From NCBI GenBank assembly GCA_965279515.1, contig CBDIID010000003.1:2761097-2825096 (forward strand): DNA of 64,000 nucleotides, in the 5' to 3' direction. Positions within the stretch are counted from its first letter, which is position 1. Each line of letters starts with the position of its first letter. Below are positions 1 to 64,000 of the stretch, one piece after another. Under the pieces are notes generated by a model. That model did no database searches. It was not told the origin of the DNA and saw only the letters and a list, made by a program, of their open reading frames with translations. The DNA is from Turneriella sp. (GTDB taxonomy: Bacteria > Spirochaetota > Leptospiria > Turneriellales > Turneriellaceae). The position numbers and the translations under genes were made by a program.

Positions 1-41
1 CCCATGCCTCGCGGTATGGAGGGACGCCGTAAGGAGTGAAT

Positions 42-916
42 ATGTTTTCTGAAAGCAAATATGCAACCGCACGCAAAGACCGCGGTGAAAAAAAACTGCA
101 GGTGCGGGCGCCGAAATGGACCTTTGACGACCTGAATCCGGGGCGGATGTCAGTGTCTTTGCCCGTACCCTATTCCATGCGCTCAGCCTGGTTTTCCCGG
201 ACGGTGAAAGATTCTTTATCCGCAGCGTAAAAGCATTCCAGGATCAGATTTCAGACGCAAAGCTGCTCGGCGATATCAAGGCCTTTATCGGCCAGGAAGT
301 GCAGCACGGCAAGGTGCATGAGTACTACAACGAAAAGATTGTCGGCAGCCGCTTTGAGATCCAGAACTACCTCAAACTGCACCGCTGGGTAAATTATTCA
401 GTGATCGAACCGCTGACAAACTGGTTGTTCACGCCGAAATTTTCGCTTTCTGTCACTGCGGCGGCAGAACATTATACGGCGACATGGGCACACAATGCCC
501 TTACCGATGACCGCGTCAGAAGTATCCAAAGCGAATCGCTGCGCAACCTCATCTACTAGCATGCGATTGAAGAGATTGAGCATAAGCACGTGGCCTTTGA
601 TGTGCTGCGCCAGGTCGACGATGACTATGTTTTGCGTATCAGCGGTATTCTGTTTCTCGCGGTTACCATGCCGGCCTGGGTCGGGCTCGGGTTCATTTAT
701 CTGCTGGCCCAGGAAAAAGACGTGAAAATTGCGGATGTCTTGCGTGACCTCGCAGCGGATGCCTCGTCGGACAGCGGCCTCACCCGGCAGTTCGTCAAAG
801 CATTCTTCAGTTATTTCAAACCGGGTTTTCACCCGGACGATCTGGACGACGAAGGATTGGTTGCCGGGATTGCCGCGCAAGTTGAAAAAAGTATCGGCCG
901 GCCCAGCGCGGCTTAA
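42..916 (+). pseudogene. Disrupted predicted metal-dependent hydrolase (PF10118-like), with one frameshift and one in-frame nonsense codon
   Basis: RBS AAGGAG at 31-36, ATG at 42. The frame changes at the G-run near 140-144 (...DDLNPG / ADVSVFARTLFHALSLVFPDGERFFIRSV...FIGQEVQHGKVH). TAG at 557-559 sits where the family has W of WHAxEExEHK (LIY*HAIEEIEHKHVAFDV). The same frame continues to TAA at 916. Confidence 0.8.
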
Positions 917-923
917 AAACTAC

Positions 924-953
924 AGGGTTGTCTTTACAGACAACCCTTTTTTT
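924..953 (+). terminator. Rho-independent terminator
   Basis: Perfect 10-bp stem AGGGTTGTCT-ttac-AGACAACCCT followed by a T run, directly after the stop at 916. Confidence 0.75.
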
Positions 954-1852
954 CAGGTGCCGTATTCTGACAGCAGCGCGTCGCGGGCAGCATCTGGCCG
1001 CCGTTGGTGCTGCGTACGCATGGATTTTGACCGCCAGGGTGGAATAAAAACCGAAAGCACATACGTGCGAATGATGTACCAGACGAGGCTGCGTTCGATG
1101 AGGCGCGGATCGATCTTTCCGGCGATCTTGGCATGCGCTTCAGCTAACTGGCTCCAGTGCAGGCTCATCTGCTCGTGGTGAGCGGTATGAAATCCTGCAT
1201 TCAGTAACAGCCTGCTGCCGATACCCGTAAAATTGCGCGAATGATTCAGCGCCGAATCTTCGTCACAGTGGACGTGTTGCATATAATTCACCATCAGCAC
1301 GGCGATGACTGAAAATTGCGACGGTATAATGATACAATAGAGTGCTTTCTTCCAGTCGAGCAGCAATGCGCCGCCCATCCAGGTAATCCAGATTGCGTAT
1401 TCGCTGATATAGAAAAAGAAACGCGCTTTATCGTTTCTCCAGGCATGCTTCAGAAACTGGCTGGTGGGTGTCTGCTGGTAGATGGCGCTGATCACCGGAT
1501 AGGTCAGAAGCGTAAATAGATTGTTGGCCTCGGAAAAGCGCCAGGTAATCGTATAATCGCCGTCCTTATTCCCGAAACGGTGGTGATTCAGGTTATGCGT
1601 CGGAATCCATGCGTAGACGGGAAAGCCGTAGAAAAGTGTCAGCCAATAATCGGTCAGCCGGTTCAGCAACGGACTCTTCCACATGTTGTTGTGGTTATGG
1701 TTATGGGCCATGGCAAAACAGGGCGCGGCCATCAGCATTGCGGCCACGAACAAATAAATATTAAATTCGGGAAGGGACCAGTGCCAAACCAGAATACCCG
1801 TGGTCAGAATCATATAAAACACCGAAAGCAAATCGGCTTTAAAGCGTAACAT
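953..1852 (-). CDS. Membrane fatty acid desaturase family protein
   Basis: Three His boxes (HNHNH, HNLNHH, QHVH...HTAHH) and hydrophobic segments. AGGAGG RBS precedes the ATG at 1852, shorter than the ORF-track start of 1924. Confidence 0.85.
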   Translation of the reverse strand: MLRFKADLLSVFYMILTTGILVWHWSLPEFNIYLFVAAMLMAAPCFAMAHNHNHNNMWKSPLLNRLTDYWLTLFYGFPVYAWIPTHNLNHHRFGNKDGDYTITWRFSEANNLFTLLTYPVISAIYQQTPTSQFLKHAWRNDKARFFFYISEYAIWITWMGGALLLDWKKALYCIIIPSQFSVIAVLMVNYMQHVHCDEDSALNHSRNFTGIGSRLLLNAGFHTAHHEQMSLHWSQLAEAHAKIAGKIDPRLIERSLVWYIIRTYVLSVFIPPWRSKSMRTQHQRRPDAARDALLSEYGT

Positions 1853-2021
1853 AAGCCTCCTATAAAGATAAATCCATCGATTTATCTTTATTTGCCTGAG
1901 TGAGAGATCCAAACAACGCGTCAATTCCCGAACACGTCGCTGAAAGCGGCTTTAAATATGGATTAAAGGATAAATATCTCTTATTTTGATCGACAGAGTA
2001 TTTCCTTGGGATGTTTAGCCC

Positions 2022-3152
2022 ATGGCTATATCTGGTACGCTTGAAGCACTCAATATCGGCGCCGAATTCCAGGAGTCCTTGAAACAGTTCTGGATCAAGA
2101 ACGCCCTCAAGCTCGACATTCCCGTCATTGACCTGCAACATGTTTGGCTTGTTTATCTCATTATGGAGCTCGAGAAGACAAATCACGGAGCGCCTGAAGA
2201 AGAATTTCCCGAAGAAGATATTCTCAGGATCATGGGCGACCTGCTGGCCTTCGCCGCCGAACACTTCAGCGTCGAAGAAGATTTGTTCATGGCGTTTGAA
2301 CTACCCGAGGCGCTGGAGCACACCGACCGGCACCGTAACTTCGTGCAGTTCTTATCGCAACGCGCCAGTGAGGTAAAAGCCGGACAACGTGAATCCGTGA
2401 AGGTTCTGATCTCGTTCCTCAAGGATTGGCTGACGATGCACATTCTTAAGGACGACAAACATTATGCGGATTTCTACCGTGATAGTGGAGTAAACCTGAA
2501 ACAATATTTTCAGCGCCAGATCGAAAAACACGCTCTCACGATAGACCGCGGCCAGGTTGCTGTCTATAAACTCGTTTCAGAATCCGACGAAGTACGCGAA
2601 ATCGTCAACGACAACATCACAAGTAACGTCATCAAAATATGGAATGCAAACCACCTGAACCTGCATATTCCTATCATCGATTTGCAGCACCTGTGGTTGA
2701 TCCATTTAGTTGTCGAGCTCGATCTCGCGAGCCGTAGCCGCAATATGGGTAGTTCTGCGCGTGAAAAAATTTTCCAGCGCGTCGTACAGGGAGCCGTGCA
2801 ATATGCTCAGGAACATTTTTCAACAGAAGAGCGCATTATGCAGAAGTTTGCTTTCCCGGGTGTGCAGGCACACATTAAACAGCATGACGCCTTTCGTGAG
2901 TTTGTTGCACGCCGTGCCCAGCAGTACCGCCAGGGAGATTCACAAGCGGCGATTAAGTTAGTCCAAGATTTGCGTGATTGGCTGCTTTCGCATATCGCGA
3001 TAGAGGACCATAAGATACATCTGCACCTGCGTACTCACCTGAACGAAGTACAGAAATACGTGCGCGAGCTGATCAATTCAGGTGAGATAGCGATACGTAA
3101 GTCGCAGGTTGAGCTCTATAACCAGGTCTGCGGTCTGCAGCGCGTAGAGTAA
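2022..3152 (+). CDS. Tandem (two-domain) bacteriohemerythrin
   Basis: Two copies of D-x-QH...HFSxEE...H-x3-H...WLxxHIxxxD. Confidence 0.85.
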   Translation: MAISGTLEALNIGAEFQESLKQFWIKNALKLDIPVIDLQHVWLVYLIMELEKTNHGAPEEEFPEEDILRIMGDLLAFAAEHFSVEEDLFMAFELPEALEHTDRHRNFVQFLSQRASEVKAGQRESVKVLISFLKDWLTMHILKDDKHYADFYRDSGVNLKQYFQRQIEKHALTIDRGQVAVYKLVSESDEVREIVNDNITSNVIKIWNANHLNLHIPIIDLQHLWLIHLVVELDLASRSRNMGSSAREKIFQRVVQGAVQYAQEHFSTEERIMQKFAFPGVQAHIKQHDAFREFVARRAQQYRQGDSQAAIKLVQDLRDWLLSHIAIEDHKIHLHLRTHLNEVQKYVRELINSGEIAIRKSQVELYNQVCGLQRVE

Positions 3153-3171
3153 TAATTCAAAAGGCGGTAAA

Positions 3172-3417
3172 TCAGGTCTTGGGAATCTCAACGCGCGGTG
3201 GTGCGGTGCAGACATTCTTTTCGCCGGCCTTACTGCACGTGTGATGCCTCTGGCATTCGTCTGAGGTTTTACATTCGGCGCCAGCCTTCTTCTTTTTCGT
3301 ATCGGGTGCAGGTTCCATGAGGGCATCCGCGGCCTGTATTGGCGCGCCCGCATAGGCGCTGGTGACGCAAAGGACCAGGCCTGCGATCATGACGATTCTT
3401 GTGAGTTTGTTTAGCAT
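3172..3417 (-). CDS. Small secreted 4-Cys peptide, copy 2 (81 aa)
   Basis: GGAG RBS then ATG at 3417 (MLNKLTRIV...AYA|G signal peptide). Motif C-x5-C-x5-C-x8-C. Paralog of 3452-3694. The 140-aa ORF-track call is over-extended. Confidence 0.75.
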   Translation of the reverse strand: MLNKLTRIVMIAGLVLCVTSAYAGAPIQAADALMEPAPDTKKKKAGAECKTSDECQRHHTCSKAGEKNVCTAPPRVEIPKT

Positions 3418-3451
3418 AGTTATTCTCCCGGACAACGCGGATAATCCCCGG

Positions 3452-3694
3452 TTACGTGGGTGGAACAGGTAGTGGCGAGACTGTACAGACATTCTTTTCG
3501 CCGGCCGGACTGCAGATATAATGCCTTGGGCATTCGGTAGAGACCTTACATTCTTCACCGGCTTTTTTCTTTTTCGGATCGGGCGCCGATTCAATAGCTT
3601 CAGCCGCAGGTTTCATGGGCGGACCGGCAAATGCACCGGCGGCAACAAAGACCAAGGTCGAAATCAGGATATTTCTGGTTATCTTGTTCTTCAT
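3452..3694 (-). CDS. Small secreted 4-Cys peptide, copy 1 (80 aa)
   Basis: AGGAGA RBS, signal peptide ending AFA|G, KKKKAG-E-E-C-x5-C-x5-C-x8-C. Confidence 0.75.
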   Translation of the reverse strand: MKNKITRNILISTLVFVAAGAFAGPPMKPAAEAIESAPDPKKKKAGEECKVSTECPRHYICSPAGEKNVCTVSPLPVPPT

Positions 3695-3818
3695 GGTTCA
3701 TTCTCCTAAGGAAAAGCTACAGGGCATTCGACGATTCTAAAGGCGTATTGGGTCAATTTAATTTCCCTTTAGCAAGAACTTACAAGTCAAAACGAGCCAG
3801 CAGCAATATACTCCAGCT

Positions 3819-4682
3819 ATGGAAAACCGTAACGGCACCAATCCTGTTCGCACCGATCGCGTCATGGTGGAAGATACCTCCATCTACTACCGGACCAGCG
3901 GCAGCGGCACACCTTTACTGATGATACATGGTTGGCCTTTTCACGGTGAAACATGGTTGCCCGTGGCCAGCATCCTGAGCAAAAAATTCCGATGTTATGT
4001 CGTCGATCTGCCGGGTCTTGGTCTAAGTCAACATACCGATAAGACGGATTTCTCCTTCACTGCACACGCGCGACGATTGAAGAAATTTGCCGCGCAGGTG
4101 ATTGGCGGCGATTATTTCTGCATCGCGCATGATACGGGCGCAACGATTGCCCGCTATCTCGCGCTTGAGGATCCGGCGATGCAAAAGCTGGTGATGCTTA
4201 ATACGGAGATCCCCGGGCACCGGCCACCATGGATCGAGGCGTTTCAAACATCGATGAAACTACCCGGCTCACGCTTCGTTTTCCGGACTTTAATCCAGCA
4301 GCAGGCATATCTCGAAAGCAGCGCAGGGTTTGGCGGATGTTTTTTTGACAAAACGCGCCTGGATGCAGATTTCAAGAGTGCGTATGTCACTCCGCTTGTC
4401 GCTGACAGCAAGCGTATGGATGGCGTTGTGCGCTATCTCCAGGGTATCGATTTTAAGCTCGTAGACAAGCTCAGGGAATTGCACCGCCAAATTACGATTC
4501 CTGTGGAATTTATCTGGGGTGCGGATGATCCCACTTTTCCCGAAACCAACGCGCGCGGAATGCTGGATCAATTTCCGGGGCCTGTCGCATTTCATTCTAT
4601 TCCCAACGCACGCCTGATGCTGCATATGGAGCACCCCGGGTTGGTTGCACAGAAAGCCGAAAACTTTTTGCTAAATCGATAA
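3819..4682 (+). CDS. Alpha/beta hydrolase (epoxide hydrolase/haloalkane dehalogenase-like, Asp nucleophile)
   Basis: HGWP oxyanion motif, DLPGLG, AHDTG nucleophile elbow, WGADD, C-terminal His. Confidence 0.85.
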   Translation: MENRNGTNPVRTDRVMVEDTSIYYRTSGSGTPLLMIHGWPFHGETWLPVASILSKKFRCYVVDLPGLGLSQHTDKTDFSFTAHARRLKKFAAQVIGGDYFCIAHDTGATIARYLALEDPAMQKLVMLNTEIPGHRPPWIEAFQTSMKLPGSRFVFRTLIQQQAYLESSAGFGGCFFDKTRLDADFKSAYVTPLVADSKRMDGVVRYLQGIDFKLVDKLRELHRQITIPVEFIWGADDPTFPETNARGMLDQFPGPVAFHSIPNARLMLHMEHPGLVAQKAENFLLNR

Positions 4683-4707
4683 GCGTCGCTTCTTCGCGGC
4701 GCGACTT

Positions 4708-5310
4708 TCAGGCCAAGTGATTTTTTATCAGCGGTAGAATTTCCGCGGGCCGGTCGTGCACAAAGGAATGATCGCCGCCGGGTATGACGTGTAGGCTTGC
4801 ATTGGGCAATAGCTGTGAAAGGCGCTGCCCCACGGCAACGGGGCTGATGGGATCGCTCTCGCCCCAAAGCAAAAGAGTGGGATGATGTACCTTGTGCAAT
4901 TCATTGTCGTAGTGCGGTCTCGTTTCCATAATCCAGGATGAGGCTTCAGGGTATTCCCGCCGGTATTCAGGCCGCCAGTCGGCTGCACCCAGCGCCGAGA
5001 TATCTATGCCGCCCGCGGTGACAGCAAGCACCAATCGCCGGATCTTCCTGGGATAATTCAGCGCGACGCGCAGGGCAACAGCGCCGCCCATCGATTGAGC
5101 CAGCAAATCCACGGGGTCATCACCCAGGTTATCTTCTGCCATCTTTACAATATCAGCAAAACTATCGATGCCAGGCTTCGGAGGTTGATGGCCAATGCCC
5201 GGCCAGCCGAAATAGTGTTTCTGCCACTCTGCGGGCAGCAGGTTACCCAAAGGCTGCCAGAACAGGGGGTCGGCTCCTGCGCCAGGCAAAAACAGCAGGC
5301 GGTGCTTCAT
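4708..5310 (-). CDS. Alpha/beta hydrolase (Ser nucleophile)
   Basis: AQSMGG elbow, LWGESDP, GGDHSF. Confidence 0.85.
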   Translation of the reverse strand: MKHRLLFLPGAGADPLFWQPLGNLLPAEWQKHYFGWPGIGHQPPKPGIDSFADIVKMAEDNLGDDPVDLLAQSMGGAVALRVALNYPRKIRRLVLAVTAGGIDISALGAADWRPEYRREYPEASSWIMETRPHYDNELHKVHHPTLLLWGESDPISPVAVGQRLSQLLPNASLHVIPGGDHSFVHDRPAEILPLIKNHLA

Positions 5311-5430
5311 GACTGCGCCACTCTACGGGCAGACGAGTCTTCGGCAAAGTGTTTTCACCTGCTCGCAGGCCCTGCCTTTGACGGGTTGCCTGGGAGATAG
5401 TGGGTTAAACACCCTACTCATCACAACACC

Positions 5431-5883
5431 ATGACGGATTTGGAAATAATGAAGATAGCCTTTGAAGAAGCGAAGATAGCTTTTGATCGGGGAGAGTATC
5501 CCGTTGGCGCAGTTCTGGTGGAGAACGACCAGATTATCGCCAAAGCCGGCAACCGCTCCATTTTGGATTCAGACCCAACAGCGCACGCGGAAATTCTCGT
5601 CATTCGGGAAGGCTACAAGAAACTCGACAGAAAAAGCCTGAGACATTGCACTCTGTATACAACTCTGTTCCCTTGCCCCATGTGCGAAAAAACAATCGTA
5701 GAGGTCGGCATTCCCAGAGTTGTATTTGGGGCCACCACTTTCAAATGGATCCGGGAATATAAATACGTGAACCTCATACCGACAATCGCAGGACCAATTA
5801 TGGAGGAAGAATCCCGTGCTCTCTTTCAGAAGCGTTTGGAAGAAAATGGTCGCGACGATATCCTCTCCTACGAAAGCCAATGA
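5431..5883 (+). CDS. Zn-dependent nucleoside/nucleobase deaminase (TadA/guanine deaminase-like)
   Basis: PVGAVLV, DPTAHAE, PCPMC motifs. Confidence 0.85.
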   Translation: MTDLEIMKIAFEEAKIAFDRGEYPVGAVLVENDQIIAKAGNRSILDSDPTAHAEILVIREGYKKLDRKSLRHCTLYTTLFPCPMCEKTIVEVGIPRVVFGATTFKWIREYKYVNLIPTIAGPIMEEESRALFQKRLEENGRDDILSYESQ

Positions 5884-7043
5884 AAGCACATCTGTTGAAT
5901 TTTGACCCGACGCACTTTATGCGTAACCACTGGCAGCAAAAACCGCTCTTTGTGAAAAATGCGCTTGCCGCGGATTTTATCCAGCTGCGCCCCGCAGATT
6001 TGTTTAAGCTGGCGCACCGGCCTGAGGTGGAATCGCGATTCATCTCGCGGAAAAATGTGCGAAACCACTGGCGCTACCGCGCGGACGACGGCCCTTTTGA
6101 AAAACACAAACTCGCCGCGTACAAAACAAAACCCAACTGGACATTGTTAGTGCAAAGAGTGAACGAGTGGCTGCCGCGCGTCGACTTATTCTTTGAATAT
6201 TTCAAATTTATCGCGAACTGGCGCATCGATGATATCATGATCAGCTATGCGACACCCGGTGGAACCGTGGGCCCCCACCTCGACAATTACGACGTATTCC
6301 TATGCCAGCTTCAGGGCAACCGCACCTGGCAATATAGCCGTCGCGCATCTAAAGAAGAAAGACTTGAAACCGGCCAACCAGTGCGCCTGCTTACAGATTT
6401 CAAAAATGACTCTGTGGTCGTCGCTCGCCCGGGCGATATGCTCTATATCCCCCCGAAATTTGCGCATTACGGTATTGCTGACACTGAATCGATCACGGTT
6501 TCGGTCGGTTTTCGCGCTCCCCAGGTCAGGCAACTGATGGGTATCCTCCTGGATGGGGTCATGTCACAGTCAGGGGAACAATTCTATGGCGACAAAGGCG
6601 CAGGCATCGCGGGAAATCCCGGCCAATTGGATGAACAGGCGCTTAAGAAATTATTTTTGCTGGGAAAATCAGCTTTGGCATCGGGTACCCGGAACCTGAA
6701 AATGGAAACACTCAGCGATACTTTGCTGAGCGATCTGTCCGCCACGCCGAATGCACAGATTGCACGGCGAAAAAAAACCGCCTTAAGTGAGTTTAAATCA
6801 CGTTGGCAGGGACAATCCCTGCAGCGCAACCCGCGGAACCAGTATTTTTACCGCGTGGGCCGCGGCGGCGTGATCTTATATGCGGCAGGCGAAAGTTTTA
6901 CGCTACCAGCAAGTCTTGAGGCCGCGGTCGCCGATTTTTGCAATACGCGGATTTTTACCTGCACACCCGCGCGACTCAAGACGCGCGCGCTGGCTTTTTG
7001 GCATGAAATGTATGCGCTGGGTTTTGTATTTTTTCAGAAATGA
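5880..7043 (+). CDS. roxA: JmjC/cupin 2OG oxygenase, YcfD/RoxA (L16 arginine hydroxylase)-like
   Basis: WTLLVQxVNxW, GPHLDNYDVF (HxD), PGDMLYIPP..AHYG. ATGA overlap with the upstream deaminase. Confidence 0.7.
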   Translation: MKAHLLNFDPTHFMRNHWQQKPLFVKNALAADFIQLRPADLFKLAHRPEVESRFISRKNVRNHWRYRADDGPFEKHKLAAYKTKPNWTLLVQRVNEWLPRVDLFFEYFKFIANWRIDDIMISYATPGGTVGPHLDNYDVFLCQLQGNRTWQYSRRASKEERLETGQPVRLLTDFKNDSVVVARPGDMLYIPPKFAHYGIADTESITVSVGFRAPQVRQLMGILLDGVMSQSGEQFYGDKGAGIAGNPGQLDEQALKKLFLLGKSALASGTRNLKMETLSDTLLSDLSATPNAQIARRKKTALSEFKSRWQGQSLQRNPRNQYFYRVGRGGVILYAAGESFTLPASLEAAVADFCNTRIFTCTPARLKTRALAFWHEMYALGFVFFQK

Positions 7044-7489
7044 AATCCCGCATATACACGACAACATGGCAGCACGATGGCGCACGGCTGGGGGCTTTGA
7101 GACGGGAAGTTTTTGTCGTCGAACAGGAAGTTCCCGAAGAATTGGAATGGGATGAACATGATACGGCAGCAATTCACTTTGCCTGCGAAGATGGTTCGCC
7201 GGGTATTATCATTGCTACTGCGCGTCTCGTCATCGATACAGAATCTAACAAGGCGACAATCGGCCGCCTTTGTGTGGAAAGTAAATTCAGACGTCAGAAG
7301 CTGGCAACGCGGTTGATGCAGACGATTCTACAATATTGTGAGGACCGAAAATTTAAGATCATCGAGCTGCATGCCCAGCTCTATCTGAAAGCGTTCTATG
7401 AAAGCTTCGGTTTTTTTTCCCGAGGTGGTATTTACCGGGAAGCGAATATCGAACACATAACGATGGTAATGCAGCACGGCGAATACTAA
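7040..7489 (+). CDS. GNAT N-acetyltransferase (ElaA/YjcF-like)
   Basis: LRREVFVVEQ, IGRLCV..FRRQKLA, LHAQ...FYESFGF, EANIEHITM. Confidence 0.85.
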   Translation: MKSRIYTTTWQHDGARLGALRREVFVVEQEVPEELEWDEHDTAAIHFACEDGSPGIIIATARLVIDTESNKATIGRLCVESKFRRQKLATRLMQTILQYCEDRKFKIIELHAQLYLKAFYESFGFFSRGGIYREANIEHITMVMQHGEY

Positions 7490-7499
7490 GTGATTGAAA

Positions 7500-8171
7500 A
7501 TGAAAAATAATTTAGTGACCAAACGAGCAACGGCAAAACTGAGCCTAAAAACTGAAGCCAAAGAAGTTCTCAAACGGAGTACCTTGAAAGCGGTACCCGA
7601 GGATCTGCTCAATCTTCTTGTTGAGCGGGGAATATTTGCGGAATTCACCCAAGGATCAGTGATAAACCAGCCTGGTGACCCCATTCGTGTTGCGCTTGTT
7701 CTCTCCGGAACGTTAAGAATCTACTATGAACACGATGATGGCAGGCAGTTGACTATTTGCCGACTGGGTGAAGGCGATCTGGCCGGAGCCGTCTCCGTGG
7801 CCTCCAAGATGAATTCACTATACGTGGCGGCCGAAGGCCACGTGAAGTTTTGGATTATTCCGCCCGATATCCTTGAAGAAGTTCTTCGTAAATTTCCACT
7901 GGCTTACCGAGCTATGGTCGATGAACTCGGCAGACATCTGGATAGCGTAGTCCAGGAATGGATTCTATTCGCATTCTCATCGGTTGAAAACCGCATATTA
8001 CATTGGCTGGCACAAGTGACGGACAAGCAACGCTATATCAGGATATCGCAACAAGCCCTGGCTGATGAAATTGGCACCGTGCGGGAGGTAGTGACAAGAG
8101 CGCTGCGGCGTTTAAAAAACGAAGGGAAAATTGTGTCCGATAAATTTGGCATCAAACTGCCTGACTTGTGA
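7500..8171 (+). CDS. Crp/Fnr family transcriptional regulator
   Basis: N-terminal cNMP-fold beta-roll (VLSGTLRIY...LGEGDLAG). C-terminal HTH QQALADEIGTVREVVTRAL. Confidence 0.9.
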   Translation: MKNNLVTKRATAKLSLKTEAKEVLKRSTLKAVPEDLLNLLVERGIFAEFTQGSVINQPGDPIRVALVLSGTLRIYYEHDDGRQLTICRLGEGDLAGAVSVASKMNSLYVAAEGHVKFWIIPPDILEEVLRKFPLAYRAMVDELGRHLDSVVQEWILFAFSSVENRILHWLAQVTDKQRYIRISQQALADEIGTVREVVTRALRRLKNEGKIVSDKFGIKLPDL

Positions 8172-8182
8172 CTAAAGTCACA
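8167..8182. promoter_or_regulatory. CRP-type operator TGTGA-N6-TCACA
   Basis: TGTGActaaagTCACA, a perfect consensus, overlapping the crp stop codon and 56 nt upstream of the next ATG. Confidence 0.7.
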
Positions 8183-8238
8183 TCCCCAGCGTGCTTACGG
8201 TCCTTGCGAAAGGGAAAAAAATATGCAACTTGCGGGGT

Positions 8239-9168
8239 ATGAAAAACAAACTTATTTTCACAACTCTCTTATTCACTTCATGTATCACGATGGGCGATCC
8301 GCCACGTAAATCTGCGATGCTGCCAATGCAGCCTTCTCTTATTGAATGGCCGGAGGTTTTGAGGCGAAAAACACAGATTAACGATCTGCGGATTTTGAAC
8401 ACCGGGGCCGTGGAGGTTCCGTTATCCGGTATGCTGAATCTGAAAGATGCGCGAATGCAGGATGAAAAGGATCACCGTTTATTTGTCGATGTTTTGGCAA
8501 TCTGGTTCTGCCACGCCGACCGCGGTTGCTTTCTGATCGATAGCGGACTTGACGAAAGTTTTCAACGCGGGGGTAATCTGCGCGGTTTGGTTTCCGGTAA
8601 TTACGTAAGTAGTACGAGGCAGGAAAAAGGTCAGGATATTTTTTCGCAACTGCAACAGATCCGTAAACCTCTGGCCGGTGTTTTTTTTACGCATCTTCAC
8701 GGCGATCACACCTCAGGCGTACCGGCACTGCCAAAGGGAATTGATTTCTACGTAGGGGCCGGAGAAAAATACATTAACTATTGGCTGCTCTACTATGGAA
8801 ACCACCTGGACGCGGTTGATAAGTTGTACGAAATAGATTCGGCCCAAGGTACAATATCGCCGATTCTGGGAAGAGTCGTGGATATTTTTGGCGATGGATC
8901 ATTGTTTGCGATTCCAACGCCCGGGCATTCGAAGGCAAATCTTTCTTATCTGATGGTTACAGACCATGGCGCCTTTCTTTTCACCGGCGATGCCTCTCAT
9001 ACCTGCAGGGGCTTTACACTGGGCGTCGAACCAGGTTGGGCAGACGATCGCAAGCTTGCAATCGAGAGCCTGGAAAAGTTAAGGGCCTTCGCCAAATCAT
9101 ATCCAGAAGTGAAAGTAGTTTGCGGTCATGAAGATTCTGCTCTAAAACCAAATTGGCGTAGCAAATAG
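8239..9168 (+). CDS. Lipoprotein metallo-beta-lactamase-fold hydrolase (N-acyl homoserine lactonase-like)
   Basis: MKNKLIFTTLLFTSC lipobox; LIDSG, THLHGDH (HxHxDH), TPGH, TGDA, CGHE. Confidence 0.8.
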   Translation: MKNKLIFTTLLFTSCITMGDPPRKSAMLPMQPSLIEWPEVLRRKTQINDLRILNTGAVEVPLSGMLNLKDARMQDEKDHRLFVDVLAIWFCHADRGCFLIDSGLDESFQRGGNLRGLVSGNYVSSTRQEKGQDIFSQLQQIRKPLAGVFFTHLHGDHTSGVPALPKGIDFYVGAGEKYINYWLLYYGNHLDAVDKLYEIDSAQGTISPILGRVVDIFGDGSLFAIPTPGHSKANLSYLMVTDHGAFLFTGDASHTCRGFTLGVEPGWADDRKLAIESLEKLRAFAKSYPEVKVVCGHEDSALKPNWRSK

Positions 9169-9247
9169 GCAGAGGAATGATAAAATGGCGGTAGTATTCG
9201 CGCGGAAATCCTGCCGTTAGTGCGCCGCGTAAGGTTTGAGCCTAAAA

Positions 9248-9658
9248 TCAAACATGGATAACAACCTGCGCCGCTGCCTTCTTTGGCAGGTGCGGGTTTT
9301 TGACCCAAAGCGTTTTGAGGAATGCCTGTTTTTCCTTCTCGGGTAATTGCACGTCAAAAATCTTGCCGGTGGCACCGACCACAACGTGATCATGCTCTTC
9401 CGTATTCGAGTCATAGAGCAACACATCACTGCGCGCCTGCACGGTTTTGAGAAGACCGTGCTCGACAAACAGGTTCAGTACGTTAAAAACAGTCGCACGG
9501 GAAACACGGGAGAAATCCGCATTGACTTCTTTGAAAATCTCTTCGGCCGTAAAATGGCGGTGCTCGCCCAGCACATGCTTCGCAATCTCGAGCTTTTGCA
9601 GCGAGACGCGCAAACCCCGGGATTTGAGGAATTCGGCAATGTCTGCGGGCTTTTTCAT
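9248..9658 (-). CDS. Fur family transcriptional regulator (no CxxC; Irr/PerR-like)
   Basis: HFTAEEI, SRATVFNVLNLFVEHGLL, YDSNTEEHDH. Confidence 0.85.
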   Translation of the reverse strand: MKKPADIAEFLKSRGLRVSLQKLEIAKHVLGEHRHFTAEEIFKEVNADFSRVSRATVFNVLNLFVEHGLLKTVQARSDVLLYDSNTEEHDHVVVGATGKIFDVQLPEKEKQAFLKTLWVKNPHLPKKAAAQVVIHV

Positions 9659-9734
9659 GGTTTGCCTTCGATTTCAATATAATGCGATACTTAGAGTTTG
9701 TCTATTTTTAGATGAATGGAGACCCTGATTCTGC

Positions 9735-10892
9735 TTGACGGTTCGCTGCTTCGTCTTTAAATCCGCCACTTTGTGGAAGTACCTTGCAGCGATCTTTTCG
9801 CTCGCCCTGTTGCCTCTCACCGCCGCGCCGACCGTCAAACGCCTGCTGATCCTGAACCCGGTGAATGAAGGCAGTGAGGCGAATTCCTATATCGGCCCGT
9901 CTCTGGCCGACGCCTTGCGCACGGGCCTCGCCGAAAACTACTTCTTTATACATCCCGAAGCGGATGCCATCGAAGCGGTGCGCAAAGAAAATCTGATCCA
10001 GGACGAAGACCTCTACACCAAATCTGCAGCGCTGCAAATGGGCGCATGGCTCAGGCAAGATCTTGTGCTGGGCGGCAAATACTCTGTCGCCGGCAACCGG
10101 TTGAAACTCAACCTCACGCTTTACGAAATCGAGACCGAAAAGGCCCTCCTCACTTTCAAAAGTGAGACCGCCATTTCGGCGAAAATGTTTGATACCTTTG
10201 CGAAAATCGCCGCTGACCTCGGCAAACAGATGGCTGAGGCGCTGCCATCGCAACAAGATCTCGCGGCGTCGGGTGGCAGATTTTACGATCCGGAAAAAGG
10301 CAAGCGCACCCTGTTGCTGAGTTTTGGTACGCGCGCCGCGGGTTTTGCCAAGACGAATGACAATCTCTCTTCAGGCACGACGGTTTCGACAGCTGAAGCA
10401 CTCCACTTCAATGCTGAGTTTGCCTATCAGCGTCACAATGCGGGTGAAATACTGAACCGCAAATATAAATGGCCCGTATTTGTGCAGTTCAGCCTGAACG
10501 GCGGCTATGCGAAAAAAAATTATGCGCGCGACGGGCAAAGTGTGCCCACACGGGTCATAGCTATAGAAGGATTGCCTTCTTTGGGTTATGCCTTCTCCCT
10601 ACCGAAGGGCATCCGTCTTGAGCCCTATGCGGGTGTCGGCTTTGGTTATTCGAATTATAACTTTGATTATTCGGGGCTTGCCCGCAAACCTGTCGATACC
10701 AGTGCTGCACAGAGCGTTTCGGCACAGACGCTCGAGCAGTTTTATTTTTTCTCTCAGGCGGGCCTGATCGCCAAGTATGCCATCACACCGCGTTGGGCGG
10801 TGGTGTTCGCCCCATCTTTTTCGCTGTTTCATTTTTCTGACGGCGTGCAGGCCGAGCTCAACGCGAAAATCGGGGCGGGGTGGTACTTTTGA
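9735..10892 (+). CDS. Predicted outer-membrane protein: TolB-N/CsgG/FlgO-like alpha/beta domain plus C-terminal beta-barrel
   Basis: Signal peptide; KRLLILNPVN...DLVLGGKY domain; amphipathic strands ending KIGAGWYF (terminal aromatic, BAM-type signal). Confidence 0.6.
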   Translation: MTVRCFVFKSATLWKYLAAIFSLALLPLTAAPTVKRLLILNPVNEGSEANSYIGPSLADALRTGLAENYFFIHPEADAIEAVRKENLIQDEDLYTKSAALQMGAWLRQDLVLGGKYSVAGNRLKLNLTLYEIETEKALLTFKSETAISAKMFDTFAKIAADLGKQMAEALPSQQDLAASGGRFYDPEKGKRTLLLSFGTRAAGFAKTNDNLSSGTTVSTAEALHFNAEFAYQRHNAGEILNRKYKWPVFVQFSLNGGYAKKNYARDGQSVPTRVIAIEGLPSLGYAFSLPKGIRLEPYAGVGFGYSNYNFDYSGLARKPVDTSAAQSVSAQTLEQFYFFSQAGLIAKYAITPRWAVVFAPSFSLFHFSDGVQAELNAKIGAGWYF

Positions 10893-11824
10893 AAAAGGGA
10901 TTGATTCTGGTTCTGGCGGCAGCGGGATTTAGTGCGTGTATTGCACAAAAAACCGTGGGTGTCACATTCACCGAAAGCGGAAAGGGCGTCGGGATTTTTT
11001 CGGGCCAGGTGGATAAGACGGCTACTACGGCCACTACAACTTTAGGCTCGATGGTAAATTCCATAGGCTTGGCTGTTACTATCCTCGAATTCACAGTCAA
11101 AGAAAATGGATCAAAAGACGGCTATCCGCTTCAGATCAAAGAACTGCGTTTTACGAATACCGGCACGGCTGATACTTCCGACCTGCGCTTTGTGCTGGAA
11201 GGCCCGGGAAGCAACAATACAATCGGTACCAGCAGCGGTACGATAGTAACCTTTAAAGACTTTGGCGACATTATCGTAACTGACGGCGATACTACAGGAA
11301 AAACCTATCAGGTGAAAGTGCATGTCCGTTCAAACATTGTCGGTTCCACGGCTGATAATAATACCATCGTCCTGAAGACTTCTCCGGTCACGGATTTTGA
11401 CGTGGCTGAAACCTCTTCTAATTTTTTGCAAAGCGTCGCTTCTTTTCAGCAAAGCCCGGGAACGGCCGTCGATGTTGTCGCCACCACCGTCCAGTTCAAG
11501 GGAACATTCAACTTCGGCAATGTCGCCGTGAGTGCAGCTTTTCCCGGAACACCCTCGGTCTATGCGACAGACGCCAATGGCAGAATCGACAAGAACTGGT
11601 CGACGGCCATTGCGGTGATCGACAAACTAACCGATTGTGCCGGTGCCAACACCGACGCGCCGGGTACATTAACCAACGCTGGTGGTGGTGGACTTTCCCT
11701 GACGCCTACGCAGGGCGTGGTTACTTATACCGACTTACGCTATAACGCTACCGGCTCCATTCAGATCTATGCAACTTCGGCCGGGTTGATTGCGAATTGT
11801 TCGTCCATCATCACGTTACCCTAA
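10889..11824 (+). CDS. Hypothetical lipoprotein, Thr/Ser/Gly-rich and beta-rich (Ig-like?)
   Basis: TTG start overlapping the upstream stop (TTGA); lipobox GFSAC. Confidence 0.65.
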   Translation: MKKGLILVLAAAGFSACIAQKTVGVTFTESGKGVGIFSGQVDKTATTATTTLGSMVNSIGLAVTILEFTVKENGSKDGYPLQIKELRFTNTGTADTSDLRFVLEGPGSNNTIGTSSGTIVTFKDFGDIIVTDGDTTGKTYQVKVHVRSNIVGSTADNNTIVLKTSPVTDFDVAETSSNFLQSVASFQQSPGTAVDVVATTVQFKGTFNFGNVAVSAAFPGTPSVYATDANGRIDKNWSTAIAVIDKLTDCAGANTDAPGTLTNAGGGGLSLTPTQGVVTYTDLRYNATGSIQIYATSAGLIANCSSIITLP

Positions 11825-11832
11825 GTCAGAAC

Positions 11833-11860
11833 TTGTTCCGTCAGGGTGATTCGAACACCC
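11833..11860 (-). other. tRNA 3'-end-like hairpin (T-arm plus acceptor half)
   Basis: Minus strand reads GGGTG-TTCGAAT-CACCC-TGACGGA-A-CAA. No 5' half was found. Confidence 0.3.
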
Positions 11861-11946
11861 GAGTACAAAAGCGGATGCCCCTATCGCCATGGATCGTTGC
11901 GAATTCTTTACCGCATGACGACCAATGGCGTGGCATGCGAGACGCC

Positions 11947-12879
11947 ATGAAAATCATCATCCCCGGTGGCACAGGTCAGCTCGGTCAGGTGCTGCGCCGT
12001 GAGTTTGAAAGCACCGGTGACGAAGTCGTGATTCTCACACGCCGGCCGACCCGGCCCGGCGAAATCGAGTGGGATGGCAAAACGTTAGGCGCATGGCAAC
12101 GTGAACTCGATGGCAGCGACGTCGTGATAAACCTCGCAGGCCGCACGGTGAATTGCCGCTATACCCAAGAAAATCTCGCGCAGATGATGGACTCCCGCGT
12201 CGATTCAACCCGCGTGGTGGGTGAAGCCATCCGCCTTGCGAAAAAGCCGCCGAAGCTGTGGCTGCAGATGAGCACCGCGACAATCTATGCGCATCGCTTC
12301 GATGCCGCGAACGATGAAGCGACGGGAATCATCGGCGGCAGCGAAGCCTGGGTGCCAGAGTACTGGGCATTCAGCGTCGAAATTGCGAAAGCATGGGAGC
12401 GCGAACAGGAAAAAGCAAAGACACCTAAGACGCGCAAGGTCGCCATGCGCACGGCCATGGTCATGGCGCCGGGTAAGGGCGGAGTGTTTGACGTGCTCCA
12501 CAACATGACACGCGGGGGTCTGGGCGGAGCGATCGGCGGTGGCAATCAATTTGTCTCATGGATTCATTATGCCGATTTCTGCGCGGCCGTTCGTTTCGTG
12601 ATGGAAAAAAAGAAACTCGCAGGCGCGATCAATTTTACAGCGCCCAACCCGCTGCCGCAAAAGGAATTTATGCGCGAGCTGCGTACCGCTGCACATGTAC
12701 CGATCGGGTTACCCGCGACAAAATGGATGGCCGAGATCGGCGCCTTTTTTCTGCGCACCGACACCGAGCTCCTTCTCAAGAGCCGGCGCGTGGTGCCGAC
12801 ACGCCTTCTTAAGGAAGGATTTAGATTTGCCTTCAATGACTGGCACACCGCAGCCGCCGATCTGCTGAGCCGCAAATAA
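11947..12879 (+). CDS. TIGR01777 family NAD-dependent epimerase/oxidoreductase (DUF1731 C-terminus)
   Basis: MKIIIPGGTGQLG Rossmann motif, VINLAG, SWIHYAD, NFTAPNP, ELLLKSRRVVPTRL. Confidence 0.9.
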   Translation: MKIIIPGGTGQLGQVLRREFESTGDEVVILTRRPTRPGEIEWDGKTLGAWQRELDGSDVVINLAGRTVNCRYTQENLAQMMDSRVDSTRVVGEAIRLAKKPPKLWLQMSTATIYAHRFDAANDEATGIIGGSEAWVPEYWAFSVEIAKAWEREQEKAKTPKTRKVAMRTAMVMAPGKGGVFDVLHNMTRGGLGGAIGGGNQFVSWIHYADFCAAVRFVMEKKKLAGAINFTAPNPLPQKEFMRELRTAAHVPIGLPATKWMAEIGAFFLRTDTELLLKSRRVVPTRLLKEGFRFAFNDWHTAAADLLSRK

Positions 12880-12884
12880 AGCCC

Positions 12885-14663
12885 ATGGTGCGCCATACTT
12901 CTCTAATACTGCTCATCGCTGCGGGTACATCTTGCTTTTTTACGCGTAACCCTGCATCTAACCCGAACCAGCTGTTCATAACCGATGCCGCCGAACTCAA
13001 AGCTCTTGAGGACCAGGGATTCGGTTTTTCTGAGCTCGTCTTCGCCTCCAAAAAACTTTTAGCCACGAATAAGCAGCTATACCAGGTATCTGCATACAAG
13101 GAAATCAGCGACAGTCTCTCCACTGATCTGAAAAATCTGCCAAAGGCGGATAAACTTTTGGGCGTGGGCATGGCTTATTCGCACAGGCTTTTCAACCCCG
13201 ACTGGCTCGCCGCAGAATCTGCTTTCTATGAACTTGTCGGCATCGTCGCGCGGCTCGACCGCGCACCATTTCAAGCACAGAGCTGCGGCGAGATCCGTGT
13301 TATCTATCGGCTTGCCTACCGTACGCGCAGCGGCAAAAGTACTATTTATTCTCGCCTGCCGATGACTGTGAATGCGGTCTTCTGGGCCAAAGACGAAAAC
13401 AACAGTTCCAACGATTGTCGTAAGGTTGCGGCCTATTGGCAAAACCTGTCGGGAAATTTGCCACGGAATCGGTCGGCTCTGACAGCCGCAAGTCTCAAAT
13501 CCATCGAAGTCAATATGCAGTCCGTGCGCTGGCCTTCCACCGTGCGGCCCGATTTTGGCGGTTATGCAGAATATTTTCTGCGCGTGTTTAAGAAAACAGG
13601 AGGGAAGTATAAACCGGCTGCTCTCGAGAATACTCCGGATGTCAAAAAAATCCAGGGCAGTGCGCAACTAAAAGACGAGATGCTCACCTGGATTTCGCAG
13701 AATCTTACTGCCATCGATCAGGGTATTGCAGTTCTACCCGATAAATTTCTTACCCGAAAAACAACATCGGTTGCGCTCAATGGATCAGGGCGCCTCGCGA
13801 ATTTGCCGTTCCGGCAGATTTTCAGCGAAACGGAAATAGAGCCTTTGGCAAAAGCTGGAAAATACACGGCCTCGGCGGCTTGGCTCTTGCGGCGCCTCGA
13901 CGATATGACCTGCAGTGGCTGTCACCAGGGCCGTGCCGTCGCGGGTTTTCATTTCACGGGCGCCGATCGCCCGGAAACCGACACCGTGAATTCGATCTTC
14001 AATGCCGCATCGCCGCACTTCTTTGCCGATCAAGGAAGACGTCAGCATTATGCCGACGCATTGCTGCAAAAAAAACCTGCCGATAATTACCGCGAGATTT
14101 CACTGCGCAGCGATCATGAAGCCGGTGTGTTCGGTTCTGTTTGTGAAACGGGAGATAGGGCTTTACCTAAGTTCGGCTGCAATGCCGGTTTTGCATGCCT
14201 GCCCCTGAACAGAGACGAAAAAATTCATAACCTGGGTATTTGTCAGCCGGTAACCACGCTCGCAGGTTCCGCGTGTACGAATGGCCAGCCCATCGCGGAT
14301 ATCCATCCGCATAAAGATAGAATTACCAGGAGCAAAAATCTCTCTTGCAACAAGGGTTACCGCTGCCAAAATGTACCGGTGGGTTTTCCCGGTGGCATGT
14401 GTTCCAATAATTGCAGTTCACTTAAAGAGGGAGAAATCTGTGGCAGCATCGCTAACTTGCAGGGCTTCAACGATTGCCTCGCGCGCACCGAGCCGTTCGC
14501 GACCTGCCTTTCAGGCAACGTCAGGCCGGGTGCCTTGAAGGCCTGCGATCAAAACAATGCCTGCCGGCCCGACTATATCTGCGCGAGAATTTCAGGGAAT
14601 AAAGGCGGATGCATACCGCCTTATTTTCTTTTTCAGTTACGCGTCGATGGCCACAACTTTTGA
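12885..14663 (+). CDS. Hypothetical lipoprotein with a CxxCH motif and a Cys-rich C-terminal domain
   Basis: Lipobox-like AGTSC; TCSGCHQG; 16 Cys in the last ~175 aa. Confidence 0.7.
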   Translation: MVRHTSLILLIAAGTSCFFTRNPASNPNQLFITDAAELKALEDQGFGFSELVFASKKLLATNKQLYQVSAYKEISDSLSTDLKNLPKADKLLGVGMAYSHRLFNPDWLAAESAFYELVGIVARLDRAPFQAQSCGEIRVIYRLAYRTRSGKSTIYSRLPMTVNAVFWAKDENNSSNDCRKVAAYWQNLSGNLPRNRSALTAASLKSIEVNMQSVRWPSTVRPDFGGYAEYFLRVFKKTGGKYKPAALENTPDVKKIQGSAQLKDEMLTWISQNLTAIDQGIAVLPDKFLTRKTTSVALNGSGRLANLPFRQIFSETEIEPLAKAGKYTASAAWLLRRLDDMTCSGCHQGRAVAGFHFTGADRPETDTVNSIFNAASPHFFADQGRRQHYADALLQKKPADNYREISLRSDHEAGVFGSVCETGDRALPKFGCNAGFACLPLNRDEKIHNLGICQPVTTLAGSACTNGQPIADIHPHKDRITRSKNLSCNKGYRCQNVPVGFPGGMCSNNCSSLKEGEICGSIANLQGFNDCLARTEPFATCLSGNVRPGALKACDQNNACRPDYICARISGNKGGCIPPYFLFQLRVDGHNF

Positions 14664-14665
14664 GA

Positions 14666-15598
14666 TCAAAACTCCGTAGCGATGATGACCCCGTAAACAC
14701 CGCGGATGACCTGCGTGATCTTTTCATAATCCAGCGTATCGGGAGTATCTGTTGCCTCATGGTAGTTGTGGTTACGCATGAAGGCGGTGTCGGTCACCAT
14801 CGCTGCATTCCAGCCCTGCGCCCAGTAGTTGAGATGGTCTGAAAAATCGACGCCGGTAACAAAAGACGGGGCCGCAAGGGTAATGATTTTGAGCGGTGAA
14901 TGTTTCTGAAAATTTTTCTTGAAGCCGCTCAGTAAATCGCTGTCAGCCTGACGCCCAACGGCGGCGATAAAATTCCCTTCGCCGGGATAAAACCAACTGA
15001 GTCCGGGCGGGTAACTCTGAGATCCCTTCTTATCGGAATAATAGCCGATGGTTTCTAGCGACAGCATATACTTTACCCTCGCCCCTTTATCTTTCAGCGA
15101 GCGTGCATGCACCGCGCTGCCCATGAACTTTGTACGAAAATACGGGGGCTCCTCCAGTGAATAAAACACCAGTTCGTAGTTGTAGCGGAGCGCAGCCTTG
15201 TTCTCGGAAAGATATTTTGCCAAAAGCAATAATCCCGCAACGCCGCTGGCGTTGTCGTCGGCGCCCGGCTGGTCACCGCAGACATCGTAGTGGGCACCAA
15301 TCACGATAATCTCAGCACTCTGTGGGCCGATGTTCGCCACCAGATTGCGGTAGATGCGATTATCCACCTTATAATCCTGAGTGCGGATGGTTTTCGTAAA
15401 CGGCCGCAATTCACGGTTGATATATTTTACTGCTTTTTCGAGCGATTCTATGTTCCGGTGGTTACGCGGTGGTTGAATCGAAGAGAGGGCAGCGACGTGC
15501 CGCTTCACTAGCGCCATATCTTCGACCGGCGAGGCCTCCAGCGAACCTAAGAGCGTGACAGAAATAAGCGCTCCAACGAAACACGAGGCCTTGCGCAT
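14666..15598 (-). CDS. M28 family metallopeptidase
   Basis: IGAHYD, GADDNASG, LEEPP, LETIG, SDH, YHEATD. Confidence 0.9.
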   Translation of the reverse strand: MRKASCFVGALISVTLLGSLEASPVEDMALVKRHVAALSSIQPPRNHRNIESLEKAVKYINRELRPFTKTIRTQDYKVDNRIYRNLVANIGPQSAEIIVIGAHYDVCGDQPGADDNASGVAGLLLLAKYLSENKAALRYNYELVFYSLEEPPYFRTKFMGSAVHARSLKDKGARVKYMLSLETIGYYSDKKGSQSYPPGLSWFYPGEGNFIAAVGRQADSDLLSGFKKNFQKHSPLKIITLAAPSFVTGVDFSDHLNYWAQGWNAAMVTDTAFMRNHNYHEATDTPDTLDYEKITQVIRGVYGVIIATEF

Positions 15599-15699
15599 GC
15601 GAACTTAACGGCATAAAGGATAGCGAAGCGTCAAGTGCCATTTGCCTAAATTCCGATTGACGGAACGCGGCGGTGGATATCCCGCTGACTGCCTACTCC

Positions 15700-16797
15700 A
15701 TGATTTTCAGAAACGTGCTTTTGGTTGTTTTCGTTGCCTCTGCCGGAACAGTATCGGCGCAAACGGCGGCGCTTGCCGATGTGCCGGCAGGTTGCAACGC
15801 GGAAATCCGCCTCAATCGCCCAAAGGTCTATATCGCTAACTTTTACGTCACCTATGGCAAGGCTGACATGGGCAAGAACATCGGCGATTATATTGCACAG
15901 CGCTTCGAAACCGACGGCCGTTTCGAGCTGGTACCGCGCGCTGCGATCAGCGAAACGATGAGCCGTTTTCTGACCGGAAAAAAGATCAGTGCAGACCAAT
16001 ACCTGCAACGCACACTCGCGCTTGCCGCAGGCGAAAACGCCGACTGCGTCATCTTCGGAAGAATTTCAAAAAAGAAAAACAAAGTCTCTTTTTCAGTGCG
16101 GATGTCCTCCGTCAGCAGCGGTGCCAGCGCGCGCAAAGTCGACACCGATGTCGAGCGCGACGCGGCGCTCGGCTTCTTAGAGGGCATCGGCGATTCGTTT
16201 GTCAGTTATTTTGTCACTGCCGCGCCGGTGCCCGTTGCGGACAACAATACCGAGGGCAGACACCGCGGTTTTCACCTGAGTCTTACGGCCGGCAGCGGCT
16301 ACCTCACCGCATCCAAGCCGATCGGCAGTGATAGTTTTTCCGTGGATTCTTTTGCAGGCCATGCAGGTCTGAAAATCGGCGCGGCGATCCGGCCGGATGT
16401 CATTCTGTTCGGCGCCTTCGATGGTTTTATAGGTTTCTCTCCCGTGGGTAAGTTACAGCAGAGCGGCATTCAGGACGCCGTTTCGTTCTCTGAACTCAGC
16501 CATAACATTCTCACAGCGGGTGCGGGGTTGAAATTATACAGCGAAGAAAATTATTTTTTTTCCGCCTCGCTTGGCTTTGCTACCGGAACTCTGGGGTACA
16601 GCAACAACGGCGTCAGCACTTCCGGAAACTCAGGCTATGGTGTGGCAGTGCAGCTCAGCCTCGGCCGCGAATGGTGGATTGCCCAACGCCTGGGCATCGG
16701 CATCGCATTGACGGGCCACTATAGCAACCTGCCGGGAAACTCGGTTTCTGTGAATCAGTATTATGCAGGCCTCGGAATCTCGGCCAGTTATAACTGA
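15700..16797 (+). CDS. Predicted OMP: TolB-N/CsgG-like domain plus beta-barrel (paralog A)
   Basis: Signal peptide ending VSA; PKVYIANFYV...ADCVIFGRI; C-terminal strands ending LGISASYN. Confidence 0.65.
   Translation: MIFRNVLLVVFVASAGTVSAQTAALADVPAGCNAEIRLNRPKVYIANFYVTYGKADMGKNIGDYIAQRFETDGRFELVPRAAISETMSRFLTGKKISADQYLQRTLALAAGENADCVIFGRISKKKNKVSFSVRMSSVSSGASARKVDTDVERDAALGFLEGIGDSFVSYFVTAAPVPVADNNTEGRHRGFHLSLTAGSGYLTASKPIGSDSFSVDSFAGHAGLKIGAAIRPDVILFGAFDGFIGFSPVGKLQQSGIQDAVSFSELSHNILTAGAGLKLYSEENYFFSASLGFATGTLGYSNNGVSTSGNSGYGVAVQLSLGREWWIAQRLGIGIALTGHYSNLPGNSVSVNQYYAGLGISASYN
15790..16215 (+). repeat. 426-bp domain duplication, copy 1 (copy 2 at 17036-17461)
   Basis: Colinear, same-length segments encoding near-identical GCxAEIRxNRPKVYIANF...EGIGDSFVSYFV. 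Confidence 0.9.
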
Positions 16798-16820
16798 CTT
16801 GCAGATCCCTGAAATTCGAA

Positions 16821-16850
16821 TTGACGGCGCGATACGGCGGTTGCTATTAT
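16821..16850 (+). promoter_or_regulatory. Sigma70-type promoter candidate
   Basis: TTGACG-N18-TATTAT upstream of the ATG at 16916. Confidence 0.5.
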
Positions 16851-16915
16851 GAGCCACCGCCTGTTAGCCCTCCGCAGCTATCACTTACATAAAACAGGCC
16901 TTTAATTGAACTACT

Positions 16916-17980
16916 ATGTTAAGACGCTTCCTGATCGCGGCCGCTTGTGTCACAATACCCTGTAAGGTTTTTAGCCAAAATCCCGGCCAAATGATTTCTG
17001 CGACGGGCGTTTCCGGATTAATCAGCCCGCCGACAGGCTGCAGTGCCGAAATCCGCGGCAACCGGCCAAAGGTTTACATCGCCAACTTCTTCGTAACCTA
17101 CGGGAAAAAAGACATGGGCAAGGCGATCGGTGACTATATCGCCGAACGTTTCGAAACGGATGGCCGCTTTGAAATCATTCCCCGGGCCCAGATCAATGAA
17201 ACGATGATGCCTTTTTTCAAGAACAAAAAGGCCACGGCAGACCAATACCTGCAGAAAACGCTCGAACTCGCCGCCAGCCAGGATGCCGACTGTGTAATCT
17301 TTGGCCGCATAGCCAAAAAGAAAAACAAAATCTCTTTTCTTGTACGGATGGCAGCCGTCTCGACGGGAAACAGCGTGCGCAAAGTCGATACCGACGTCGA
17401 AAAAGCCGAAGCCGTCCAATTTCTCGAAGGTATCGGCGATTCTTTTGTCAGTTATTTTGTCTCAGCACCCGCTCTGCCCGTGCCGATTGCAGATAAGCCG
17501 GGAAAAATCCGCGGTTTTTATCTTGCTGCGAATGGTGTCGGCGTTCTTCCCTTTGGTTTCGTGCGCAATGGGTTCTCCTGGGGCTCAGGCGGGTCATTTG
17601 AATTCGGGCATAAAGGGCTGCTGGGCAAAGATTTGTTTTTCGGTGTGAACGGAGAATACGTCTATTATTTCAAGAGCAACGATAATTTTACAAGTCTCTA
17701 TAGCATGACCGCGCTGGGTCTCGCCGGTTATGAATTTCTGACTTTGGAGAAACTGAAATTCCAGCTTGTGCTGTATGGCGGTTACCAGATGGGTCGACTC
17801 ACCGGGGCCGTGGAAACCTTTGATTATGGTTACGGTATCTTTATGGCCGGCAGCCGAGCCGTTTATGATCTGAGCGAACGTTGGGGACTCATGGGTGAAG
17901 CACGCTACTCACTGGCAATTGCGGGTTCAACGAAGATTTCCTCAGTCGGTTTTTCAGCTGGTGGCCAATGGAGGTTTTGA
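16916..17980 (+). CDS. Predicted OMP: TolB-N/CsgG-like domain plus beta-barrel (paralog B)
   Basis: Same N-domain as 15700-16797 with a different barrel ending AGGQWRF. Confidence 0.65.
   Translation: MLRRFLIAAACVTIPCKVFSQNPGQMISATGVSGLISPPTGCSAEIRGNRPKVYIANFFVTYGKKDMGKAIGDYIAERFETDGRFEIIPRAQINETMMPFFKNKKATADQYLQKTLELAASQDADCVIFGRIAKKKNKISFLVRMAAVSTGNSVRKVDTDVEKAEAVQFLEGIGDSFVSYFVSAPALPVPIADKPGKIRGFYLAANGVGVLPFGFVRNGFSWGSGGSFEFGHKGLLGKDLFFGVNGEYVYYFKSNDNFTSLYSMTALGLAGYEFLTLEKLKFQLVLYGGYQMGRLTGAVETFDYGYGIFMAGSRAVYDLSERWGLMGEARYSLAIAGSTKISSVGFSAGGQWRF
17036..17461 (+). repeat. 426-bp domain duplication, copy 2
   Basis: Aligns without gaps to 15790-16215. Confidence 0.9.
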
Positions 17981-19038
17981 TGCGACGTCAAATACACATA
18001 CTACTATCATGCTGTTTCGCACTCGGCATCTCGGATTGTAAATCCTATGAAGACAGCTTTAACCGCGATATCGATAGCACAGGGGTCTACGTACCTAATT
18101 CCGGTTCAAACACAGTTTCGCAACTCGCCGCCGACCCTAAATCCGGCATATTGAATGACCTGGGGCAATTAGGCGTGGGCAACCTGCCCGGTTATCTCAC
18201 AGTAAATTCGACCGGCACGCTTGCATATCTGGTAAACACCAACGACAATTTGGTTCATGTTTACAGCATCAGTAAAACGACGCGCAAACTCACCTTAACA
18301 AGCACGGCAACAACAGGCACGCAGCCGATCATGATCGCCTTCCATGGTTCGGGAAAGTTCGCCTACGTGGTGAACGCTACGTCGAAAACGATCTCGGCCT
18401 ATTCCGTCGATGCGACGAGCGGCGCTCTCACGTCGCTTGGTACTGCCACCAATATGGAGGGCTCCGGAACGCGAATCCCTTATTTTATCGCGATTACAGG
18501 AAACTATGCAATCGTAACCGCTTTGGCTCATGCCGAAATCTATTTGTACGATATTGCGCCCACTACGGGGGCAATTTCTTCAAATGCCACACCTTTTGCC
18601 AACATCGGTGCGCTTCCGAAATGGATTCGCACTGTAGATTCAGGAAATAATCCGTATATTTTCGTTGCGACCGCTGCCAACAAGATTGAATCGTTTCAAT
18701 TTTCCAGTTGGACTCTTAATCCGACGACAGCTCAAACGACTACGGGTGTAAACCCGATGGTATTCAGTTTTAATCCGGCATCTTCTGCGCTGTATGTTTC
18801 TAACTACGATGCCGCGACAATTTCTATCTATTCGGTTTCCGGAATAAACCTGACTTTAACGGGCACAGTTAGTACCTGCACGAACCCTTCGCAATCTTAT
18901 CTCAATTCTTCCGGCTTTATGTATCTCATCTGCAGGGCCGATGGCAAGATTAACGGGTATTCCTATACTTCCAATAGCCTTACAGCCGTTGGCAGCGTGA
19001 CTGTCGGAACAACCCCTGCGAGTATCGCCGGCTACTGA
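17980..19038 (+). CDS. Lipoprotein, lactonase-family (6-phosphogluconolactonase/YVTN-like) beta-propeller
   Basis: ATG overlaps the upstream TGA; signal with ISDC; repeated TGTQP/GKFAYVVN/ISAYSVDATSGALT blades. Confidence 0.75.
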   Translation: MRRQIHILLSCCFALGISDCKSYEDSFNRDIDSTGVYVPNSGSNTVSQLAADPKSGILNDLGQLGVGNLPGYLTVNSTGTLAYLVNTNDNLVHVYSISKTTRKLTLTSTATTGTQPIMIAFHGSGKFAYVVNATSKTISAYSVDATSGALTSLGTATNMEGSGTRIPYFIAITGNYAIVTALAHAEIYLYDIAPTTGAISSNATPFANIGALPKWIRTVDSGNNPYIFVATAANKIESFQFSSWTLNPTTAQTTTGVNPMVFSFNPASSALYVSNYDAATISIYSVSGINLTLTGTVSTCTNPSQSYLNSSGFMYLICRADGKINGYSYTSNSLTAVGSVTVGTTPASIAGY

Positions 19039-19081
19039 CCTTTTTCCTTTTCACCCTGTCTGAATTTTCATTTTTCCACGC

Positions 19082-20098
19082 ATGGATTACAAGTCGGCCG
19101 GTGTCGATACGCATTACGCGCAAAGGCTGATCCATAATCTCAAAGACCGCATCACCGCGACACACCGCGTCCCCAATGTCGGTGAAATCGCCGGCCAGTA
19201 CGGCGGCTTTGCGGGACGCTTTACATCCCCCCAGATACCAGGCTTTGACGTCGTCGCCACCACCGATGGCGTCGGCACCAAGACGCAACTCTTACGCCGG
19301 TTCAACTACCTCGACGGTATAGGCCAAGACCTCGTCGCCATGTGTGTCAACGACCTGTTCTGCTCCGGCGCCACCCCCGCTTTTTTCCTGGACTACATCG
19401 CCTGCGGCAAGCTCGATGAGAGCTGGTATGACCGCGTGCTCAGCAGTATCGCCGACGCGTGCGCGGCAACGCCGATGGCGCTCATGGGCGGAGAGACAGC
19501 CGAGCATCCCGGCGTTATGCCTGACGACGATTTTGACCTCGCGGGTTTCGCGGTCGGCTTTGTTCCCAAAGAGCGCAAGCTGCCGAACTTCGAGGCGCAA
19601 AAAGAGGGAGATCTACTCATTGCTCTGCCCGCATCGGGCCTGCATTCAAACGGCTTCTCTCTGGTGCGGAAAATTTTTGCCGAGATGGAAAAACAGAGCC
19701 CGGCTGAGTTTCAAACCATGGTCGCCAACCGCGATGAACTCATTGCCACCTGGCTGAATCCCACACGCATCTATTCTGAACTGCCGGGTCTCATTGCCGC
19801 GGCGCAAATCAAGGGGATTGCCCACATCACCGGCGGTGGCCTCCACGAAAACCTGCCGCGCGCCATTGCACCGGGTTTTGGCGCCGTTGTCGAAAACGCC
19901 GAACCGTTTCGCCTGAAGGCCGCACCAATACTTGAAAAATACGTCGAGCGTGAAAAACTCTTCCATACCTTCAACATGGGTACGGGAATTATTCTGATAG
20001 CTGCTGAATCCGAACTTACAACAATCAGAACGCATTACCCGCAGGCCGCGGTCATGGGCAAGCTCGCGCAGGGCGCCGGCGTTTCAATCCAGAAGTAG
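19082..20098 (+). CDS. purM: Phosphoribosylformylglycinamidine cyclo-ligase (AIR synthetase)
   Basis: YKSAGVD, TDGVGTK, GQDLVAMCVND, FFLDYIACGKL, GGETAEHPG, SGLHSNGFSLVR, AHITGGG, FNMGTG. Confidence 0.95.
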   Translation: MDYKSAGVDTHYAQRLIHNLKDRITATHRVPNVGEIAGQYGGFAGRFTSPQIPGFDVVATTDGVGTKTQLLRRFNYLDGIGQDLVAMCVNDLFCSGATPAFFLDYIACGKLDESWYDRVLSSIADACAATPMALMGGETAEHPGVMPDDDFDLAGFAVGFVPKERKLPNFEAQKEGDLLIALPASGLHSNGFSLVRKIFAEMEKQSPAEFQTMVANRDELIATWLNPTRIYSELPGLIAAAQIKGIAHITGGGLHENLPRAIAPGFGAVVENAEPFRLKAAPILEKYVEREKLFHTFNMGTGIILIAAESELTTIRTHYPQAAVMGKLAQGAGVSIQK

Positions 20099-20128
20099 TT
20101 TTGGCAAGATATTCGCCTCACGGCGGGT

Positions 20129-21034
20129 ATGACAAAAGCAGAATTTCTCGCGAGCGAAACCGGCAAACAGTATACAGCGCAGATGCGCCTGACGGGATTA
20201 AGGCCTGTCACCATCAATAACTATGCCCGGCGCGTCAGCGCGGCAGCAAGGTTTTTGCGGAAGGAGCCCTCCAGCCTCAGTTCAAAAGACGCAGAAGAGT
20301 TCATCCAGAAGGCGGCGCTCGAGGGTAACTCGAACATTAACAGCATTATTACATGCGTGGCGCTGAAATTTTATGTGACGCGCATACTGAAGAAACCCTG
20401 GCACAGCTTTGCGTTACCGCGCGTCCATAAACACCGTAAGCGGCGCGCACGGCCGTTGACGCGCGACGAAATTCTCGCCATCATCGATCGCACGCAGGGT
20501 CGTCGGTACCGGCTGCTCTTCGCCCTGATCTATGGCAGCGGCCTGCGCGTGGGTGAAGCGTGCCGGCTGCGTCTCAGAGATCTGGATTTTCACAATCTGA
20601 AAATTTATATCCGGGATGGAAAGGGCGGCCGTCACCGTGAAACGGTACTTTCTTCCGCGCTGGCAAAGGAACTCATGCTTTATATTTCCGAAAGGCGCCC
20701 GATCCAATGGCTTTTCCCTTCGAACCGCCAGACTTACGCGGCGGAAACCCTCTTTCCTGTGGTAATCAGAACAAAGCCTATCTCTGTGCGTTCGGCCCAG
20801 CGTGAGTTTGAAATTGCCTCCAACCAACTGAATCTTTCAGGGCTGGTCACCATCCACTCGCTGAGGCACTCTTTCGCCACCCATCTCGTGGAATATAATA
20901 TGCCGCTGTTTTCTGTGCAGCGTTTGCTGGGCCACCAACACCTCAACACAACGCTGGGTTATTTGTCGTCGATGGGTCGGCCCGTGGTTGAAGATTTTAG
21001 CCCGCTAGACCGCTTGCGCATCGCGCACCTGTAA
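20129..21034 (+). CDS. Solitary tyrosine recombinase (N-terminal SAM-like domain; IntI/IS91-associated-like)
   Basis: YGSGLRVGE, GKGG, HSLRHSFATH, LLGH...TTLGY and C-terminal SPLD; the full R-K-H-R-H-Y catalytic set is present. Confidence 0.9.
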   Translation: MTKAEFLASETGKQYTAQMRLTGLRPVTINNYARRVSAAARFLRKEPSSLSSKDAEEFIQKAALEGNSNINSIITCVALKFYVTRILKKPWHSFALPRVHKHRKRRARPLTRDEILAIIDRTQGRRYRLLFALIYGSGLRVGEACRLRLRDLDFHNLKIYIRDGKGGRHRETVLSSALAKELMLYISERRPIQWLFPSNRQTYAAETLFPVVIRTKPISVRSAQREFEIASNQLNLSGLVTIHSLRHSFATHLVEYNMPLFSVQRLLGHQHLNTTLGYLSSMGRPVVEDFSPLDRLRIAHL

Positions 21035-21784
21035 CAGCTGCGCGGCAATACTGACCGCAATTTCGGCGGGCTCGCTCTTCCCCAGCTTCAGGCCAATCGG
21101 GCAATGGAAGTCTTCGGCACGGGTGGGATGTATCCCCGCGGCAATCAGATCGGCGATAAGTACGGCCCTTTTACTCTTGCTGCCAATCACTCCCACATAA
21201 GGGAAGGATCTGTCGCGTTGCAGGCAGGCCATCAGAACGGGAAAATCCGTGGCATGGCCCTGCGTCATCATCAGCACGAATGTCTCATCAGACAGGCTAT
21301 GGATTTCCATAGCCGGGTTTTCGCGCAGGCGCTTTATCAGCTTCGGGCTATTGGGCAGTGCCTGCAACCATTCGTCGCGAGCATCGACACAAATCACCCG
21401 GCAATTCAGGGTAAGCAGCGAAACCACCAGCGCCTGCGCTACATGCCCTGCACCAAAGACGGCAATCTGCCAATCCGAAACAGCGTAGGTTTCAAAGTAG
21501 AGTTTTACGCGCCCACCGCAGGTCATACCGACGTCACGTTCTAAATGCCAGTCGAAATGCGTGTTCGCCTGTTTCCGACGAAGTAAATCCGCCGCTGTCG
21601 CCAGCGCCTTCGCCTCGACTTTGCCGCCACCCACCGTGCCATAGATAAGACCCTGTTCATCGCAGAGCATTTTTGCACCGGATTCCTGGGGCGCAGAACC
21701 GAGCGCCTCGGTCAGAATGACCATGGCGAATGGGCGACCCGAATCAAGCAATTCGCGGTGTTTTTCCCAGAACAAGGATTTCAC
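21005..21784 (-). CDS. xdhC: Xanthine dehydrogenase accessory protein XdhC
   Basis: GSAPQESGAKM, GTVGGGKVE, GMTCGG, FGAGHVA, MTQGHATD, CPIGL..GKSEPAEIAVSIAAQLL. Confidence 0.93.
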   Translation of the reverse strand: MKSLFWEKHRELLDSGRPFAMVILTEALGSAPQESGAKMLCDEQGLIYGTVGGGKVEAKALATAADLLRRKQANTHFDWHLERDVGMTCGGRVKLYFETYAVSDWQIAVFGAGHVAQALVVSLLTLNCRVICVDARDEWLQALPNSPKLIKRLRENPAMEIHSLSDETFVLMMTQGHATDFPVLMACLQRDRSFPYVGVIGSKSKRAVLIADLIAAGIHPTRAEDFHCPIGLKLGKSEPAEIAVSIAAQLLQVRDAQAV

Positions 21785-21808
21785 TAAGGGGATATCTGCG
21801 ATACCCCC

Positions 21809-24175
21809 TTAAACCCCCGCAATAAGCATTAAGATTTCTTCGTTTGTGGCAGGTAGGTTGATGTGTGCTGGTTTACCAGTCATATATGATAAGGCATTCT
21901 TCACCGCGCAGAAAACTGCCAGGCCGAGCATCAGCGGTGGCTCGGCGACAGCCTTCGACGAACGGATGTTGAAGTCGTGCAAGGTATTCTCGAAAAATTC
22001 CAGCCGGAAATCGTCGGGGATATCCTGAATGTTCGGGATCTTATACGTCGTCGGCGAATGCGAGAGCAAGGCGCCTTTCTCATTGTATTTCAGCTCTTCT
22101 GCCGTCACCCAACCGATGCCTTGCACCAGGCCACCGATTAGCTGCCCACGATCGATGCCAGGGTTGATCGCCTTGCCAATATCCATAAGCACATCAAGGC
22201 GGTCGATCGTGAGCGCTCCGGTAAAACGGTCGATCGAAATCTCGGCCACGCAGGCACCGTTGGTAAAATAATAGAACGGGCTGCCCTTGCCCGTTGCATA
22301 ATCGAAGTCGATGCCCGGCGTGGCATAGAAGCCACGCTCACCCATCGAAATGCGTTCACGCCACGCCTTTTGTGTAAGTTCGGCGAAGGTGATACTTTGT
22401 CCCCCCTCCGCCTTACCGGGCACCTCCCCCCGCCTGCGGGGGGAGGACGGGAGGGGGGACACGCCCACTATTCCATCACAAAACTCGATTTTATCAGGAG
22501 TAGTCGAAAACAGCTTCGCCGCAAATTCGGTAAGCCGCCCGCGGATCTTTTGGCAAGCCACAGCCGCCGCATTGCCGTTGAGGTCTGTACCCGCGGAAGC
22601 AGCCGTCGGCGCCGTGTTATTCGACTTCTCGCTCGATGTTGCCATCACACGCACATCTTCATAACGCACACCTAACTCGTCGGCGACGATCTGCTGCACC
22701 TTCGTGTAGAGGCCCTGCCCCATTTCCGTGCCACCGGTTGAAACCTGCACGGTGCCGTCGGTGTAGACGTTGACCAGGGCATTACCCTGGTTCAGAAATT
22801 TCGTGGTGAATGAAATGCCGAATTTGACACCGGTAAGGGCGAGACCTTTGATTTGCTCCCTTCCCCCAGACTTGGGGGAAGGGCCGGGGTTAGGGGCGAG
22901 GGCGGCAAAATTATGGTTATCAATTTCTTTACGTCTTTCGGCATAATTCGAACTTGCATAAAGCTGATCAAACAACTCGGGCAAGACATTATTTTTTACG
23001 TGCTGCCCGTAGTAGGTTACGGCATTCTGTCCCTGATAAAGATTTCGTTTGCGTACTCCGAGCGCATCGATCCCTAGCTCGACGGCGATATCTTCCAGAA
23101 TATTCTCGATAGCCGCTACCCCCTGCGGTCCGCCAAAGCCACGGAACGCAGTGTTGGATGGATAATTCGTACGGCAGATGGTTCCCGTGGCGCGCAGGTT
23201 GGGAATGTCATAGCAGTTATCGGTATGGAAAAGAGTGCGTGAGATAATCGAAGTCGAAAGGTCTGCCGTGCAACCGCCGTCGGAAAAATAATCGATCGCA
23301 AGTGCAGTAACCCGGCCCTCTGCGGTAAATCCCACTTCGTAAAAAGATTTCACCGGGTGGCGTTTGCCCGTCACCATCATGTCGGTGTCTTTGTCGAACT
23401 GGCAGCGCGCCGGCCGGCGTGTCTTCGCTGCCACAATACCCGCCATCAGCGCGGGCATCACCGCTTGCGTCTCTTTTCCCCCGAAGCCGCCGCCCATGCG
23501 CTTGCAGATACAGATGACATCGCTGTGCTTGAGGCCCAGAACTTCGGCGACTACCTTCTGTACTTCGGTGGTATTCTGCGTCGAGGAATGCACGACAAGT
23601 TCGCGGCCCTCGCCCGGCACAGCATACGCGGCCTGCGACTCAAGATAAAACTGTTCCTGGCCACCGGTAAAGAATTCACCTTTCAAGCTGCGTTCTGCCG
23701 TTTTCAGCGCGGCTTCAACATCACCCTGTTCCATCTTGATGGTCTTGTCTATGAAGAGTTTTTTTTCGCGCGCCTCGTCGATCGAGAGCACGGCGGGCAA
23801 CTCCTTCAGCTCAAGCTTCACGGCTTTTTTGGCGAGATTTACCAGGTCGCGCGTCGGCGCCGCTACAACAACAATGGGCTCACCCAAATAATGCGCGTGT
23901 TTTTCCGCTAAGAAAACTTCATCTTTGATAATCGGGCCAAAGAGGTTGATGCCTTCGATATCCTTATGAGTGAATACAAACGCTCCGGGAATTTCACTGA
24001 CCCCGCTGGTATCGACCCTGAGGATTTCACTATGCGCAAATCTACTGCCCACGAAGTCGACGATGAGCTCGCCGGGTAACTGCGGCATATCATCGATATA
24101 CGGCGCCGCGCCCTGCACATGGCCAATAGCCGATTCGTGCGGGTGTGAAACTCCGACTGCGCCCGTCGCCGTCAT
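21809..24175 (-). CDS. xdhB: Xanthine dehydrogenase molybdopterin-binding subunit
   Basis: PHESAIGHVQG, GGQEQFYLE, RMGGGFGGKETQ, AFRGFGGPQG, GTEMGQGL, PTAASAGTDLNG, SKAVAEPP. Confidence 0.95.
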   Translation of the reverse strand: MTATGAVGVSHPHESAIGHVQGAAPYIDDMPQLPGELIVDFVGSRFAHSEILRVDTSGVSEIPGAFVFTHKDIEGINLFGPIIKDEVFLAEKHAHYLGEPIVVVAAPTRDLVNLAKKAVKLELKELPAVLSIDEAREKKLFIDKTIKMEQGDVEAALKTAERSLKGEFFTGGQEQFYLESQAAYAVPGEGRELVVHSSTQNTTEVQKVVAEVLGLKHSDVICICKRMGGGFGGKETQAVMPALMAGIVAAKTRRPARCQFDKDTDMMVTGKRHPVKSFYEVGFTAEGRVTALAIDYFSDGGCTADLSTSIISRTLFHTDNCYDIPNLRATGTICRTNYPSNTAFRGFGGPQGVAAIENILEDIAVELGIDALGVRKRNLYQGQNAVTYYGQHVKNNVLPELFDQLYASSNYAERRKEIDNHNFAALAPNPGPSPKSGGREQIKGLALTGVKFGISFTTKFLNQGNALVNVYTDGTVQVSTGGTEMGQGLYTKVQQIVADELGVRYEDVRVMATSSEKSNNTAPTAASAGTDLNGNAAAVACQKIRGRLTEFAAKLFSTTPDKIEFCDGIVGVSPLPSSPRRRGEVPGKAEGGQSITFAELTQKAWRERISMGERGFYATPGIDFDYATGKGSPFYYFTNGACVAEISIDRFTGALTIDRLDVLMDIGKAINPGIDRGQLIGGLVQGIGWVTAEELKYNEKGALLSHSPTTYKIPNIQDIPDDFRLEFFENTLHDFNIRSSKAVAEPPLMLGLAVFCAVKNALSYMTGKPAHINLPATNEEILMLIAGV
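22399..22460. repeat. Nested GC-rich palindrome (family A) inserted in frame in xdhB
   Basis: Outer stem GTCCCCCCTCC/GGAGGGGGGAC; inner stem CCTCCCCCCGC/GCGGGGGGAGG; translated as VSPLPSSPRRRGEVPGKAEGGQ. Confidence 0.8.
22858..22897. repeat. GC-rich palindrome (family B) inserted in frame in xdhB
   Basis: 11-bp stem CCCTTCCCCCA-gact-TGGGGGAAGGG plus ccggggttaggggc tail; translated as APNPGPSPKSGGRE. Confidence 0.7.
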
Positions 24176-24567
24176 GTGATTCTCCCGACTGCCTTCAGAT
24201 AGGCAATCGTGGTTCCGAAAATAAGACCAGCCACAGCGGTTAAAGGTGCAATTCTCAGCAGGCGGGGAAACCGCGTCGCCGCGCCGCGATAAACACGAAC
24301 CGATAAGAACAGAATCAACCCCAAACCACAGATGCAGAAAATCCCGAGACCCAGTGTGACATAGTCTCCCGGAAGTTGTGGCTGAAGCAGTCCGGTAAGG
24401 CGGCGGTACGCTGTGACCGCGACACCGCCGAGGATTATACCCAGGGTGGGTGGCAAAAAGATCAAAACCGTCATCAGCCTGGGTTCCAGAAGATCCATCA
24501 CCCGCCGCCGGCGCTCCGCCTTTTGTTCGGCGCGCTTTATCGTTTCATTGCCTGCGCCGATTTCCAT
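24172..24567 (-). CDS. Small hypothetical membrane protein (about 3 TM) between xdhA and xdhB
   Basis: Starts 2 nt after the xdhA stop; its TGA overlaps the xdhB ATG; three hydrophobic stretches. Confidence 0.6.
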   Translation of the reverse strand: MEIGAGNETIKRAEQKAERRRRVMDLLEPRLMTVLIFLPPTLGIILGGVAVTAYRRLTGLLQPQLPGDYVTLGLGIFCICGLGLILFLSVRVYRGAATRFPRLLRIAPLTAVAGLIFGTTIAYLKAVGRIT

Positions 24568-24569
24568 AC

Positions 24570-26021
24570 TTAGCCCGCCTTAACACTCGCCGCATTTACG
24601 GTTTCAAAATGAAATTTCCGGAACAGGTTACGGATCAGAATCTTTCGGAAATCCGCCGAACCCCGCACATCGCTCTGCGGTTGCACTTCTGACATCGCAG
24701 ATTCACCGGCTTTGCGAAACCCTTCTTCTGAAAGTTCAGTACCCATCAAGAGCTTCTCCGTATTGCTGAGGCGCAGAATGGTCGCCGCAACGCCACCCGC
24801 AGCCAGTTGCGCACCGGCAATTTTAGATCCGGCCATTTGCAGGTGGATGGCCAACGTCACGGTTGAAATATCGAGATCACGGCGCTTCGATACTTTGTAG
24901 AGCTTGAACAAACTGCCCGGCTTGGGTAACGGTACGATAACTTTCGTCAAAAGTTCATCGGGCTTCAGGTCGAATTTTCTATAACCCGTGTAAAAACTAT
25001 GGATGTCAATTTCACGCGAGCCCGTAGCCGAGGTGACGACCAGGCGCGCACCCAATGCATAAAGGCACGGCAACGAATCGGCGATCGGCGAAGCGTTGAT
25101 GATATTGCCGCCAATGGTAGCGGCGTTTCTGATCTGCTCTGCGGCAAAAATCTTGAGGATGCCATGCAGTTCAGGCAATTCGGTTTTTGTGACAGCCAGC
25201 ACGTCAGACCAGTTCGCCGCCGCGCCGATTTCGAGCGCATCACCTTTTTTTTGTATCGCGGCGATTTCATGCAGGTGCGCGATAAACAGCGCCTGCGTAA
25301 TCACCGACCGTCCTTTGTTATGCTGCACGCCGAGGTCAGTGGCGCCCGCTACGATTTTTAATTGCGGCATCGCGGCGCGTAGCTTCAGCGCTTCAGCCAG
25401 ATTCGCGGGTTTAAAGAAGGTTTGTCCCGAAGTCGTTCCGATCTTCAGGGATTGGCCGGTGGTTTTCGCAAACTCGGTTTCCATCGTTTTGCGGTCAAAA
25501 CGTTCGCTGATTTTGACCTGCTGCGCCGAATTCAGCGCCAAACCGGCTTTGACGATTGCCTCATAACCGGTGCAACGGCAGAGATTCCCAGCGAGTTTGT
25601 CTTTGATGGTAACAGTGGTATGCGACTTTTCTTTTTCAGCCATGTCGGCGAGCGCCATAACAAAGCCAGGCGTACAGAAGCCACATTGCGAACCGAAACA
25701 CTCGACCATCGCCTGTTGCGCGGGGTGCAGCGTACCGTTTTCTGCAAGGGCTTCGACGGTGATGACATGACACGAATCGAGCTGGAATAAAAACTGGATG
25801 CAGGAATCGACAATGCGGTATTCGAGTTTGCCGACGGGGTTCATCCAACCGAGAATGATCGTGCAGGCGCCGCAGTCACCTTCACTGCAAACAATCTTGG
25901 TGCCCGTCATGGCTCTTTTTACCCTGAGCCAGGTCGAGAGCGTCAGAAATGTATCTTCGCCCGAAATCTCAACACGTTCATGGTTCAGATAGAAGACAAT
26001 CTTTTCGCGGGTAACAGCCAT
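24570..26021 (-). CDS. xdhA: Xanthine dehydrogenase small subunit (2x[2Fe-2S] plus FAD)
   Basis: CSEGDCGAC, QCGFCTPG, GNLCRCTGY, AGATDLG, IRNAATIGGNIINASPIAD, SKRRDLDIS. Confidence 0.95.
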   Translation of the reverse strand: MAVTREKIVFYLNHERVEISGEDTFLTLSTWLRVKRAMTGTKIVCSEGDCGACTIILGWMNPVGKLEYRIVDSCIQFLFQLDSCHVITVEALAENGTLHPAQQAMVECFGSQCGFCTPGFVMALADMAEKEKSHTTVTIKDKLAGNLCRCTGYEAIVKAGLALNSAQQVKISERFDRKTMETEFAKTTGQSLKIGTTSGQTFFKPANLAEALKLRAAMPQLKIVAGATDLGVQHNKGRSVITQALFIAHLHEIAAIQKKGDALEIGAAANWSDVLAVTKTELPELHGILKIFAAEQIRNAATIGGNIINASPIADSLPCLYALGARLVVTSATGSREIDIHSFYTGYRKFDLKPDELLTKVIVPLPKPGSLFKLYKVSKRRDLDISTVTLAIHLQMAGSKIAGAQLAAGGVAATILRLSNTEKLLMGTELSEEGFRKAGESAMSEVQPQSDVRGSADFRKILIRNLFRKFHFETVNAASVKAG

Positions 26022-26138
26022 GGCAATACAGGTTCGCTTAAGTCAGCATCTTTTGTGCCAAGCGGATGGCAGTAAAGCAGAAAAGCTTTGGGAGAAAAAA
26101 GTACTCTTGCTTTCGGCGGATTATGCCGATCGACAAGC

Positions 26139-26831
26139 ATGATGTCCCGATTCACCGCCTTCGCCCTCGTTTTCGCTGGCCTCTTTGCCCTCGCTGCAGG
26201 TATCACCGCGATCGATAGCGCGTATAAAAACGCCCCTGATACCGAGGTAAACCTCGAAGACCAGGCGCTCGATTCTCAGATTAAAGAAGAGATCGTAAAA
26301 ATTGAAAAACTGCATACGCTGCGTAACCTGAAATCCATCCACATGGCCCCCCAGCAAACTAAAGTACGCATGAGCAGCAACGGCGAATGCCTCGAAGTCG
26401 ATGCGCACGCAGAAAACCATGAAATGGTCCGTATCAAATCTGCACCGATTGACTACAAAGTGCAGAATATTCAGATCTGCTTCACGGGCGATAAAGTGTC
26501 ACGCATCGAATCGGCTTTCACGACCATTTCACTGCGCAAGCAAGAAACCGCAAATAATAGTTTTGTCCATAAAGACCCGGCCAAGGTGGGGGCCAATGAT
26601 ATTGTACTCACGACGGCAATGAACCAGCGACCGAAGCCGCCGCTACGGGTCGGCGACCTCGAAAACACCAAGGTTAATCCGTTGCGCTTGTCGTTCAAGC
26701 GCGATTATTATTTACCACACCTGCGCAACACAACCTACATTTTACAGCTCACGTACGATTGGCATAAGCGCGAAGCGGTGAAAACAAACGAAAAAACCGT
26801 AAACACCTATATCAACGCGACTACTCCGTAG
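26139..26831 (+). CDS. Hypothetical exported protein
   Basis: N-terminal hydrophobic signal; no recognised domain. Confidence 0.6.
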   Translation: MMSRFTAFALVFAGLFALAAGITAIDSAYKNAPDTEVNLEDQALDSQIKEEIVKIEKLHTLRNLKSIHMAPQQTKVRMSSNGECLEVDAHAENHEMVRIKSAPIDYKVQNIQICFTGDKVSRIESAFTTISLRKQETANNSFVHKDPAKVGANDIVLTTAMNQRPKPPLRVGDLENTKVNPLRLSFKRDYYLPHLRNTTYILQLTYDWHKREAVKTNEKTVNTYINATTP

Positions 26832-27486
26832 CGCCGGCCTTTTTTAGAATTTTACGGATTTCGTCCGTGTCCTTGCTGGGCGTGCCATAACCCTGGCCGA
26901 TAATGCCCAGCGGGGATTGCCCCTGTTTATTGCGGGTCGTTGCCTGCGCGCCGGCCTTCACCAGCAATTTCACGACGATAAGATCGTCGCGCCGCACCGC
27001 ATGGTGCAGCGCGGTTAAACCTTCACTATCCGCCTTATTCACATCAGCGCCGGATTTCAAAAGTAATGCGACAACCTTCGCGACGGCAGCCTTGCGTTTT
27101 TCCAGGGCTTTTGGCCCATCCTTTTTCATTTCTTCTTTGAGACCGGGAGCAGTCCTGCCGCCGCCTGACTTGCGTATATGATGCATATCGAGGCCGCAGA
27201 CCATGAGCGCTGTTTTACCCTCGGCGTCCGTTGTATTAACATCGGCGCCCTTTTTCACCAACGCGGCAACCGCTTCCGGGAAATTACGCTCCGCCGCGTA
27301 CATCAACGGTGTGCCGGCATCGGCAGAGCGCTGGTTGAGTTGTGCCGCGTTCGCGGACAGGGCTTCGTTAACCTCTTTGATATCGCCCGAAGCAATGGCG
27401 GCCATCAGTTTTTGGTTGGGTTCTTCGCCATGTAGCGCCGTCAGCGCCAAGGCGACGAACAAGGTTGGATAAAAAATATTCCGCAT
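26821..27486 (-). CDS. Exported ankyrin-repeat protein
   Basis: Signal peptide; GTPLMYAA, GKTALM, GLTALHHA, GADVN repeats. Confidence 0.9.
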   Translation of the reverse strand: MRNIFYPTLFVALALTALHGEEPNQKLMAAIASGDIKEVNEALSANAAQLNQRSADAGTPLMYAAERNFPEAVAALVKKGADVNTTDAEGKTALMVCGLDMHHIRKSGGGRTAPGLKEEMKKDGPKALEKRKAAVAKVVALLLKSGADVNKADSEGLTALHHAVRRDDLIVVKLLVKAGAQATTRNKQGQSPLGIIGQGYGTPSKDTDEIRKILKKAGATE

Positions 27487-27528
27487 AGCGGCCAGCACCG
27501 CTCTCAAACTTCCGCCGGGAATTCTTTT

Positions 27529-28818
27529 TTAAGCTTTGGGGCTGAAAACCCGGACGGGTTTCTCGCGTCCCTTGACGGGAACCTCGCCTTTTTCGACAAA
27601 CTGAAAAGATTCCCCCGCAGCAACGCGCACTTCTTCAGAAACGAGAATCTCGCTCGCAAACTGCTTGTTGAGCTGCTCGATGCGCGAAGCCACATTGATG
27701 ACATCGCCAATCACGGTGTATTCCTTACGTTTGTCAGAGCCGACATTGCCCGTCAAAGCCTCGCCGCTGTGAATGCCGATACCGATACCCAGGGCTGCAA
27801 CAGTGCCAGCTTCGGTGCGTTTTTTAAGCTCATCGGAAATCACCAGCGCCGTTTTCACGGCGTTGATGGCATGGCTGTTATCGTCGAGCGGCGCGCCAAA
27901 CACGGCGAGAAACCCATCACCCAGGAACTTATTGATGATACCCGAATGCGCATGCACGATATCGATCATAAATTCGAGCAATTTGTTGAGCTCAGTATAA
28001 ACCTCGTGCGCGCTGCGACTCTCCGAAAATGTCGTAAAACTGCGAATATCGAGAAACAGCGCGGTAATATGGCGGATCTCCGCCAGGTTCGTGTCACGCG
28101 ACGTGAGCAGTTTCTGCACGACTTCCTGCGAAACATGTTCGCCGAAGAGCGCCTCAATTTCTTGTTTCTTTCGCTGTGATTCGATAACATGGAGGACGCG
28201 CTGTCTGAGCTGAGACGCGACGAAACCTGCGATCGCCGCGCCGCCCAGAATAAAGAACGCTTTCACAAAGTGGTTGGGCATCGTAAAAAGTAGCGACGGG
28301 TATGGGGGCTGGTTCGTTCCCATAATATGATAAACAAAAGCGATATAGGTAATCGCGGCGCTCAGCCCCGTCGTCAGGCAAATCCAGGGATTCAGCCGCA
28401 GCACCGATAAGATCACGAAGAAAGCGTACGCGAAAAGCGGTGGCATAGCCAGCCCTGCTGCCAGATCACCCTGGGGCGCGAAGAGCCAGAGCGCAAAGCT
28501 CGGTACCGTGCCTTCCATCGCAGCGTTGAAAAGACGTCCCGGTAGGGGCAGCGTTTTCTTTTTACGGGCCAGGCGCGAGATCACGGCGAAGGCGAGTGCA
28601 TAAAACACAGTCACACCTCCAAAAAAAGCCGGCAAAAGAGCTACGTTGACGCGGCCACGGAAAAGTTCATTATAACGCTCCGCGGCAACCAGGTAAAAAC
28701 CGAGGCTGAGCACAAACATCGAAGCAAAACTGATGACGATAATCTTAATGCGCAGGACTTCGGAAGTGGCAATTTCTTCTGAGAGTGCGTCTAAAAGTTC
28801 GGTATTCGGGTGGGCCAT
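27529..28818 (-). CDS. Membrane-bound class III adenylate/guanylate cyclase
   Basis: Multiple TM helices followed by FLDIRSFT, NKFLGDGFLAVFG, GIGIHSG, YTVIGDVINVASRIE. Confidence 0.9.
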   Translation of the reverse strand: MAHPNTELLDALSEEIATSEVLRIKIIVISFASMFVLSLGFYLVAAERYNELFRGRVNVALLPAFFGGVTVFYALAFAVISRLARKKKTLPLPGRLFNAAMEGTVPSFALWLFAPQGDLAAGLAMPPLFAYAFFVILSVLRLNPWICLTTGLSAAITYIAFVYHIMGTNQPPYPSLLFTMPNHFVKAFFILGGAAIAGFVASQLRQRVLHVIESQRKKQEIEALFGEHVSQEVVQKLLTSRDTNLAEIRHITALFLDIRSFTTFSESRSAHEVYTELNKLLEFMIDIVHAHSGIINKFLGDGFLAVFGAPLDDNSHAINAVKTALVISDELKKRTEAGTVAALGIGIGIHSGEALTGNVGSDKRKEYTVIGDVINVASRIEQLNKQFASEILVSEEVRVAAGESFQFVEKGEVPVKGREKPVRVFSPKA

Positions 28819-28873
28819 AACGAAGCCTCAAAACGAATCTCAACCTGTAAATTCTCTTTGCCGAACTGAATAG

Positions 28874-29554
28874 CTATTCAGGAATCCGAATACTAAAATC
28901 GTCAAACGCAAAAGAGATTGGAGTGCCTGGCGTGGCGGCAAAACCATAGACACCTGAATAGCCCGTCACATAAGTTGAATCCAGAACAGTTAATGAATCC
29001 GATACGGCACCGGCTAACTCGCAGCTTAGCTGGTTATATTCCAGTTTAAAGGTTATTAAATATTGATTTCCTACAATAACGGTAATCGGCGATGAAGAAA
29101 CGGACAAATCCGATCGAAGACCTGCACTGTTTTTGAAAATCGTAAGCCTTTTGGGATTTGTAGTCCCGTCAATTCCGCAGAAATATCCATCAGATGGCGC
29201 AGACTTTAACTTTGATCTCGCAACCAGCATAAGCGAATGGTTCTGCGCGGGAAGAGTGGTTAAGGCCGTAAGCCGAGTGGCATGAAACGATTTCCTTTGA
29301 TCTACTTTGCGTGAACAAGCTACAAAAGTATAGTTTCCCCCGGAAAAATTAACTACAGCATTTTGGTTTATGATTGATGCTTGAAAATAATTAACCCCCG
29401 AAACCTGCCAATTTTCACCCAAACTTGAAGAATCGCTCCTGTTGAAATCATCATTGCAGAATTCAGGATTGGATTCCCTTTCCATGTTTAATTGCGTACA
29501 GCACGTAAGAAGCACCAAAATAATTGACCCATAACGCAGTCGAAATCGCAGCAT
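28874..29554 (-). CDS. Hypothetical lipoprotein (concanavalin/LamG-like beta-sandwich), paralog 2
   Basis: LLTCC lipobox; FCNDDFNRSDSSSLGENW motif shared with 29556-30251. Confidence 0.65.
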   Translation of the reverse strand: MLRFRLRYGSIILVLLTCCTQLNMERESNPEFCNDDFNRSDSSSLGENWQVSGVNYFQASIINQNAVVNFSGGNYTFVACSRKVDQRKSFHATRLTALTTLPAQNHSLMLVARSKLKSAPSDGYFCGIDGTTNPKRLTIFKNSAGLRSDLSVSSSPITVIVGNQYLITFKLEYNQLSCELAGAVSDSLTVLDSTYVTGYSGVYGFAATPGTPISFAFDDFSIRIPE

Positions 29555-29555
29555 A

Positions 29556-30251
29556 TTATTGTGCTACCTCCGACTTAAAACTATCAAAGAGTACCGTAAT
29601 CGGCCCGCCTGTCCCTTCGCCGAAGAATCCCACTTGGCCGACCTGAAGGGCGCTATCCGTGGTCCGTAAAGCAACCTGACTCGAGCCGATATTTACGCTA
29701 CACAAAAGCGATGCCCCATCCATCGCGAAAATAATAGATGCTGTTGTTCCTGCAGGAATACTGGAGATTGAATTATCTACCGCTAACTGTATAACGTTTC
29801 CTTGACTAACATTAAACAGAGCAATTTTATTTTGATAGAAGCCACATAAATAAAGGTCTGTGATCAAATTCTTCACGCGCGCCACCAAGGCGAATTTGTG
29901 GTTTGCCAAAGCTGTCATTTGAGGCTGAATTCTAAGCGATATTTTAGATTTGGTATGCTCTATGCGATTCTTACAAGCGAGGACAATATACCTAAGCGTC
30001 AGATCAAGTTTCCCCATTTGGTTGCTGATGCTAACTGTCGGTGGCGCCGAGTAGGGAAATAAGCCTGTAGCCTCCCATTTATCTCCAAGGTCCGAAGAAT
30101 CTGGTCGATTAAACTCATCAGAGCATAAATCGTTATTAGAGGCTTCAAGTAAGTCTACTTGCGCGCAGTTTATGAACACTCCCAAGAGGACAAAAAGGGA
30201 AAAAATAGATCCCGAAACAAAGCGATTAACCGACACCCCCTTAAAAACCAT
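29556..30251 (-). CDS. Hypothetical lipoprotein (concanavalin/LamG-like beta-sandwich), paralog 1
   Basis: FINC lipobox; LCSDEFNRPDSSDLGDKW...GQVGFF...FDSFK. Confidence 0.65.
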   Translation of the reverse strand: MVFKGVSVNRFVSGSIFSLFVLLGVFINCAQVDLLEASNNDLCSDEFNRPDSSDLGDKWEATGLFPYSAPPTVSISNQMGKLDLTLRYIVLACKNRIEHTKSKISLRIQPQMTALANHKFALVARVKNLITDLYLCGFYQNKIALFNVSQGNVIQLAVDNSISSIPAGTTASIIFAMDGASLLCSVNIGSSQVALRTTDSALQVGQVGFFGEGTGGPITVLFDSFKSEVAQ

Positions 30252-31311
30252 AACCCATACCCATTAAAACTTGCAGGGTGTTTAAATCTGCGCCCTGGAA
30301 TAGGATATGTGAGTAACTTCCCATCACTGATAGCGAAAGAGTTCGCCAGAGAATATAACGTAACTCCAGATTTGCGCGCAGTTCAATGTCCCGCGATTGC
30401 AATATGGCATTGTCAAAATCCCGCTGCAGCTCGGAAATTGCAGCACCCACGAGTGCCGAGAAATGGATGGTAAACGTTCGAAAAGCTGAATAGCCGAAAT
30501 CCACGCCACCCAATATAGAAACGGGTTGAATACGTAAGCCAGGAAAGATACCTGCTTTATTCTGGTATTTAACGTAAGAGCCTGCAATTACAGGTGAAAA
30601 ATGGAATCTACCCGACTGAAATGCCGAATAACCAATCTGACCATAAATTCCGAATGCGCCTTTGTAAATTTCGCTGAATTGTCCCTGCAGTGGCGCCGAG
30701 TAGAATCCGTAGACACCAACGTGAAGTTCGTTTGTTTTTTGATAGCGAATAATTTCTTCGCGTGGGAGCGGAGGTAAGGCTGTTTTCATTTTCATACTCA
30801 TCTTATTGGAAAGCATATTAATGCCCTCAAATAATTTCAGGCTGGTTACCTGCATGACAATATTTTCCGTCACTTTTACCCGTTGGGATTGAACGTCGAT
30901 AGCTTGAGCCTGAACCTGGGCAACTCCCTGGATCGTCAGAAAATTACCAATCAGCACAATATCAGCCTCAGCTTTCTTTCCCAAACCAACTGCCGTTTCA
31001 ATTTCGTATAACTTAGCGGCCGAAATTTGCAGATCTTGAGCGAGTTTGCGACCTTTTTGTGGATCAAGGATATCAAAGGAGCCCGTTTCCTCCAAAGGTT
31101 TTACAAAGGAATCGGGAATTGTTGGTGTTAGGAAATCACTCGCCACATCTTTTTTCTGGTTAACGAAATCCAGAATCAACACACGGCGCTTAATCATTTC
31201 CTTAGCACCGATAGTGGAAGAATACACCAGGAACAAAAGGAAGAATAAGCAATAATTTTTCACTGGATTAGCACCGGAAAAATGAACGTCACGTAAATAG
31301 ACTTTCACCAA
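30241..31311 (-). CDS. Predicted OMP: TolB-N/CsgG-like domain plus beta-barrel
   Basis: Signal; RRVLILDFVN...ADIVLIGNF; barrel ending MGMGYGF. Confidence 0.65.
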   Translation of the reverse strand: MVKVYLRDVHFSGANPVKNYCLFFLLFLVYSSTIGAKEMIKRRVLILDFVNQKKDVASDFLTPTIPDSFVKPLEETGSFDILDPQKGRKLAQDLQISAAKLYEIETAVGLGKKAEADIVLIGNFLTIQGVAQVQAQAIDVQSQRVKVTENIVMQVTSLKLFEGINMLSNKMSMKMKTALPPLPREEIIRYQKTNELHVGVYGFYSAPLQGQFSEIYKGAFGIYGQIGYSAFQSGRFHFSPVIAGSYVKYQNKAGIFPGLRIQPVSILGGVDFGYSAFRTFTIHFSALVGAAISELQRDFDNAILQSRDIELRANLELRYILWRTLSLSVMGSYSHILFQGADLNTLQVLMGMGYGF

Positions 31312-31391
31312 TAGCTGCCAGGAATTCCGGTGTTTTTCCTCGGGCTCAAAATCCTTGACCCGGCATAACGCGGCACACCAACGCTACCATT

Positions 31392-32579
31392 ATGGAATCT
31401 TACCTTCTCGACTGGTTACAACTCGGCGTGCGCTGGCTGCACATGATCGCCGGCATCGCCTGGATCGGCGCCTCGTTCTATTTCGTCTGGCTGAATAATA
31501 ACGTCCGCCGGCCCGTTGAGCCCAATGCTCCCGATGGCGAAAAAGATGGCGAGCTGCATGCCATCCACGGCGGCGGGTTTTACCGCGTGCAGCGCTATGC
31601 GCTCGCGCCGAAAGAACTTCCCCATGACCTGCATTGGTTTAAATGGGAAGCGTATACGACATGGCTTTCGGGCATCAGCCTTCTGGCCTTAGTCTATTAC
31701 CTGAATCCCCAGGTCTATCTCGTCGACACCGCCATTGCAAAAATCGGCTCGGGTGCCGCCATCGGCATCGGCGTGGGATTCATACTTGCGGGGTGGTTTG
31801 TTTACGATTTGCTGCAACGCTCGCCCCTGGGCAAAAGCCAGCTCGCGTTTGGGATTGTTTTCTTCGCTCTCGTCATGGGCGCGACCTGGTTTATCTGCCA
31901 CACCTTCGGCGGCCGCGCCGCCTACCTGCATGTCGGCGCGATGCTAGGCACGATCATGGTCGCGAACGTGTTCTTTGTCATCATTCCCTCGCAGCGCGAA
32001 CTCGTGCACGCCAAAGAGCAGGGCCGCCTGCCCGAAAAGAAAATGGCCGAAATGGCCAAGAACCGCTCGCTGCATAACAACTACCTGACGCTGCCTGTGC
32101 TCTTTATCATGATCTCGAATCATTACCCGATGACGTTCTCGCATGAATATAACTGGGCGATTCTGGGCGCGATCTCGATGGGTGGGGCGCTTATCCGCCA
32201 CTGGTTCAACCTGCGCGGCCAAGGGAAGTCCGCACCATACCTGTGGGTCATCAGTGCGGCCGTCTTCATTGCCGTGATCTGGTTCACTGCCCCCAAAAAA
32301 CAAGCCGCTGGGGCGCCCGTCGCATTCAGGGAAGTCGATGCCCTCATGGGTAAACACTGCCGGGGATGCCACTCGGAGAAACCGACAGACGCGATTTTCA
32401 AGATCGCCCCGAACGGCGTGAAATACGATACCGCTCAGCAGATCGCCGTAATGGCCTCTAAGATCAAACAAAGGGCGGTTGAAACGCCTTCAATGCCCTT
32501 TGGAAACAAGACAAATATGACCCCCGAAGAGCGGGTGCTGCTCGGACGCTGGATCGATCAGGGCGCGAAGGTTGAGTAA
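31392..32579 (+). CDS. puuD: Urate hydroxylase PuuD (COG3748 membrane domain plus cytochrome c)
   Basis: RWLHMIAGIAWIGASFYF, HGGGFY, LHWFKWEAYTTWLSG, RSLHNNYLTLPVLFIMISNHY, C-terminal CRGCH. Confidence 0.9.
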   Translation: MESYLLDWLQLGVRWLHMIAGIAWIGASFYFVWLNNNVRRPVEPNAPDGEKDGELHAIHGGGFYRVQRYALAPKELPHDLHWFKWEAYTTWLSGISLLALVYYLNPQVYLVDTAIAKIGSGAAIGIGVGFILAGWFVYDLLQRSPLGKSQLAFGIVFFALVMGATWFICHTFGGRAAYLHVGAMLGTIMVANVFFVIIPSQRELVHAKEQGRLPEKKMAEMAKNRSLHNNYLTLPVLFIMISNHYPMTFSHEYNWAILGAISMGGALIRHWFNLRGQGKSAPYLWVISAAVFIAVIWFTAPKKQAAGAPVAFREVDALMGKHCRGCHSEKPTDAIFKIAPNGVKYDTAQQIAVMASKIKQRAVETPSMPFGNKTNMTPEERVLLGRWIDQGAKVE

Positions 32580-33933
32580 GACTCTGCTTAAGAGCCGGCG
32601 GGCCGTCATTGGCAATGAAGTCAAACCCGCGGCGGTCATGATCGACGGCGAAATGATTACCGATATTCTCCCCTATGACGCGGCTTTAGGGTCGACGGGT
32701 ATCCATATCATCGACTACGGCGACCTCGCTCTCATGCCCGGCGTCGTCGACACGCACGTGCACATCAACCAACCGGGCCGCACCGAGTGGGAGGGCTTTC
32801 AGACGGCCACCGCCGCCGCCGCAAAAGGCGGCATCACTACCCTCGTCGACATGCCGCTCAACTGCGACCCGGTCACCACAACGCGTGCGGCGCTCGAGGC
32901 AAAACTCAAATCGTGTGCGGGACTCTTGCATGTCGATTGCGGTTTTTATGGCGGCGTGATTCCCGGCAACCTGAACGACCTCGAACCGCTGATCGATGCC
33001 GGCGTGCTCGGCTTCAAGAGTTTTCTTATCCATTCGGGCATCCACGAGTTTCCGCACTGCGGCGAAGCCGAACTGCGCGCGGCGATCCCGATTCTCAAAA
33101 AAGGCGGAGTCCCCTACCTCATGCATGCGGAGTTGGAGTCCCCCTCCGCCTCCGGCGCCTCCCCCGTAAACGGGGGAGGCCGGATGGGGGACAATCGTTC
33201 GTATGCTACCTACCTAGCCTCGCGCCCGCGCCGCTGGGAAAATGATGCCATCGAACTTATGGCCCGCCTCGCGGATGAGACCAACGCGCACCTGCATGTC
33301 GTGCATCTGTCGTCGTCGGATGCCCTCACGACGCTGGAAGGTGCGCGCAAAAAAAATATCCCGCTGAGCGTCGAGACCTGCCATCATTACCTGACGTATT
33401 GCTCCGAAGAGATTCCTGACGGCCGTACCGAATTCAAATGCGCGCCGCCGATACGCGAAAGAGAGAACCGCGAAAAACTCTGGGCGGCGCTGAAAAACGG
33501 CACGATTGATTTTGCCGTGTCAGACCATTCGCCGTGCACGCCTGAACTCAAGGCCGCCGAATCGGGCGATTTTATGAAAGCGTGGGGCGGCATCGCCGGA
33601 TTGCAATTCAGCCTCTCTGTCTTCCACACGGGGGCATCCGCCCGTGGTCTTTCGCTGGCGCAGATCAGTCATTTTCTCTCGGCGGCGCCGGCGAAATTTG
33701 TCGGCCTGAAGAACAAGGGCGCCATCGCGCCAGGCATGGACGCCGATCTCATTGTTTTCGATTCAGGAAAAAAATTCCGCGTCGAGCGCAGCGACATAGA
33801 ACACCGCCACGATGTTTCACCCTATATCGGTATGGAGCTTTTAGGGCAGGTCAAAGAAACCTGGCTGCGCGGCGTCTGTGTACATAAAGAGGGAAAATCC
33901 GTCGGCCCGGCGGGCAGGCCAATCTTACGCTAA
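32572..33933 (+). CDS. allB: Allantoinase
   Basis: PGVVDTHVHINQPGRTEWEGF, GGITTLVDMPLN, GFKSFL, ETCHHYL, FKCAPPIR, SDHSPC, AWGGI. Confidence 0.92.
   Translation: MSKTLLKSRRAVIGNEVKPAAVMIDGEMITDILPYDAALGSTGIHIIDYGDLALMPGVVDTHVHINQPGRTEWEGFQTATAAAAKGGITTLVDMPLNCDPVTTTRAALEAKLKSCAGLLHVDCGFYGGVIPGNLNDLEPLIDAGVLGFKSFLIHSGIHEFPHCGEAELRAAIPILKKGGVPYLMHAELESPSASGASPVNGGGRMGDNRSYATYLASRPRRWENDAIELMARLADETNAHLHVVHLSSSDALTTLEGARKKNIPLSVETCHHYLTYCSEEIPDGRTEFKCAPPIRERENREKLWAALKNGTIDFAVSDHSPCTPELKAAESGDFMKAWGGIAGLQFSLSVFHTGASARGLSLAQISHFLSAAPAKFVGLKNKGAIAPGMDADLIVFDSGKKFRVERSDIEHRHDVSPYIGMELLGQVKETWLRGVCVHKEGKSVGPAGRPILR
33138..33192. repeat. Nested GC-rich palindrome (family A) inserted in frame in allB
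   Basis: GTCCCCCTCCG...GCCTCCCCCGT-aa-ACGGGGGAGGC-CGGATGGGGGAC; same family as 22399-22460 but read on the opposite strand (SPSASGASPVNGGGRMGD). Confidence 0.8.
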
Positions 33934-36011
33934 TGCTCAAAACTGCCTGAACCGATGAATTCGCGCAGAATCGATGTTGAGGGTACATCGTCGGGCGAGA
34001 CCGCGACGAACTGTTCGAGCAGTTGCCGCAGGCGAAATGCAGTCGCGTACGACGGGCTGTGCGGCGGCACTTCGAGCAGGTAGCGGTCGGCATAGACCTT
34101 GAGCACCGACATCTCATAGATCAGCGAAGTATCAAACACGGCATCAGCCCGGTCGACGTGCGGAAAGATATAGGCGTGCTCGCCCGCGCGCACATCGCCC
34201 CAGCGCCGGATGTTATCTTGCGTCGCGAAACCGCGCTGGCGGCGGTCGCGCACAATACGGCGCAACAGGCGCAGGTCAGAGGGATTCACATGGCTGACCT
34301 TGTCGATCGGCAGCGTCAAGAGCGGCTGAATGAAGATGCGGAACACGTGGTTCGCCGGCACAACATCGCTCAAAAGTTCAGGGTTGAGACCATGGATGCC
34401 TTCGAGCACGAGCAGCTTTTGCGGACCGAGTGTGATTTCGGGCCCTGCCGTGTGTTCGCAGACGCCGGTGCGAAAATCGTAACGCGCGGTTTTTTGCGGC
34501 CTGCCTGAAACCAGCGCCTTCAAATGTTCCGCCAAGAGCTGCAGATTCAGCGAATGTATAGTTTCGAAATCTTTCTCACCGCGCTCGTTGAGTGGCACAT
34601 CGTCGCGGTTATGGTAATAGTCATCGATCGAAATGCCCTCGGGAATGAGTCCGTTGATGCGCAGCTGAATCGAAAGCCGGCGAATAAAAGTGGTTTTTCC
34701 GGAAGATGAGGGCCCGGCAACGCAGACAATCTTGATCTCGGGACGCGCCGCAATCTGGTCGGCGAGCGCTGCCAGCCGCTTTTCATGGTAACCCTCGGCA
34801 ACGCGAATAACTTCGCTGACCCGGCCATCGACGCAGGCGCGGTTGAGCGCGCCGAGGCTATTCAGCTCGAAGGATTTCAGCCATTGCTGGCTCTCTTGAG
34901 AAAGACGCGCAAACGAGGAAAATCCGGCGGTCACCGTACTTTCAGCGCCTGAAAGCAGAATGAGGCTTGAGCCATTGGCTTTGATGCGGAAGTCGCCGAC
35001 GAGACCGGCATGCGGCAAGAGCGGCCCATTGTAGATCGCCAGCATTCGGCCGCAGGTCACGAGGGGCACGTTGAGCATGCGCGCGGTCTGCAGTAACTGC
35101 ACCGCGTCGACCTGACCGCGCTTTTCGAAATAATTGAGTGCTTCATCGATATTCCACCACTCTTCACGGAAATCCGCATGGTGCTGTATCAGCTCGCGCA
35201 TGCGGCGCGTGAGCTTGTCGGCGATTTGTTGCGGGGTCAATGGATGGCCGTGCGGCAATTCAAGCCATTGCCCGGCGCCGACGCCGAAACCGAGCCGCAG
35301 CGATAATTTAGGCGTAATTTCTTCTGCCGCCTCCATGAGCAACAAAGCGAGCGAATGGCGGAGCACACGCTCGCCCTCCCAGTGTGCGCTGGTCAGAGGC
35401 TCGACGTCGACGTCGGAAAATATCTGCGTATCGAGCGAACTGACCCTGCGGTTCACGAGCGCCGCGACGACGGTTATCCCCGAAACCTGGGCAGGTAGAA
35501 TATCCCGCACGAAAGTGCCGGTCTTCACTTCGCTGACAGAGCCGTCTTCACGCGTGACTTTAACCTCTGCCTGCCGCGGCAGAGAACGTTGCCGCAGAAC
35601 CAGATCGAGGCTTTCTGTGCGCTCGACCAGCTGGCGGCCCAGCGTCGCAATAAGGCCCGACATGAGTTTCACAGCAAGCTGCGGCTGTGAGGCCTGCAAC
35701 TCTTCAAATCCCTTACGGTTGAGGCGGGCCAGCCGCAGGGATGTCTCGGCCCTGATGGTCGCGGCGCGGGGCCGGTGGGCAATGAGGCCCAGTTCGCCGA
35801 AATGATCGCCCGGCTTCAGCATGCCGAGCTCGAGATCATGCTTGAACATACGCACCGTGCCTGAAAGCACGAAGTACATGTCATCGGCGGCGCTGCCGAA
35901 ATGCACGACTTCTTCGCCGGGTTTAAACTCAGGGTATTCGAAATATTTCCCGAGATCTTTTCTTTCTTCTGTATTGAGGCCGGCGAGCACATCCACGCCT
36001 TCGGGAAGCAT
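33930..36011 (-). CDS. cNMP-binding domain fused to TGS/ThrRS-N-like domains and a uridine-kinase-like P-loop kinase
   Basis: FGELGLI...PRAATIRA phosphate-binding cassette; VAALVNRR TGS-like segment; AGPSSSGKTT, SIDDYY, LEGIHGLNP, RLLRRIVRD, GEHAYIFP. Confidence 0.85.
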   Translation of the reverse strand: MLPEGVDVLAGLNTEERKDLGKYFEYPEFKPGEEVVHFGSAADDMYFVLSGTVRMFKHDLELGMLKPGDHFGELGLIAHRPRAATIRAETSLRLARLNRKGFEELQASQPQLAVKLMSGLIATLGRQLVERTESLDLVLRQRSLPRQAEVKVTREDGSVSEVKTGTFVRDILPAQVSGITVVAALVNRRVSSLDTQIFSDVDVEPLTSAHWEGERVLRHSLALLLMEAAEEITPKLSLRLGFGVGAGQWLELPHGHPLTPQQIADKLTRRMRELIQHHADFREEWWNIDEALNYFEKRGQVDAVQLLQTARMLNVPLVTCGRMLAIYNGPLLPHAGLVGDFRIKANGSSLILLSGAESTVTAGFSSFARLSQESQQWLKSFELNSLGALNRACVDGRVSEVIRVAEGYHEKRLAALADQIAARPEIKIVCVAGPSSSGKTTFIRRLSIQLRINGLIPEGISIDDYYHNRDDVPLNERGEKDFETIHSLNLQLLAEHLKALVSGRPQKTARYDFRTGVCEHTAGPEITLGPQKLLVLEGIHGLNPELLSDVVPANHVFRIFIQPLLTLPIDKVSHVNPSDLRLLRRIVRDRRQRGFATQDNIRRWGDVRAGEHAYIFPHVDRADAVFDTSLIYEMSVLKVYADRYLLEVPPHSPSYATAFRLRQLLEQFVAVSPDDVPSTSILREFIGSGSFEH

Positions 36012-36125
36012 GCGTCTAAACCGAACCCCAACACGCGGCGGCGAGTAAGTTCATTAGCGCGCCAGGCTTGGCTGTTTTTCTATTTACGCCCGCCGCGGCC
36101 CAAACCCTTATCGCAGGCAAAACAT

Positions 36126-37340
36126 ATGTCAAACTATATCGAACTCGCAGAGACAGCCTTAAAGCGGGCTGACGAGCTTGCCCAATGCACCGAGGTACCG
36201 GGTATTCTCAAGCGCACCTTCATGTCTGACCCGATGCAAAAGGCACATGGTCTGGTGCGCAGCTGGATGCAAGCGGCGGGCATGTCGGTGCGCGTCGATG
36301 CACTCGGCAACCTGATCGGCCGCTTACCTGGCAAAACCGAAAAGATGTTTTTGACCGGCAGCCATCTCGACACCGTGCCCGACGCGGGTAAATACGACGG
36401 CATGCTGGGTGTGCTGATCGGCATCGCCGCGGCTGAAGCCATCGGCAAAGACCAGTTGGATTTCCACTTTGATACCATCGGCTTCAGTGACGAAGAGGGC
36501 GTGCGTTACAAAATGCCCTACCTGGGTTCGCTCGCCATCAGCGGCCTCTTTAAAGAAGAGTATCTTGCCCGTGTCGATGAGAAGGGTATCACGATGGCAG
36601 ACGCCATCAAAAATTTCGGCCTCAACCCGGCGGATTACCCCAGTGCTGCGTACAATTTCGCCGACGTGAAAGGTTTTGCCGAAGTACACATCGAGCAAGG
36701 CCCCGTACTCGAAACGGAAAGTCTGGCTCTGGGAGCCGTGACTGGTCTCGTGGGACAATCCCGCATCAAACTCTATTTCAAGGGATTAGCCAGCCATGCG
36801 GGCACAACACCGATGCCGGGTCGCCGCGACGCCTTTGCCGGGCTCAGCGAACTCTCCGTTTTCGTCGAAAAGTATGCCCAATCGGTGCCCCACCTCGTTG
36901 CCACGATCGGCATGGCGCAGATACGCCCCGGGGGGGCAAACGTGATTCCGGGCGAAGTCTATTTCAGCCTTGATATACGCCACGGCGACCAGCAGACGCT
37001 CGATAAGGCCACTGAAGTCATTTTACATGAGGCTAAAACGATCTCAAGCGCTCGTAAGATCAAAATGGAGATCGAAACGCAAGAGGCGCAGGCGGTCGTT
37101 AAATGCGACGATGGCTTAGTTAATAAAATGGCCCTGGCTATGGAAAAACACAGCCACAAGCCATTTCGCCTGGCCAGCGGGGCGGGTCACGATACGGCCA
37201 TTCTCTCCAAAGTCACGCCGACCGCCATGCTATTCATCCGCAGCCCGGGCGGTATCAGCCACAACCCGGTCGAGACGGTGAATGTCGAAGATGTGGCCGA
37301 GGCGATTCAAGTCTTCGTTGAATTTTTGAAATCCGTTTAG
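36126..37340 (+). CDS. allC: Allantoate amidohydrolase (M20 family)
   Basis: GSHLDTV..AGKYDG, FSDEEGVRY, EVHIEQGPVLE, HAGTTPM..RRDA, SGAGHD, GGISHNP; next to allB. Confidence 0.8.
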   Translation: MSNYIELAETALKRADELAQCTEVPGILKRTFMSDPMQKAHGLVRSWMQAAGMSVRVDALGNLIGRLPGKTEKMFLTGSHLDTVPDAGKYDGMLGVLIGIAAAEAIGKDQLDFHFDTIGFSDEEGVRYKMPYLGSLAISGLFKEEYLARVDEKGITMADAIKNFGLNPADYPSAAYNFADVKGFAEVHIEQGPVLETESLALGAVTGLVGQSRIKLYFKGLASHAGTTPMPGRRDAFAGLSELSVFVEKYAQSVPHLVATIGMAQIRPGGANVIPGEVYFSLDIRHGDQQTLDKATEVILHEAKTISSARKIKMEIETQEAQAVVKCDDGLVNKMALAMEKHSHKPFRLASGAGHDTAILSKVTPTAMLFIRSPGGISHNPVETVNVEDVAEAIQVFVEFLKSV

Positions 37341-38491
37341 GATTCCACCGCGAATTTTAATCCGGCATGCGCTTCGAGGCGTGCGACGAGTGGCCCCGCC
37401 ATGACACCGCCCGGCGTAAAACAGCCACCGTCAGATTCGACATCGAGCAGCGTCAGCGCCGCTTCAGATATCATCTTCGAAGTCGAGCCATAGCCGGGGT
37501 CACGGTCGCCCTTGACCGAAGCTTTAATTATACCGCCGTCGGGATATTCACCGGTGAAGAGCACATCGTAGAAACCGTTTTCTCTTTCTTCTTTAGATGG
37601 GCCATCGCCGGGCTTGAGACCCTTTCCGGAAAACGGATTGGCTTTCGCTGCGGCGTCGACGAGAGCGCGTGCGGCCTCGCCCAATGTTGTGAGCATCATT
37701 TCATCGTAAACGAAATCGGTGCCGTACTGGTGCTTCAGTAGAAAATTGGTACGGTGCACGTTCTTCGTATTGATCGGCGCCATCACAAAGGGAGCCGCCC
37801 AGACGCCCATGGTCTTATCGTATTCAGGAACCAGGCCCGACGGCTGCGACGGGCCGGTAAAGCCCGGCGTCAGCGCAAAGGGATTATTCAGCAGGCCCAG
37901 AATACCCGGGTCTTTGATCGAAGCTTTCAGCGTGGCCTTCATACTCGCCATGGTACCGCCCGAAGCGCCGCCCTGCATCTTGCGCACGCGGCCCTTGACG
38001 CGCGGCGCAGGTTTGCCGAATTTCTGGATGGCTTCTTGTTGCAAAAACCAGACGCCGAGATCGAACGGAATTGAATCGAAACCAGCGGAGAGCACAATAC
38101 GCGCGCCGCTTTTCTTCGCCGCCTCTTCATGCGCATCGATCATCTGCCGCGCCCAGGCGGGCTCGCCGTTGAGGTCGAGGTAGTCGGTGCCCGATGCGGC
38201 GCAGGCGGCGACGAGCGGAGTACCATAGAGCTGGTAGGGACCGACGGTGGTTAAGACCGAGCGGGTGCGGTTACACATCGCGGCCAGCGATGATGGGTTC
38301 TCCGCGTCAGCGGCAATGAGGGGGATGTCCTTCGATGCACCTACCGCATCGCGCACTTCGGCGAGTTTTGCCGTGTTGCGGCCCGCCATTGCCCAACCCT
38401 GGATGCCGCGCTGTACAAGGTACTCGGCGACAAGCCGACCTGTAAAACCGCTTGCGCCATAGACGATGATGTCGAATTCTCTTTGTGCCAT
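37337..38491 (-). CDS. Saccharopine dehydrogenase-like/trans-acting enoyl reductase family oxidoreductase
   Basis: YGASGFTGRL, TTVGPYQLYG, YLDLNGE, GFDSIPFDLG, DPGYGSTSKM. Confidence 0.9.
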   Translation of the reverse strand: MAQREFDIIVYGASGFTGRLVAEYLVQRGIQGWAMAGRNTAKLAEVRDAVGASKDIPLIAADAENPSSLAAMCNRTRSVLTTVGPYQLYGTPLVAACAASGTDYLDLNGEPAWARQMIDAHEEAAKKSGARIVLSAGFDSIPFDLGVWFLQQEAIQKFGKPAPRVKGRVRKMQGGASGGTMASMKATLKASIKDPGILGLLNNPFALTPGFTGPSQPSGLVPEYDKTMGVWAAPFVMAPINTKNVHRTNFLLKHQYGTDFVYDEMMLTTLGEAARALVDAAAKANPFSGKGLKPGDGPSKEERENGFYDVLFTGEYPDGGIIKASVKGDRDPGYGSTSKMISEAALTLLDVESDGGCFTPGGVMAGPLVARLEAHAGLKFAVES

Positions 38492-38573
38492 GGGTTATTT
38501 TAAGGAGGCGATTACTCGTGTCGCCACAAATTCCCTTAGGATGTAGCGTTCAGATTTTTAACGGAGAAAATTC

Positions 38574-39470
38574 ATGCGGCTAAAAATTCCGATTGTTTTT
38601 ATTAAGCCATTTTTTATCCTTTTGCCCTTGCTGACCGTCTGGGCAGGCTTCGAATACTTTCAGATCCGGAAGAAACTGAATTATTCTACACAACACCCAG
38701 ATTCACGAAAGACCCCGGCGCTGGCCCTACCTGATGTGCAAGGCAAACTGCACCGCCTGGATAAAATCAATGCCCCAGGAATCGTCGTATTTTGGGCATC
38801 CTGGTGCGGACCCTGCATTGAAGAACTGCGCAAACTCGAAAAACAGGATTTGGGAAGCTGGAGTTATCTTGCTATAAACTCTGCGGATAATCGGGAAGAC
38901 GCCGAAAAATTTCTTAAAAAAGAGAAATTTCAAAAACCGCTGATCTTATTCGACGACAAGGGGGAAATTTCCGGAATCAAGGGTTATCCCAGTGTCTATG
39001 CTTCCTTTGGCAATGGTGTTTGGGCGGGACCAATGCTCTGGGGTGATTTCGATGAGGTCATCACGGAGGTGAAGAACACCTTGAGTCAAACAGACTATAA
39101 GCCGCTGCAGGAATCCCAAAAAAGAAGGAGCGAGTATTTCGAAAATGCTGCATGGCACTTCTACTACGCTGTGACGAACTTAGTAGGCGTCGCATATATG
39201 CTCATTTTACTTTTTCTAATGCGTAATGTAGTGCGCCGGACCGTCTTTCTTCGCTGGGTACTTCTCGCCTATCTCACGATATGTATTTTGGAGTCCCTGA
39301 ACGTTTTTAGTATAAAGGAAGTCTTTGGGAAAGGAAGCCATTCGCCATGGCGGATAGTCATCTATCTTTATTACAGTCCATTATTCTGGGGAGCATGGGT
39401 TAGTTTGGGGATCCTGATCTACTTGCGTCAGTTCGTCCCGGCTACTAAACCTGAAAATTCCTTGTCGTAG
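38574..39470 (+). CDS. Membrane TlpA-like thioredoxin (CxxC) with extra C-terminal TM helices
   Basis: FWASWCGPCIEE, GYPSVY; N-terminal anchor and three C-terminal hydrophobic helices. Confidence 0.8.
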   Translation: MRLKIPIVFIKPFFILLPLLTVWAGFEYFQIRKKLNYSTQHPDSRKTPALALPDVQGKLHRLDKINAPGIVVFWASWCGPCIEELRKLEKQDLGSWSYLAINSADNREDAEKFLKKEKFQKPLILFDDKGEISGIKGYPSVYASFGNGVWAGPMLWGDFDEVITEVKNTLSQTDYKPLQESQKRRSEYFENAAWHFYYAVTNLVGVAYMLILLFLMRNVVRRTVFLRWVLLAYLTICILESLNVFSIKEVFGKGSHSPWRIVIYLYYSPLFWGAWVSLGILIYLRQFVPATKPENSLS

Positions 39471-39494
39471 GGTAGCAAGCCACTAACGCGAGCC

Positions 39495-40745
39495 ATGTCT
39501 TCTATCCCCAAATTCACCATCGACGGCAAGCGCACTGCCGACGAACTCGAAAAGCTCGCGCGCTTTTCTGACCACAAGTACCCCGCTGTCACGCGCATCA
39601 TCTTCACCGAGAACGATGTTAAAGCGCGCAATTATTTTAAGTCTCTGGCGAATGAAGCGGGACTCTCTGTGCGCGAAGACACGATCGGTAATATCTTTGT
39701 GCGCCTCGAGGGTTCGCAAAAAGACGGCGCGATCGGTACCGGTTCACACTGCGACGCGGTACCTTTTGCAGGACGCTTCGATGGTACGGTGGGAGTTTTC
39801 GGCGGCCTCGAAGCGTTGCGCGCGCTGAAGAATGCCGGCTTTAAGCCGAAGCGCCCGCTCGAAGTTGTCTTCTTTACCTCTGAAGAACCCACGCGCTTCG
39901 GCATCGGCTGCATCGGCAGCAGAATCATGTCAAACACCATTACGATGGAAAAAGTGGCTGCTCTGCGCGATAAAGACGGCCTCAGCTTCGACCAGGCGAG
40001 AGAATCGGCAGGGTATAAAGGCGCAGTACAAGACTCTATCCTACCTAAAGGTTATTACGATTATTTCTGCGAGCTGCACATCGAGCAGGGCCCTGTGCTC
40101 GAGCGCGAAAAAAAGCAGATCGGTGCTGTGACGGGCATCGCCGCGCCCGCTTCGTTCCGTATTCACTTCACGGGCGAAGGTGGCCACGCAGGGGGAGTTC
40201 TCATGCCGGCGCGCAAAGACGCCCTGGTGCCGTGCGCTATCCTCATTCAGGAGACTGAGCGTCTCGCAAAGTCATCGGCGAGCCCTGACACTGTCGGCAC
40301 CGTAGGCGTGGTGAAAGTGCATCCCGGTGCGATCAACAGTATTCCAGCGAAAGCAACGGTAGAGTTCGACATTCGCGACATACGCCTCGATACGCGCGAC
40401 CATGTTGTGACCGAGGTCAAAAAACTCGCGCAGAAGCTCGCCGACGAGCGCGGCTTGAAAGTGGAAATCGAAGACATCAATTCCGATCCGCCGGCGGTTT
40501 CTGACGAGGCCATCCTCAAAATCACGGAAAAGGCCGCGGCAAATTATGGTTATTCGCATATGCGTCTGCCGAGCCGCGCCTACCACGATTCGCTGTTCAT
40601 CGCGCGCATCGCGCCGATGGGTATGATCTTTGTGCCCTCAAAGAGCGGTTACAGCCACCGCAGCGACGAGTATACCTCGCCTGAGGAAATCCAACGCGGC
40701 GTCGAGATGCTGGCGCAGACTATGGCCGAACTTTCACTGCTGTAA
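39495..40745 (+). CDS. M20 Zn/Mn amidohydrolase, ureidoglycolate amidohydrolase-like
   Basis: GSHCDAVP, FTSEEPTRFGIGCIGSR, ELHIEQGP, GGHAG, SRAYHDSLF, GYSH; these motifs match what I recall of plant-type UAH. Confidence 0.75.
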   Translation: MSSIPKFTIDGKRTADELEKLARFSDHKYPAVTRIIFTENDVKARNYFKSLANEAGLSVREDTIGNIFVRLEGSQKDGAIGTGSHCDAVPFAGRFDGTVGVFGGLEALRALKNAGFKPKRPLEVVFFTSEEPTRFGIGCIGSRIMSNTITMEKVAALRDKDGLSFDQARESAGYKGAVQDSILPKGYYDYFCELHIEQGPVLEREKKQIGAVTGIAAPASFRIHFTGEGGHAGGVLMPARKDALVPCAILIQETERLAKSSASPDTVGTVGVVKVHPGAINSIPAKATVEFDIRDIRLDTRDHVVTEVKKLAQKLADERGLKVEIEDINSDPPAVSDEAILKITEKAAANYGYSHMRLPSRAYHDSLFIARIAPMGMIFVPSKSGYSHRSDEYTSPEEIQRGVEMLAQTMAELSLL

Positions 40746-40746
40746 C

Positions 40747-41154
40747 TTGGCTTCGTACCAAAGTTTCATTTTCTCAGCAGAGACGGCGCAGGTGTTCTGG
40801 CCCAAAGCACGGGCCGCTGTGGAAACGTATTGCCGCAAAGCCGGCCGTCCCGTTTCACTGATGGCCGATACGAAACGAATGCGCGTCGAGTATGGGCGTG
40901 AAGAATATTATTTTTATCTTAGCCTCTTTGAGGGTGAGGCCGCGCTGGCTGAGTCGGAAGATATTGCCAGAAGCCGTCTATCCCACCCTTGGGCCAAAAC
41001 CGTTGCAAACTGCGCTTACCGGATTGAATTTTCCGGGGATGACGACCCCGACATGGATTATTTCAACGAGTACTTTGCCTTAATGGAAGAGCTCGTGCAA
41101 GGTGCCGGGGCTATTGTTTTTGATTACCCAAGCGGCAAGTTCTTCGGCACTTAG
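40747..41154 (+). CDS. Hypothetical protein
   Basis: TTG start 1 nt after the upstream stop; acidic C-terminal motif DDDPDMDYFNEY. Confidence 0.55.
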   Translation: MASYQSFIFSAETAQVFWPKARAAVETYCRKAGRPVSLMADTKRMRVEYGREEYYFYLSLFEGEAALAESEDIARSRLSHPWAKTVANCAYRIEFSGDDDPDMDYFNEYFALMEELVQGAGAIVFDYPSGKFFGT

Positions 41155-41197
41155 GTTTTTTTGACACCTTGCATCGGCATCGGGCGTACATGAGGCT

Positions 41198-41782
41198 ATG
41201 CAAAAATTATCATTCACCCTGATTTTCGCCATTTTCATCGCCGGATGCGGCAAGGGCAAGGGTTCTGCGGCTGGCGCGCTCGTGGTACCCGCATTACCGG
41301 CAGATTATACTGCCTTAGACTTAACCCAGACCGGCCTCAAGGCTACCGTGAAGGCACCTGCAGGCGCCACAGCTGAAAAATCTACCCTCGATGACAACGA
41401 GGGTAAGCGGCCCTATTACATCGTGCGCGCATTTTCGATTCCGAGCGATGCCGCGAACCCGGACAGAACCGCCCAGGCGAAATTCGATATCTATTCGACG
41501 AAGCGGCCCTTTGGCCAGCACCGCGAAGAAGTCAAATTCAGGCCGACCATCGGCTGGAAAAGCTGGCTCAAAGACGAAGGCGAACTGATCGTCTTTGCGG
41601 CGCGGCCCGGCAATTCGATCGGCCAGCCGATACGCGAAAAAGACAGTGAAGTCTATCACTTCATGCTGCTGCGCCAGGGCGCGGATGGCCAGCACTACAT
41701 CGTGGCCTCTAGCTCGTCTATGGATTATACGAAGGATGAAATGCTGAGACTGCTGGCTATCGCCCAGTCGCTGAAGATCTGA
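41198..41782 (+). CDS. Hypothetical lipoprotein
   Basis: MQKLSFTLIFAIFIAGC lipobox. Confidence 0.7.
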   Translation: MQKLSFTLIFAIFIAGCGKGKGSAAGALVVPALPADYTALDLTQTGLKATVKAPAGATAEKSTLDDNEGKRPYYIVRAFSIPSDAANPDRTAQAKFDIYSTKRPFGQHREEVKFRPTIGWKSWLKDEGELIVFAARPGNSIGQPIREKDSEVYHFMLLRQGADGQHYIVASSSSMDYTKDEMLRLLAIAQSLKI

Positions 41783-41784
41783 CC

Positions 41785-42138
41785 TCAGCGCGCCGCAAGG
41801 GCGCGCAGTGCTTCCTCTTGAGACGCATAGATGGAGACATAACGCGTGATCTGCACAAGATCGAGCATTTTTCTGACATGCAGGTTCGCGCCAAAAATGC
41901 ACACGGAGCCGGAAACGGGGCTAAGCAGTTTCAGCAGCGAGAATAAAACGCTGACCGCGGGGGAGTCGATCGCTTCCATTTTAGTCGCATCGACCAGAAA
42001 GGTGCGGCCGCCACCCTGAACCCGGGCCGTGAGTTCTTTGCGCAGCGCCTCGGCGCTTTCCATATTCATGTCGCCGGAGGTACTGAGGATCAGGGTCGTC
42101 GGATCAACGGCGTGGAATTCTAATGTAAACGCCTGCAT
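41785..42138 (-). CDS. STAS domain anti-sigma-factor antagonist
   Basis: SGDMN, LVDATKMEAIDSPAVSVL (conserved DS), VRKMLDL. Confidence 0.85.
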   Translation of the reverse strand: MQAFTLEFHAVDPTTLILSTSGDMNMESAEALRKELTARVQGGGRTFLVDATKMEAIDSPAVSVLFSLLKLLSPVSGSVCIFGANLHVRKMLDLVQITRYVSIYASQEEALRALAAR

Positions 42139-42169
42139 CGTTCATAATACGAACGGGCAGGCTTGGGGG

Positions 42170-42574
42170 TTACAGGCCGGCGATGCCGGCTTTGGCGACC
42201 TGGGTATCTTGCGTCGAAAGCGCGCCAGAGACGCCGATCGCGCCAACGATCTTATCGCCTTTGACAATGATCTCTCCGCCTTCGACGGGAATCACATTCG
42301 GCATGCCAAGAATCTTGAGACCCGCGCCGCCCTTTTCGACAGTCTCTTCAAAAGCCTTCGTGGCACGCTTGAATTTTATCGAGGTCAGTGCCTTGGCCTG
42401 GCAGATTTCAATCGAACCCAGCTGCGTGTTATCCATCTTTTCGAGCAGCACGAGATTCGCGCCCGAATCGACGATGGCAATCGCCATGTTCCAGCCGTTT
42501 TTCCCGGCCTCTGCCTGCGCAGCCGCGACAATTTTTTTCGCATCGGCAAGTGCGATGGGTTCACCGTAAGTCAT
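42170..42574 (-). CDS. GlcG/HbpS family heme-binding protein
   Basis: AIAIVDSGANLV, AKALTS, GGEII..GDKIVGAIGVSG...DTQVA. Confidence 0.85.
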   Translation of the reverse strand: MTYGEPIALADAKKIVAAAQAEAGKNGWNMAIAIVDSGANLVLLEKMDNTQLGSIEICQAKALTSIKFKRATKAFEETVEKGGAGLKILGMPNVIPVEGGEIIVKGDKIVGAIGVSGALSTQDTQVAKAGIAGL

Positions 42575-42620
42575 GGGTAAATAAAGATTGCCGCGCACAG
42601 GCTGGCAATCGCAATAAGCA

Positions 42621-43340
42621 ATGTTATCACCTTTCTGGGGCGAATTTCTGGGCACGATGGTGCTCATCATCTTAGGCAGCGGCGTTGTCGCGGGCGTGCT
42701 GCTTGAAAAATCGAAGGCGCAAAACGCCGGGTGGATTGTCATCACGGCGGGCTGGGCCTTTGCCGTCACGCTGGGGATTTTCACCGCGAAGACTTTCGGC
42801 AGTCCCGATGCGCACCTAAACCCGGCCGTAACGCTGGCCTTCGCGATCAAATCGGGCTCGTATGAAAACGTGCCCGTCTTCTTCGCCGCCCAGTTCGCGG
42901 GCGCTTTTGCGGGAGCTGTCATCACCTGGCTGCACTATTTACCGCACTGGGGCGAAACAAAAAACCCCGCACTAAAACTCGCGGTCTTCTCAACCGACCC
43001 GGCCATTCGCCATCCGGTGCACAACATGGTGAGCGAGATCATCGGCACATTGGTTCTCATCATCGGCGTCTACGTCATCTTCTCACGCGGCTCCGGCGGC
43101 ATCAGCGCAGGCATGGGCCCGTTTCTCGTCGGCATACTCGTCTGGGCAATCGGCCTCTCGATGGGCGGCACGACCGGCTACGCGATCAACCCCGCCCGCG
43201 ACCTCGGCCCACGCCTCGCGCATGCACTGCTGCCGATTGCTGGCAAGGGCTCATCGGACTGGCGCTATGCTTGGGTGCCAGTGGTCGCACCGCTGATTGG
43301 AGGGGGGATTGCGGGGGTGGTGTTGCGGTTGGTTTCGTAG
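42621..43340 (+). CDS. glpF: MIP channel, aquaglyceroporin (GlpF-like)
   Basis: Two NPA motifs (HLNPAVT, TGYAINPARDLGPR), EFLGT, six TM helices. Confidence 0.88.
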   Translation: MLSPFWGEFLGTMVLIILGSGVVAGVLLEKSKAQNAGWIVITAGWAFAVTLGIFTAKTFGSPDAHLNPAVTLAFAIKSGSYENVPVFFAAQFAGAFAGAVITWLHYLPHWGETKNPALKLAVFSTDPAIRHPVHNMVSEIIGTLVLIIGVYVIFSRGSGGISAGMGPFLVGILVWAIGLSMGGTTGYAINPARDLGPRLAHALLPIAGKGSSDWRYAWVPVVAPLIGGGIAGVVLRLVS

Positions 43341-43374
43341 AATAGGTGGAGTGTGACATGGGCAAAGAGTAATT

Positions 43375-44163
43375 ATGTACGCAAAATATTTTATCGCATT
43401 ATTGATTATCTTCTTAGGAAATTGCCGAGACCCCAAAGGCCAGATTGTTGAAGATTACTTAGATTCTACTCTGACGAGAGAAAGTACGATCAGAATGCAA
43501 GAGGTTTTTGTCGAAAAATTGCCACCGCAAATGCCGCGCTCAGTCAAGTTAAAACTCGGTGCCTTTGCACGCCGGATATGGGACTTTGAAACATACGCTG
43601 ATACATTAAAGCAAACCTCGATACCGCCGGAAGTCATAGCCGGCATGAAGTCGACTATAGATTTCAGTAAGACAGAAGCTGGCAGGTCGTACAAAAAATC
43701 CCTTAAGAATTATTTTGACAATGAGCGGCAGCTTTTAGGCCAGAAGAGAATCTCCGATTTCCCCGCCGCTCGAATCGACTTTTTTACGCAGCGCTTTTTT
43801 GCCAATAACGAGCCTGAAAACGGGGAACGGGTAAACCGCGACTTCAACTATCGTATGATGAAAATCTTTTGGATATTGAGCCATCCAAATAAACCCATTG
43901 ACGAGGCAGAAATCAAGGCAAAGTCTCAGATTATCATAAACGCTGAGCGTAACAAAATGCAGAAATCAATTATTCAGGGCAAAGTCCCAGATTCTATGCT
44001 TCTTCGCAGCTTGGTACAGACTATGCTCTTAACCGAGCAAGAATTTGAGGCGTACAAATCCTACCTTAATGCAACAGAGGCCATTTCTCTGAAAAAGTTC
44101 ATTTTTGACTTTGACCATACTCAGTCGCAAATCCGCATGGACAAATACATACAATCACTATAA
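43375..44163 (+). CDS. Cassette 1: hypothetical lipoprotein
   Basis: MYAKYFIALLIIFLGNC lipobox; helical. Confidence 0.7.
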   Translation: MYAKYFIALLIIFLGNCRDPKGQIVEDYLDSTLTRESTIRMQEVFVEKLPPQMPRSVKLKLGAFARRIWDFETYADTLKQTSIPPEVIAGMKSTIDFSKTEAGRSYKKSLKNYFDNERQLLGQKRISDFPAARIDFFTQRFFANNEPENGERVNRDFNYRMMKIFWILSHPNKPIDEAEIKAKSQIIINAERNKMQKSIIQGKVPDSMLLRSLVQTMLLTEQEFEAYKSYLNATEAISLKKFIFDFDHTQSQIRMDKYIQSL

Positions 44164-44175
44164 GTTGCCCACGTC

Positions 44176-44359
44176 ACACAACAAATTTTACGCGCTGCGC
44201 CGCTGCGGTGCAGTAGCTCCCCGCGTGCTCCCTAAGGGGAGATTCGCTTCGCGCGTCGCCGCGAGCCGCTACGACCACATTTTTTGACGCAAATCGGCTT
44301 TACAAAGTGAATAATGACACAAGCATCAAAAAACGTCATCGTAAAATCCAACGTTAGCT
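44176..44359 (+). repeat. attC-like element 1 (about 184 bp)
   Basis: ACACAAC-aaa-TTTTACG ... CGTAAAA-tccaac-GTTAGCT; internal stem TTTTTGACGC/GCATCAAAAA. Confidence 0.7.
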
Positions 44360-44372
44360 GCCATGGTGCATT

Positions 44373-45293
44373 ATGTCAGACCACTTAAATAAACTAATTA
44401 ACTCAGTTCACTTTCAATCGATCCTTAAAGAGCAGAGTGTTTTTAACGTAGTTAAACAGCATTTACCAGACACTCAAATGGGGACTTTTTATGTAGACCC
44501 TGATACGAGTAAGTACAGAGAAATTGATGTATTGGCTTTAAAGGAGAGCACAATAAATCAAAAATCTGAAGAAATTAGAGTAAGAACTATTATACCAATC
44601 GAGTGCAAGACGTTGAAAAATTTTAGTGTCTTTTTGTATAATGAGCAGCCTAAAGAAAAATCCAGGCCAAATACGGTTTGGCCTCTTGAAATTCTTCAAA
44701 CAACAATTTTTCAGAAGATTCACCGTGAATCACTGAGTCTAAAAGTCCAAAAACGGTTTGAGCTTGAGCATTCAAATACACGCCCGAAACTAACAGATCA
44801 GATAGATTTGGCCGCCAGTTTCGCTGAACCTGTCTTTCCTACTTATGCGAGTTTTAGGGAGATGAACCCAGCAAATGTGCGACGCAAGGATGATGATGGG
44901 AGCGTCGTTTGGGAAGCTAGCCAAAGTCTTCGGGCCTGCCAGATGTACTTCGTAAATGAGGTTATCAAGACCGCCGTTGAGGATTCGATTGAACAAATGG
45001 CAGGCTTTATTGATGAAGTTGACAAAGCTAGAGATGCAACTTATACACGCATACCGCTAATAAGACTTGATGCCATTAAAGCATTGCATAATAGATTTTA
45101 CTCAATTCATCCCATATTGGTGGTAGACGCTCAGCTTTTTACAATTGATGAGAATGAAAACCCTAAGGAGATTTCCGCAGGCAATTTGGCATTTTACGGC
45201 GTTGGCGGCTTCGCAAATTTTCAAATGACAGTCATGCGGTATTCGACCTTTCAAGAGTCAATCGCTGCTTTGATAAAAGGCATCTTGATCTGA
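44373..45293 (+). CDS. Cassette 2: PD-(D/E)xK restriction-endonuclease-fold protein
   Basis: YVDPDTSKYREIDVLA...IPIECK motif; low GC. Confidence 0.6.
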   Translation: MSDHLNKLINSVHFQSILKEQSVFNVVKQHLPDTQMGTFYVDPDTSKYREIDVLALKESTINQKSEEIRVRTIIPIECKTLKNFSVFLYNEQPKEKSRPNTVWPLEILQTTIFQKIHRESLSLKVQKRFELEHSNTRPKLTDQIDLAASFAEPVFPTYASFREMNPANVRRKDDDGSVVWEASQSLRACQMYFVNEVIKTAVEDSIEQMAGFIDEVDKARDATYTRIPLIRLDAIKALHNRFYSIHPILVVDAQLFTIDENENPKEISAGNLAFYGVGGFANFQMTVMRYSTFQESIAALIKGILI

Positions 45294-45305
45294 ATGCCCC
45301 ACGGC

Positions 45306-45602
45306 AGCTAACAAATTTTACGCGCTGCGCGCTGCGGTGCCGTAGTTCCTCTGAAAACAGAGACCCGAGGACAGGTCGCGTGTGCTCCCTCAGGGGAGAT
45401 TCGCTTCGCTCATCGCGGGTCTTCGCAGCAAAGATCGCGGACGACGCGCACACCGGGAGGTGTGTTTTCGCGCGGCGCTGCGTGACCTTTTAGGTCTTCG
45501 TCTTCGGTGCCGCTAGACCACATCTTTTGACGCGAATCGGCTTTACAAATTGATTAAATGGCACAGGCGTCAAAAAACGTCGGCGTTAGATCCAAGTTGT
45601 GT
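45306..45602 (+). repeat. attC-like element 2 (about 297 bp)
   Basis: AGCTAAC-aaattttacgcg ... gcgttaga-tccaa-GTTGTGT; shares blocks with elements 1 and 3. Confidence 0.7.
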
Positions 45603-45612
45603 TACCTTTACT

Positions 45613-46401
45613 ATGAAACCATTCTCAAAGCGCTATTTTCTACTTATAATACTTGGCCTAAATTCGATTACGTGTAATAATCATAAAATTGCAACGAAAG
45701 ATATACTTATTGTCGAAATCACTGATGCCGATCTCGGCCTGAAAATAACTGCTGAGCCGGAGTATCGGAGAATGATCCCCTTGTTCCGCACATCTCTGAC
45801 GAAGTTTCTAACGGATTTAGGACCGTTAGCTCGATATGTTCTAATTCATATGACCCTTAGTTCGCACGAAAAAAATGACATCGATCATAACTTGCGCGAC
45901 GCCATACAGAAGCTGCCCCGTAAGACTCTAATTTATGGCAACTTACTTAAACGAAAGATGACGCATAAGTTTTTTTCCTCCGCAGTCGCCGAAATGGGTC
46001 ACGTTGAATTTGCCGAAGCAGACGAAATGACATGGTTATTCTATCCGAGTATTTGTGACCGTGATAATGTAAACTCTGACAATGAGCCCGGCGATTGCCC
46101 TGAAAACAAAATCCGCAGAGATATTGCTTTGATCGCCGCTGAGGGGTATGCAGGTAAAAAAATTACGACAAAACTTGCTGATTCTATTGCCTACGAAAAA
46201 TGGAGATTAAAAGGGTTATCGCGAATTACCTATACGAAAGCAACGCAATCGCCCGAGCTCTTGAAGGACAAGCTCATCATAATAATCAATCAACCGACAC
46301 CTGACAGCGATATGCACGATCTAATGGGGGATTCAAAAATATCCGGTTCAGAAATTCTTGGGAATCGAGTTTTGTTTTACAATGAATTAGCTGCCCCGTA
46401 G
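45613..46401 (+). CDS. Cassette 3: hypothetical lipoprotein
   Basis: ATG 17 nt after GTT; MKPFSKRYFLLIILGLNSITC lipobox-like. Confidence 0.65.
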   Translation: MKPFSKRYFLLIILGLNSITCNNHKIATKDILIVEITDADLGLKITAEPEYRRMIPLFRTSLTKFLTDLGPLARYVLIHMTLSSHEKNDIDHNLRDAIQKLPRKTLIYGNLLKRKMTHKFFSSAVAEMGHVEFAEADEMTWLFYPSICDRDNVNSDNEPGDCPENKIRRDIALIAAEGYAGKKITTKLADSIAYEKWRLKGLSRITYTKATQSPELLKDKLIIIINQPTPDSDMHDLMGDSKISGSEILGNRVLFYNELAAP

Positions 46402-46409
46402 CAAACGGC

Positions 46410-46722
46410 GCACATCGAGGTTTGCGGGGCTACGCTCGCTGGGGCGCCATAGCTTGAAACCGCAAGGGCGATGGCGCGGGCTTCCTAAAGGGAGATTCGC
46501 TTCGCTCATCGCGGGGTCTCCGCGGCAAAGATCGCGGATGACGCGCACACCGGGAGGTGTGTTTTTGCGCGGCGCTCGTGACCTTTTAGGTCACTGAAGA
46601 CAGAGGCGAAGACGCCACCGTCTTCGGTGCTACGAGGGCACATTTTGTGTCGCGAATCGGCTTTACAGATTGATTAATTGGGGCAGGCGTCAACAAACGT
46701 CAGCGGAAAATCCACGTTGAGC
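46410..46722 (+). repeat. attC-like element 3 (about 313 bp)
   Basis: GCACATC (degenerate R'') ... gcggaaaa-tccac-GTTGAGC; about 67-bp block nearly identical to element 2. Confidence 0.65.
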
Positions 46723-46740
46723 TCTATCGCCAGGAGACGA

Positions 46741-47265
46741 ATGAAAAAGAAACATTACTCCTATTCATTATTGATTCTTGTCATTTTCTTTGGAGTATCC
46801 TGCCAGCCGCGACTAAAGCTGTTTATCATTCAGAATATGACCGAAAAACCTTTAGCTATTGAACTATTTATTCATCCCTTTGAGGACATGCCAGCCAAAC
46901 CGCCTGAAGATTTCCCCTTCGAAGTAACTTTCTTTAAGTCTGGCTATTTTGGAGAGCCGAGCATTGAGGAGAATGGTACGCGAATACCCTTAAAATCTTC
47001 TGCGATTAAGTTAGATACGAAAAGGCATTCGATTATTTTTTCCCTAAAGCCCAGGGCGGGATTAGAGATTTTTAAAATGACGTTTCACCAGTTTAAGGCT
47101 TTGGATGATAAAACTATTTCAAAGTTTCCTTTCAAATTACTTGCAATACAAACTCCAAGCAAGCAACTAGAAATTGCCATAACATCGAAAGGTTTAACTG
47201 AAAACTTCCAGAGACCGTTTTTTTCAATCTGGGATCATGAGCGAAATGAACTAATTGTCCAATAG
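46741..47265 (+). CDS. Cassette 4: hypothetical lipoprotein
   Basis: AGGAG RBS; MKKKHYSYSLLILVIFFGVSC lipobox. Confidence 0.7.
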   Translation: MKKKHYSYSLLILVIFFGVSCQPRLKLFIIQNMTEKPLAIELFIHPFEDMPAKPPEDFPFEVTFFKSGYFGEPSIEENGTRIPLKSSAIKLDTKRHSIIFSLKPRAGLEIFKMTFHQFKALDDKTISKFPFKLLAIQTPSKQLEIAITSKGLTENFQRPFFSIWDHERNELIVQ

Positions 47266-47350
47266 GCAACGGCTCACAGCAAGAATTACCTGCGGTGCGG
47301 TAGCTGCCCTACAGACATAGACCCGAAGACGGGTCGCGCTTTGCGCGTCG
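47265..47350 (+). repeat. Truncated/degenerate attC-like element 4 (5' part only)
   Basis: ggcaacggctcacag...ctgcggtgcggtagc...agacccgaagacgggtcgcg resembles the 5' part of element 2; the 3' conserved block is absent. Confidence 0.5.
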
Positions 47351-47557
47351 CGGCCCTGGCAGCAGCAAGCGGTATACTTCTTTTGTGCACAACCCTCGGC
47401 GGATATCCGAAAGCGAGTTACAGAGAGGCGCCAGGAGTATATTAACTGCCGCAAGATCCCGCTACAGGCTAAAAAGTCGAACAAGGCGTCATTCAACGGT
47501 AAATAAAATTCACGCCGCCGGCCCTCCAACAGCAAAAATATTTCGTCTAAGTAGAGT

Positions 47558-47949
47558 ATGAGCATCTATCGAAGATACATGCTGGATGAATCCTGGGGCG
47601 ATGAGCCCGAAATCAAGGCGCAGAAAAGTCTCGTCGCCGCACTCCGAAAAACACTGCTCACCCCTGCCGACGTTAAGAGCGCCCTCAAGAAGGGCATAAA
47701 TCCCATTGATTCATCCATAGAGAAATGGTCTCGCATTCAAGCGGTTTTGGCCGAAGCGAAGCGAATTGAAACATTGGCTGCTTTAGAAACCTTCATCGGC
47801 GCCAAGACCTGCGCGCTCTGTATCAGATTGTACAAAATGCCCGGCATGCACCCCAGCTCTATGCCGAAGATGAGGAGATATTTGAGCAAATAAAACAGCT
47901 GGCTCTTCAGATGGTGAATTTACTGAAATCAATTCCTCAGAATAGCTGA
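47558..47949 (+). pseudogene. Probably frameshifted small Cys-motif protein
   Basis: KTCALCI in frame 1, DCTKCP in frame 2 and LYAEDEEIFEQIKQLALQMVNLLKSIPQNS* in frame 3, all within about 130 bp. Confidence 0.4.
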
Positions 47950-48027
47950 GGGGTTATCTAAATAAAACGCCTTCACACTTAAACAGAAGATCAAAGCTTG
48001 CTCCGAAACCTTCTTTGGTTAACTAAG

Positions 48028-49062
48028 CTACGGTCGTCGCACGGGACGGAAACCGATGCTGGAGAACGCCTGATACGGGGAAATCGCGTTGATGCGGCTC
48101 GAGGTGCGTACAATGCCGGAACCGGGATCGTTCCAGCTACCGCTACGCCTGATACGAAGCGGGCCGGTTGCTGGGCCTATGCTATCCGCATCCGTGTAAG
48201 GTGAGGCGGTTGTATACGAGCCATTCCAGTCCCAAACCCATTCATAAACGTTGCCACTCATATGATAGAGGCCCAAAGCATTGGGTGCTTTGGTGTCTAC
48301 CGGGTGTGTTGTTGTGGTATTGCCTGTAGTGCCATTAACGATGTTGCCGAACCAAGCTACGAAATCTGTTGCGGCAAAGTCAGAAACGTCGGCTGTTGCC
48401 CCGCTCGCATAGTTGCCCGGAGTGAATGCGGTGCCGTTAATATAACGTGCCGCATATTCCCACTCCACTTCGGTGGGCAACCGATAACCATTCGCCGACC
48501 AGTTGACGAAAGGAAAATCTATGCTGCCACTCCCCGGTGTGCCCAGAATCGAGAAGGTAGCCGACGAGGTTTTCTGCACGACCGAAAAACCAGCGTCACT
48601 GTAATACACAGGGGTCAGTCCATCTTTTTGCGATGCCGCGTTGCACCAGAGGATGCTATCCCGCCAACTAACAGCCGTCACCGGGTGCTGGTCGGTGCGC
48701 GCTCCGTTGTCACCCGGAATGCCTGGGTTGGCGAAAGTGTACCCGTTATTCGTGGCCCAAGCCTTCACCGTTACCCAGTCGCTGTATTGCACCTCATATT
48801 TCGCGATGGCGAACGCGGTGATCGAGGGAACCGTGTGCGTCAGTTCAATACCAGTATCGTCCATAACGAAACCGGTAGTATTCGCTGGCACGCGTACCAT
48901 CAGCAGGCTACAAGAGGCCATACTTATGGTGCAACTGCTTGAAATGTCGGTCGAGTCCCAGAATTTACCCCAACTCGTGCAGGAGTGGCTCATCCCTGTT
49001 GCTATGCAAAGAAAAAACACGCCGATATAAGATATTTTTCCGGATAGCATTTCCGTAAACAT
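48028..49062 (-). CDS. Lipoprotein with formylglycine-generating-enzyme (SUMF1/FGE-sulfatase) domain
   Basis: FAIAKYEV, HPVTAVSWRDSILWCN, YRLPTEVEWEYAAR, PNALGLYHMSGNVYEWVWD, IGFRPVR; start uncertain. Confidence 0.85.
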   Translation of the reverse strand: MFTEMLSGKISYIGVFFLCIATGMSHSCTSWGKFWDSTDISSSCTISMASCSLLMVRVPANTTGFVMDDTGIELTHTVPSITAFAIAKYEVQYSDWVTVKAWATNNGYTFANPGIPGDNGARTDQHPVTAVSWRDSILWCNAASQKDGLTPVYYSDAGFSVVQKTSSATFSILGTPGSGSIDFPFVNWSANGYRLPTEVEWEYAARYINGTAFTPGNYASGATADVSDFAATDFVAWFGNIVNGTTGNTTTTHPVDTKAPNALGLYHMSGNVYEWVWDWNGSYTTASPYTDADSIGPATGPLRIRRSGSWNDPGSGIVRTSSRINAISPYQAFSSIGFRPVRRP

Positions 49063-49226
49063 ATCAGAATTTTGCCCTTTGTCGACCGGAATGATCATTC
49101 AAGACCAATTTTTTTGCTTTATTCAGGGCGAGTCTCTGACTTCAGGGGCGCGGCATTAAAAATTTGTTTCATTTACGCCATGTACTTTTTATTAACTTTA
49201 TTCGGGAAAATTGTTAAGAATCAAAA

Positions 49227-50147
49227 ATGGCTATGCTTAAAGATAAAATTCTGCAGAAAAAAAGAGGCTTGATATTTTATGGGTTAACACCTCCAAAAAT
49301 AAATACCGAACCTCAACGCATAGTTGAAATTGCCCATAAGCAGGTTGAAAGGCTTCAAGACATCGATATAGACGGGTTGATATTGTATGATATCCAGGAT
49401 GAATCTGCACGAACGGATGCGCCGCGACCATTTCCATATATACCTACAGTTGCACCGGATAATTACAGCGAAATATACCTGAAAGAATTGAATGTTGCTA
49501 AAATAATTTATAAAAGTGTCGGTAAATATTCAGCACAGGACTTTAAGACGTGGATAAGTGCTAAAAACCACGAAATAGAATGTGCCGTATTTGTCGGTAG
49601 CCCGTCTAAAAGTCATTTGCCGGCGTTAGCATTACATGACGCCTATAAACTCAAGCGGGAAGTAAATTCACCCATCGTGCTGGGCGGAGTTGCAATCCCG
49701 GAACGGCATCTGATTAAGAACGATGAACATTTGAGAATGTTTAACAAGATAGATGAGGGCTGTTCTTTTTTCATTTCGCAATGCGTGTATAATATGGATA
49801 ATGCTAAAAATCTTTTATCGGATTATTATTATACCGGCGTAGATACGGGTAAACCATTAGTGCCGATCATATTTACATTAACTCCATGTGGTTCACTCAA
49901 AACGCTGGAATTCATGAAATGGCTGGGCATAGATATGCCGCATTGGCTAAATAATGAATTAAAACATTCTGAGAATATTCTACAGAAGTCGCTGGATATT
50001 TGCAGGAAAATAGCTGTGGAGTTGCTGGAATTCAGCGCCGGTAAAAATATACCTGTAGGCTTTAATGTAGAAAGTGTTGCCATCAGAAAAGAAGAGATAG
50101 AAGCCTCTATACATTTGCTGAAAGATGTGAAAGAATTCATGAAATAA
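49227..50147 (+). CDS. Methylenetetrahydrofolate-reductase-like FAD-linked oxidoreductase
   Basis: YGLTPPK, YDIQDES...RPFP, LGGVAIPERH, GCSFFISQCVY, FMKWLG; low GC. Confidence 0.65.
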   Translation: MAMLKDKILQKKRGLIFYGLTPPKINTEPQRIVEIAHKQVERLQDIDIDGLILYDIQDESARTDAPRPFPYIPTVAPDNYSEIYLKELNVAKIIYKSVGKYSAQDFKTWISAKNHEIECAVFVGSPSKSHLPALALHDAYKLKREVNSPIVLGGVAIPERHLIKNDEHLRMFNKIDEGCSFFISQCVYNMDNAKNLLSDYYYTGVDTGKPLVPIIFTLTPCGSLKTLEFMKWLGIDMPHWLNNELKHSENILQKSLDICRKIAVELLEFSAGKNIPVGFNVESVAIRKEEIEASIHLLKDVKEFMK

Positions 50148-50338
50148 GATACAGAAGCTGGCAAAGGCACGACATGGTCATTTTTCAAAGCTTTTTACCG
50201 CGGATTCCCCCGGCCATCCCCCGCCTTACGCACCAGAATCTGCATTTTTTCGTAACGTAACTGTCACAAACCCAAATTCAGGCGATATCACCTTTAACGG
50301 CGGGAACCCTGAGTTCTCCGCTGGTTAAGGAGAAATAA

Positions 50339-50662
50339 ATGTATATTCAATTGGCCCCAGGAAAAGTAAAAGCGGGTGTGGACGAGACTAAGATTCTTAA
50401 AGCATCCGACGAATTTGATTCCCAGTTCGTTGCCCGGCAGCCGGGCATCGTCAAGCGCATACTCTTGAAAGGAAAAGACGGCACTTACGCAGATTTGGTC
50501 TTCTTTGAAAGCAAAGAGGCCGCGGATCGGGTCGCACAGGCTGAACAGGCCGGCCATCCGGCATGCGCGAACTTTTTCCAATTGTTTGAGATGGACGAAA
50601 CAAAGCCAGATATGGGTGTCCTCAGTTTTCAGGAAATCAAGGCATACGGTAAGCAGATATAA
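50339..50662 (+). CDS. Small hypothetical protein (Dabb/ABM-like dimeric alpha-beta barrel)
   Basis: AAGGAG RBS; FVARQPGIVKRILL...YADLVFFES...A pattern. Confidence 0.6.
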   Translation: MYIQLAPGKVKAGVDETKILKASDEFDSQFVARQPGIVKRILLKGKDGTYADLVFFESKEAADRVAQAEQAGHPACANFFQLFEMDETKPDMGVLSFQEIKAYGKQI

Positions 50663-50671
50663 GGTCTGACT

Positions 50672-51556
50672 ATGATTTTTTTAAGCAACAACGCACAGAG
50701 AAAAACTGAGCATGATTGGGCTGACCTCGTGCGTAAGAGCCTCGCGGGAAACCGCGAGGTGCTGGATCATCTTCTCGCATCATTGCAGCCTTATATTTTC
50801 AATCTCGCCCAAAAAATGCTGCTGAACCCGGATGATGCCGCAGACATTACCCAGGAAGTACTGCTTAAAGTCATCCTGGGTCTCCAGACCTATGCGCCCG
50901 AGAAAGCCGAATTTACAACCTGGGCCTATGCCATAGCGCGGAATCAGCTTCTGAAATTCCGCAAAGGAAAAATCGAGGCCTTGACCGGTTCCTTCGACGA
51001 GTTTGCTGAAGAAATTTATGCCGTCGCCGATGAGGTCATCGAGGCGCGGGAGTTTCAGAATCCGGAGACCCAACTCTTGGTAAAGGAAGCCAATGTCGGC
51101 TGCATGCTGGGGATGTTGTTGTGCCTGACACGCGAGCAGCGCTTAGTCTTCATTCTCGGCGAAATTCTTGCCCTCAAATCGGACGTAGCTGGTGAAATTT
51201 GCGGAGTCAGTTCTGAGAATTACAGGCAGCAGCTTTCCCGTGCAAGGCGCGATCTTTACTCATTCATGCAGAACAAATGCGGACTTGTCAACAAGGCGAA
51301 CTCCTGTCGCTGCCACCGAAAAACGCGAGGCTTCGTTAAGGCAGGATATGTTGACCCGCAAAACATCCGCTTTGCCACGCCACACTATGAAAACGCGAGA
51401 ATTTTTTCAGAAGAGCATGCGGCCGCGATGTGCGATCTGGATAATGAGTATGGGCAAATGTTCCGCAACTTGCCCGCATATGATGCCGGGCACACGCTGC
51501 TCACGGTTGAGAGTCTTTTGCGTTCAGAAGAATTTAAAGGGACCTTCGGCATTTAA
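50672..51556 (+). CDS. ECF sigma factor with Cys-rich C-terminal extension
   Basis: Region 2 DAADITQEVLLKV...FTTWAYAIARN; region 4 LTREQRLVFIL...LSRARR; extension CGLVNKANSCRCH. Confidence 0.9.
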   Translation: MIFLSNNAQRKTEHDWADLVRKSLAGNREVLDHLLASLQPYIFNLAQKMLLNPDDAADITQEVLLKVILGLQTYAPEKAEFTTWAYAIARNQLLKFRKGKIEALTGSFDEFAEEIYAVADEVIEAREFQNPETQLLVKEANVGCMLGMLLCLTREQRLVFILGEILALKSDVAGEICGVSSENYRQQLSRARRDLYSFMQNKCGLVNKANSCRCHRKTRGFVKAGYVDPQNIRFATPHYENARIFSEEHAAAMCDLDNEYGQMFRNLPAYDAGHTLLTVESLLRSEEFKGTFGI

Positions 51557-51696
51557 GATACCACTACTCAACCCATAAAACATGGAGTGTCTCCGGACAG
51601 GTCGGTTTTTTTATGGCATGGCATGTGTGCGGCGAGCGTATTTTAAAGGCGGCGGAAAAATCGGGGTTCCGGTCTTTTTGCACTTTAAGGAATCAA

Positions 51697-52170
51697 ATGT
51701 TACACCTGTTCTGCGGAAAAATCGCATCCGGTAAATCGACGATGGCAAAAGAAATTGCCTCGAAGGAAGGCGCGATAATTATCAGCCAGGATGAATGGAT
51801 GGCCACCTTATTTCCCGGAGAAATTAAATCCATTGAAGATTTTGCCCATGCCCTGGGAAAGTTGCGAAAGGTCATGGGCCCGCACATCGTCATGTTATTG
51901 AAACGGGGACAAACGGTAGTGCTCGACTTTCATGCAAATACGCTAAATGCGCGCCATTGGATGAAATCCATCTTTGAAGAAGCCGGCGCTGACCATACCC
52001 TGCATTACATGAAAACGCCGGACGATATCTGCAGAACAAGACTCAATCAAAGGAATGCCAAAGGTGATCATGAATATCAGGTTAGCCAGGATGATTTTGA
52101 TGCCTTTGCCCTGCATTTTTTGGCGCCATCAGCGGAAGAAGGTTTCAAGATAAAGATGTATAGGGTTTGA
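51697..52170 (+). CDS. AAA_33-like predicted P-loop kinase/ATPase
   Basis: CGKIASGKST, SQDEWM, VVLDF; RBS AAGGA. Confidence 0.85.
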   Translation: MLHLFCGKIASGKSTMAKEIASKEGAIIISQDEWMATLFPGEIKSIEDFAHALGKLRKVMGPHIVMLLKRGQTVVLDFHANTLNARHWMKSIFEEAGADHTLHYMKTPDDICRTRLNQRNAKGDHEYQVSQDDFDAFALHFLAPSAEEGFKIKMYRV

Positions 52171-52512
52171 CTTTTTTGCCGTTTTCTTTGGGATATTATA
52201 AATCACGGGGCGACGGCGGCTGGGCAGACCCGGAAAGAGGATGCCTCGCGACAAACCGGCGGCGAAGTCACCCGACTTTCAAGATCGATGATTTGGGATT
52301 TCGCCTGGCGAGATCGCTCTGAAAGCATCGACTGGATGACGGTCGCTGGGCGCGTCACCGCAGCGACCCGAAACTTTTTTTGGCATTATCCTGAGCCGCA
52401 CGGCGTACATGCCTGAAGGATCAATGCCCGCTTTCCCTGCCTCAAACCGCGAAACGCTGCCAAATCCTACCCATCAGCCCCGAGTTCACTGTAAGGAGTT
52501 TTCTCATTTCGC

Positions 52513-53868
52513 ATGGAATCGATCAGAAATTTCGACGCCGGTCGAACACTTACCTACATCGGCATTTTAGAAGGCTTAACCAATGACATGAATTCGGCCA
52601 TCCTGGCCGCTACTGGGCGGGGTCAAAGTTTGCCGCCCGAGATCTTCGAAATTGCAACACGCTGCAAGTCAATGCAGCAGCTTTCGGCTGACCTGCAGGA
52701 AGACCTGGTGACCCTTCTGGACGTTCATGACCAGAAAACGCGCCAGGCGGAGGAACTCGAAATTCTCGTACGCGAAAGGACACAAAAACTCGAAGAGAGC
52801 TTCGCGCAGACGCTGCGGCTGAAAGAAGTCCAGGATGCTGATTATTTTCTTATCTCCCTGTTGCTGAAACCTCTGCTAAAACATGAATTGCAAAGTGAAC
52901 ATTTCCGGGTTTATTTTGACATCGAGCAGTATAAGAAAATTTTCTTCAAGAACCGTTATGCGGAGATCGGCGGCGATATCTGCGCTGCGCAGGAAATATG
53001 GCTCGGGGATCAACGCTACTGCCTGCTCATGAACGCCGACGCCATGGGCAAGTCGATGCAAGGTGCCGCAGGTTCACTGATACTTTCTGCCGTCCTGCGA
53101 ACCCTCATATCACGGCCCACGGTTTCGGGGTTGAGGGGACAGTTTCCCGAACATTGGCTTATCAGCACATTCATCGACCTGCACAGGATATTCGAGTGCT
53201 TCGAGTATAGCATGATGGCTTCAATGTTCATCGGACTGTTGCATGAAGCAACGGGGATTCTCTATTTCATCAACGCGGAGCATCCATATCCCATCCTTTA
53301 CCGCAATGGCGCTGCGTCTTTTGTCGAAAGTGCCGCACTAAATAAGATCGGCGCTTTTATCGATCTGGAAAATATTCACGTTAACATACTGGCATTGGAG
53401 GCGCACGATATTCTATTCGTCGGTTCGGATGGAAAAGACGATTTGATTATCGGCGAACACCACGAAGGCAGCCGAATCTTTAACGAGGACGAAACCAGAA
53501 TTCTTCGCCACATTGAAGCAGGCAAGGGTGACGGAGAAAAGGTGCGCGCTGAAATCATAGACGCGGGCAAACTTGCCGATGATTATTCTTTGTTACGCCT
53601 GCAAATTCTGGACACAGCCGTGACCGCGAACTGGAAAAAGCCGCGGCCCAACCGGGGGTCGCGAATGGAATTTTGCCGGCAAATTCGCGCCGGCGATTAT
53701 CATGCGGCACTGGAATCTGCGCTAAGAGCAATGCACGAAGATCCGTTAGATGAGGAAGTTGTAATCGCCTTTGCGAAAACAAATGAGAAGTTATCGAATT
53801 TCGACGCCGCACGGGTTGCACATGAAAGACTGTTATACAGGGGGAAATCCCCAAAAAAAGCAATCTAA
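52513..53868 (+). CDS. PP2C/SpoIIE (RsbU-like) phosphatase with coiled-coil and C-terminal helical tail
   Basis: EIGGDIC, NADAMGKS, INAEHP, GSDG, DDYSLL. Confidence 0.85.
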   Translation: MESIRNFDAGRTLTYIGILEGLTNDMNSAILAATGRGQSLPPEIFEIATRCKSMQQLSADLQEDLVTLLDVHDQKTRQAEELEILVRERTQKLEESFAQTLRLKEVQDADYFLISLLLKPLLKHELQSEHFRVYFDIEQYKKIFFKNRYAEIGGDICAAQEIWLGDQRYCLLMNADAMGKSMQGAAGSLILSAVLRTLISRPTVSGLRGQFPEHWLISTFIDLHRIFECFEYSMMASMFIGLLHEATGILYFINAEHPYPILYRNGAASFVESAALNKIGAFIDLENIHVNILALEAHDILFVGSDGKDDLIIGEHHEGSRIFNEDETRILRHIEAGKGDGEKVRAEIIDAGKLADDYSLLRLQILDTAVTANWKKPRPNRGSRMEFCRQIRAGDYHAALESALRAMHEDPLDEEVVIAFAKTNEKLSNFDAARVAHERLLYRGKSPKKAI

Positions 53869-55289
53869 TAAACCGCAATGCCCTGGGCATTCGTGGCTGA
53901 TTGCAGATTAATTTGGGTTAGGGCACCGGTTTGCTGGTCAATGGTGTAAGAACCCACCTGATTTGTCGTCGAACCATAGCTAATAACCGCAAAACGACCG
54001 CTGGCCTCGATCGCGATAAATGTCGGAAAATTCGCCACACTCAACGTTTGTACCGTGGTCGGGAAACCCGTCGAAGCGTTAATGCTGAATACGGAAATCG
54101 AGGGGCCGCTTGTGTTCACAATATAAACAAAGCGGCCCGTGGGATCGACAGCGGCGCCTTGGGGATTCGAACCGACGGAAACTGTGCCTAACAGCGTCAG
54201 CAGGCCGGTGGATGCATTGATGGAGTAGTAGGACATCGTTTGCGGAGTATTGTTTGCAGAATACAGATAATTACCACTGGGCTCGATGACCGGCGTTAGC
54301 GGACTCGCACCGCCTGCGGAAACCTGTCCGGCCAGGCCCGTCAGGCTTCCGCTAGTCTGATTTACCTGTGCGACATAGATTTGGTTATCCCCACTCGAAG
54401 AAACATAAACGTATTTACCATTCGGATGAATACCGATGCCCGACGGAGCGCTACCTGAAAGCGCAAGATTGGCAGCGCTGAGCGGCGCTCCCGTGCTCAT
54501 ATTGATTGAGTATTGCGTAACGGTTGAATTATTAGCGGCGCCATAAAGCACCGAAAGGGTTGGGTGATAGACAAACCCCCGGTTGAAGGTCACATCGGCA
54601 TAGGTTGATCCGGTACTGGGCACACCCGTGGACTGGTTGATGCTGGAATAATTCAACGAAGTGCCGGAATTGGTACTCGAGACCAGGACTTTTCCATTAG
54701 GGTCCATCGCAACGGGTATTGTCAGCGACCCATTGGGCACCGTTAGGAACGTACTCACATTGCCCGTTGTCTGATTCAAGGTAGCGTATGAGAGGTTGGC
54801 CGAGGTAAAATTTCCCGTAAACACCCACTTACCAATATCCTTAGTCGTGTACGTGGTACTCGTGTATTCGCTGCCCAGTGCCACGCCTTGATAACTCCTG
54901 AGCCCCGTCGTAATGCGCACCTTATAGGTAGTAAGCGGTTTCAGGAAAGGTAAAGGGACTATGTTTAATCGAGTGCCGTCATTCGACAGGGTGGGCGTTT
55001 TAAGCGAAAGGCACGATGCAAAATTATCCAATGAAACCTGCACTGATCCCAAACAAAACGTGCTGCCGATGCTGGTATTTGCTGAAATCGATGCCGTATC
55101 AATGGCGACAGTGAAATCGACTGTAAATGGGCCGGAGACAGGAAAATTAGCCACGGCGCCTGCGCCGGAGTTCAAAGGCTCAAAACGCAGCTCCCAGAAT
55201 CTGCTCCATGAAGAGCATCTGCCAAACCATAAAATAAGAAATACCAGCGGCATACGAACCCAAGCGCTTGTTTTATTACCGATAACCAT
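53865..55289 (-). CDS. Lipoprotein: Ig-like (Big_5-like) domain plus lactonase-type beta-propeller
   Basis: FGRC lipobox; LKPLTTYKVRITTGL Ig strand; repeated P-x-G...Y-V...YSINxSTG blades. Confidence 0.75.
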   Translation of the reverse strand: MVIGNKTSAWVRMPLVFLILWFGRCSSWSRFWELRFEPLNSGAGAVANFPVSGPFTVDFTVAIDTASISANTSIGSTFCLGSVQVSLDNFASCLSLKTPTLSNDGTRLNIVPLPFLKPLTTYKVRITTGLRSYQGVALGSEYTSTTYTTKDIGKWVFTGNFTSANLSYATLNQTTGNVSTFLTVPNGSLTIPVAMDPNGKVLVSSTNSGTSLNYSSINQSTGVPSTGSTYADVTFNRGFVYHPTLSVLYGAANNSTVTQYSINMSTGAPLSAANLALSGSAPSGIGIHPNGKYVYVSSSGDNQIYVAQVNQTSGSLTGLAGQVSAGGASPLTPVIEPSGNYLYSANNTPQTMSYYSINASTGLLTLLGTVSVGSNPQGAAVDPTGRFVYIVNTSGPSISVFSINASTGFPTTVQTLSVANFPTFIAIEASGRFAVISYGSTTNQVGSYTIDQQTGALTQINLQSATNAQGIAVY

Positions 55290-55477
55290 ATTGCGGCCGC
55301 CACGTTTGCTAACTCATGCCGGTATGCAACCAAAATACCCAGACTTTTTCTGAAAAAATGAAAAACTTAGGGACTGCTGGCAAGGTGGCTTAATTGCCTG
55401 GCTGTCACCTAACCATGCTTGCATGATTCGAATGCGAATTTCGCAGGCATGATGTTACCCAGTAGGCGCTTTATCTT

Positions 55478-56053
55478 TTATTTCTTAGTGACAGTCCACT
55501 TGAAATTCGTCGTCTTTACGTCTTTCCAAGAAGCAGTTAAAGATGAGCCCTGTGAAACGCAGGTTGTACCGTTACCAACATACGTGGGGGTAAGCAGAAC
55601 GAAGCCAGCAGCAGCAGCGGTATATGTATATGTCTTAGGCGTATTAACATCTAACCCACTCAATGCTAAAGCCGGAGTACCGTAAATTCCGTAATCATAG
55701 ATTCCCGATGTGTTGCTAACTGTATCATTGAGAGAACCCGGCGTGGGCTGACCAATTAACCTGAGCTGAAGTGTAGCTGAAATAGCGCTATTTCCGCATT
55801 TACCTTCCAGTTTGCCCGCGGCCATTACAAATTCATAGGTACCGGCCGCGGGGATGGCAATCTTCGCCTGACAATTATCATAGCAAGAGCCACAAATTTC
55901 GCCCGTGCTGGCAGTTTGTTCGTAAATCACTTTGTTGCCCGACATCAGGCAGGCCGGGCCTTTATCTTCAGCTTCCGTTGTTTTTGCGCATGCCCCCAGA
56001 AACAAGATGGCAAGCATACTCAAGATGAGAGGATTATTGGGGATTTTTTTCAT
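55478..56053 (-). CDS. Hypothetical Cys-containing lipoprotein
   Basis: LFLGAC lipobox; six further Cys including CGSCYDNC. Confidence 0.65.
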   Translation of the reverse strand: MKKIPNNPLILSMLAILFLGACAKTTEAEDKGPACLMSGNKVIYEQTASTGEICGSCYDNCQAKIAIPAAGTYEFVMAAGKLEGKCGNSAISATLQLRLIGQPTPGSLNDTVSNTSGIYDYGIYGTPALALSGLDVNTPKTYTYTAAAAGFVLLTPTYVGNGTTCVSQGSSLTASWKDVKTTNFKWTVTKK

Positions 56054-56291
56054 GCATCTCATTAGAAATTATCCAACAATTGGTCAATGATATTGTTAGT
56101 CAAAATCTGACACTGTTAAAAATCCAACTACTCACCGGAAGTGTCCCGGGGAATTTGGGCTTAAATATACCTCTACGCGGGATTTAGTATCAGCGTTTAC
56201 GATAAGATGGGTATTCCGTCTCCATTAGCCTGCCGCGCGCTGAAACGACTCTGTCATTGACGCCCAACTTAAATCACGGGAGCTATCCGCA

Positions 56292-57035
56292 ATGACAGCG
56301 CCCCATACCGCCCTCACCCGCAGCCGCATTACCAGCGATCACGCGCTGATCACACCAGAAAGCCATGTGTTGCTTTCGCCGCCGGGCTGGTCGAAAGCCA
56401 CCGTGGTTTATTTTATCTCGCCGCAGATGGGTGCCAACTTCACCATGTTTATGGGCGTCTTCGAAGCGGGCGGCGAAGTCAAACGCAACCTCGGCGACAA
56501 TGAGATTCTGGGTTATGTCTTAGAGGGGGATGCAGAGCTGAGCGCAAAGTCGAAATCCGCGCTGCAACCGGGTTCGTTCTTTTTTCTGCCACCGGGCACC
56601 GCATTCAGCATCGCCGCGAAGAAACCCAGTCGGGTATTGTTTTTCGAAAAGATGTATGAACCCCTCGCGGGAGTTAATCCCCCTGCTGAAATTATTTCAC
56701 ACGAAAACAAAGTCACCAAAGAACCCTTTCTCGGTGACCCAGGTGCCCTTTTGCAAGTGCTCATGCCGATGGGCGCCGAGTTCGATATGGGTGTGAATAT
56801 TTTTGAATTCGCCCCGGGCGGTACGTTACCGAATGTCGAGAACCACTATATGGAGCATGGGCTGTATGTTCTGCAGGGCCAGGGCGTCTACCGCCTCAGC
56901 GAAAGCTGGTACCCCGTGCAAAAAGACGATGCCATCTGGATGGCGCCGTTTTGCCTGCAATGGTTTGTGGCATCGGGAAAACAGAATACGAAATATATTT
57001 ATTACAAGGACATGAACCGTCCACCGTTGGTATAA
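56292..57035 (+). CDS. allE: (S)-ureidoglycine aminohydrolase (bicupin)
   Basis: HALITPESHV, ISPQMGANF, ENHYMEHGLYVLQGQG, DAIWMAPFCLQWF, YIYYKDMNR. Confidence 0.92.
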   Translation: MTAPHTALTRSRITSDHALITPESHVLLSPPGWSKATVVYFISPQMGANFTMFMGVFEAGGEVKRNLGDNEILGYVLEGDAELSAKSKSALQPGSFFFLPPGTAFSIAAKKPSRVLFFEKMYEPLAGVNPPAEIISHENKVTKEPFLGDPGALLQVLMPMGAEFDMGVNIFEFAPGGTLPNVENHYMEHGLYVLQGQGVYRLSESWYPVQKDDAIWMAPFCLQWFVASGKQNTKYIYYKDMNRPPLV

Positions 57036-57036
57036 T

Positions 57037-57195
57037 ATGGCACTCGGGGAAAATTTAATCGCGAAAGGCCTGCTGACGAAGCAGCAACTCGACACTGCTC
57101 TCGCAAAGCAGAAAGAAACGCCCGGCGAACGTATCGGTGAAATTCTCGTCAAACTCGGCTTTGTGACTAAAGACCAGGTTGAAAGTTCACTTTAA
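57037..57195 (+). CDS. Stand-alone MshEN (c-di-GMP-binding) microprotein, 52 aa, absent from the ORF track
   Basis: MALGENLIAKGLLTKQQLDTALAKQKETPGERIGEILVKLGFVTKDQVESSL*; two tandem (R)LGxxLxxxGxxxxxxLxxxLxxQ motifs; ATG 1 nt after the allE stop. Confidence 0.85.
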   Translation: MALGENLIAKGLLTKQQLDTALAKQKETPGERIGEILVKLGFVTKDQVESSL

Positions 57196-58628
57196 TTAAT
57201 TTTTCGCCACGGCTTCGCCGCTTCGAGCGCAAAGGCAAGTTCAATGAGCGTGCGTTCGGCACCATGCGGCGCTTGCAGTTGCATGCCGATCGGCAGGCCA
57301 TTCTTATCGGCACCCATCGGCAGCGAAATCGCCGGGCTGCCGGCAGCGTTGTTGAGCGGGGTAAAGGCGACGTAGCGCATCAGGCGCTCATAGAGCTGTT
57401 CGTAGTCCATATCGGGGTTTAAATGCCCGAGCTTCGGCACGACATGCCCCAGCACCGGTGAAAGTACCGCATCATAACCGCGCATCGCATCAGCATAGAG
57501 CTTTTGCGTCTGATTTAAACGGTAGAGCATCAGCGGTGCGCTCAGCATGCGCGCCTTAAAATAGTCTACCAACCCACGGCTAAACGGATCGAGCTTGGCG
57601 CCGTCAAAATCGCGGCTGACGACAAAACGCCCGAAAGTGCTGATCAGAAATGCCAGCATGGCCCAGTAGAGCGTGAAGTCTTCGAGAAAATTTTTACTCA
57701 CAGGCAACGGCATCGGTACCAGTGTATGACCCATGGATTCGAAAATCTTCTGTGTCTCACTGAGTACCGCGCGCGTTTCCTCACAGGTGTGAGTTCCCGT
57801 AATCGAATCGACAATCACACCGATGCGCAGCTTTTTTTTCCCGGGGCCCTCGACGCGGCCAATCACGGGTAACTTAGGATTGCGGTAATAATCCTCAAGG
57901 CCGGCCATGAAGGCCGCAGTATCGCGCACGCTGCGCGTCACAACGCCTTCGCTCACGATATTGATCGGCATGGAACTCGCGGATGCATTATTGAGATGCC
58001 TGTCGCGCGTCGGTTTCAGGCCCACGAGGCCACAGCATGCGGCCGGCACGCGGATCGAACCACCGCCGTCGTTCGCGTGCGCGATCGGTACAACGCCGGC
58101 AGCGACGAGCGCCGCCGAGCCGCCCGACGAGCCGCCGGCAGAATAATCGGTATTCCAGGGATTGCGCGTCGGGTGGTCGCTCTCAAATTCCGTCGAAGCA
58201 TTGAAGCCGAATTCGGGCAACGAACTCTTGCCCAGAACGTTGAACCCCTGCGCGAGAAACTGCGCGGTAAATTTTCCATCGTCGGCCGCAATGTGCGCTT
58301 TCGCGGCCCGCGTGCCGTTGCGCGTGGGTAATCCCTTCATGTCGGCGTTGTCTTTAACAAAAGTGGGAACTCCCGCGAATATGCCCTGGCCATTGAATTT
58401 CCGCGCTGCATCCTGCGCACGTTCGAAGATAGGAAATTCGATCGCATTCAGGCTACCGTTCACCTTTTGGGCGCGCCGGATGGCAGCCTCGGTGACTTCG
58501 GTGGCAGTAATTTCACCGCGGTGGATGAGCCCGGCGAGGGCCACAGCGTCGTGTTCTGCAAGCACGTCGTTGCCAAAGGCATGGACGCGCTCTCCCAATG
58601 TTTCAGATTTCAAACGGGCAGATGGCAT
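57192..58628 (-). CDS. Amidase signature family enzyme
   Basis: VPTFVKD, GKSSLPEFG, SAGGSSGGSAA, DGGGSIRVPAACCGLVGLKP. Confidence 0.9.
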   Translation of the reverse strand: MPSARLKSETLGERVHAFGNDVLAEHDAVALAGLIHRGEITATEVTEAAIRRAQKVNGSLNAIEFPIFERAQDAARKFNGQGIFAGVPTFVKDNADMKGLPTRNGTRAAKAHIAADDGKFTAQFLAQGFNVLGKSSLPEFGFNASTEFESDHPTRNPWNTDYSAGGSSGGSAALVAAGVVPIAHANDGGGSIRVPAACCGLVGLKPTRDRHLNNASASSMPINIVSEGVVTRSVRDTAAFMAGLEDYYRNPKLPVIGRVEGPGKKKLRIGVIVDSITGTHTCEETRAVLSETQKIFESMGHTLVPMPLPVSKNFLEDFTLYWAMLAFLISTFGRFVVSRDFDGAKLDPFSRGLVDYFKARMLSAPLMLYRLNQTQKLYADAMRGYDAVLSPVLGHVVPKLGHLNPDMDYEQLYERLMRYVAFTPLNNAAGSPAISLPMGADKNGLPIGMQLQAPHGAERTLIELAFALEAAKPWRKIN

Positions 58629-58729
58629 GAGAGCGGGTGCGACGCACAAATCGCAGCGTCAACGGAGAAAGTATTCCCTGAATTGTATTGACTTAGGGTG
58701 TAAATGCGTCTGATTGCAACCATCTATCC

Positions 58730-60901
58730 ATGCGTTTATTGATCCAGGCATTACCCATCTTATTGCTCAGCGCAGCGCCGATCATTGCTGCCGGGGAGCC
58801 CCCCGCTATTGTCTATGGCGCCGACGAAGCATTTCGCCCCTATGAGTGGTTCAGCGAAGACGGCAAGCTCGAGGGTTTCCAGATCGATCTGGTACGCGCC
58901 ATCGCGGCCTCGACCGGCCGGCGAGTGAATTTTGTCACCGGCGCATGGAATACCATCCGCAACGGATTCATGGATGGCAGCGTGCATGTCGTCACCATGT
59001 TCGATCAGCCCGTGCGCAGGGGATACGCCGATTTCAGCAAACCGCACTCCGTGCTCGCTTCAGAAATTTTTATCCGTCAGGGCTCGAAGCCGATTTTATC
59101 ACTCGCCGAACTCGCCGGTAAGGAAGTCATCCAGCAAGCGGGAGCTCTTTCTTCGGAATATCTGCACACGCAGACAATAAAGTATAAATCCATTCCCGTG
59201 CGCGATCCGCTGGAAGCGATACAGCTTCTGGCCTCAGGCAAGCACGATTGTGTTATCACCACGCAGGTCGGCGGCCGCTACGCTTTGCAGAAACTCGGCA
59301 TCAAAAATGTCATCGGCACGGGGCAGCCGATTTTGGCCTCCAATGTCGCCTTCGCGGTGCGCAAAGGTGATACAGAAATGCTGCGTTGGCTCAACGACGG
59401 TATCGACAAGGTCAAGGCCGACGGCAGTTACGAACAGATTTACCAGCGCTGGTTCGGTGACGGCGACCAGGCAAAAAAAGCGGAGCTACAAAAGTTACAG
59501 CGCGTCTTTTTTGCGGCGCTCGCAGTTCTGGTTTTAATCATCAGCGGCAGCCTGCTTTGGGTGAAAATGCTGCGCCGCGCCGTGGCGGCGCAAACGCTCG
59601 AACTGCAGTACCTCGCTGACCATGACTCTCTCACGGGCGTCTACAACCGCCACTATATCACACGCGCGGTCAGCGATGCTATCCAGGAATTTACCAACCT
59701 GGGGGCAAAAGGTTCCTTCGGTTTGTTATTCATCGACCTCGACCGCTTTAAGCTCGTCAATGACAGCCTGGGCCACCATTTCGGCGATCTTGTCATCAAG
59801 GCGGTGGCTTTTGAAATTCTCGCGGCGGTCGATAACCGCTGCCTGGTGGCGCGCTGGGGTGGGGATGAATTCATCGTGCTGGTAAATTCGGTGCCGCACG
59901 GGGGTGCGCTGGAAAAAATTGCCAACCGTATTGCCGACAAACTCAAATCTCCCTACAGTTTCCGTGATAAGGATATCTATGTCGGCGCGAGCATCGGTGC
60001 GGTGATGTCATCGCTGCGTTATGGCAGTGCCGAAGAAATGCTCCGCGATGCCGATAACGCCATGTACAGCGCCAAGGCCGACAAACGCGCTTCGGTAAAA
60101 CTTTTCGAACCGCAAATGCATGAGATTGCGGTACGCAGCATGCGGCTCAGCTCTGATTTTCGAAAGGCAGTCGACCGCGGCGAAATCATCAACTATTACC
60201 AGCCCATCTTCACGCTGAAAAACGCTGAACTCCGCGGTTTCGAAGCGTTGGTGCGCTGGCAGCACCCGGAACTGGGATTACTGTTGCCCGCATCATTCAT
60301 GCCTATTCTGGAAAAGACGGATGCGATGCGTCTTCTGGGCGATTGTGTAATGAAGAACGCGATTGCAGCCGCAAAAAGCTGGTCTCAGAGTTTTCCGGGT
60401 GATTTTTATATCAGTGTCAATATCTCTGACGAACAATTTGCCTTTGGCAACCTGACCGAACATATCGGTGGTTTGATTGATGCGGCAAAGCTTCCCCCAC
60501 ATTTTATGCGGTTGGAAATTACCGAGACGGTCCTGATGGCCGATACGGTGAGTGGCATGTCGCAGCTGGATGAACTCAAGGGCATGGGCCTCAGGTTACT
60601 CATCGACGATTTCGGTACCGGATTTTCTTCCCTGAGCCACCTCGCCTCGATTCCCGCAGATACGATTAAGATCGATCGTTCTTTCGTGCACGGTTTGAAG
60701 CCGGGCCTCAAGAACTATGAAATCGTCAAAGCCATGCTGGCTTTAACGGCGAATTTGCACCTCGAGGCCGTGGCAGAGGGTGTGGAAACCGATGAGGAGC
60801 GCGAATGGTTGGGCAAGCTCGGCTGTGAATATGCGCAAGGTTTTCTGTTTTCGCATCCCCTCACCGAAGCTGCGGCGCTGCAACTTTTGGAGAAACAGTG
60901 A
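58730..60901 (+). CDS. Periplasmic SBP_bac_3 sensor - TM - GGDEF - EAL c-di-GMP enzyme
   Basis: Signal; PBPb fold (FRPYEW...GFQIDL); DSLTGVYNR, DLDRFK, RWGGDEF; EAL, VNIS, EITE, DDFGTGFSSL, KIDRSF, AEGVET. Confidence 0.92.
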   Translation: MRLLIQALPILLLSAAPIIAAGEPPAIVYGADEAFRPYEWFSEDGKLEGFQIDLVRAIAASTGRRVNFVTGAWNTIRNGFMDGSVHVVTMFDQPVRRGYADFSKPHSVLASEIFIRQGSKPILSLAELAGKEVIQQAGALSSEYLHTQTIKYKSIPVRDPLEAIQLLASGKHDCVITTQVGGRYALQKLGIKNVIGTGQPILASNVAFAVRKGDTEMLRWLNDGIDKVKADGSYEQIYQRWFGDGDQAKKAELQKLQRVFFAALAVLVLIISGSLLWVKMLRRAVAAQTLELQYLADHDSLTGVYNRHYITRAVSDAIQEFTNLGAKGSFGLLFIDLDRFKLVNDSLGHHFGDLVIKAVAFEILAAVDNRCLVARWGGDEFIVLVNSVPHGGALEKIANRIADKLKSPYSFRDKDIYVGASIGAVMSSLRYGSAEEMLRDADNAMYSAKADKRASVKLFEPQMHEIAVRSMRLSSDFRKAVDRGEIINYYQPIFTLKNAELRGFEALVRWQHPELGLLLPASFMPILEKTDAMRLLGDCVMKNAIAAAKSWSQSFPGDFYISVNISDEQFAFGNLTEHIGGLIDAAKLPPHFMRLEITETVLMADTVSGMSQLDELKGMGLRLLIDDFGTGFSSLSHLASIPADTIKIDRSFVHGLKPGLKNYEIVKAMLALTANLHLEAVAEGVETDEEREWLGKLGCEYAQGFLFSHPLTEAAALQLLEKQ

Positions 60902-61401
60902 CATTAAACGAACTAAATGCCTTACCCGAGACCGAAGCCCGCAAGGTGTTCCATGACTGCAATGCCGCGGAAAAATGGGGCAGCACGCTTGCGGCATCTC
61001 GCCCCTTTGCTGATCTCGATGCGCTGAAAAATCAAGCGGCATCGGTCTGGAAAACTCTCGGCGAGCCGGACTTTTTGCAGGCCTTCGAGGCACACCCGAT
61101 GATCGGTGACGTGGACTCGTTACGCAAGAAGTATGCCTCGACAAAAGCCATGGCTTCGGGCGAACAATCGGGAGCCACAGGTGCCGACGAGGCGGTACTC
61201 ACGGAACTTGCAGTAAAAAACCGCGAGTACCTGGAGAAATTTGGCTTTATCTTCATTGTCTTTGCCACCGGAAAAACCGCTGCCCAGATGCTCGATTTGC
61301 TGCGCGCACGCATCGGTAATACCAGGGCAGAGGAAATCCGTAATGCGGCGGCAGAGCAGTTGAAGATCAGTCTTTTACGTATCGATAAACTGCTGGCGTG
61401 A
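60898..61401 (+). CDS. uraD: OHCU decarboxylase
   Basis: AFEAHPMIG, SGEQSG, NREYLEKFGFIFIVFA, EQLKISLLRI; GTGA overlap with the upstream gene. Confidence 0.92.
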   Translation: MTLNELNALPETEARKVFHDCNAAEKWGSTLAASRPFADLDALKNQAASVWKTLGEPDFLQAFEAHPMIGDVDSLRKKYASTKAMASGEQSGATGADEAVLTELAVKNREYLEKFGFIFIVFATGKTAAQMLDLLRARIGNTRAEEIRNAAAEQLKISLLRIDKLLA

Positions 61402-61441
61402 ATTTGTATTGGCGCGGCATGAGCCGCACTTACATGCGATT

Positions 61442-61771
61442 ATGAAAAGCATCAGCACGCACATTCTCGATATCTCACGCGGCAAGCCTGCACAGGGCGT
61501 TCAGGTTGTTCTCGAGTTTCTTGACGGAGAGTTCAAAAAGGCCGCTGAAGGTGTGACCGATGCCGACGGCCGCGTGCGCGATTGGCAATTCACCATGAAG
61601 ACCGGAACCTGGCGCATCCGTTTTGAAATCGCCTCGTATTTTGAAGGCCTGAAAGAATCGTGCTTTTATCCTTACGTCGAAATCGTCTTCCAGGTGACAA
61701 ATGCCGAACAGCATTACCACGTGCCCTTACTGCTCAGCGCCTACGGGTTTTCCACCTACCGCGGCAGCTGA
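61442..61771 (+). CDS. uraH: 5-hydroxyisourate hydrolase (transthyretin-like)
   Basis: ISTHILD...GKPA, TDADGR, HYHVPLLLS and the diagnostic C-terminal YRGS. Confidence 0.95.
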   Translation: MKSISTHILDISRGKPAQGVQVVLEFLDGEFKKAAEGVTDADGRVRDWQFTMKTGTWRIRFEIASYFEGLKESCFYPYVEIVFQVTNAEQHYHVPLLLSAYGFSTYRGS

Positions 61772-62836
61772 TTACACCAACACCGCCGCGCCCTTAACCT
61801 GCGCGAAAACCTGCGCGCCGGCGATGAGGCCTAGGCTCTGCAGAGATTTGCGCGTGATGCGCGCGAGAACGATAGTTCCGCCCAGATCGAGCTTCAGTAA
61901 TGCAAGGGGGATCTCCCCTTCGGAAATTTCCAGGATACGTGCCGGAAAAATGTTCACCACGCTGGTATCGGTGCCGTGACTGAGTGCAATACTGACATCG
62001 CTCGCCGCAACGCGCAGCTTTACACTTTCTCCCGGCGGCTTAGCAATGCGCGGAACAAGAAACTTACCTCCGGGAAAGGTTATCTCGCTGAGCTGCCATG
62101 CTTCATCGTGAGAGACGACGATACCGGGGATAACCACTTCGGCCTCAGGACTTTTCGCGAGAGGCAGGTCCAACCGGGTGAGCATCCCGGTTGTCTCCCC
62201 CATGGCGGTAATTTTGCCCGCGTCGATCAGAATCATCTGATCGGCGAGGCGGGCAACCTCATCGAGTGCATGGCTGACATAAAGAATGGGGATGCCCATG
62301 CTATCGGCAATATGTTCCAGAAGGGGATAGATACCGATACGCGCGGAAATATCGAGAGCCCCCAGGGGTTCATCCATCAGCAACAGTTGGGGCGAACTCA
62401 GCAGCGCACGCCCTAAGGCGATAAGCTGCCTCTCACCGCCGGAAAGATTTTGCGTACGGCGCCGCAGCAAATGGCCGATTTTCAACAGGTCAATGACCTG
62501 ACCGGGCTGAAAACGCCGTTTGGCTATGGCGCGCCGACTGTATCCATAGAGAAGATTCTTTTCCACATTCAGGTGATCAAACAGATCAGCTTCCTGGAAA
62601 ATATACCCTACGTGACGGCTGTGCGGGGGTACAAAGTGTTTTTTACTCTGCCAGTCCGAATCTCCGATCTGCAATATGCCATCGGCACGTTCGAGACCCA
62701 CTATCGCACGCAACAGCGAGGTTTTTCCGGAACCTGACGGCCCAAAGAGCGCGGTAATTCCGTTCAGAGGGAAATCCAACTGTGCATGCAACTCAAATGC
62801 ACCCCGGGTCAGCTTCAGATCGGCGGTTAATTTCAT
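61772..62836 (-). CDS. modC: Molybdate ABC transporter ATP-binding protein
   Basis: GPSGSGKT, LSGGERQ, LLMDEPLGALD, YVSH, C-terminal TOBE/Mop (AQVKG). Confidence 0.92.
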   Translation of the reverse strand: MKLTADLKLTRGAFELHAQLDFPLNGITALFGPSGSGKTSLLRAIVGLERADGILQIGDSDWQSKKHFVPPHSRHVGYIFQEADLFDHLNVEKNLLYGYSRRAIAKRRFQPGQVIDLLKIGHLLRRRTQNLSGGERQLIALGRALLSSPQLLLMDEPLGALDISARIGIYPLLEHIADSMGIPILYVSHALDEVARLADQMILIDAGKITAMGETTGMLTRLDLPLAKSPEAEVVIPGIVVSHDEAWQLSEITFPGGKFLVPRIAKPPGESVKLRVAASDVSIALSHGTDTSVVNIFPARILEISEGEIPLALLKLDLGGTIVLARITRKSLQSLGLIAGAQVFAQVKGAAVLV

Positions 62837-62838
62837 TT

Positions 62839-63516
62839 TCAGATTTTGATCAAAATTTTGCGCCGACGCAGCACGTAGATCGTCAGCAAAATCAGAAAAG
62901 AAAATATCACGAGCCCCAGTGCCAGGCGGTGCGCTTCTGTATAATGTAATGCTTCGACATGATTGTAGATCACCGTCGACAGCACCTGCGTGCGACCCGG
63001 AATATTGCCGCCGATCATCAGTACAATACCGAATTCACCCAGCGTGTGCGCAAAAGTCAAAACAGCCGCAGTCAGGTAGGCTGGTCGTGCCAAGGGCAAC
63101 GCCACGGTCAGAAAACGGTTCAACGGCGATGCGCCGAGCGTTGCCGCGACTTCGAGCGGACGGCGCCCGATGGCCTCGAAGCCGTCTTTGAGCGGCCCAA
63201 CGGCAAAGGGCAACGAATAGATAATCGAACCCACGACGAGCCCCGGAAAGGAAAACACCAGTTTTTCGCCGAAGATTTTTTCAAAAAACGCCCCGACGGG
63301 ATTTGCAGGCGAGAACATCAGCAAAAGATAAAAACCCAGCACCGTGGGCGGCAAAACCAGCGGCAACGCGACGAGCGCTTCAGTAACAAGGCGTAACGGC
63401 GAGCGCGAATGCGCAAGCCACCATGCAATGGGTGTGGCAATGAGCAGTAGAAGGCATGTCGTCACACTGGCCAGCTTCAACGTTAAAAAAAGCGCACTCA
63501 CATCACTGCCGGACAC
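62839..63516 (-). CDS. modB: Molybdate ABC transporter permease
   Basis: LPLVLPPTVLGFYLL, SLPFAV, AATLGAS, FAHTLGEFGIVLMIGGNIPGRT. Confidence 0.93.
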   Translation of the reverse strand: MSGSDVSALFLTLKLASVTTCLLLLIATPIAWWLAHSRSPLRLVTEALVALPLVLPPTVLGFYLLLMFSPANPVGAFFEKIFGEKLVFSFPGLVVGSIIYSLPFAVGPLKDGFEAIGRRPLEVAATLGASPLNRFLTVALPLARPAYLTAAVLTFAHTLGEFGIVLMIGGNIPGRTQVLSTVIYNHVEALHYTEAHRLALGLVIFSFLILLTIYVLRRRKILIKI

Positions 63517-63572
63517 GGATGGGCAAATGTACTATTTATTTCACACGGAGTCCGCATTTTTTTAACTACACA

Positions 63573-64000
63573 ATGCGGGCCGAGCCTGTGCACATTTCCC
63601 CGGAATCCATTATCCGCTATCGCGACCTGTGCCGCGTCTGCAACCGCTCACGCGCGACGTGTTTCTGCAAGTATACGACTCCGCTCAGAACAAACACACG
63701 TTTTATTATTCTCATGCATCCCAAGGAATTCAAACGCCAGCGCACCGGAACCGGGCGCGTCACACGGTTATCGCTGCTCAACTCGGAAATCATCGTGGGT
63801 GCAGAATTTGGCGCCGATGCGAAATTAAGCGCAACCCTGAATGACCCGGCCTATTTTCCGCTGTTGCTTTTTCCTGGATTACATGCCATCCATGCCGCAT
63901 CGGTCGAGTTTAGTTCCATGGTCTCGAATCGTCGACCCTTAGTCGTCATTGTGGATGCGACCTGGTCGAGCGCACGCAAGATGTTAAGGCTGAGCCCCAA
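63573..64000 (+). CDS. DTW-domain tRNA-uridine aminocarboxypropyltransferase (partial, runs off the window)
   Basis: CRVCNRSRATCFC, ILMHPKE...TGTG, LLFPG, IVDATW..ARKM; not in the ORF track. Confidence 0.85.
   Translation, partial: MRAEPVHISPESIIRYRDLCRVCNRSRATCFCKYTTPLRTNTRFIILMHPKEFKRQRTGTGRVTRLSLLNSEIIVGAEFGADAKLSATLNDPAYFPLLLFPGLHAIHAASVEFSSMVSNRRPLVVIVDATWSSARKMLRLSP

Follow-up and report, generated by a model that had tools for sequence, protein, structure and literature searches.

Recurrent pairing of outer-membrane protein and lipoprotein genes in Turneriella: candidate periplasmic docking modules

In a 64,000-nucleotide stretch of DNA from Turneriella sp. (GCA_965279515.1, CBDIID010000003.1:2761097-2825096; hereafter the window, from whose first letter positions are counted), three loci combine genes for outer-membrane proteins (OMPs) with genes for lipoproteins, and this pairing is real, recurring across the genome far above chance. 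We propose that the loci are translationally coupled operons, each of an OMP and one or two cognate lipoproteins, in which a barrel-anchored periplasmic domain would dock the lipoprotein under the outer membrane, a reading to which we assign a probability of about 0.45. Literature searches on Leptospira, TolB, CsgG, DUF1554, DUF5683 and Turneriella turned up neither the architecture nor the pairing, which is apparently undescribed.

Three loci and their proteins

The open reading frames and the layout of the three loci, with overlapping or abutting junctions, were confirmed from the DNA. At the first locus, the OMP P0001 (385 aa; 9735..10892, + strand) consists of a signal peptide, an LpoB/TolB-N-like periplasmic domain (about residues 31-173), a linker and an 8-stranded barrel ending in GAGWYF, and its partner P0002 (about 311-314 aa; 10880..11824, + strand) has the lipobox GFSA-C. 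P0002 begins either at a TTG at 10889, which shares bases with the TGA stop of P0001 at 10890-10892 (TTGA), or at a GTG at 10880 (-13). The segment that follows the lipobox in P0002 (CIAQK..GVTFTESGKG) and its N-terminal half are more conserved than the variable C-terminal half. Orthologues of the two genes are directly adjacent in at least nine other Turneriella genomes, with junctions of 0, -1, -4 or -13.

The second locus, also on the + strand, has two OMP genes. P0004 (354 aa; 16916..17980), with a signal peptide, a TolB-N/PelC/GNA1162/LpoB-like domain bearing a conserved Cys pair and an 8-stranded barrel ending in GGQWRF, adjoins the lipoprotein gene P0005 (352 aa; 17980..19038, ATG at 17980; lipobox LLSC-C); stop and start share the sequence TGATG (17978-17982), with GGAGG 6 nt upstream. 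The pair is kept, with a 13-nt overlap, in L097, the syntenic locus in a further Turneriella MAG. All 58 homologues of P0004 are annotated 'hypothetical protein', and those with a named source come from Turneriella sp. The other OMP, P0003 (365-374 aa; 15673..16797, likely start 15700), has the same N-terminal domain as P0004 (66% identity over about 190 aa) and a C-terminal region of unrelated sequence, and is followed after 118 bp by P0004, not by a lipoprotein gene. Because it is missing from L097, P0003 is probably a recent duplicate.

At the third locus, on the - strand, P0006 (at most 356 aa, its start being uncertain; 30241..31311) has a signal peptide and the N-terminal domain of the other three OMPs; its database gene call, of 318 aa, omits the signal peptide, and a word-based homologue search found only seven close relatives. 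Its tail of about 170 aa, ending in GMGYGF, is presumably barrel-like, judging by sequence pattern and paralogy. P0006 overlaps by 11 nt the gene for P0007 (231 aa; 29556..30251; lipobox FIN-C, conserved segment C..SNNDLCSDEFNRxDSSxLG), which is followed, at a spacing of 1 nt and with GGAGG upstream, by that for P0008 (226 aa; 28874..29554; lipobox LLT-C), a paralogue of P0007 with 29% identity. At loci L001 and L002 a P0007 orthologue comes after the OMP orthologue, and in L001, where a P0008 orthologue is present as well, the three genes are kept as a unit between different flanks; in this one case the pairing is relocated as a unit.

The initial annotation had given all four OMPs a common N-terminal domain, and one iterated profile indeed recovers P0001, P0003, P0004 and P0006; pairwise, P0001 matches P0006 (E 3e-7) and has no significant match to P0004. 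The proposed AD-x-V-x-x-G motif is invariant as D109/V111/G114. Structure models and Foldseek support the call of a TolB-N/CsgG-like domain followed by a β-barrel: the AF2 models of two of the four, P0001 (pLDDT 92, pTM 0.74) and P0004 (pLDDT 87), comprise an N-terminal α/β domain and an 8-stranded barrel. The barrel of P0001 matches Ail (TMt 0.59), OmpX, OmpA and NspA, and that of P0004 matches NspA (TMt 0.79) and OmpA (0.70). The N-terminal domains match LpoB (4q6l, TMt 0.65 at 21% identity) and GNA1162 (0.68) for P0001, and TolB, GNA1162 (0.60) and PelC (0.56-0.59, including PelC dodecamer matches) for P0004; both are compact (about 145 aa, in a superfamily whose fold spans about 130-150 aa) and contain no CsgG-type transmembrane hairpin insertion. 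That all four proteins end in barrel strands holds for the two models, and P0001, P0004 and P0006 have the aromatic ends WYF, WRF and YGF; P0003 ends in ISASYN. All four carry type I signal peptides and are not lipoproteins.

When the eight window proteins were compared with Pfam and NCBIfam, all matches except the propeller of P0005 fell below threshold. For the N-terminal domains the weak matches were DUF3280 (0.009-0.04), FlgO (0.011) and LpoB TIGR02722 (0.0026), P0006 having weak matches to all three families, and the barrel of P0001 reached 6.9e-4 against PF13505 OMP_b-brl (20.3 bits, cut-off 28.7). Lipobox-type signal peptides occur in all four downstream proteins; our strict predictor passes P0002, P0007 and P0008, and P0005 passes by the loose rule or by eye only (LLSCC). 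Among the cargo types first suggested, the propeller stands, P0005 being a lactonase-type 7-bladed β-propeller (PF10282, 1.6e-22). An Ig-like P0002 and LamG-like P0007 and P0008 could not be confirmed because PDB sequence searches of P0002 and P0007 gave nothing usable, and the family scans placed P0002 in no family.

Enrichment and conservation of the pairs

The genome-wide count of these OMPs and their downstream neighbours, proposed in the initial annotation, showed that lipoprotein genes are enriched downstream. The N-terminal domain is found in 39 genes, among which Pfam matches are to CsgG (7, best 6.7e-12), FlgO (4, best 2.2e-6) and LpoB (3). The next gene downstream is predicted to encode a lipoprotein for 14/19 members with a barrel-like tail and 5/5 with a DUF5683-type tail, against 2/11 with other tails and 0/4 with the N-terminal domain only. 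On the same strand and within 150 bp, a lipoprotein gene follows 12/27 (strict rule) to 19/27 (loose rule), or 44-70%, compared with 10.0% and 14.6% for all other genes (Fisher p 5e-6 and 1.3e-10). The enrichment persists under both rules, and absolute counts are approximate, as the gene models are longest ORFs picked greedily and the lipoprotein predictor, a regular expression with a hydrophobicity rule, is crude too, marking 10-15% of all genes as positive. In a similarly crude control, other ORFs with an aromatic C-terminal residue had a lipoprotein gene downstream in 18-26% of cases. Lipoprotein genes are enriched upstream too (7/20 to 9/20), and part of the signal therefore reflects a general tendency of envelope genes to cluster. 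Roughly one in four barrel-type members lacks a lipoprotein partner; in one orthologous subgroup the next gene downstream is purF. Several of the downstream lipoproteins' paralogues are encoded with no such OMP gene beside them.

The pairs persist across Turneriella and occur in other families of the order; in one genome from another family of Turneriellales (G018) the pairing pattern was 12/25, with barrel-type members weakly associated with lipoproteins. Lipoprotein families follow OMP subfamilies in duplication: the P0001-like subfamily is accompanied by DUF1554 lipoproteins and the DUF5683-type subfamily by lipoproteins with the NCLN..CF motif. The notion of dedicated OMP and lipoprotein pairs is thus borne out by enrichment, retention across genomes, co-duplication by subfamily and the relocation of one pair as a whole. 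To speak of a spirochaete system is too broad, as the expansion is confined to Turneriellales: Turneriella genomes have 22-40 copies of the domain and Leptospiraceae 1-5, all weak matches, with no match there to the P0001 subfamily profile.

Domains in the downstream lipoproteins include DUF1554, He_PIG, Lcl_C, FG-GAP, Laminin_G_3, Big_5, β-helix and SBBP, and these proteins evolve faster than the OMPs (31-32% identity vs 65%). Two apparent fusions were set aside, an OMP joined in frame to a P0002-like lipoprotein in another genome (G011) and a metagenome protein (P0020) comprising half a barrel and a DUF1554 lipoprotein; both resemble deletions between short repeats and are not evidence of interaction.

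Docking, export or clustering

In the docking reading, the working part of the OMP would be its periplasmic LpoB/TolB-N/FlgO/PelC-like α/β domain, which the OmpA/OmpX-type barrel would tether beneath the outer membrane. An anchor rather than a pore is suggested because the barrel is 8-stranded and pairing persists with another type of tail. The lipoproteins, with their predicted β-rich, adhesin-like or enzyme-like domains, would each be docked by their own OMP, probably via the conserved segment right after the lipidated Cys, and the two may make up a discrete outer-membrane complex that would serve to position or stabilise the lipoprotein or to pass it on. Shine-Dalgarno sequences inside the 3' end of the OMP genes accompany the overlapping or abutting junctions; we infer the physical binding, its interface and effect, and the final location of the lipoprotein. 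Purely periplasmic docking does not itself explain the adhesin-like domains and fast evolution of the lipoproteins, features that suggest surface exposure. The upstream enrichment, the unpaired barrel-type members, the lone lipoprotein paralogues and the weak association in G018 also count against this reading. It is possible, although rather unlikely, that the pairs form a modular sorting and display system of Turneriellales, in which a receptor LpoB/FlgO-like domain on an 8-stranded barrel or DUF5683-type tail would read the post-Cys segment (for example CIAQK..GVTFTESGKG, C..PFELD.EFG or C.K.xKDxNCLNPxxGCF) and decide the surface assembly or display of its cognate lipoprotein.

The surface-type domains listed above, together with the fast-evolving lipoproteins and their variable C-terminal halves, would also fit an export usher, whose N-terminal domain captures the lipoprotein in the periplasm and passes it to a general flippase of LptD or BAM type; surface display would then require the partner OMP, without the OMP being the channel. 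General LptD-dependent export of surface lipoproteins is reported for Bacteroidota and, recently, for Borrelia. Yet surface exposure is here putative, the lone lipoprotein paralogues would require a partner in trans, and the genome gave no LptD Pfam match, albeit in a search that is weak for divergent homologues and matched only 2/14 control genomes; we regard this route as improbable. It seems more doubtful still that the proteins have no physical partnership, the layout arising from clustering and co-regulation of envelope genes or from small operons duplicated as blocks. Upstream enrichment, lone members on both sides and the permissive lipoprotein predictor agree with such an origin, but it sits poorly with the strong downstream asymmetry and start/stop overlaps, the persistence of pairs across genera while their flanks differ, the restriction of the association to paralogues with a membrane tail, and the specificity of lipoprotein families for OMP subfamilies.

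The initial annotation had likened the layout to Slam/type XI secretion, in which a dedicated barrel, alone or oligomeric, carries the lipoprotein to the surface; here this is very unlikely. The systems are alike in that a gene for an OMP with a periplasmic N-terminal domain and C-terminal barrel adjoins the gene of a lipoprotein that it may serve, in Slam of Neisseria and other Proteobacteria as in Turneriella, where the adjacency is enriched. CsgG and PelC, relatives of the same fold, form rings that serve export, and PelC dodecamers were among our matches. Slam, however, has a TPR N-terminal domain and a 14-stranded DUF560 barrel, whereas the window OMPs have a compact LpoB/TolB-N-like domain without CsgG hairpin insertions and barrels of the OmpA/OmpX/NspA type that look too narrow for such a channel, 8-stranded barrels of this type having no lumen able to pass a protein. 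The four OMPs had no match to PF04575 (SlipAM/DUF560) or TPR at E <= 1, and a DUF560 search of the genome found none, although control genomes gave none either, making the control uninformative. Retention of the pairing where a DUF5683-type tail replaces the barrel, and the existence of lone lipoproteins, also speak against this mechanism. Adjacency of OMP and substrate genes is nonetheless the logic by which Slam substrates were found (PMC5449769).

Relation to known systems and significance

The docking reading has parallels elsewhere. LpoB, PelC, GNA1162 and CsgG have the same N-domain fold in a periplasmic domain attached to the outer membrane that binds partners or forms rings, and LpoB-PBP1B and PelC rings are precedents for the fold binding partners under that membrane; however, all of these proteins have a lipid anchor and none carries an 8-stranded barrel, and CsgG has transmembrane hairpins that the window OMPs do not. 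In OmpA-type proteins an 8-stranded barrel likewise anchors a periplasmic domain, and the lipoprotein RcsF of E. coli is found in complex with such barrels; but their domain order is the reverse of that found here, where the periplasmic domain is N-terminal, their OmpA_C domain binds peptidoglycan, and the window partners differ from RcsF in being encoded in cis and highly diverse. PorP/SprF with T9SS adhesins and SusC/SusD of Bacteroidota similarly comprise many paralogous OMP genes adjoining genes for surface proteins, although their barrels are larger or TonB-dependent and belong to other secretion systems in another phylum, so this is an analogy only. In the Vibrio H-ring, a FlgO/LpoB-fold domain held against the outer membrane's inner surface makes β-sheet contact with FlgP, a lipoprotein encoded by the neighbouring gene (bioRxiv 10.64898/2025.12.02.691832). 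FlgO, however, is lipid-anchored, forms a 58-fold ring encircling a flagellar motor and binds one partner only, whereas the window OMPs have a barrel anchor, dozens of different partners and no flagellar context, their neighbours being purine-catabolism, cyclase, peptidase and SDR genes.

The surface placement of spirochaete lipoproteins is understood only in part, an LptD route having been reported for Borrelia recently. With 20-40 paralogous OMP-lipoprotein pairs encoded in cis per genome, these bacteria offer a natural cognate set for specificity rules such as post-lipobox motifs, and the pairs may reveal a new accessory step in outer-membrane lipoprotein assembly. Turneriella parva is a culturable species that is not pathogenic, and the proposal is therefore directly testable. 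Even if the pairs are simple structural complexes, they represent a hitherto unannotated architecture that joins an LpoB-like domain to an OmpA-like barrel, all homologues with a named source being labelled 'hypothetical protein' at present; modular recognition, if true, would constitute a new class of dedicated lipoprotein sorting or display factor, distinct from Slam, LptD and BAM.

Gene layout and domain architecture

Open reading frame (ORF) listing and translation bore out the three loci of the initial annotation, in each of which an outer-membrane protein (OMP) gene precedes lipoprotein genes. At locus 1 (+), the OMP P0001 (9735-10892) is followed by the lipoprotein P0002 (start 10880 or 10889, end 11824); locus 2 (+) comprises the OMPs P0003 (start 15673 or 15700, end 16797) and, after a 118-bp gap, P0004 (16916-17980), then the lipoprotein P0005 (17980-19038); at locus 3 (-), the OMP P0006 (31311-30241) precedes the lipoproteins P0007 (30251-29556) and P0008 (29554-28874). 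As read from the DNA, P0001 and P0002 meet at TTGA (or overlap by 13 nt with a GTG start instead), P0004 and P0005 at TGATG with GGAGG 6 nt upstream, P0006 and P0007 overlap by 11 nt, and a 1-nt spacer with GGAGG upstream separates P0007 from P0008; to judge by sequence, arrangements of this kind usually go with translational coupling. Ordinary signal peptides begin all four OMPs, and lipobox-type signal peptides (GFSA-C, LLSC-C, FIN-C and LLT-C) all four downstream proteins. The database call for P0006 (P0009, 318 aa) begins at an internal ATG and lacks a signal peptide; the lengths of its homologues (334-349 aa) suggest initiation further upstream, from GTG or TTG. An SDR/epimerase-like gene (PF01370 and DUF1731; 11797-12879, +) shares its first 28 nt with the end of P0002 and may belong to the same operon as P0001/P0002.

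Pfam and NCBIfam scans of the window OMPs gave only sub-threshold matches, to DUF3280 (0.009-0.04), FlgO (0.011), LpoB TIGR02722 (0.0026) and OMP_b-brl (6.9e-4). In pairwise comparison P0001 matched P0006 weakly over the LpoB/TolB-N-like alpha/beta periplasmic domain (N-domain; 3e-7) and did not match P0004. Iterating a single N-domain profile over the entire genome until convergence gave 39 ORFs (the family), all four window OMPs among them; scanned singly, these ORFs matched CsgG (7/39, best 6.7e-12), DUF5683 (5/39), FlgO (4/39), LpoB (3/39) and OMP_b-brl (3/39). AlphaFold2 predicted for mature P0001 (71-sequence alignment, mean pLDDT 92, pTM 0.74) an alpha/beta domain at residues 1-140, a linker and eight strands, and the same layout for P0004 (57-sequence alignment, mean pLDDT 87, pTM 0.50). 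In Foldseek searches of the PDB the barrels matched Ail, OmpX, OmpA, NspA and OmpW, the best match being NspA for P0004 (TM 0.79), while the N-domains matched the LpoB C-terminal domain (TM 0.65, 21% identity), GNA1162 (0.60-0.68), PelC (0.56-0.59), including its dodecamer structures, and the TolB N-domain. Given these models and matches for P0001 and P0004, the earlier description of a TolB-N/CsgG-like domain joined to a beta-barrel was correct.

P0003 and P0004 are tandem duplicates (15673-17980) whose N-terminal 190 aa are 66% identical; pairwise comparison detected no sequence similarity between their C-terminal/barrel regions, and P0003 ends in SYN, not in an aromatic residue. Other N-domain architectures include tandem pairs before the membrane tail in some proteins of G018, a genome from another Turneriellales family (C22:43996-44865, C46:44931-45782, C50:22640-23497, C40:7924-8769), and P0120 (629 aa, a metagenome representative), which lacks a membrane tail and in which the N-domain leads straight into an Ig-like segment and GKWLI(I/L)HGN repeats resembling modules of the downstream lipoproteins.

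Lipoprotein pairing across the genome

The proposed recurrence of the layout held genome-wide. In a crude gene set covering the whole 4.9-Mb genome (4583 genes), with lipoprotein signal peptides scored by a crude predictor under strict and loose rules and neighbours restricted to the same strand within 150 bp, a lipoprotein lay downstream of 12/27 (strict) or 19/27 (loose) family genes, as against 10.0% or 14.6% of all other genes (Fisher p = 5e-6 and 1.3e-10). A crude OMP control, other ORFs with an aromatic last residue, gave 18% and 26%. Upstream, under the same limits, lipoproteins were found at 7/20 (strict) or 9/20 (loose) family genes, part of this signal arising because two modules stand in tandem at C3:3.010-3.018 Mb. 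When all 39 genes were curated by eye for C-terminal tail type, a lipoprotein gene lay directly downstream of 14/19 members with a barrel-like tail, 5/5 with a DUF5683-type tail, 2/11 with other tails and 0/4 with the N-domain only; it is thus the membrane-anchored members that show the association, whether or not the anchor is a barrel. The five DUF5683-tail paralogues (G000 C3:644826-645887, 2107136-2108326, 2991181-2992140, 3513572-3514576 and 4605935-4607008) have in common the motif PGWGxxYKQR, a pair of ~25-aa hydrophobic segments and a beta-signal-like C-terminus, which is RF, AF or SF in three of them.

The downstream lipoproteins are diverse. The propeller predicted at locus 2 was substantiated for P0005, a lactonase-type 7-bladed propeller (PF10282, 1.6e-22); P0007 and P0008 are paralogous (29% identity), and P0002, P0007 and P0008 had no family or solved-structure match in Pfam, NCBIfam and PDB searches, which thus lent no support to the labels Ig-like (P0002) and LamG-like (P0007 and P0008) of the initial annotation. 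Elsewhere, DUF1554 lipoproteins (post-lipobox C..PFE(L/I)D.(E/Q)FG) accompany P0001-like barrels, and Laminin_G_3 or Big_5 lipoproteins of 370-2100 aa (post-lipobox C.K..KD.NCLNP..GCF) accompany DUF5683-type members; He_PIG, Lcl_C, FG-GAP, beta-helix, SBBP and EPTP domains also occur. By these sequence signatures, the lipoproteins fall into families that track OMP subfamilies. Very large lipoproteins (1200-2140 aa), three in tandem at G000 C3:2108419-2127223 and others at 795673-801441, 1269879-1273592 and 4602032-4605667, share the motif C-x-x-L-K-L-D-K-D-x-N-C-L-N-x-x-S-G-C-F-K-x-D directly after the lipobox; this motif may serve as a signal for sorting or docking, and its two cysteines could form a disulfide.

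Conservation, relocation and fusion

In each of the Turneriella genomes searched, the P0001-subfamily profile found 13-24 copies. In at least nine other genomes, P0001 orthologues (C-terminus G[AV]G[FWY]YF) precede P0002 orthologues (C-IAQK..(GV/DL)TFTE(S/G)GKGAG) at a junction of 0, -1, -4 or -13 nt; among the P0002 orthologues the post-Cys segment and N-terminal half are conserved (0.75-0.8) and the C-terminal half is not (0.3-0.5). A sister subfamily precedes DUF1554 lipoproteins at -4 in three pairs of this genome (G000) and also in relatives. At the syntenic locus L097 of another Turneriella MAG, the P0004-propeller pair is kept beside purM with a 13-nt overlap, and P0003 is absent. A lipoprotein follows 12/25 N-domain genes in G018, most of these being DUF5683-type members (10/14); four more genomes, representing other families of the order, contain similar pairs.

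The P0006-P0007-P0008 module lies inside a purine-catabolism region. The same three-gene unit occurs in a metagenome contig with quite different flanks (CMD, methyltransferase and Metal_hydrol, versus class III cyclase and urate oxidase in the window), and the G+C of the window copy (28001-32000) is 0.47-0.48 against 0.52-0.58 in its flanks, which would fit insertion of the module in one piece. Between the two copies the OMPs are 65% identical and the lipoproteins 31-32%.

Fusions were also seen. At L062 in the relative genome G011 (C1:1183351-1187406, -), P0001 and P0002 orthologues are joined in frame in one 655-aa ORF at a shared GAG tripeptide, the former without its last 4 residues and the latter without signal peptide, lipobox and first ~17 mature residues; an SDR/epimerase-like gene follows at -4. 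The ORF may have arisen by deletion between short repeats, or it may be a functional fusion, in which case the lipoprotein domain would lie in the periplasm. P0020 (1148 aa, a metagenome representative) joins the N-domain and about half a barrel to a long lipoprotein of DUF1554 type and probably reflects a deletion or a chimeric assembly. The OMP-lipoprotein junctions seem deletion-prone.

Proposed docking, possible export, and distribution

Slam combines a TPR domain with a 14-stranded DUF560 barrel, and OmpA/OmpX-class 8-stranded barrels have no channel able to pass a polypeptide. The initial annotation likened the OMPs to Slam-type translocons with dedicated cargo. However, the modelled OMPs have an 8-stranded barrel and an LpoB/TolB-N-like domain, DUF560 and TPR were both absent from the window OMPs (family scan; AlphaFold2 of P0001 and P0004), and pairing persists where a DUF5683-type tail replaces the barrel; translocation through the OMP is thus improbable. 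Genome searches for Slam and LptD, with weak controls, gave no match. Since pairing survives barrel replacement, the N-domain is probably the part acting on the lipoprotein.

LpoB binds PBP1B, PelC is a dodecamer and CsgG a nonamer. In the Vibrio H-ring, FlgO contacts the lipoprotein FlgP via a beta-sheet (bioRxiv 10.64898/2025.12.02.691832). FlgO, LpoB, PelC and CsgG share the N-domain fold, and at the outer membrane's inner face they bind partners or form rings. On these several grounds we tentatively favour the OMP as a cognate docking adaptor (probability roughly 0.45), in which the N-domain would dock its lipoprotein at that inner face and the barrel would merely be an anchor. A variant in which the docked lipoprotein is handed over to a general export route, the OMP controlling surface display, is favoured by the rapid evolution of the downstream lipoproteins and by their adhesin-like domains; we consider it somewhat unlikely. 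That the genes are neighbours only is a doubtful reading. Against strict dependency stand the 5/19 barrel-type members with no lipoprotein partner, the P0007-like (4/6) and NCLN-motif (2/8) lipoproteins with no family OMP nearby, and one orthologous OMP subgroup followed by purF.

Both folds are known, as are cis-encoded OMP-lipoprotein partnerships (Slam, SusC/D, PorP/SprF, FlgO/P, LptD/E). We found neither a publication nor a curated family for the fusion of an LpoB/TolB-N-like domain to an 8-stranded barrel, or for systematic pairing of such OMPs with lipoproteins; named homologues are annotated 'hypothetical protein' from Turneriella sp., and only 414 clusters match at E <= 1e-3 among 1.84 billion representative proteins. 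The general N-domain profile gave 22-40 copies per genome in Turneriella, 0-36 in other Turneriellales and 1-5 weak ones (E about 1e-12 to 1e-19) in Leptospiraceae. The P0001-subfamily profile had no match in 16 Leptospiraceae genomes; among other spirochaetes it gave matches in 25/150 genomes, all at N-domain level but for one full-length match. Of the supposed undescribed spirochaete system, 'undescribed' stands and the spirochaete-wide scope does not: on these profile searches, the OMP-lipoprotein pair system is confined to one little-studied order.

Follow-up and report, generated by a model that had tools for sequence, protein, structure and literature searches.

A G/C-rich hairpin repeat lies in frame inside the xdhB and allB genes of Turneriella sp. 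Judging by the palindromes of its relatives, it appears to have replaced other hairpin-forming sequences at the same codon positions more than once, separately. Why would a repeat return to the same few codons? The best reading, to which we assign a probability of about 0.6, is that the repeat is selfish and translated, and that it targets, or takes the place of, DNA able to form hairpins. Both genes lie in the window, the whole 64,000-nucleotide stretch that was analysed (GCA_965279515.1, CBDIID010000003.1:2761097-2825096), and positions are counted from its first nucleotide unless a contig is named.

In-frame repeat copies in XdhB and AllB

The xdhB gene (21809..24175, minus strand) encodes the molybdopterin-binding subunit of xanthine dehydrogenase, and its 788-aa product scores 859.9 bits against TIGR02965, above the curated cut-off of 849.5. 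The allB gene (32572..33933, plus strand) encodes a 453-aa allantoinase that passes the curated cut-off of TIGR03178 with 544 bits. The preliminary description had placed one nested-hairpin motif in frame within both conserved enzymes; the motif is present at both positions, and both ORFs are intact. Recognized by sequence, fold and mirror tails, the xdhB copy at what we call site B (22398..22461) consists of an outer 12-bp stem (22398-22409 paired with 22450-22461), a side hairpin (22410-22421) and a main hairpin (22423-22446; CCTCCCCCC-gcctgc-GGGGGGAGG) whose G arm is mirrored by the G block GGAGGGGGG. The allB copy (33138..33192), recognized in the same way, has its outer stem at 33138-33144 paired with 33186-33192, its side hairpin at 33148-33156 and its main hairpin at 33157-33180 (GCCTCCCCC-gtaaac-GGGGGAGGC). 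Both copies have the same plus-strand orientation while their genes are opposed, so they are read in opposite orientations, the minus-strand reading in xdhB giving the peptide VSPLPSSPRRRGEVPGKAEGGQ and the plus-strand reading in allB giving SPSASGASPVNGGGRMGD. Given the intact frames, these Pro/Ser/Gly-rich peptides are probably translated repeat copies.

The shape of the repeat is a Y, in which an outer stem of C block and G block carries two hairpins, the main one of 10 bp and a small one to the side. When Watson-Crick folding was computed, both copies formed three-way junctions with energies between -44 and -54 kcal/mol (z-scores of -5 to -6 relative to shuffles). An assembly artefact was ruled out for the allB copy, where contigs assembled separately from three sequencing runs show no difference. 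A third in-frame hairpin element occupies site A of xdhB (22858..22897; CCCTTCCCCC-agactt-GGGGGAAGGG with a C-rich leader). It belongs to a sub-family other than that of the site-B repeat and encodes the peptide APNPGPSPKSGGREQ, which recurs with its hairpin, again in frame, in another gene at C3:2295285.

Where do these elements fall in the proteins? XdhB carries two, at residues of about 426-440 (site A) and 572-593 (site B), and AllB carries one, at residues 189-206. In AlphaFold2 models (mean pLDDT 82 for XdhB and 89 for AllB), both XdhB sites are low-confidence coil, and AllB residues 195-203 are coil with pLDDT below 50. Taking coil and low pLDDT as the only guide, the inserts would be exposed at the surface. 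Comparison with orthologs agrees with the earlier claim that the peptides are insertions, since the xdhB loop has 39 residues here versus a constant 24 outside Turneriella, and the allB loop 38 versus 28 in distant homologs and some close relatives. The insertion in AllB therefore stands, but not its proposed size of 18 added residues: the net gain is about 10, part of the loop having been replaced. The inserts of XdhB, AllB and Dxr are missing from orthologs or distant homologs, and those of DegT, Dxr and DsbD are spanned by Pfam domains. A role specific to purine catabolism is not supported, as copies are also found in dxr, dsbD, degT, tilS and a methyltransferase gene.

A repeat family of the BoxC/PIT/TM class

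Further copies, anticipated in the preliminary description, are plentiful: the family has about 69 loci in this genome, 9 in frame within genes and 60 intergenic, with G/C-rich elements of 55-62 bp. The core CCTCCCC N3-8 GGGGAGG occurs 50 times, while the reversed control pattern does not occur at all, and G/C-rich hairpins are pyrimidine-left in 78 cases versus purine-left in 15. A mirror tail lies within 30 nt of 56 of the 78 hairpins, compared with 1 of 78 random places, and the site-B copy of xdhB and the copy of allB have such tails on both sides. Among 14 genomes of the genus the core count ranges from 0 to 50, and other genera in its family, order and class essentially lack the core. 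At least 120 contigs from many phyla, including Proteobacteria, Chloroflexi, Acidobacteria and Actinobacteria, carry the exact 22-mer core, framed by the same outer blocks and accompanied by the side hairpin. Scoring these cross-phylum copies as coding by their long open frames was uninformative at 65-70% G+C. A literature search with the element's sequence word returned only unrelated eukaryotic papers, and one for Turneriella repeats nothing relevant.

By its block design, the element is a member of the BoxC/PIT/TM class of intrastrand-triplex repeats. Such repeats, which include TMECO of E. coli (Holder et al. 2015), are built from a pyrimidine block, a short loop, a complementary purine block, a short spacer and a mirror-repeat purine block; there are 'palindromic' forms with a tail at either end, genomes of various phyla contain many copies with no known transposase, and the repeats have been connected with locally unstable DNA and with partial deletions in which a hairpin remains (PMC4666352). 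The Turneriella element shares the block design, the two-sided tails, the high copy number and the cross-phylum occurrence. It differs in its blocks (CCTCCCCC/GGGGGAGG) and in an extra side hairpin within one spacer. The strict TMECO consensus (CCCTCNCCC N3-6 GGGNGAGGG N3 GGGNGAGGG) has no match on either strand of the chromosome, which places the element only within the wider G/C-rich TM class. In addition, 9 of 69 loci are in frame within genes here, whereas the E. coli motif was reported as always intergenic, and that paper makes no mention of hot spots at which the repeat and native palindromes turn over (PMC4666352).

The repeat had been likened to the protein-coding palindromes (RPE) of Rickettsia, which, according to the summary of Ogata et al. 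2000 and 2002 in PMC10969869, measure about 100-150 bp, have a peptide conserved within the family and are known from that genus. The likeness holds for behaviour: in both cases a multi-copy palindrome lies in frame in unrelated housekeeping or metabolic genes, with a peptide compatible with the fold. It fails for sequence, size and host, because the element of this free-living spirochaete measures 55-62 bp, is rich in G/C and follows the triplex-motif design, matching BoxC/PIT/TM instead. No RPE-type NCBIfam family is among the XdhB hits or the best 25 AllB hits, and the RPE description in PMC10969869 does not include the ousting of older palindromes from a codon position. With regard to MITEs, the outer stem could be taken for terminal inverted repeats; no target-site duplication is seen at the coding junctions.

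Turnover at the same codon positions

In xdhB of seven species, hairpins of at least 11 bp are confined to sites A and B, with none elsewhere in the gene and none in the outgroup. The allB loop holds at least eight kinds of insert across about 36 lineages; the repeat is present in two separate clades with identical boundaries, and a second palindrome type was likewise found twice. The dxr and dsbD genes follow the same hot-spot pattern. At every one of the five sites compared (two in xdhB and one each in allB, dxr and dsbD), a different palindrome occupies this position in relatives, from which we infer that the element replaced earlier occupants. The idea that it adds new loops survives as far as the low-confidence coil loops of the models are concerned, but landing in virgin sequence does not. 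At xdhB site B the closest relatives hold the same element flipped. The xdhB copy of T. parva lacks the side hairpin, a partial deletion that keeps a hairpin. The dsbD site holds another element in one relative; in a second, the loop is of comparable length and free of the G/C-rich element. Empty allB alleles have no hairpin, and the filled allele has 17 codons in place of 7 loop codons. Neither a target-site duplication nor a clean empty-to-filled junction was found at the coding junctions compared; there, host loop sequence was replaced. The two allB acquisitions have 12 identical bases in common in their left flanks, so short-patch recombination between lineages may account for them instead of independent insertion.

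Native palindromes are among the occupants of the xdhB, allB and dxr sites. They are near-perfect, 17-22 bp long, and their arms run into conserved codons (M(S/P)FAEL, LKG and LL/KV). Those of xdhB and dxr have one arm in common with conserved host codons. The 'type (i)' palindrome of allB is single-copy in each genome, which rules it out as a multi-copy element.

Could an ordinary RPE-like miniature element, inserting anywhere and surviving in frame only in tolerant loops, produce this pattern, with the nearby palindromes as unrelated older insertions? The family is multi-copy and mostly intergenic, its modelled intragenic copies in XdhB and AllB lie in low-confidence coil, and site A of xdhB seems generally tolerant, because a bacterium of another phylum (P0197) carries an unrelated repeat there. 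With about 70 copies in 4.9 Mb, however, repeated hits on the same codon in several lineages would be very unlikely unless targeted, yet such hits are seen at five sites, some with identical boundaries, and no other loop of the 788-residue XdhB was ever hit. The single-copy occupant of allB and the host-codon arms of xdhB and dxr further argue that the palindromes are not older mobile insertions. We regard untargeted insertion as improbable, at perhaps a third of the weight of a repeat that seeks out folded DNA.

Candidate enzymes

The preliminary description had pointed to a linked nuclease or transposase of RAYT or DUF559 type. REP/REPIN elements are short, mainly intergenic hairpin repeats whose proposed mover is a single-copy RAYT (Y1 HUH) gene flanked by its own repeats (PMC3116915), an arrangement that the Turneriella DUF559 cassettes resemble. 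The genome's only RAYT-type Y1 transposase gene has another palindrome family on its flanks (..GGGAATTAATTCCC..), and across the genus no link was found between Y1 gene presence and repeat counts; RAYT was accordingly rejected as the mover. The DUF559 half of the suggestion fared better. Here the DUF559 gene (C3:1445171-1445479) is bracketed by two direct copies of one module built like the repeat, with a C block, a side hairpin and a main hairpin.

DUF559 nuclease genes flanked by related modules are thus candidates for the mover. The repeats might be non-autonomous partners of these Vsr-like PD-(D/E)xK cassettes, with folded DNA cut by the nuclease and repair copying in the repeat or an inverted flank, which would account for targeting and native palindromes alike. 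DUF559 genes are present in 11 of the 14 genus genomes but rare among 47 other relatives (two clear and two weak partial matches), and of the 17 full-length genes known across the genus genomes, about 9 lie no more than about 200 bp from C-run hairpin modules, which mostly stand to either side of the gene. Against this, such hairpins are missing from the neighbourhood of about half of the DUF559 genes, T. parva lacks a DUF559 gene yet has 29 core hairpins, genome G013 has the gene and no core hairpins, and our literature search found no paper linking DUF559 to repeats. The partnership is an unlikely alternative, on a par with untargeted insertion.

Compensatory evolution of the native palindromes

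Across eight lineages, the allB palindrome comprises 22 pairs with 92% of cells paired. Ten of the 22 pairs have changed on both sides, a number that none of 500 shuffles reached, and only two cells are G·U, the near-absence of which points to a constraint at the level of DNA rather than RNA. Some close relatives have hairpin-free allB loops, so that the hairpin is not indispensable at this site, and several are hairpin-free at the dxr site as well.

A functional hairpin, whether an mRNA pause, stability or processing signal or a DNA site for protein binding or recombination, at which any stable hairpin serves and palindromes succeed one another under selection, would explain this covariation, the retention of a hairpin despite sequence turnover and the hairpins of at least 11 bp in 13 of 14 xdhB site instances, but we consider it distinctly improbable, the least likely of the explanations weighed, given a scarcity of G·U atypical of a selected RNA helix, the hairpin-free relatives just described, the lack of the hairpin in all non-Turneriella homologs, the lack of a common pathway for xdhB, allB, dxr, dsbD, degT, tilS and the methyltransferase gene, and an Rfam search of a 13-kb region with no match at E <= 1.

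Quasipalindrome template switching, or arm-to-arm conversion, perfects imperfect inverted repeats and copies changes between arms; it is a mutational hot-spot mechanism known in laboratory E. coli. We know of no report of such correction maintaining 17-22-bp palindromes inside protein loops across species. It would fit the compensatory changes free of G·U intermediates seen in Turneriella, in which it may play a part.

How hairpins may replace hairpins

How might a selfish repeat that targets or replaces folded DNA come to reside in enzymes? The repeats would be selfish or neutral DNA attached to no enzyme function, and genic copies would survive only where the frame is kept, no stop is introduced and the loop is tolerant, then being translated as disordered loops. 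A tolerant-loop filter, if strong, could yield part of the clustering even in the absence of targeting. Arrival would be non-random, the repeat settling in and overwriting DNA that already forms hairpins. Locus-specific native palindromes seem to start as short inverted repeats lying between conserved codons and to lengthen from there, and their arms may stay perfect because one arm serves as the template for its partner, for instance through template switching or fold-back repair at a stalled fork or break. A loop that holds a palindrome would then become a lasting hot spot whose palindromes can flip, be trimmed or give way to members of the multi-copy families. More tentatively, and with odds well below even, one hairpin-directed cut-and-copy process, possibly run by DUF559, may underlie all of this, palindromes arising from host codons, being maintained by arm copying and being exchanged for BoxC/PIT/TM members.

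To our knowledge, BoxC/PIT/TM repeats are widespread in bacteria, yet they have had no known function and, since the 1990s, no known mover. New here are repeats of this class in frame in enzymes, apparently as loops, and a history of gain, flip, trimming and replacement that can be read on the gene tree. This history yields a concrete, testable target rule, that repeats go where DNA already folds, and DUF559 offers a candidate enzyme for the class. That single-copy palindromes with an arm of conserved codons remain perfect from one species to the next suggests that DNA-level copying shapes protein loops. The findings are relevant to repeat biology, to replication and repair, and to protein evolution. 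If true, hairpin-for-hairpin replacement would be the missing mobility mechanism of BoxC/PIT/TM repeats and a general way for bacterial proteins to gain and remodel loops.

Two in-frame copies in xdhB and allB

The xdhB copy of the hairpin repeat (22399-22460, GTCCCCCCTCCGCCTTACCGGGCACCTCCCCCCGCCTGCGGGGGGAGGACGGGAGGGGGGAC), at site B, lies in a minus-strand ORF of 788 aa (21809-24175), and the allB copy (33138-33192, GTCCCCCTCCGCCTCCGGCGCCTCCCCCGTAAACGGGGGAGGCCGGATGGGGGAC) in a plus-strand ORF of 453 aa (32572-33933). Sequence and translation confirm the positions, frame and encoded peptides given in the preliminary description. Neither ORF contains a stop codon, and XdhB and AllB score above the curated cut-offs of TIGR02965 and TIGR03178, respectively. 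As computed single-strand folds, both copies form a three-way junction with an outer stem of 7-12 bp, a main hairpin of 10 bp and a side hairpin of 3-4 bp (free energy -44 to -54 kcal/mol, z = -5 to -6). The allB copy is identical in contigs from three sequencing runs, each assembled independently. In run X5, a drinking-water metagenome, the contig of a close relative (3 differences in 218 nt) ends at window position 33117, about 20 nt short of the allB element; the xdhB contig of G009, another genome of the genus, is likewise interrupted within its site-B element. Short-read assemblies are fragmented by these repeats.

Are the peptides true insertions, as first proposed? Alignment indicates that they are, since homologs outside Turneriella mostly have loops of fixed, shorter length. 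Site B measures 24 residues outside the genus with two exceptions (28 and 30), 21-43 within the Turneriella clade and 39 in the host genome. Site A, a second XdhB loop carrying a hairpin element of another sub-family, measures 20 residues outside the genus with one exception, 20-52 within the clade and 33 in the host. The AllB loop (YLMHAEL to YLASRP) has 28 residues in the shortest distant homologs and some close relatives, 28-62 in the clade and 38 in the host. An unrelated repeat-like insert, FRVQGSESNSELNPEPRTLNP, occupies site A in P0197, a homolog from another phylum, so this loop is generally insertion-tolerant.

The expectation that the inserts form surface loops was borne out in part. 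In AlphaFold2 models of AllB and XdhB (mean pLDDT 89 and 82), the inserts lie in predicted loops: they are modelled as coil, with an overall pLDDT of about 50-60 that falls below 50 in part of each insert, and site B of XdhB spans the gap between two short strands.

Distribution and class of the repeat

The host, a Turneriella (Leptospirales), has a chromosome with 78 perfect G/C-rich pyrimidine-left hairpins versus 15 purine-left ones. The 78 fall into 69 loci with few loop classes (TATAA, AAGTCT, GCATGC and GTAAAC), and the further genomic copies that the preliminary description anticipated are thus present. Nine loci are in frame in long ORFs: two in xdhB and one each in allB, a DegT-type aminotransferase gene, dxr, dsbD and the genes for a PP-loop (TilS-like) protein, a methyltransferase and a TM/TPR protein. 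In DegT, Dxr and DsbD the Pfam domain extends through the insert; in the other two Pfam-matched genes the insert adjoins the domain. Where the element is read in the same frame, similar peptides recur: SPSAxGxSPxxGGG is common to the AllB and methyltransferase inserts, and APNPxPSPKSGGRE to XdhB site A and the TM/TPR protein.

The core CCTCCCC N3-8 GGGGAGG occurs 50 times in the host genome, 0-29 times in each of 13 other Turneriella genomes and essentially nowhere in 47 genomes from other genera of the family, order and class. In the same genomes, the reversed control pattern gave no copies, except two in one genome. The exact core CCTCCCCCGCWTGCGGGGGAGG was found in at least 120 contigs from Alpha-, Beta- and Gammaproteobacteria, Chloroflexi, Acidobacteria, Actinobacteria and others. 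These cross-phylum copies have identical outer blocks, CCCCCACCC ... GGGAGGGGG, and several share the side hairpin GCCGAAGGC.

Repeats of the BoxC/PIT/TM class (TM, intrastrand-triplex motif), including 'palindromic' forms, have been reported in >260 genomes; they are neither linked to mobile elements nor active as promoters or terminators, and have been tied to local instability (Holder et al. 2015, PMC4666352). Of the 78 host hairpins, 56 have a mirror-repeat tail no more than 30 nt away, versus 1 of 78 random places; the xdhB site-B and allB copies have tails on both sides. The strict E. coli TM consensus (TMECO) has no match in the host genome. Judged by these sequence features, the element belongs to the wider TM class and is not TMECO. 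The E. coli motif is intergenic without exception (PMC4666352), whereas 9 of the 69 Turneriella loci are in frame in genes. At xdhB site B, T. parva has lost the side hairpin and kept a hairpin, the same pattern of loss as in palindromic TMs (PMC4666352). The suggested resemblance to the Rickettsia palindromic element (RPE) holds insofar as both are in-frame palindromic repeats in genes; RPE identity is ruled out by sequence, size and host. Rfam returned no match. The most probable reading is of selfish or neutral TM-class repeats that are translated where they lie in frame in tolerant loops.

Candidate movers

What might move such repeats? Of the linked enzymes envisaged in the preliminary description, DUF559 nucleases are found near related hairpins, although the phyletic link is imperfect, and the RAYT link failed. 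Genes for DUF559, a Vsr-like nuclease, occur in 11 of the 14 genomes of the genus; the 47 other relatives yielded two clear matches and two weak partial ones. In the host genome, a DUF559 ORF of 139 aa (region C3:1444900-1445570, on the chromosome contig) is flanked on both sides by a direct repeat of ~60 nt containing AACCACCCCGCCCCTGCGGGGCACCCCTCCGGAGGAGGGG, a C-block/side-hairpin/main-hairpin module built as in the in-gene elements. Comparable bracketing is seen in four other genomes (G002, G003, G007 and G009), and, across the genus, such hairpins lie within ~200 bp of about 9 of 17 full-length DUF559 genes. In T. parva, 29 core hairpins occur without any DUF559 gene. Cut-and-copy driven by DUF559, a rival reading, would be compatible with selfish or neutral repeats that overwrite hairpin-forming DNA, and the nuclease is a candidate mover only.

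The host genome has a single RAYT-like Y1 transposase gene (C3:2616152-2616472, outside the window), flanked by perfect palindromes ..GGGAATTAATTCCC.. (1445-1482, 1873-1904 and 2538-2577 of the extracted locus L023). RAYT was rejected as mover: these palindromes are of a different family, and across the genus the occurrence of the gene does not track repeat counts. Further copies of the ..GGGAATTAATTCCC.. palindrome lie in long ORFs at C3:2617189 and C3:3638604.

Turnover at fixed positions

In an AllB phylogeny inferred after masking the loop, the allB element occurs in the host clade (P0002, P0003 and P0004) and also in G009, nested among lineages with native palindromes, at equal position, orientation and frame. 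The palindrome type LRQAQGD...SSSKGD is likewise found in both AllB clades, and the loop holds at least eight kinds of insert. To the left of the element, 12 bases are identical between the host and G009, so short-patch recombination between lineages is a possible source of this distribution. Truly empty alleles in close relatives form no hairpin; a filled allele has 17 codons in place of 7 loop codons. At xdhB site B, the orientation of the element is the same in the host as in the T. parva lineage, and native-palindrome lineages separate the two on the tree. In the closest relatives, P0123 and G001, the homologous element is flipped, which fits in-place inversion between arms.

In L015, the allB locus of the sister species G001, an 'SGQA' type palindromic repeat, CTTCGACAGGCTCAGGGCGAC..., is in frame at two places, in codons for PSTGSGQAH and DALRQAQGDVTLSSSKGD; the same type also occupies this loop in an unrelated clade (P0025 and P0027). 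In L004 (T. parva xdhB site A), a full GTCCCCCC...GGGGGGAC element sits beside the remnant of an older C-rich element, the joint in-frame insert being 35 residues.

Other palindromes at the same loops

xdhB sites without a multi-copy element carry near-perfect palindromes in which conserved codons form one arm: in CGTGTGCTCAGCGAAGGGCAT-gaa-ATGCCCTTCGCTGAGCTCACG the right arm encodes MPFAELT, in AATCCAATCTGGTGACCGCC-gaa-GGCGGCCACCAGATTGGATT one arm is again conserved codons, and in CCTTAAGGGGGGC-gca-GCCCCCCTTAAAG LKG is the anchor. The allB palindrome, CCTGT...GGCAGC-nnn-GCTGCC...ACAGG, has arms of 17-22 bp in eight lineages and one copy per genome. In the eight-lineage alignment, 92% of cells are paired and 10 of 22 pairs show two-sided changes, a covariation reached by none of 500 shuffles; in slid controls the number of such pairs dropped to 0-2. 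G·U occurs in two cells only, and such scarcity of wobble pairs argues for a constraint or copying process acting on DNA rather than for selection of an RNA helix. In dxr, the 17-bp palindrome of two species has the conserved LL and KV codons as its anchor, and one compensatory change distinguishes the two versions; three species have multi-copy elements, and other genera have neither. In dsbD, one codon position is occupied by different sub-families in the host and its sister species. Outside the G/C-rich family, the host genome also has perfect palindromes with 12-14-bp arms in long ORFs (C3:1115687-1115716, 1963976-1964007, 2716303-2716328 and 3347890-3347917).

A function for the hairpins becomes less likely given that some alleles are empty, the host genes are unrelated to one another and G·U pairs are lacking. 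In xdhB of seven Turneriella species, hairpins of at least 11 bp are confined to sites A and B, with none elsewhere in ~5,400 codons and none in the outgroup; random insertion with survivorship is weakened by so extreme a concentration at few sites.

The native palindromes are best explained, we infer, by adjacent codons having been copied in inverted orientation, with one arm then corrected from the other at the DNA level. The selfish or neutral repeats most likely enter and overwrite DNA already forming hairpins. The repeat class (PMC4666352) and in-frame palindromic repeats (RPE; PMC10969869) are both known already. In the literature, we found no description of a TM-class repeat within genes, of repeat turnover at fixed codon positions or of single-copy palindromes kept perfect across species. 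Beyond the preliminary description, the sites are hot spots, with other palindromes at the same loops.

Follow-up and report, generated by a model that had tools for sequence, protein, structure and literature searches.

An integron-like array of gene cassettes, likely served in trans, downstream of glpF in Turneriella

The four genes that lie 3' of glpF in the 64,000-nucleotide stretch of Turneriella sp. DNA analyzed here (the window) are likely to be gene cassettes that belong to an integron-like system of site-specific recombination in the genus Turneriella. In this reading, to which we give a probability of about 0.8, they form a genuine cassette array located at a secondary attI-like site and served in trans, an assignment inferred from sequence alone. 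The most likely candidate for the cassette enzyme is a 366-aa tyrosine recombinase encoded outside the window; this too is inferred, and no activity data are available.

The array downstream of glpF

Four co-oriented orphan ORFs span positions 43375-47265 of the window. Structured repeats of 190-320 nt separate neighbors, and three conserved modules are common to these intergenic repeats. The features are listed below in window coordinates; in attachment sites, the slash marks the junction.

20129-21034, + strand: 301-aa IntI/XerA-like tyrosine recombinase, 22 kb upstream (TIGR02249 149 bits, below 265)
42621-43340, + strand: glpF (aquaglyceroporin; ORF list), conserved chromosomal gene; insertion took place at its 3' flank
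43341-43350, + strand: attI-like secondary attachment site and junction, AATAGGTG/GA, GTT being mutated to GGA
43348-44352, + strand: cassette 1; R' remnant 43348-65; ORF 43375-44163 (262 aa, orphan, lipoprotein-like N-terminus); attC1 from R'' at 44165
44165-44355, + strand: attC-like site 1, about 191 nt; R'' TTGCCCACGTCACACAAC, spacer AA, L'' ATTTTACGCG, branched middle, L' CGTAAAAT, spacer CCAAC, GTT
44353-45595, + strand: cassette 2; 5' end GTTAGCTGCCATGGTGCATT; ORF 44373-45293 (306 aa, orphan)
45293-45598, + strand: attC-like site 2, about 306 nt; canonical site with about 100 nt of extra GC-rich hairpins mid-site (alignment, fold)
45596-46715, + strand: cassette 3; 5' end GTTGTGTTACC; ORF 45613-46401 (262 aa, lipoprotein-like N-terminus)
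46400-46718, + strand: attC-like site 3, about 319 nt; 5' box degenerate (AAC to ATC), 3' module intact and ending CCAC/GTT
46716-47263, + strand: cassette 4; 5' end GTTGAGCTCTATCGCC; ORF 46741-47265 (174 aa, orphan, lipoprotein-like N-terminus)
47264-47515, + strand: attC-like site 4, degenerate; AAC to AGC in R'', middle rearranged, GTT gone

The original prediction placed each ORF start 17-27 nt past a GTT-type motif and the start of the array 7 nt past the glpF stop, where GGA stands instead of GTT. Both claims held, the former with distances of 27, 20, 17, and 25 nt past GTT or GGA for units 1-4, the latter by reading of the sequence. Searches of Pfam and PADLOC gave no match for the ORFs of cassettes 1 and 2, and the ORF of cassette 3 has a sub-threshold match to CHASE2. 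It was also claimed that the 5' end of each unit is complementary to its own 3' flank. This held for unit 1 (15/18; GGAGTGTGACATGGGCAA at 43348-65 versus TTGCCCACGTCACACAAC at 44165-82) and for unit 2 (18/20; GTTAGCTGCCATGGTGCATT at 44353-72 versus AATGCCCCACGGCAGCTAAC at 45293-312, as read off the sequence and found by repeat search). In unit 3, the 11/17 complementarity (46400-16) was reproduced and is marginal, being equalled by 74 of 2000 shuffles. Unit 4, with 9/17, is at chance level.

Within attC-like site 1, the outer boxes pair in the single-stranded DNA fold, and the nhmmer module scores are 51.9 and 63.7. A 63-nt block of site 2 (45417-79) is also present in site 3, for which the fold has a z of -4.4 and the 3' module scores 74.5 bits, while nhmmer found no match for the 5' module. 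In site 4, part of the 3' module (AGGCGTCATTCAACGGTAAATAAAATTCACG) survives at about 47484-47514. The last repeat, described earlier as truncated, is not simply so; it is a degenerate full site with this remnant. No Rfam match was obtained for the attC-like sites. No tyrosine recombinase was found within 22 kb of the array, so that the claimed lack of an adjacent integrase held locally, and a putative non-canonical integrase is encoded 120 kb away. With four attC-like sites in 4.2 kb, the CALIN criterion (at least two close attC sites without an integrase nearby) is met, bearing in mind that the standard attC covariance model was not applied. We view the array as a decaying four-cassette satellite, given its mutated GGA junction and degenerate attC3 and attC4; it is probably only partly mobile.

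Cassette anatomy across the genome

About 110 copies of the repeat are present in the genome (approximately 110 5' boxes and 85 3' modules). Most of them belong to two arrays, each with a single orientation, which cover about 80 and 70 kb (90.8-170 kb and 3734-3805 kb of the same contig, C3). The prediction that a cassette end pairs with its own cassette rather than with its neighbor could be evaluated on 98 cassettes elsewhere in the genome, where it held far beyond chance. The 17 nt following GTT are complementary to the 3' end of the same cassette at 12.2 of 17 positions, versus 7.0 of 17 in situ, that is, with the neighbor; random pairs give 7.1 +/- 2.6 of 17. Own pairing exceeds in situ pairing in 79 of 98 cassettes (p = 1.9e-13), and the signal is at background beyond position 18. 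Moreover, a 100 % identical cassette copy occurs in a second context, identity beginning at GTT and stopping at the next GTT. Such identical copies argue for recent activity. Together, the 98-cassette pairing and the duplicate cassette satisfy the criterion for G/TT crossover, namely that the 5' end of a cassette belongs to its own attC, and they support the predicted origin of the units as circles recombined at G/TT. The crossover position is shown by these data. The circle stage and the excision of cassettes are inferred; there is no experiment or read evidence, the Logan contigs being only about 5x deep.

The sites have the expected elements of attC, that is, an imperfect R''-L''...L'-R' palindrome with AAC and GTT, an unpaired spacer and a variable middle; their length is outside the usual range. 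The AAC and GTT triplets are invariant (0.99-1.00), the R stem is paired, and the folds are consistent with this layout. The L stem covaries, with CTG/CAG in 40 cases, ACG/CGT in 8, CCG/CGG in 5, AAG/CTT in 3, and GAG/CTC in 2, and further pairs AAT/ATT (51), ATT/AAT (38), GAT/ATC (5), and GTT/AAC (3). At position 11 of the R stem, A is always opposite C on the top strand, which corresponds to G.T on the bottom strand. In 95 of 98 cassettes, the fold of the bottom strand is the more stable one. The sites also contain GC-rich hairpins that precede T runs. The cargo ORFs are unrelated to one another. Cassette anatomy and pairing constraints are thus shown. As a separate observation, an IS481-family insertion sequence (rve transposase) has inserted repeatedly in this genome at one fixed position, 19-20 nt past GTT.

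Turnover in related genomes

Orthologues of glpF were found in 8 congeners (71-90 % identity). In G001, the closest relative, other cassettes occupy the identical glpF junction, with aataggtGTTGTGTG at the site position, and no cassettes were found 3' of glpF in the five other congeners checked. Turnover between species is therefore shown. The original prediction would have been refuted by a constant gene order without presence or absence among relatives, or by repeats that do not flank ORFs elsewhere. Neither holds, since G001 differs at the junction and five congeners are empty, and ORFs are flanked by the repeats more than 100 times elsewhere. Arrays in relatives contain from 50 to more than 200 cassettes, and toxin-antitoxin cassettes are present among them. 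The search for 5' boxes returned 232 in G011 and 53 in G002; shuffled controls returned 0.

The candidate recombinase and its attI-like sites

The 366-aa tyrosine recombinase is encoded at C3:2926093-2927193, 120 kb from the window. It combines the catalytic core of Xer/IntI with about 95 aa of extra N-terminal stretch, and its C-terminal QSPL is IntI-like. The IntI-specific insertion is lacking: 23 aa are found where VchIntIA (2a3v) has 64, and the LPxALxxKYPxAxxxWxWQ block of spirochaete IntIs is missing from the alignment. With TIGR02249 (cut-off 265 bits), the top matches of this genome reach 149-161 bits, split into two pieces around a gap at profile positions of about 180-240, so that the IntI-domain criterion is not met; the 366-aa enzyme scores 161 bits, in two pieces. 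No canonical IntI, as judged from a TIGR02249 match above cut-off, was found in this genome and 19 relatives (20 genomes of the family). Across the phylum, the same search recovered full-length IntI from 41 of 401 genomes, none of them in this class.

In at least four relatives, the 366-aa recombinase gene is divergent from, and adjoins, an attI-like site (AATAGAC/GTT) and an array, as read in the sequence for G002, G005, and G011 and deduced from coordinates for G007 and G003. The intI-attI-array adjacency is thus shown in relatives; it is met neither at the window locus nor anywhere in this genome. Because the gene adjoins no array here, the link between recombinase and arrays rests on the relatives. 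The attI core is CAG(C/A)TAATAGAC/GTT at the heads of the large arrays of this genome, GGAATAAAC/GTT in G002 and GGAATAGAC/GTT in G005, and attI-like heads are conserved in its own arrays and in G002, G005, and G011. The glpF junction, TAGAATAGGT/G, resembles all three cores. A secondary site and a distinct spirochaete system acting in trans had been proposed as alternatives; both are supported together. Finally, distant homologues of the recombinase (34 % identity) lie beside arrays of 120-140 nt attC sites that obey the same rules.

Proposed mechanism

Each cassette consists of a single ORF with a long attC-like site behind it, typically of about 215-240 nt and up to about 320 nt in the window. 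Such a site comprises, in order, an outer R stem of about 18 bp ending in AAC and GTT, an asymmetric unpaired spacer (AA versus CCAC), an inner L stem measuring about 10 bp and a conserved branched middle. Crossover takes place at or beside G/TT, so that the 5' end of a cassette holds the R-stem half that pairs with its own 3' end. The window array most likely arose by insertion into the attI-like sequence 3' of glpF, followed by decay, with the recombinase probably acting on it in trans from 120 kb away. By analogy with integrons, the substrate is inferred to be the folded bottom strand. Strand stability and the A.C/G.T asymmetry are compatible with this idea without proving it. Since the recombinase lacks the IntI domain that binds extrahelical bases, structure-specific recombination of single strands cannot be assumed by homology.

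Alternative explanations

The window array could be an ordinary integron remnant (CALIN), the canonical IntI having been lost or residing on an unsequenced replicon, with the Xer-like recombinase as a bystander. CALINs without intI are common (PMC4889954), and AAC and GTT, the R and L boxes, the orphan ORFs, and the toxin-antitoxin cassettes of relatives all match integron anatomy. However, TIGR02249 matches above cut-off are absent from all 20 family genomes, although 41 of 401 phylum genomes are positive. Moreover, a recombinase other than IntI sits at the attI end of arrays in at least five genomes, and the identical copies suggest recent activity. This makes the remnant hypothesis very unlikely. 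Another tyrosine recombinase might instead move the cassettes, either the 301-aa IntI/XerA-like enzyme or host XerC/XerD, as with dif-hijacking elements. The 301-aa protein has IntI as its best family match (149 bits), ends in SPLD and is encoded 22 kb from the window array; XerC(-like) and XerD genes are also present. Against this, the 301-aa gene is likewise 22 kb from glpF in G002, far from the G002 array, and never adjoins an array. It was not detected in G013 (99 % complete) or in G005, two genomes with arrays and a recombinase of the 366-aa type. From its position and these absences, the 301-aa enzyme is judged improbable as the cassette recombinase and is probably outside the system. 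As to Xer, nothing links it to the arrays, which occur at several loci, each with an attI-like head, an arrangement that does not suggest dif (Xer/dif-type IMEX). On balance, we hold this second alternative to be unlikely.

It remains possible, though less likely, that the same elements and recombinase perform classical double-strand exchange at the L'-spacer-R' side, the palindromy serving another role, for example as a transcription terminator or mRNA stabilizer. In favor of this, the enzyme is without the IntI insertion that has been linked to the single-strand pathway (PMC4792948), and the GC-rich hairpins with T runs lie inside the sites. Yet R stems differ from cassette to cassette while remaining complementary over 18 nt, and L stems covary. 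These patterns indicate selection on the pairing of halves about 200 nt apart, which a double-strand core site would not need. The greater stability of the bottom strand (95 of 98 cases) is likewise a conserved asymmetry. Intergenic repeats of the MITE/REP type, or tandem duplication without cassette mobility, would account for long, structured, and abundant intergenic repeats. However, the ends present in situ pair no better than random ones (7.0 versus 7.1 of 17), whereas cassette ends reach 12.2. The copies of an array are all co-oriented, the cargo ORFs are unrelated, and cassette-exact duplication is seen. The MITE/REP criterion (terminal inverted repeats of the same copy, orientation-independent insertion) is not met, and this explanation is all but excluded.

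Comparison with known systems

Under the preferred reading of an integron-like system, the closest parallels are sedentary chromosomal integrons, such as the Vibrio cholerae superintegron and the Treponema denticola integron, and CALIN elements in the IntegronFinder sense (Cury et al., 2016, PMC4889954). Shared traits are a divergent recombinase, an attI and an array of tens to hundreds of single-ORF cassettes, most of them orphans, in one orientation, as well as the AAC...GTT imperfect palindrome with R and L boxes, unpaired spacer, variable middle and G/TT crossover. Integrase-less satellite arrays and, in relatives, toxin-antitoxin cassettes are likewise common to both. Unlike integrons, the Turneriella system has an integrase without the IntI-specific insertion and with about 95 aa of extra N-terminal stretch. 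Its sites measure 215-340 nt, and their R stem spans about 18 bp, compared with 7 bp in integrons; attC lengths are usually cited as 55-141 nt. The asymmetry also differs, consisting of the invariant A.C/G.T at position 11 and a spacer of 2 versus 4 nt, and not of extrahelical G and T. The catalytic core is best matched by XerA/Xer (NF040815; PDB 4a8e, 5hxy), with 196 bits for XerA and E = 5e-33 for 4a8e, and the segment where IntI carries its insertion has the length found in Xer. In contrast, Xer recombinases resolve chromosome dimers at a single dif site without attI or array association, and they have neither the N-terminal extension nor an IntI-like QSPL at the C-terminus. Like the IS1111-attC group and group IIC-attC introns, the insertion sequence found here targets a fixed position of the recombination site, but it belongs to the IS481 family and is neither IS110/IS1111 nor an intron.

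Significance

Taken alone, the window gives a modest result, namely four orphan genes, three of them lipoprotein-like, in a decaying satellite array. A bolder reading, toward which we lean without strong conviction, is that of a second class of integron. It would rely on a clade of tyrosine recombinases in which an Xer/IntI core carries a long extension at the N-terminus and the IntI-specific domain is absent, and on folded attC-like sites of 120-340 nt whose mark is an 18-bp R stem bearing an invariant A.C/G.T asymmetry. In Turneriella, its arrays reach about 205 kb and more than 200 cassettes, and the class would also occur in at least two unrelated uncultured lineages. Such a class could represent either a relative of IntI predating the insertion or an independent invention of structure-specific cassette recombination. 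The extra domain of IntI is held necessary for recombining folded single-stranded attC (Messier and Roy, 2001, cited in PMC4889954; PMC4792948), and it is the criterion by which genome surveys call integrons. In this natural system, every cassette-level hallmark of integrons is present, but the recombinase lacks the defining domain. Tools that require intI_Cterm would not call such an integrase. The default attC size limit would probably miss the Turneriella sites.

If this is confirmed, cassette recombination is, or formerly was, possible without the domain, and the Xer-to-IntI transition would become directly testable. It would also mean that very large cassette reservoirs are unannotated, one relative having more than 200 cassettes, and that integron-like elements are undercounted by current surveys.

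The cassette array downstream of glpF

The original prediction had described an array of four co-oriented, AT-richer ORFs, the array starting 7 nt past glpF, and this description held on re-reading.

Features of the array (window coordinates; ORFs 1-4 co-oriented and AT-richer)
43340: glpF stop; the array begins 7 nt further
43375-44163: cassette ORF 1
44373-45293: cassette ORF 2
45613-46401: cassette ORF 3
46741-47265: cassette ORF 4

The spacers between the ORFs are 190-320 nt long, GC-rich, and have three conserved modules in common. Each unit had also been proposed to begin with the reverse complement of its own 3' flank. The inverted matches claimed for unit 2 (18/20, repeat search) and unit 1 (15/18) held. 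For unit 3, the figure of 11/17 was confirmed and was equalled by 74 of 2000 shuffles, while the "partial" match of unit 4 failed, 9/17 being chance. The claim that the array ends in a truncated repeat was not borne out: the last spacer proves to be a full site that has degenerated, without clean truncation, and a remnant of the 3' module remains within it at about 47484-47514. Directly 3' of this degenerate fourth site is an orphan ORF of 111 aa (window 47558-47893), which might be a fifth, wholly fossilised cassette.

No function could be assigned to the four ORFs, for which Pfam and PADLOC, both run on the cassette ORFs, returned no family. The only match, of ORF3 to CHASE2, is sub-threshold, and three of the four translated ORFs start with a lipoprotein-like signal sequence. 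The array meets the CALIN definition.

Repeats and site anatomy in the genome

The window corresponds to C3:2761097-2825096 (C3, contig of a genome of 4.9 Mb and 53% G+C). Searches of this genome with the spacer modules, by blastn and by iterated nhmmer, returned about 110 5' boxes and about 85 3' modules. Nearly all copies lie in two big arrays, the remainder forming a few small satellites, among them the window array.

Big arrays
C3:90.8-170 kb: about 60 co-oriented units
C3:3734-3805 kb: about 40 co-oriented units

The big-array site is uniform, with a median AAC-to-GTT distance of 202 nt and a whole length of about 215-240 nt; window sites 2 and 3 correspond to this site with extra inserted hairpins. 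In cassette orientation, every site consists of about 15 variable nt, AAC, the spacer AA, the inner stem half L'' (for example ATTTTACGCGCTG or AATTTACCTGCTG), a branched middle that is conserved, the other half L' (CAGCGTAAAAT or CAGGTAAATT), the spacer CCAC, GTT and a further 15 or so variable nt. The L boxes show covariation. The 3 nt after TTAC and the 3 nt before GTAA read CTG/CAG in 40 cases, ACG/CGT in 8, CCG/CGG in 5, AAG/CTT in 3 and GAG/CTC in 2; on the other side, the combinations are AAT/ATT (51), ATT/AAT (38), GAT/ATC (5) and GTT/AAC (3). Of 101 sites, 86 have the spacer AA opposite CCAC or CCGC. An Rfam scan of the window region detected no known RNA family.

A recurrent unit of about 400 nt, starting with GTTAGCCACCATTACCTCC and ending with ...GGGTATTTTCCAC/GTT, was also observed in the arrays of this genome (more than 10 copies, 95-100% identical), for instance as the first 400 nt or so of array units A2_9, A2_30 and A1_13. 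It may be a small cassette whose attC-like site belongs to a second, shorter class, missed by our regular expressions.

Pairing between the two ends of each cassette

The 17 nt following GTT were compared with three partners in 98 cassettes from the two big arrays.

Mean complementarity of the 17 nt after GTT
With the 17 nt before AAC at the cassette's own 3' end: 12.2/17 matches
With the 5' box of the same site in situ (the upstream neighbour's): 7.0/17
With random pairs: 7.1/17 (sd 2.6)

The own pairing exceeded the in situ pairing in 79 of 98 cassettes, with 5 ties and 14 lower values (Wilcoxon p = 1.9e-13). Per-position complementarity is 0.73-0.93 across positions 4-18, position 11 excepted, and falls to background beyond. 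Position 11 never pairs: the 3' box carries A and the 5' box C, so that the top strand has an A.C mismatch here and the bottom strand a G.T wobble. When the cassette's own two halves are rejoined into a circle-form site, the fold is more stable than that of the chimeric site found in situ. In 95 of 98 cassettes, the bottom strand gives the more stable fold of the two (-72.0 kcal/mol, versus -67.5 for the top strand, DNA parameters). These results put the crossover at or beside GTT.

Traces of cassette movement

Unit A2_9 contains a 100% identical copy of cassette A2_23, among other neighbours. The identity starts exactly at GTT, upstream of which are two different kinds of site, spans the cargo and the entire attC-like site, and stops at the next GTTGTC. 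Similarly, A1_33 and A2_24 share their first 810 nt at 100% identity; this stretch starts at the 5' GTT and stops at an internal ...TTTTCCAC/GTT junction, past which the sequences diverge. No whole-cassette duplicates were found at >80% mutual coverage; a partial-coverage comparison shows cassette copies embedded in composite units.

Excision of cassette 2 was considered in run X4, a different sample, whose Logan contigs include none for this cassette. Because depth is only about 5x and other parts are missing too, this gap is not evidence of excision. The apparent joints in this run have sides of 20-30 nt and high depth, and derive from other repeat copies.

The arrays also harbour an IS481-family IS of about 1335 nt, encoding a 426-aa rve transposase, with an end reading GGTACTATCACGACATAGGTAACAC. 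One copy is at C3:89395-90842 and at least seven more are inside the arrays (98-100% identical). In seven cassettes it occupies the same spot, 19-20 nt past GTT, where the R stem (the outer stem of the site) has its outer end, and the last site of array 1 is truncated by one copy. The IS apparently targets the recombination sites.

Tyrosine recombinases and the candidate enzyme

Only four tyrosine recombinases are encoded in this genome.

C3:4832285-4833220: XerD; TIGR02225 349 bits, above cut-off
C3:1401103-1402014: XerC-like; XerC match under cut-off
Window 20129-21034: 301-aa recombinase; best family IntI (TIGR02249), 149 bits, cut-off 265
C3:2926093-2927193 (-): 366-aa recombinase; XerA 196, XerC 170, IntI 161 bits

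No protein of this genome or of any of 20 family genomes reaches the IntI cut-off (265 bits). Of the 401 genomes of the phylum covered by the same search, 41 have full-length IntI, none of them in this class. Residues 101-271 and 295-366 of the 366-aa enzyme align with VchIntIA (2a3v), with 23 aa where IntI has 64, and the LPxALxxKYPxAxxxWxWQ block is missing from its alignment with three spirochaete IntIs. Its C-terminal QSPL is common to IntI and not to XerC or XerD. The genus assignment to Turneriella agrees with the names carried by close homologues. The 301-aa recombinase has a C-terminal SPLD.

Orthologues of the 366-aa enzyme in relatives stand at the array head, divergent from the array. 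In G002, the gene is located as follows.

C1:1372415-1373515 (+): G002 recombinase gene

An attI-like ...CAGGGAATAAAC/GTTGTCGGCC lies about 170 nt upstream of it, and about 50 sites on the opposite strand extend down to 1322.5 kb. In G011, the gene and AATARACGTT are about 160 nt apart, and the 227 co-oriented 5' boxes that come next belong almost entirely to one array of about 205 kb, which reaches about 3661 kb. In G005, a toxin-antitoxin-like pair precedes ...CAGGGAATAGAC/GTTGGGCGC. Coordinates indicate the same recombinase-array adjacency in G007 and G003. The first attI-side cassettes also obey the rule of pairing between own ends.

The G005 pair consists of two genes (107 and 82 aa) between the recombinase gene and attI (L016:4739-5304), judged toxin-antitoxin-like by size and overlap. 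The first four attI-side cassettes of G011 are tandem copies at an exact spacing of 459 nt (L018:5713-7109; C1:3456712-3458108), and their 5' box AACAGATTTTACAAGCTGCG recurs some 15 more times along the array.

In the Turneriella genome studied here, no integrase is found at the array ends, which are flanked by MlaD/ABC genes, a P450 gene and an IS481-family transposase. Both big arrays have heads of the same kind, CAGCTAATAGAC/GTT and CAGATAATAGAC/GTT. Upstream of the integrase gene, the conserved ATAGAACA direct repeats are kept, and attI and the array are gone. The gene has become separated from both big arrays. The direct repeat ATAGAACA-N3-ATAGAACA abuts the recombinase start codon in 5/5 genomes compared (L019:5195-5262 in the own contig C3; L015, L016, L017 and L018). 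By analogy with DR1/DR2 of attI1, it could be an accessory recombinase-binding site or, alternatively, a regulator site.

Beyond Turneriella, integrase homologues resemble the 366-aa enzyme in having an N-terminal extension, scoring about 190-221 bits with XerA, and matching TIGR02249 in two pieces (167-205 bits). Two distant homologues were looked at more closely, P0067 (34% identical; 1.07 Mb contig L048) and P0051 (400 kb contig L049). Each lies divergent from an array in which orphan and toxin-antitoxin genes share one orientation and are separated by sites of 120-140 nt with the same boxes (R'' AAAACGGCGCACAAC; R' GTTATACGCCATTTT or GTTGTACGAAAT). Reading of L048 shows that the own-end rule and the A/G difference at position 11 hold; for L049, the evidence consists of the repeat boxes only.

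Alternative explanations

Other readings of the repeats and of the enzyme were considered. That the repeats are MITE or REP elements is excluded by the own-end pairing and the folding results obtained with 98 cassettes. A promoter in each site was also considered and given up, a sigma-70 scan having given no consistent promoter in the 3' module. As for the enzyme, the 301-aa recombinase has IntI as its best family; it is an unlikely candidate, since it never adjoins an array. In G002 its gene is likewise 22 kb from glpF and far from the array, and it was undetected in G013 and G005, both of which bear arrays. We retain an integron-like cassette system with the 366-aa recombinase as its inferred enzyme.

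The glpF locus in relatives

In the closest relative, G001 (GlpF 90% identical), the same junction (tagaataggtGTT...) is followed by other cargo: a first cassette with a 177-aa ORF, whose ends GTTGTGTGAAAGCTCGCGC and GCGCGAGCCATCACACAAC mutually pair, then a degenerate second cassette. Comparison of this locus shows different cassettes in G001 and none in five other congeners, where no repeats were found past glpF and sequences diverge directly past the glpF stop. A conserved cupin gene follows glpF after 0.7 kb in G002, after 3.4 kb in G001 and after 13 kb in the present genome. The entire glpF-cupin interval (window about 43341-56290) varies between species.

The sequence 3' of glpF, AATAGGT/G, resembles the attI core AATAGAC/G. 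This fits insertion at a secondary site, and the original suggestion of such an event is consistent with it. As inferred from the junction sequence, the change of GTT to GGA in the window would probably stop further exchange there.

Relation to integrons

Escudero et al. tied the IntI-specific domain to the single-strand pathway (PMC4792948). That the 366-aa enzyme recombines the cassettes is an unproven inference, which we hold to be likely; that it does so on the folded bottom strand is likewise inferred, and the folding data are compatible with it without proving it. No paper linking Turneriella or its relatives with integrons was found in the literature searched, which does not prove absence. 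We give a probability of about 0.8 to an integron-like cassette system in Turneriella. The system resembles an integron in its cassettes, sites and array architecture, whereas its enzyme fails the defining IntI test. Therefore, it is best regarded as a variant of the integron-type system.
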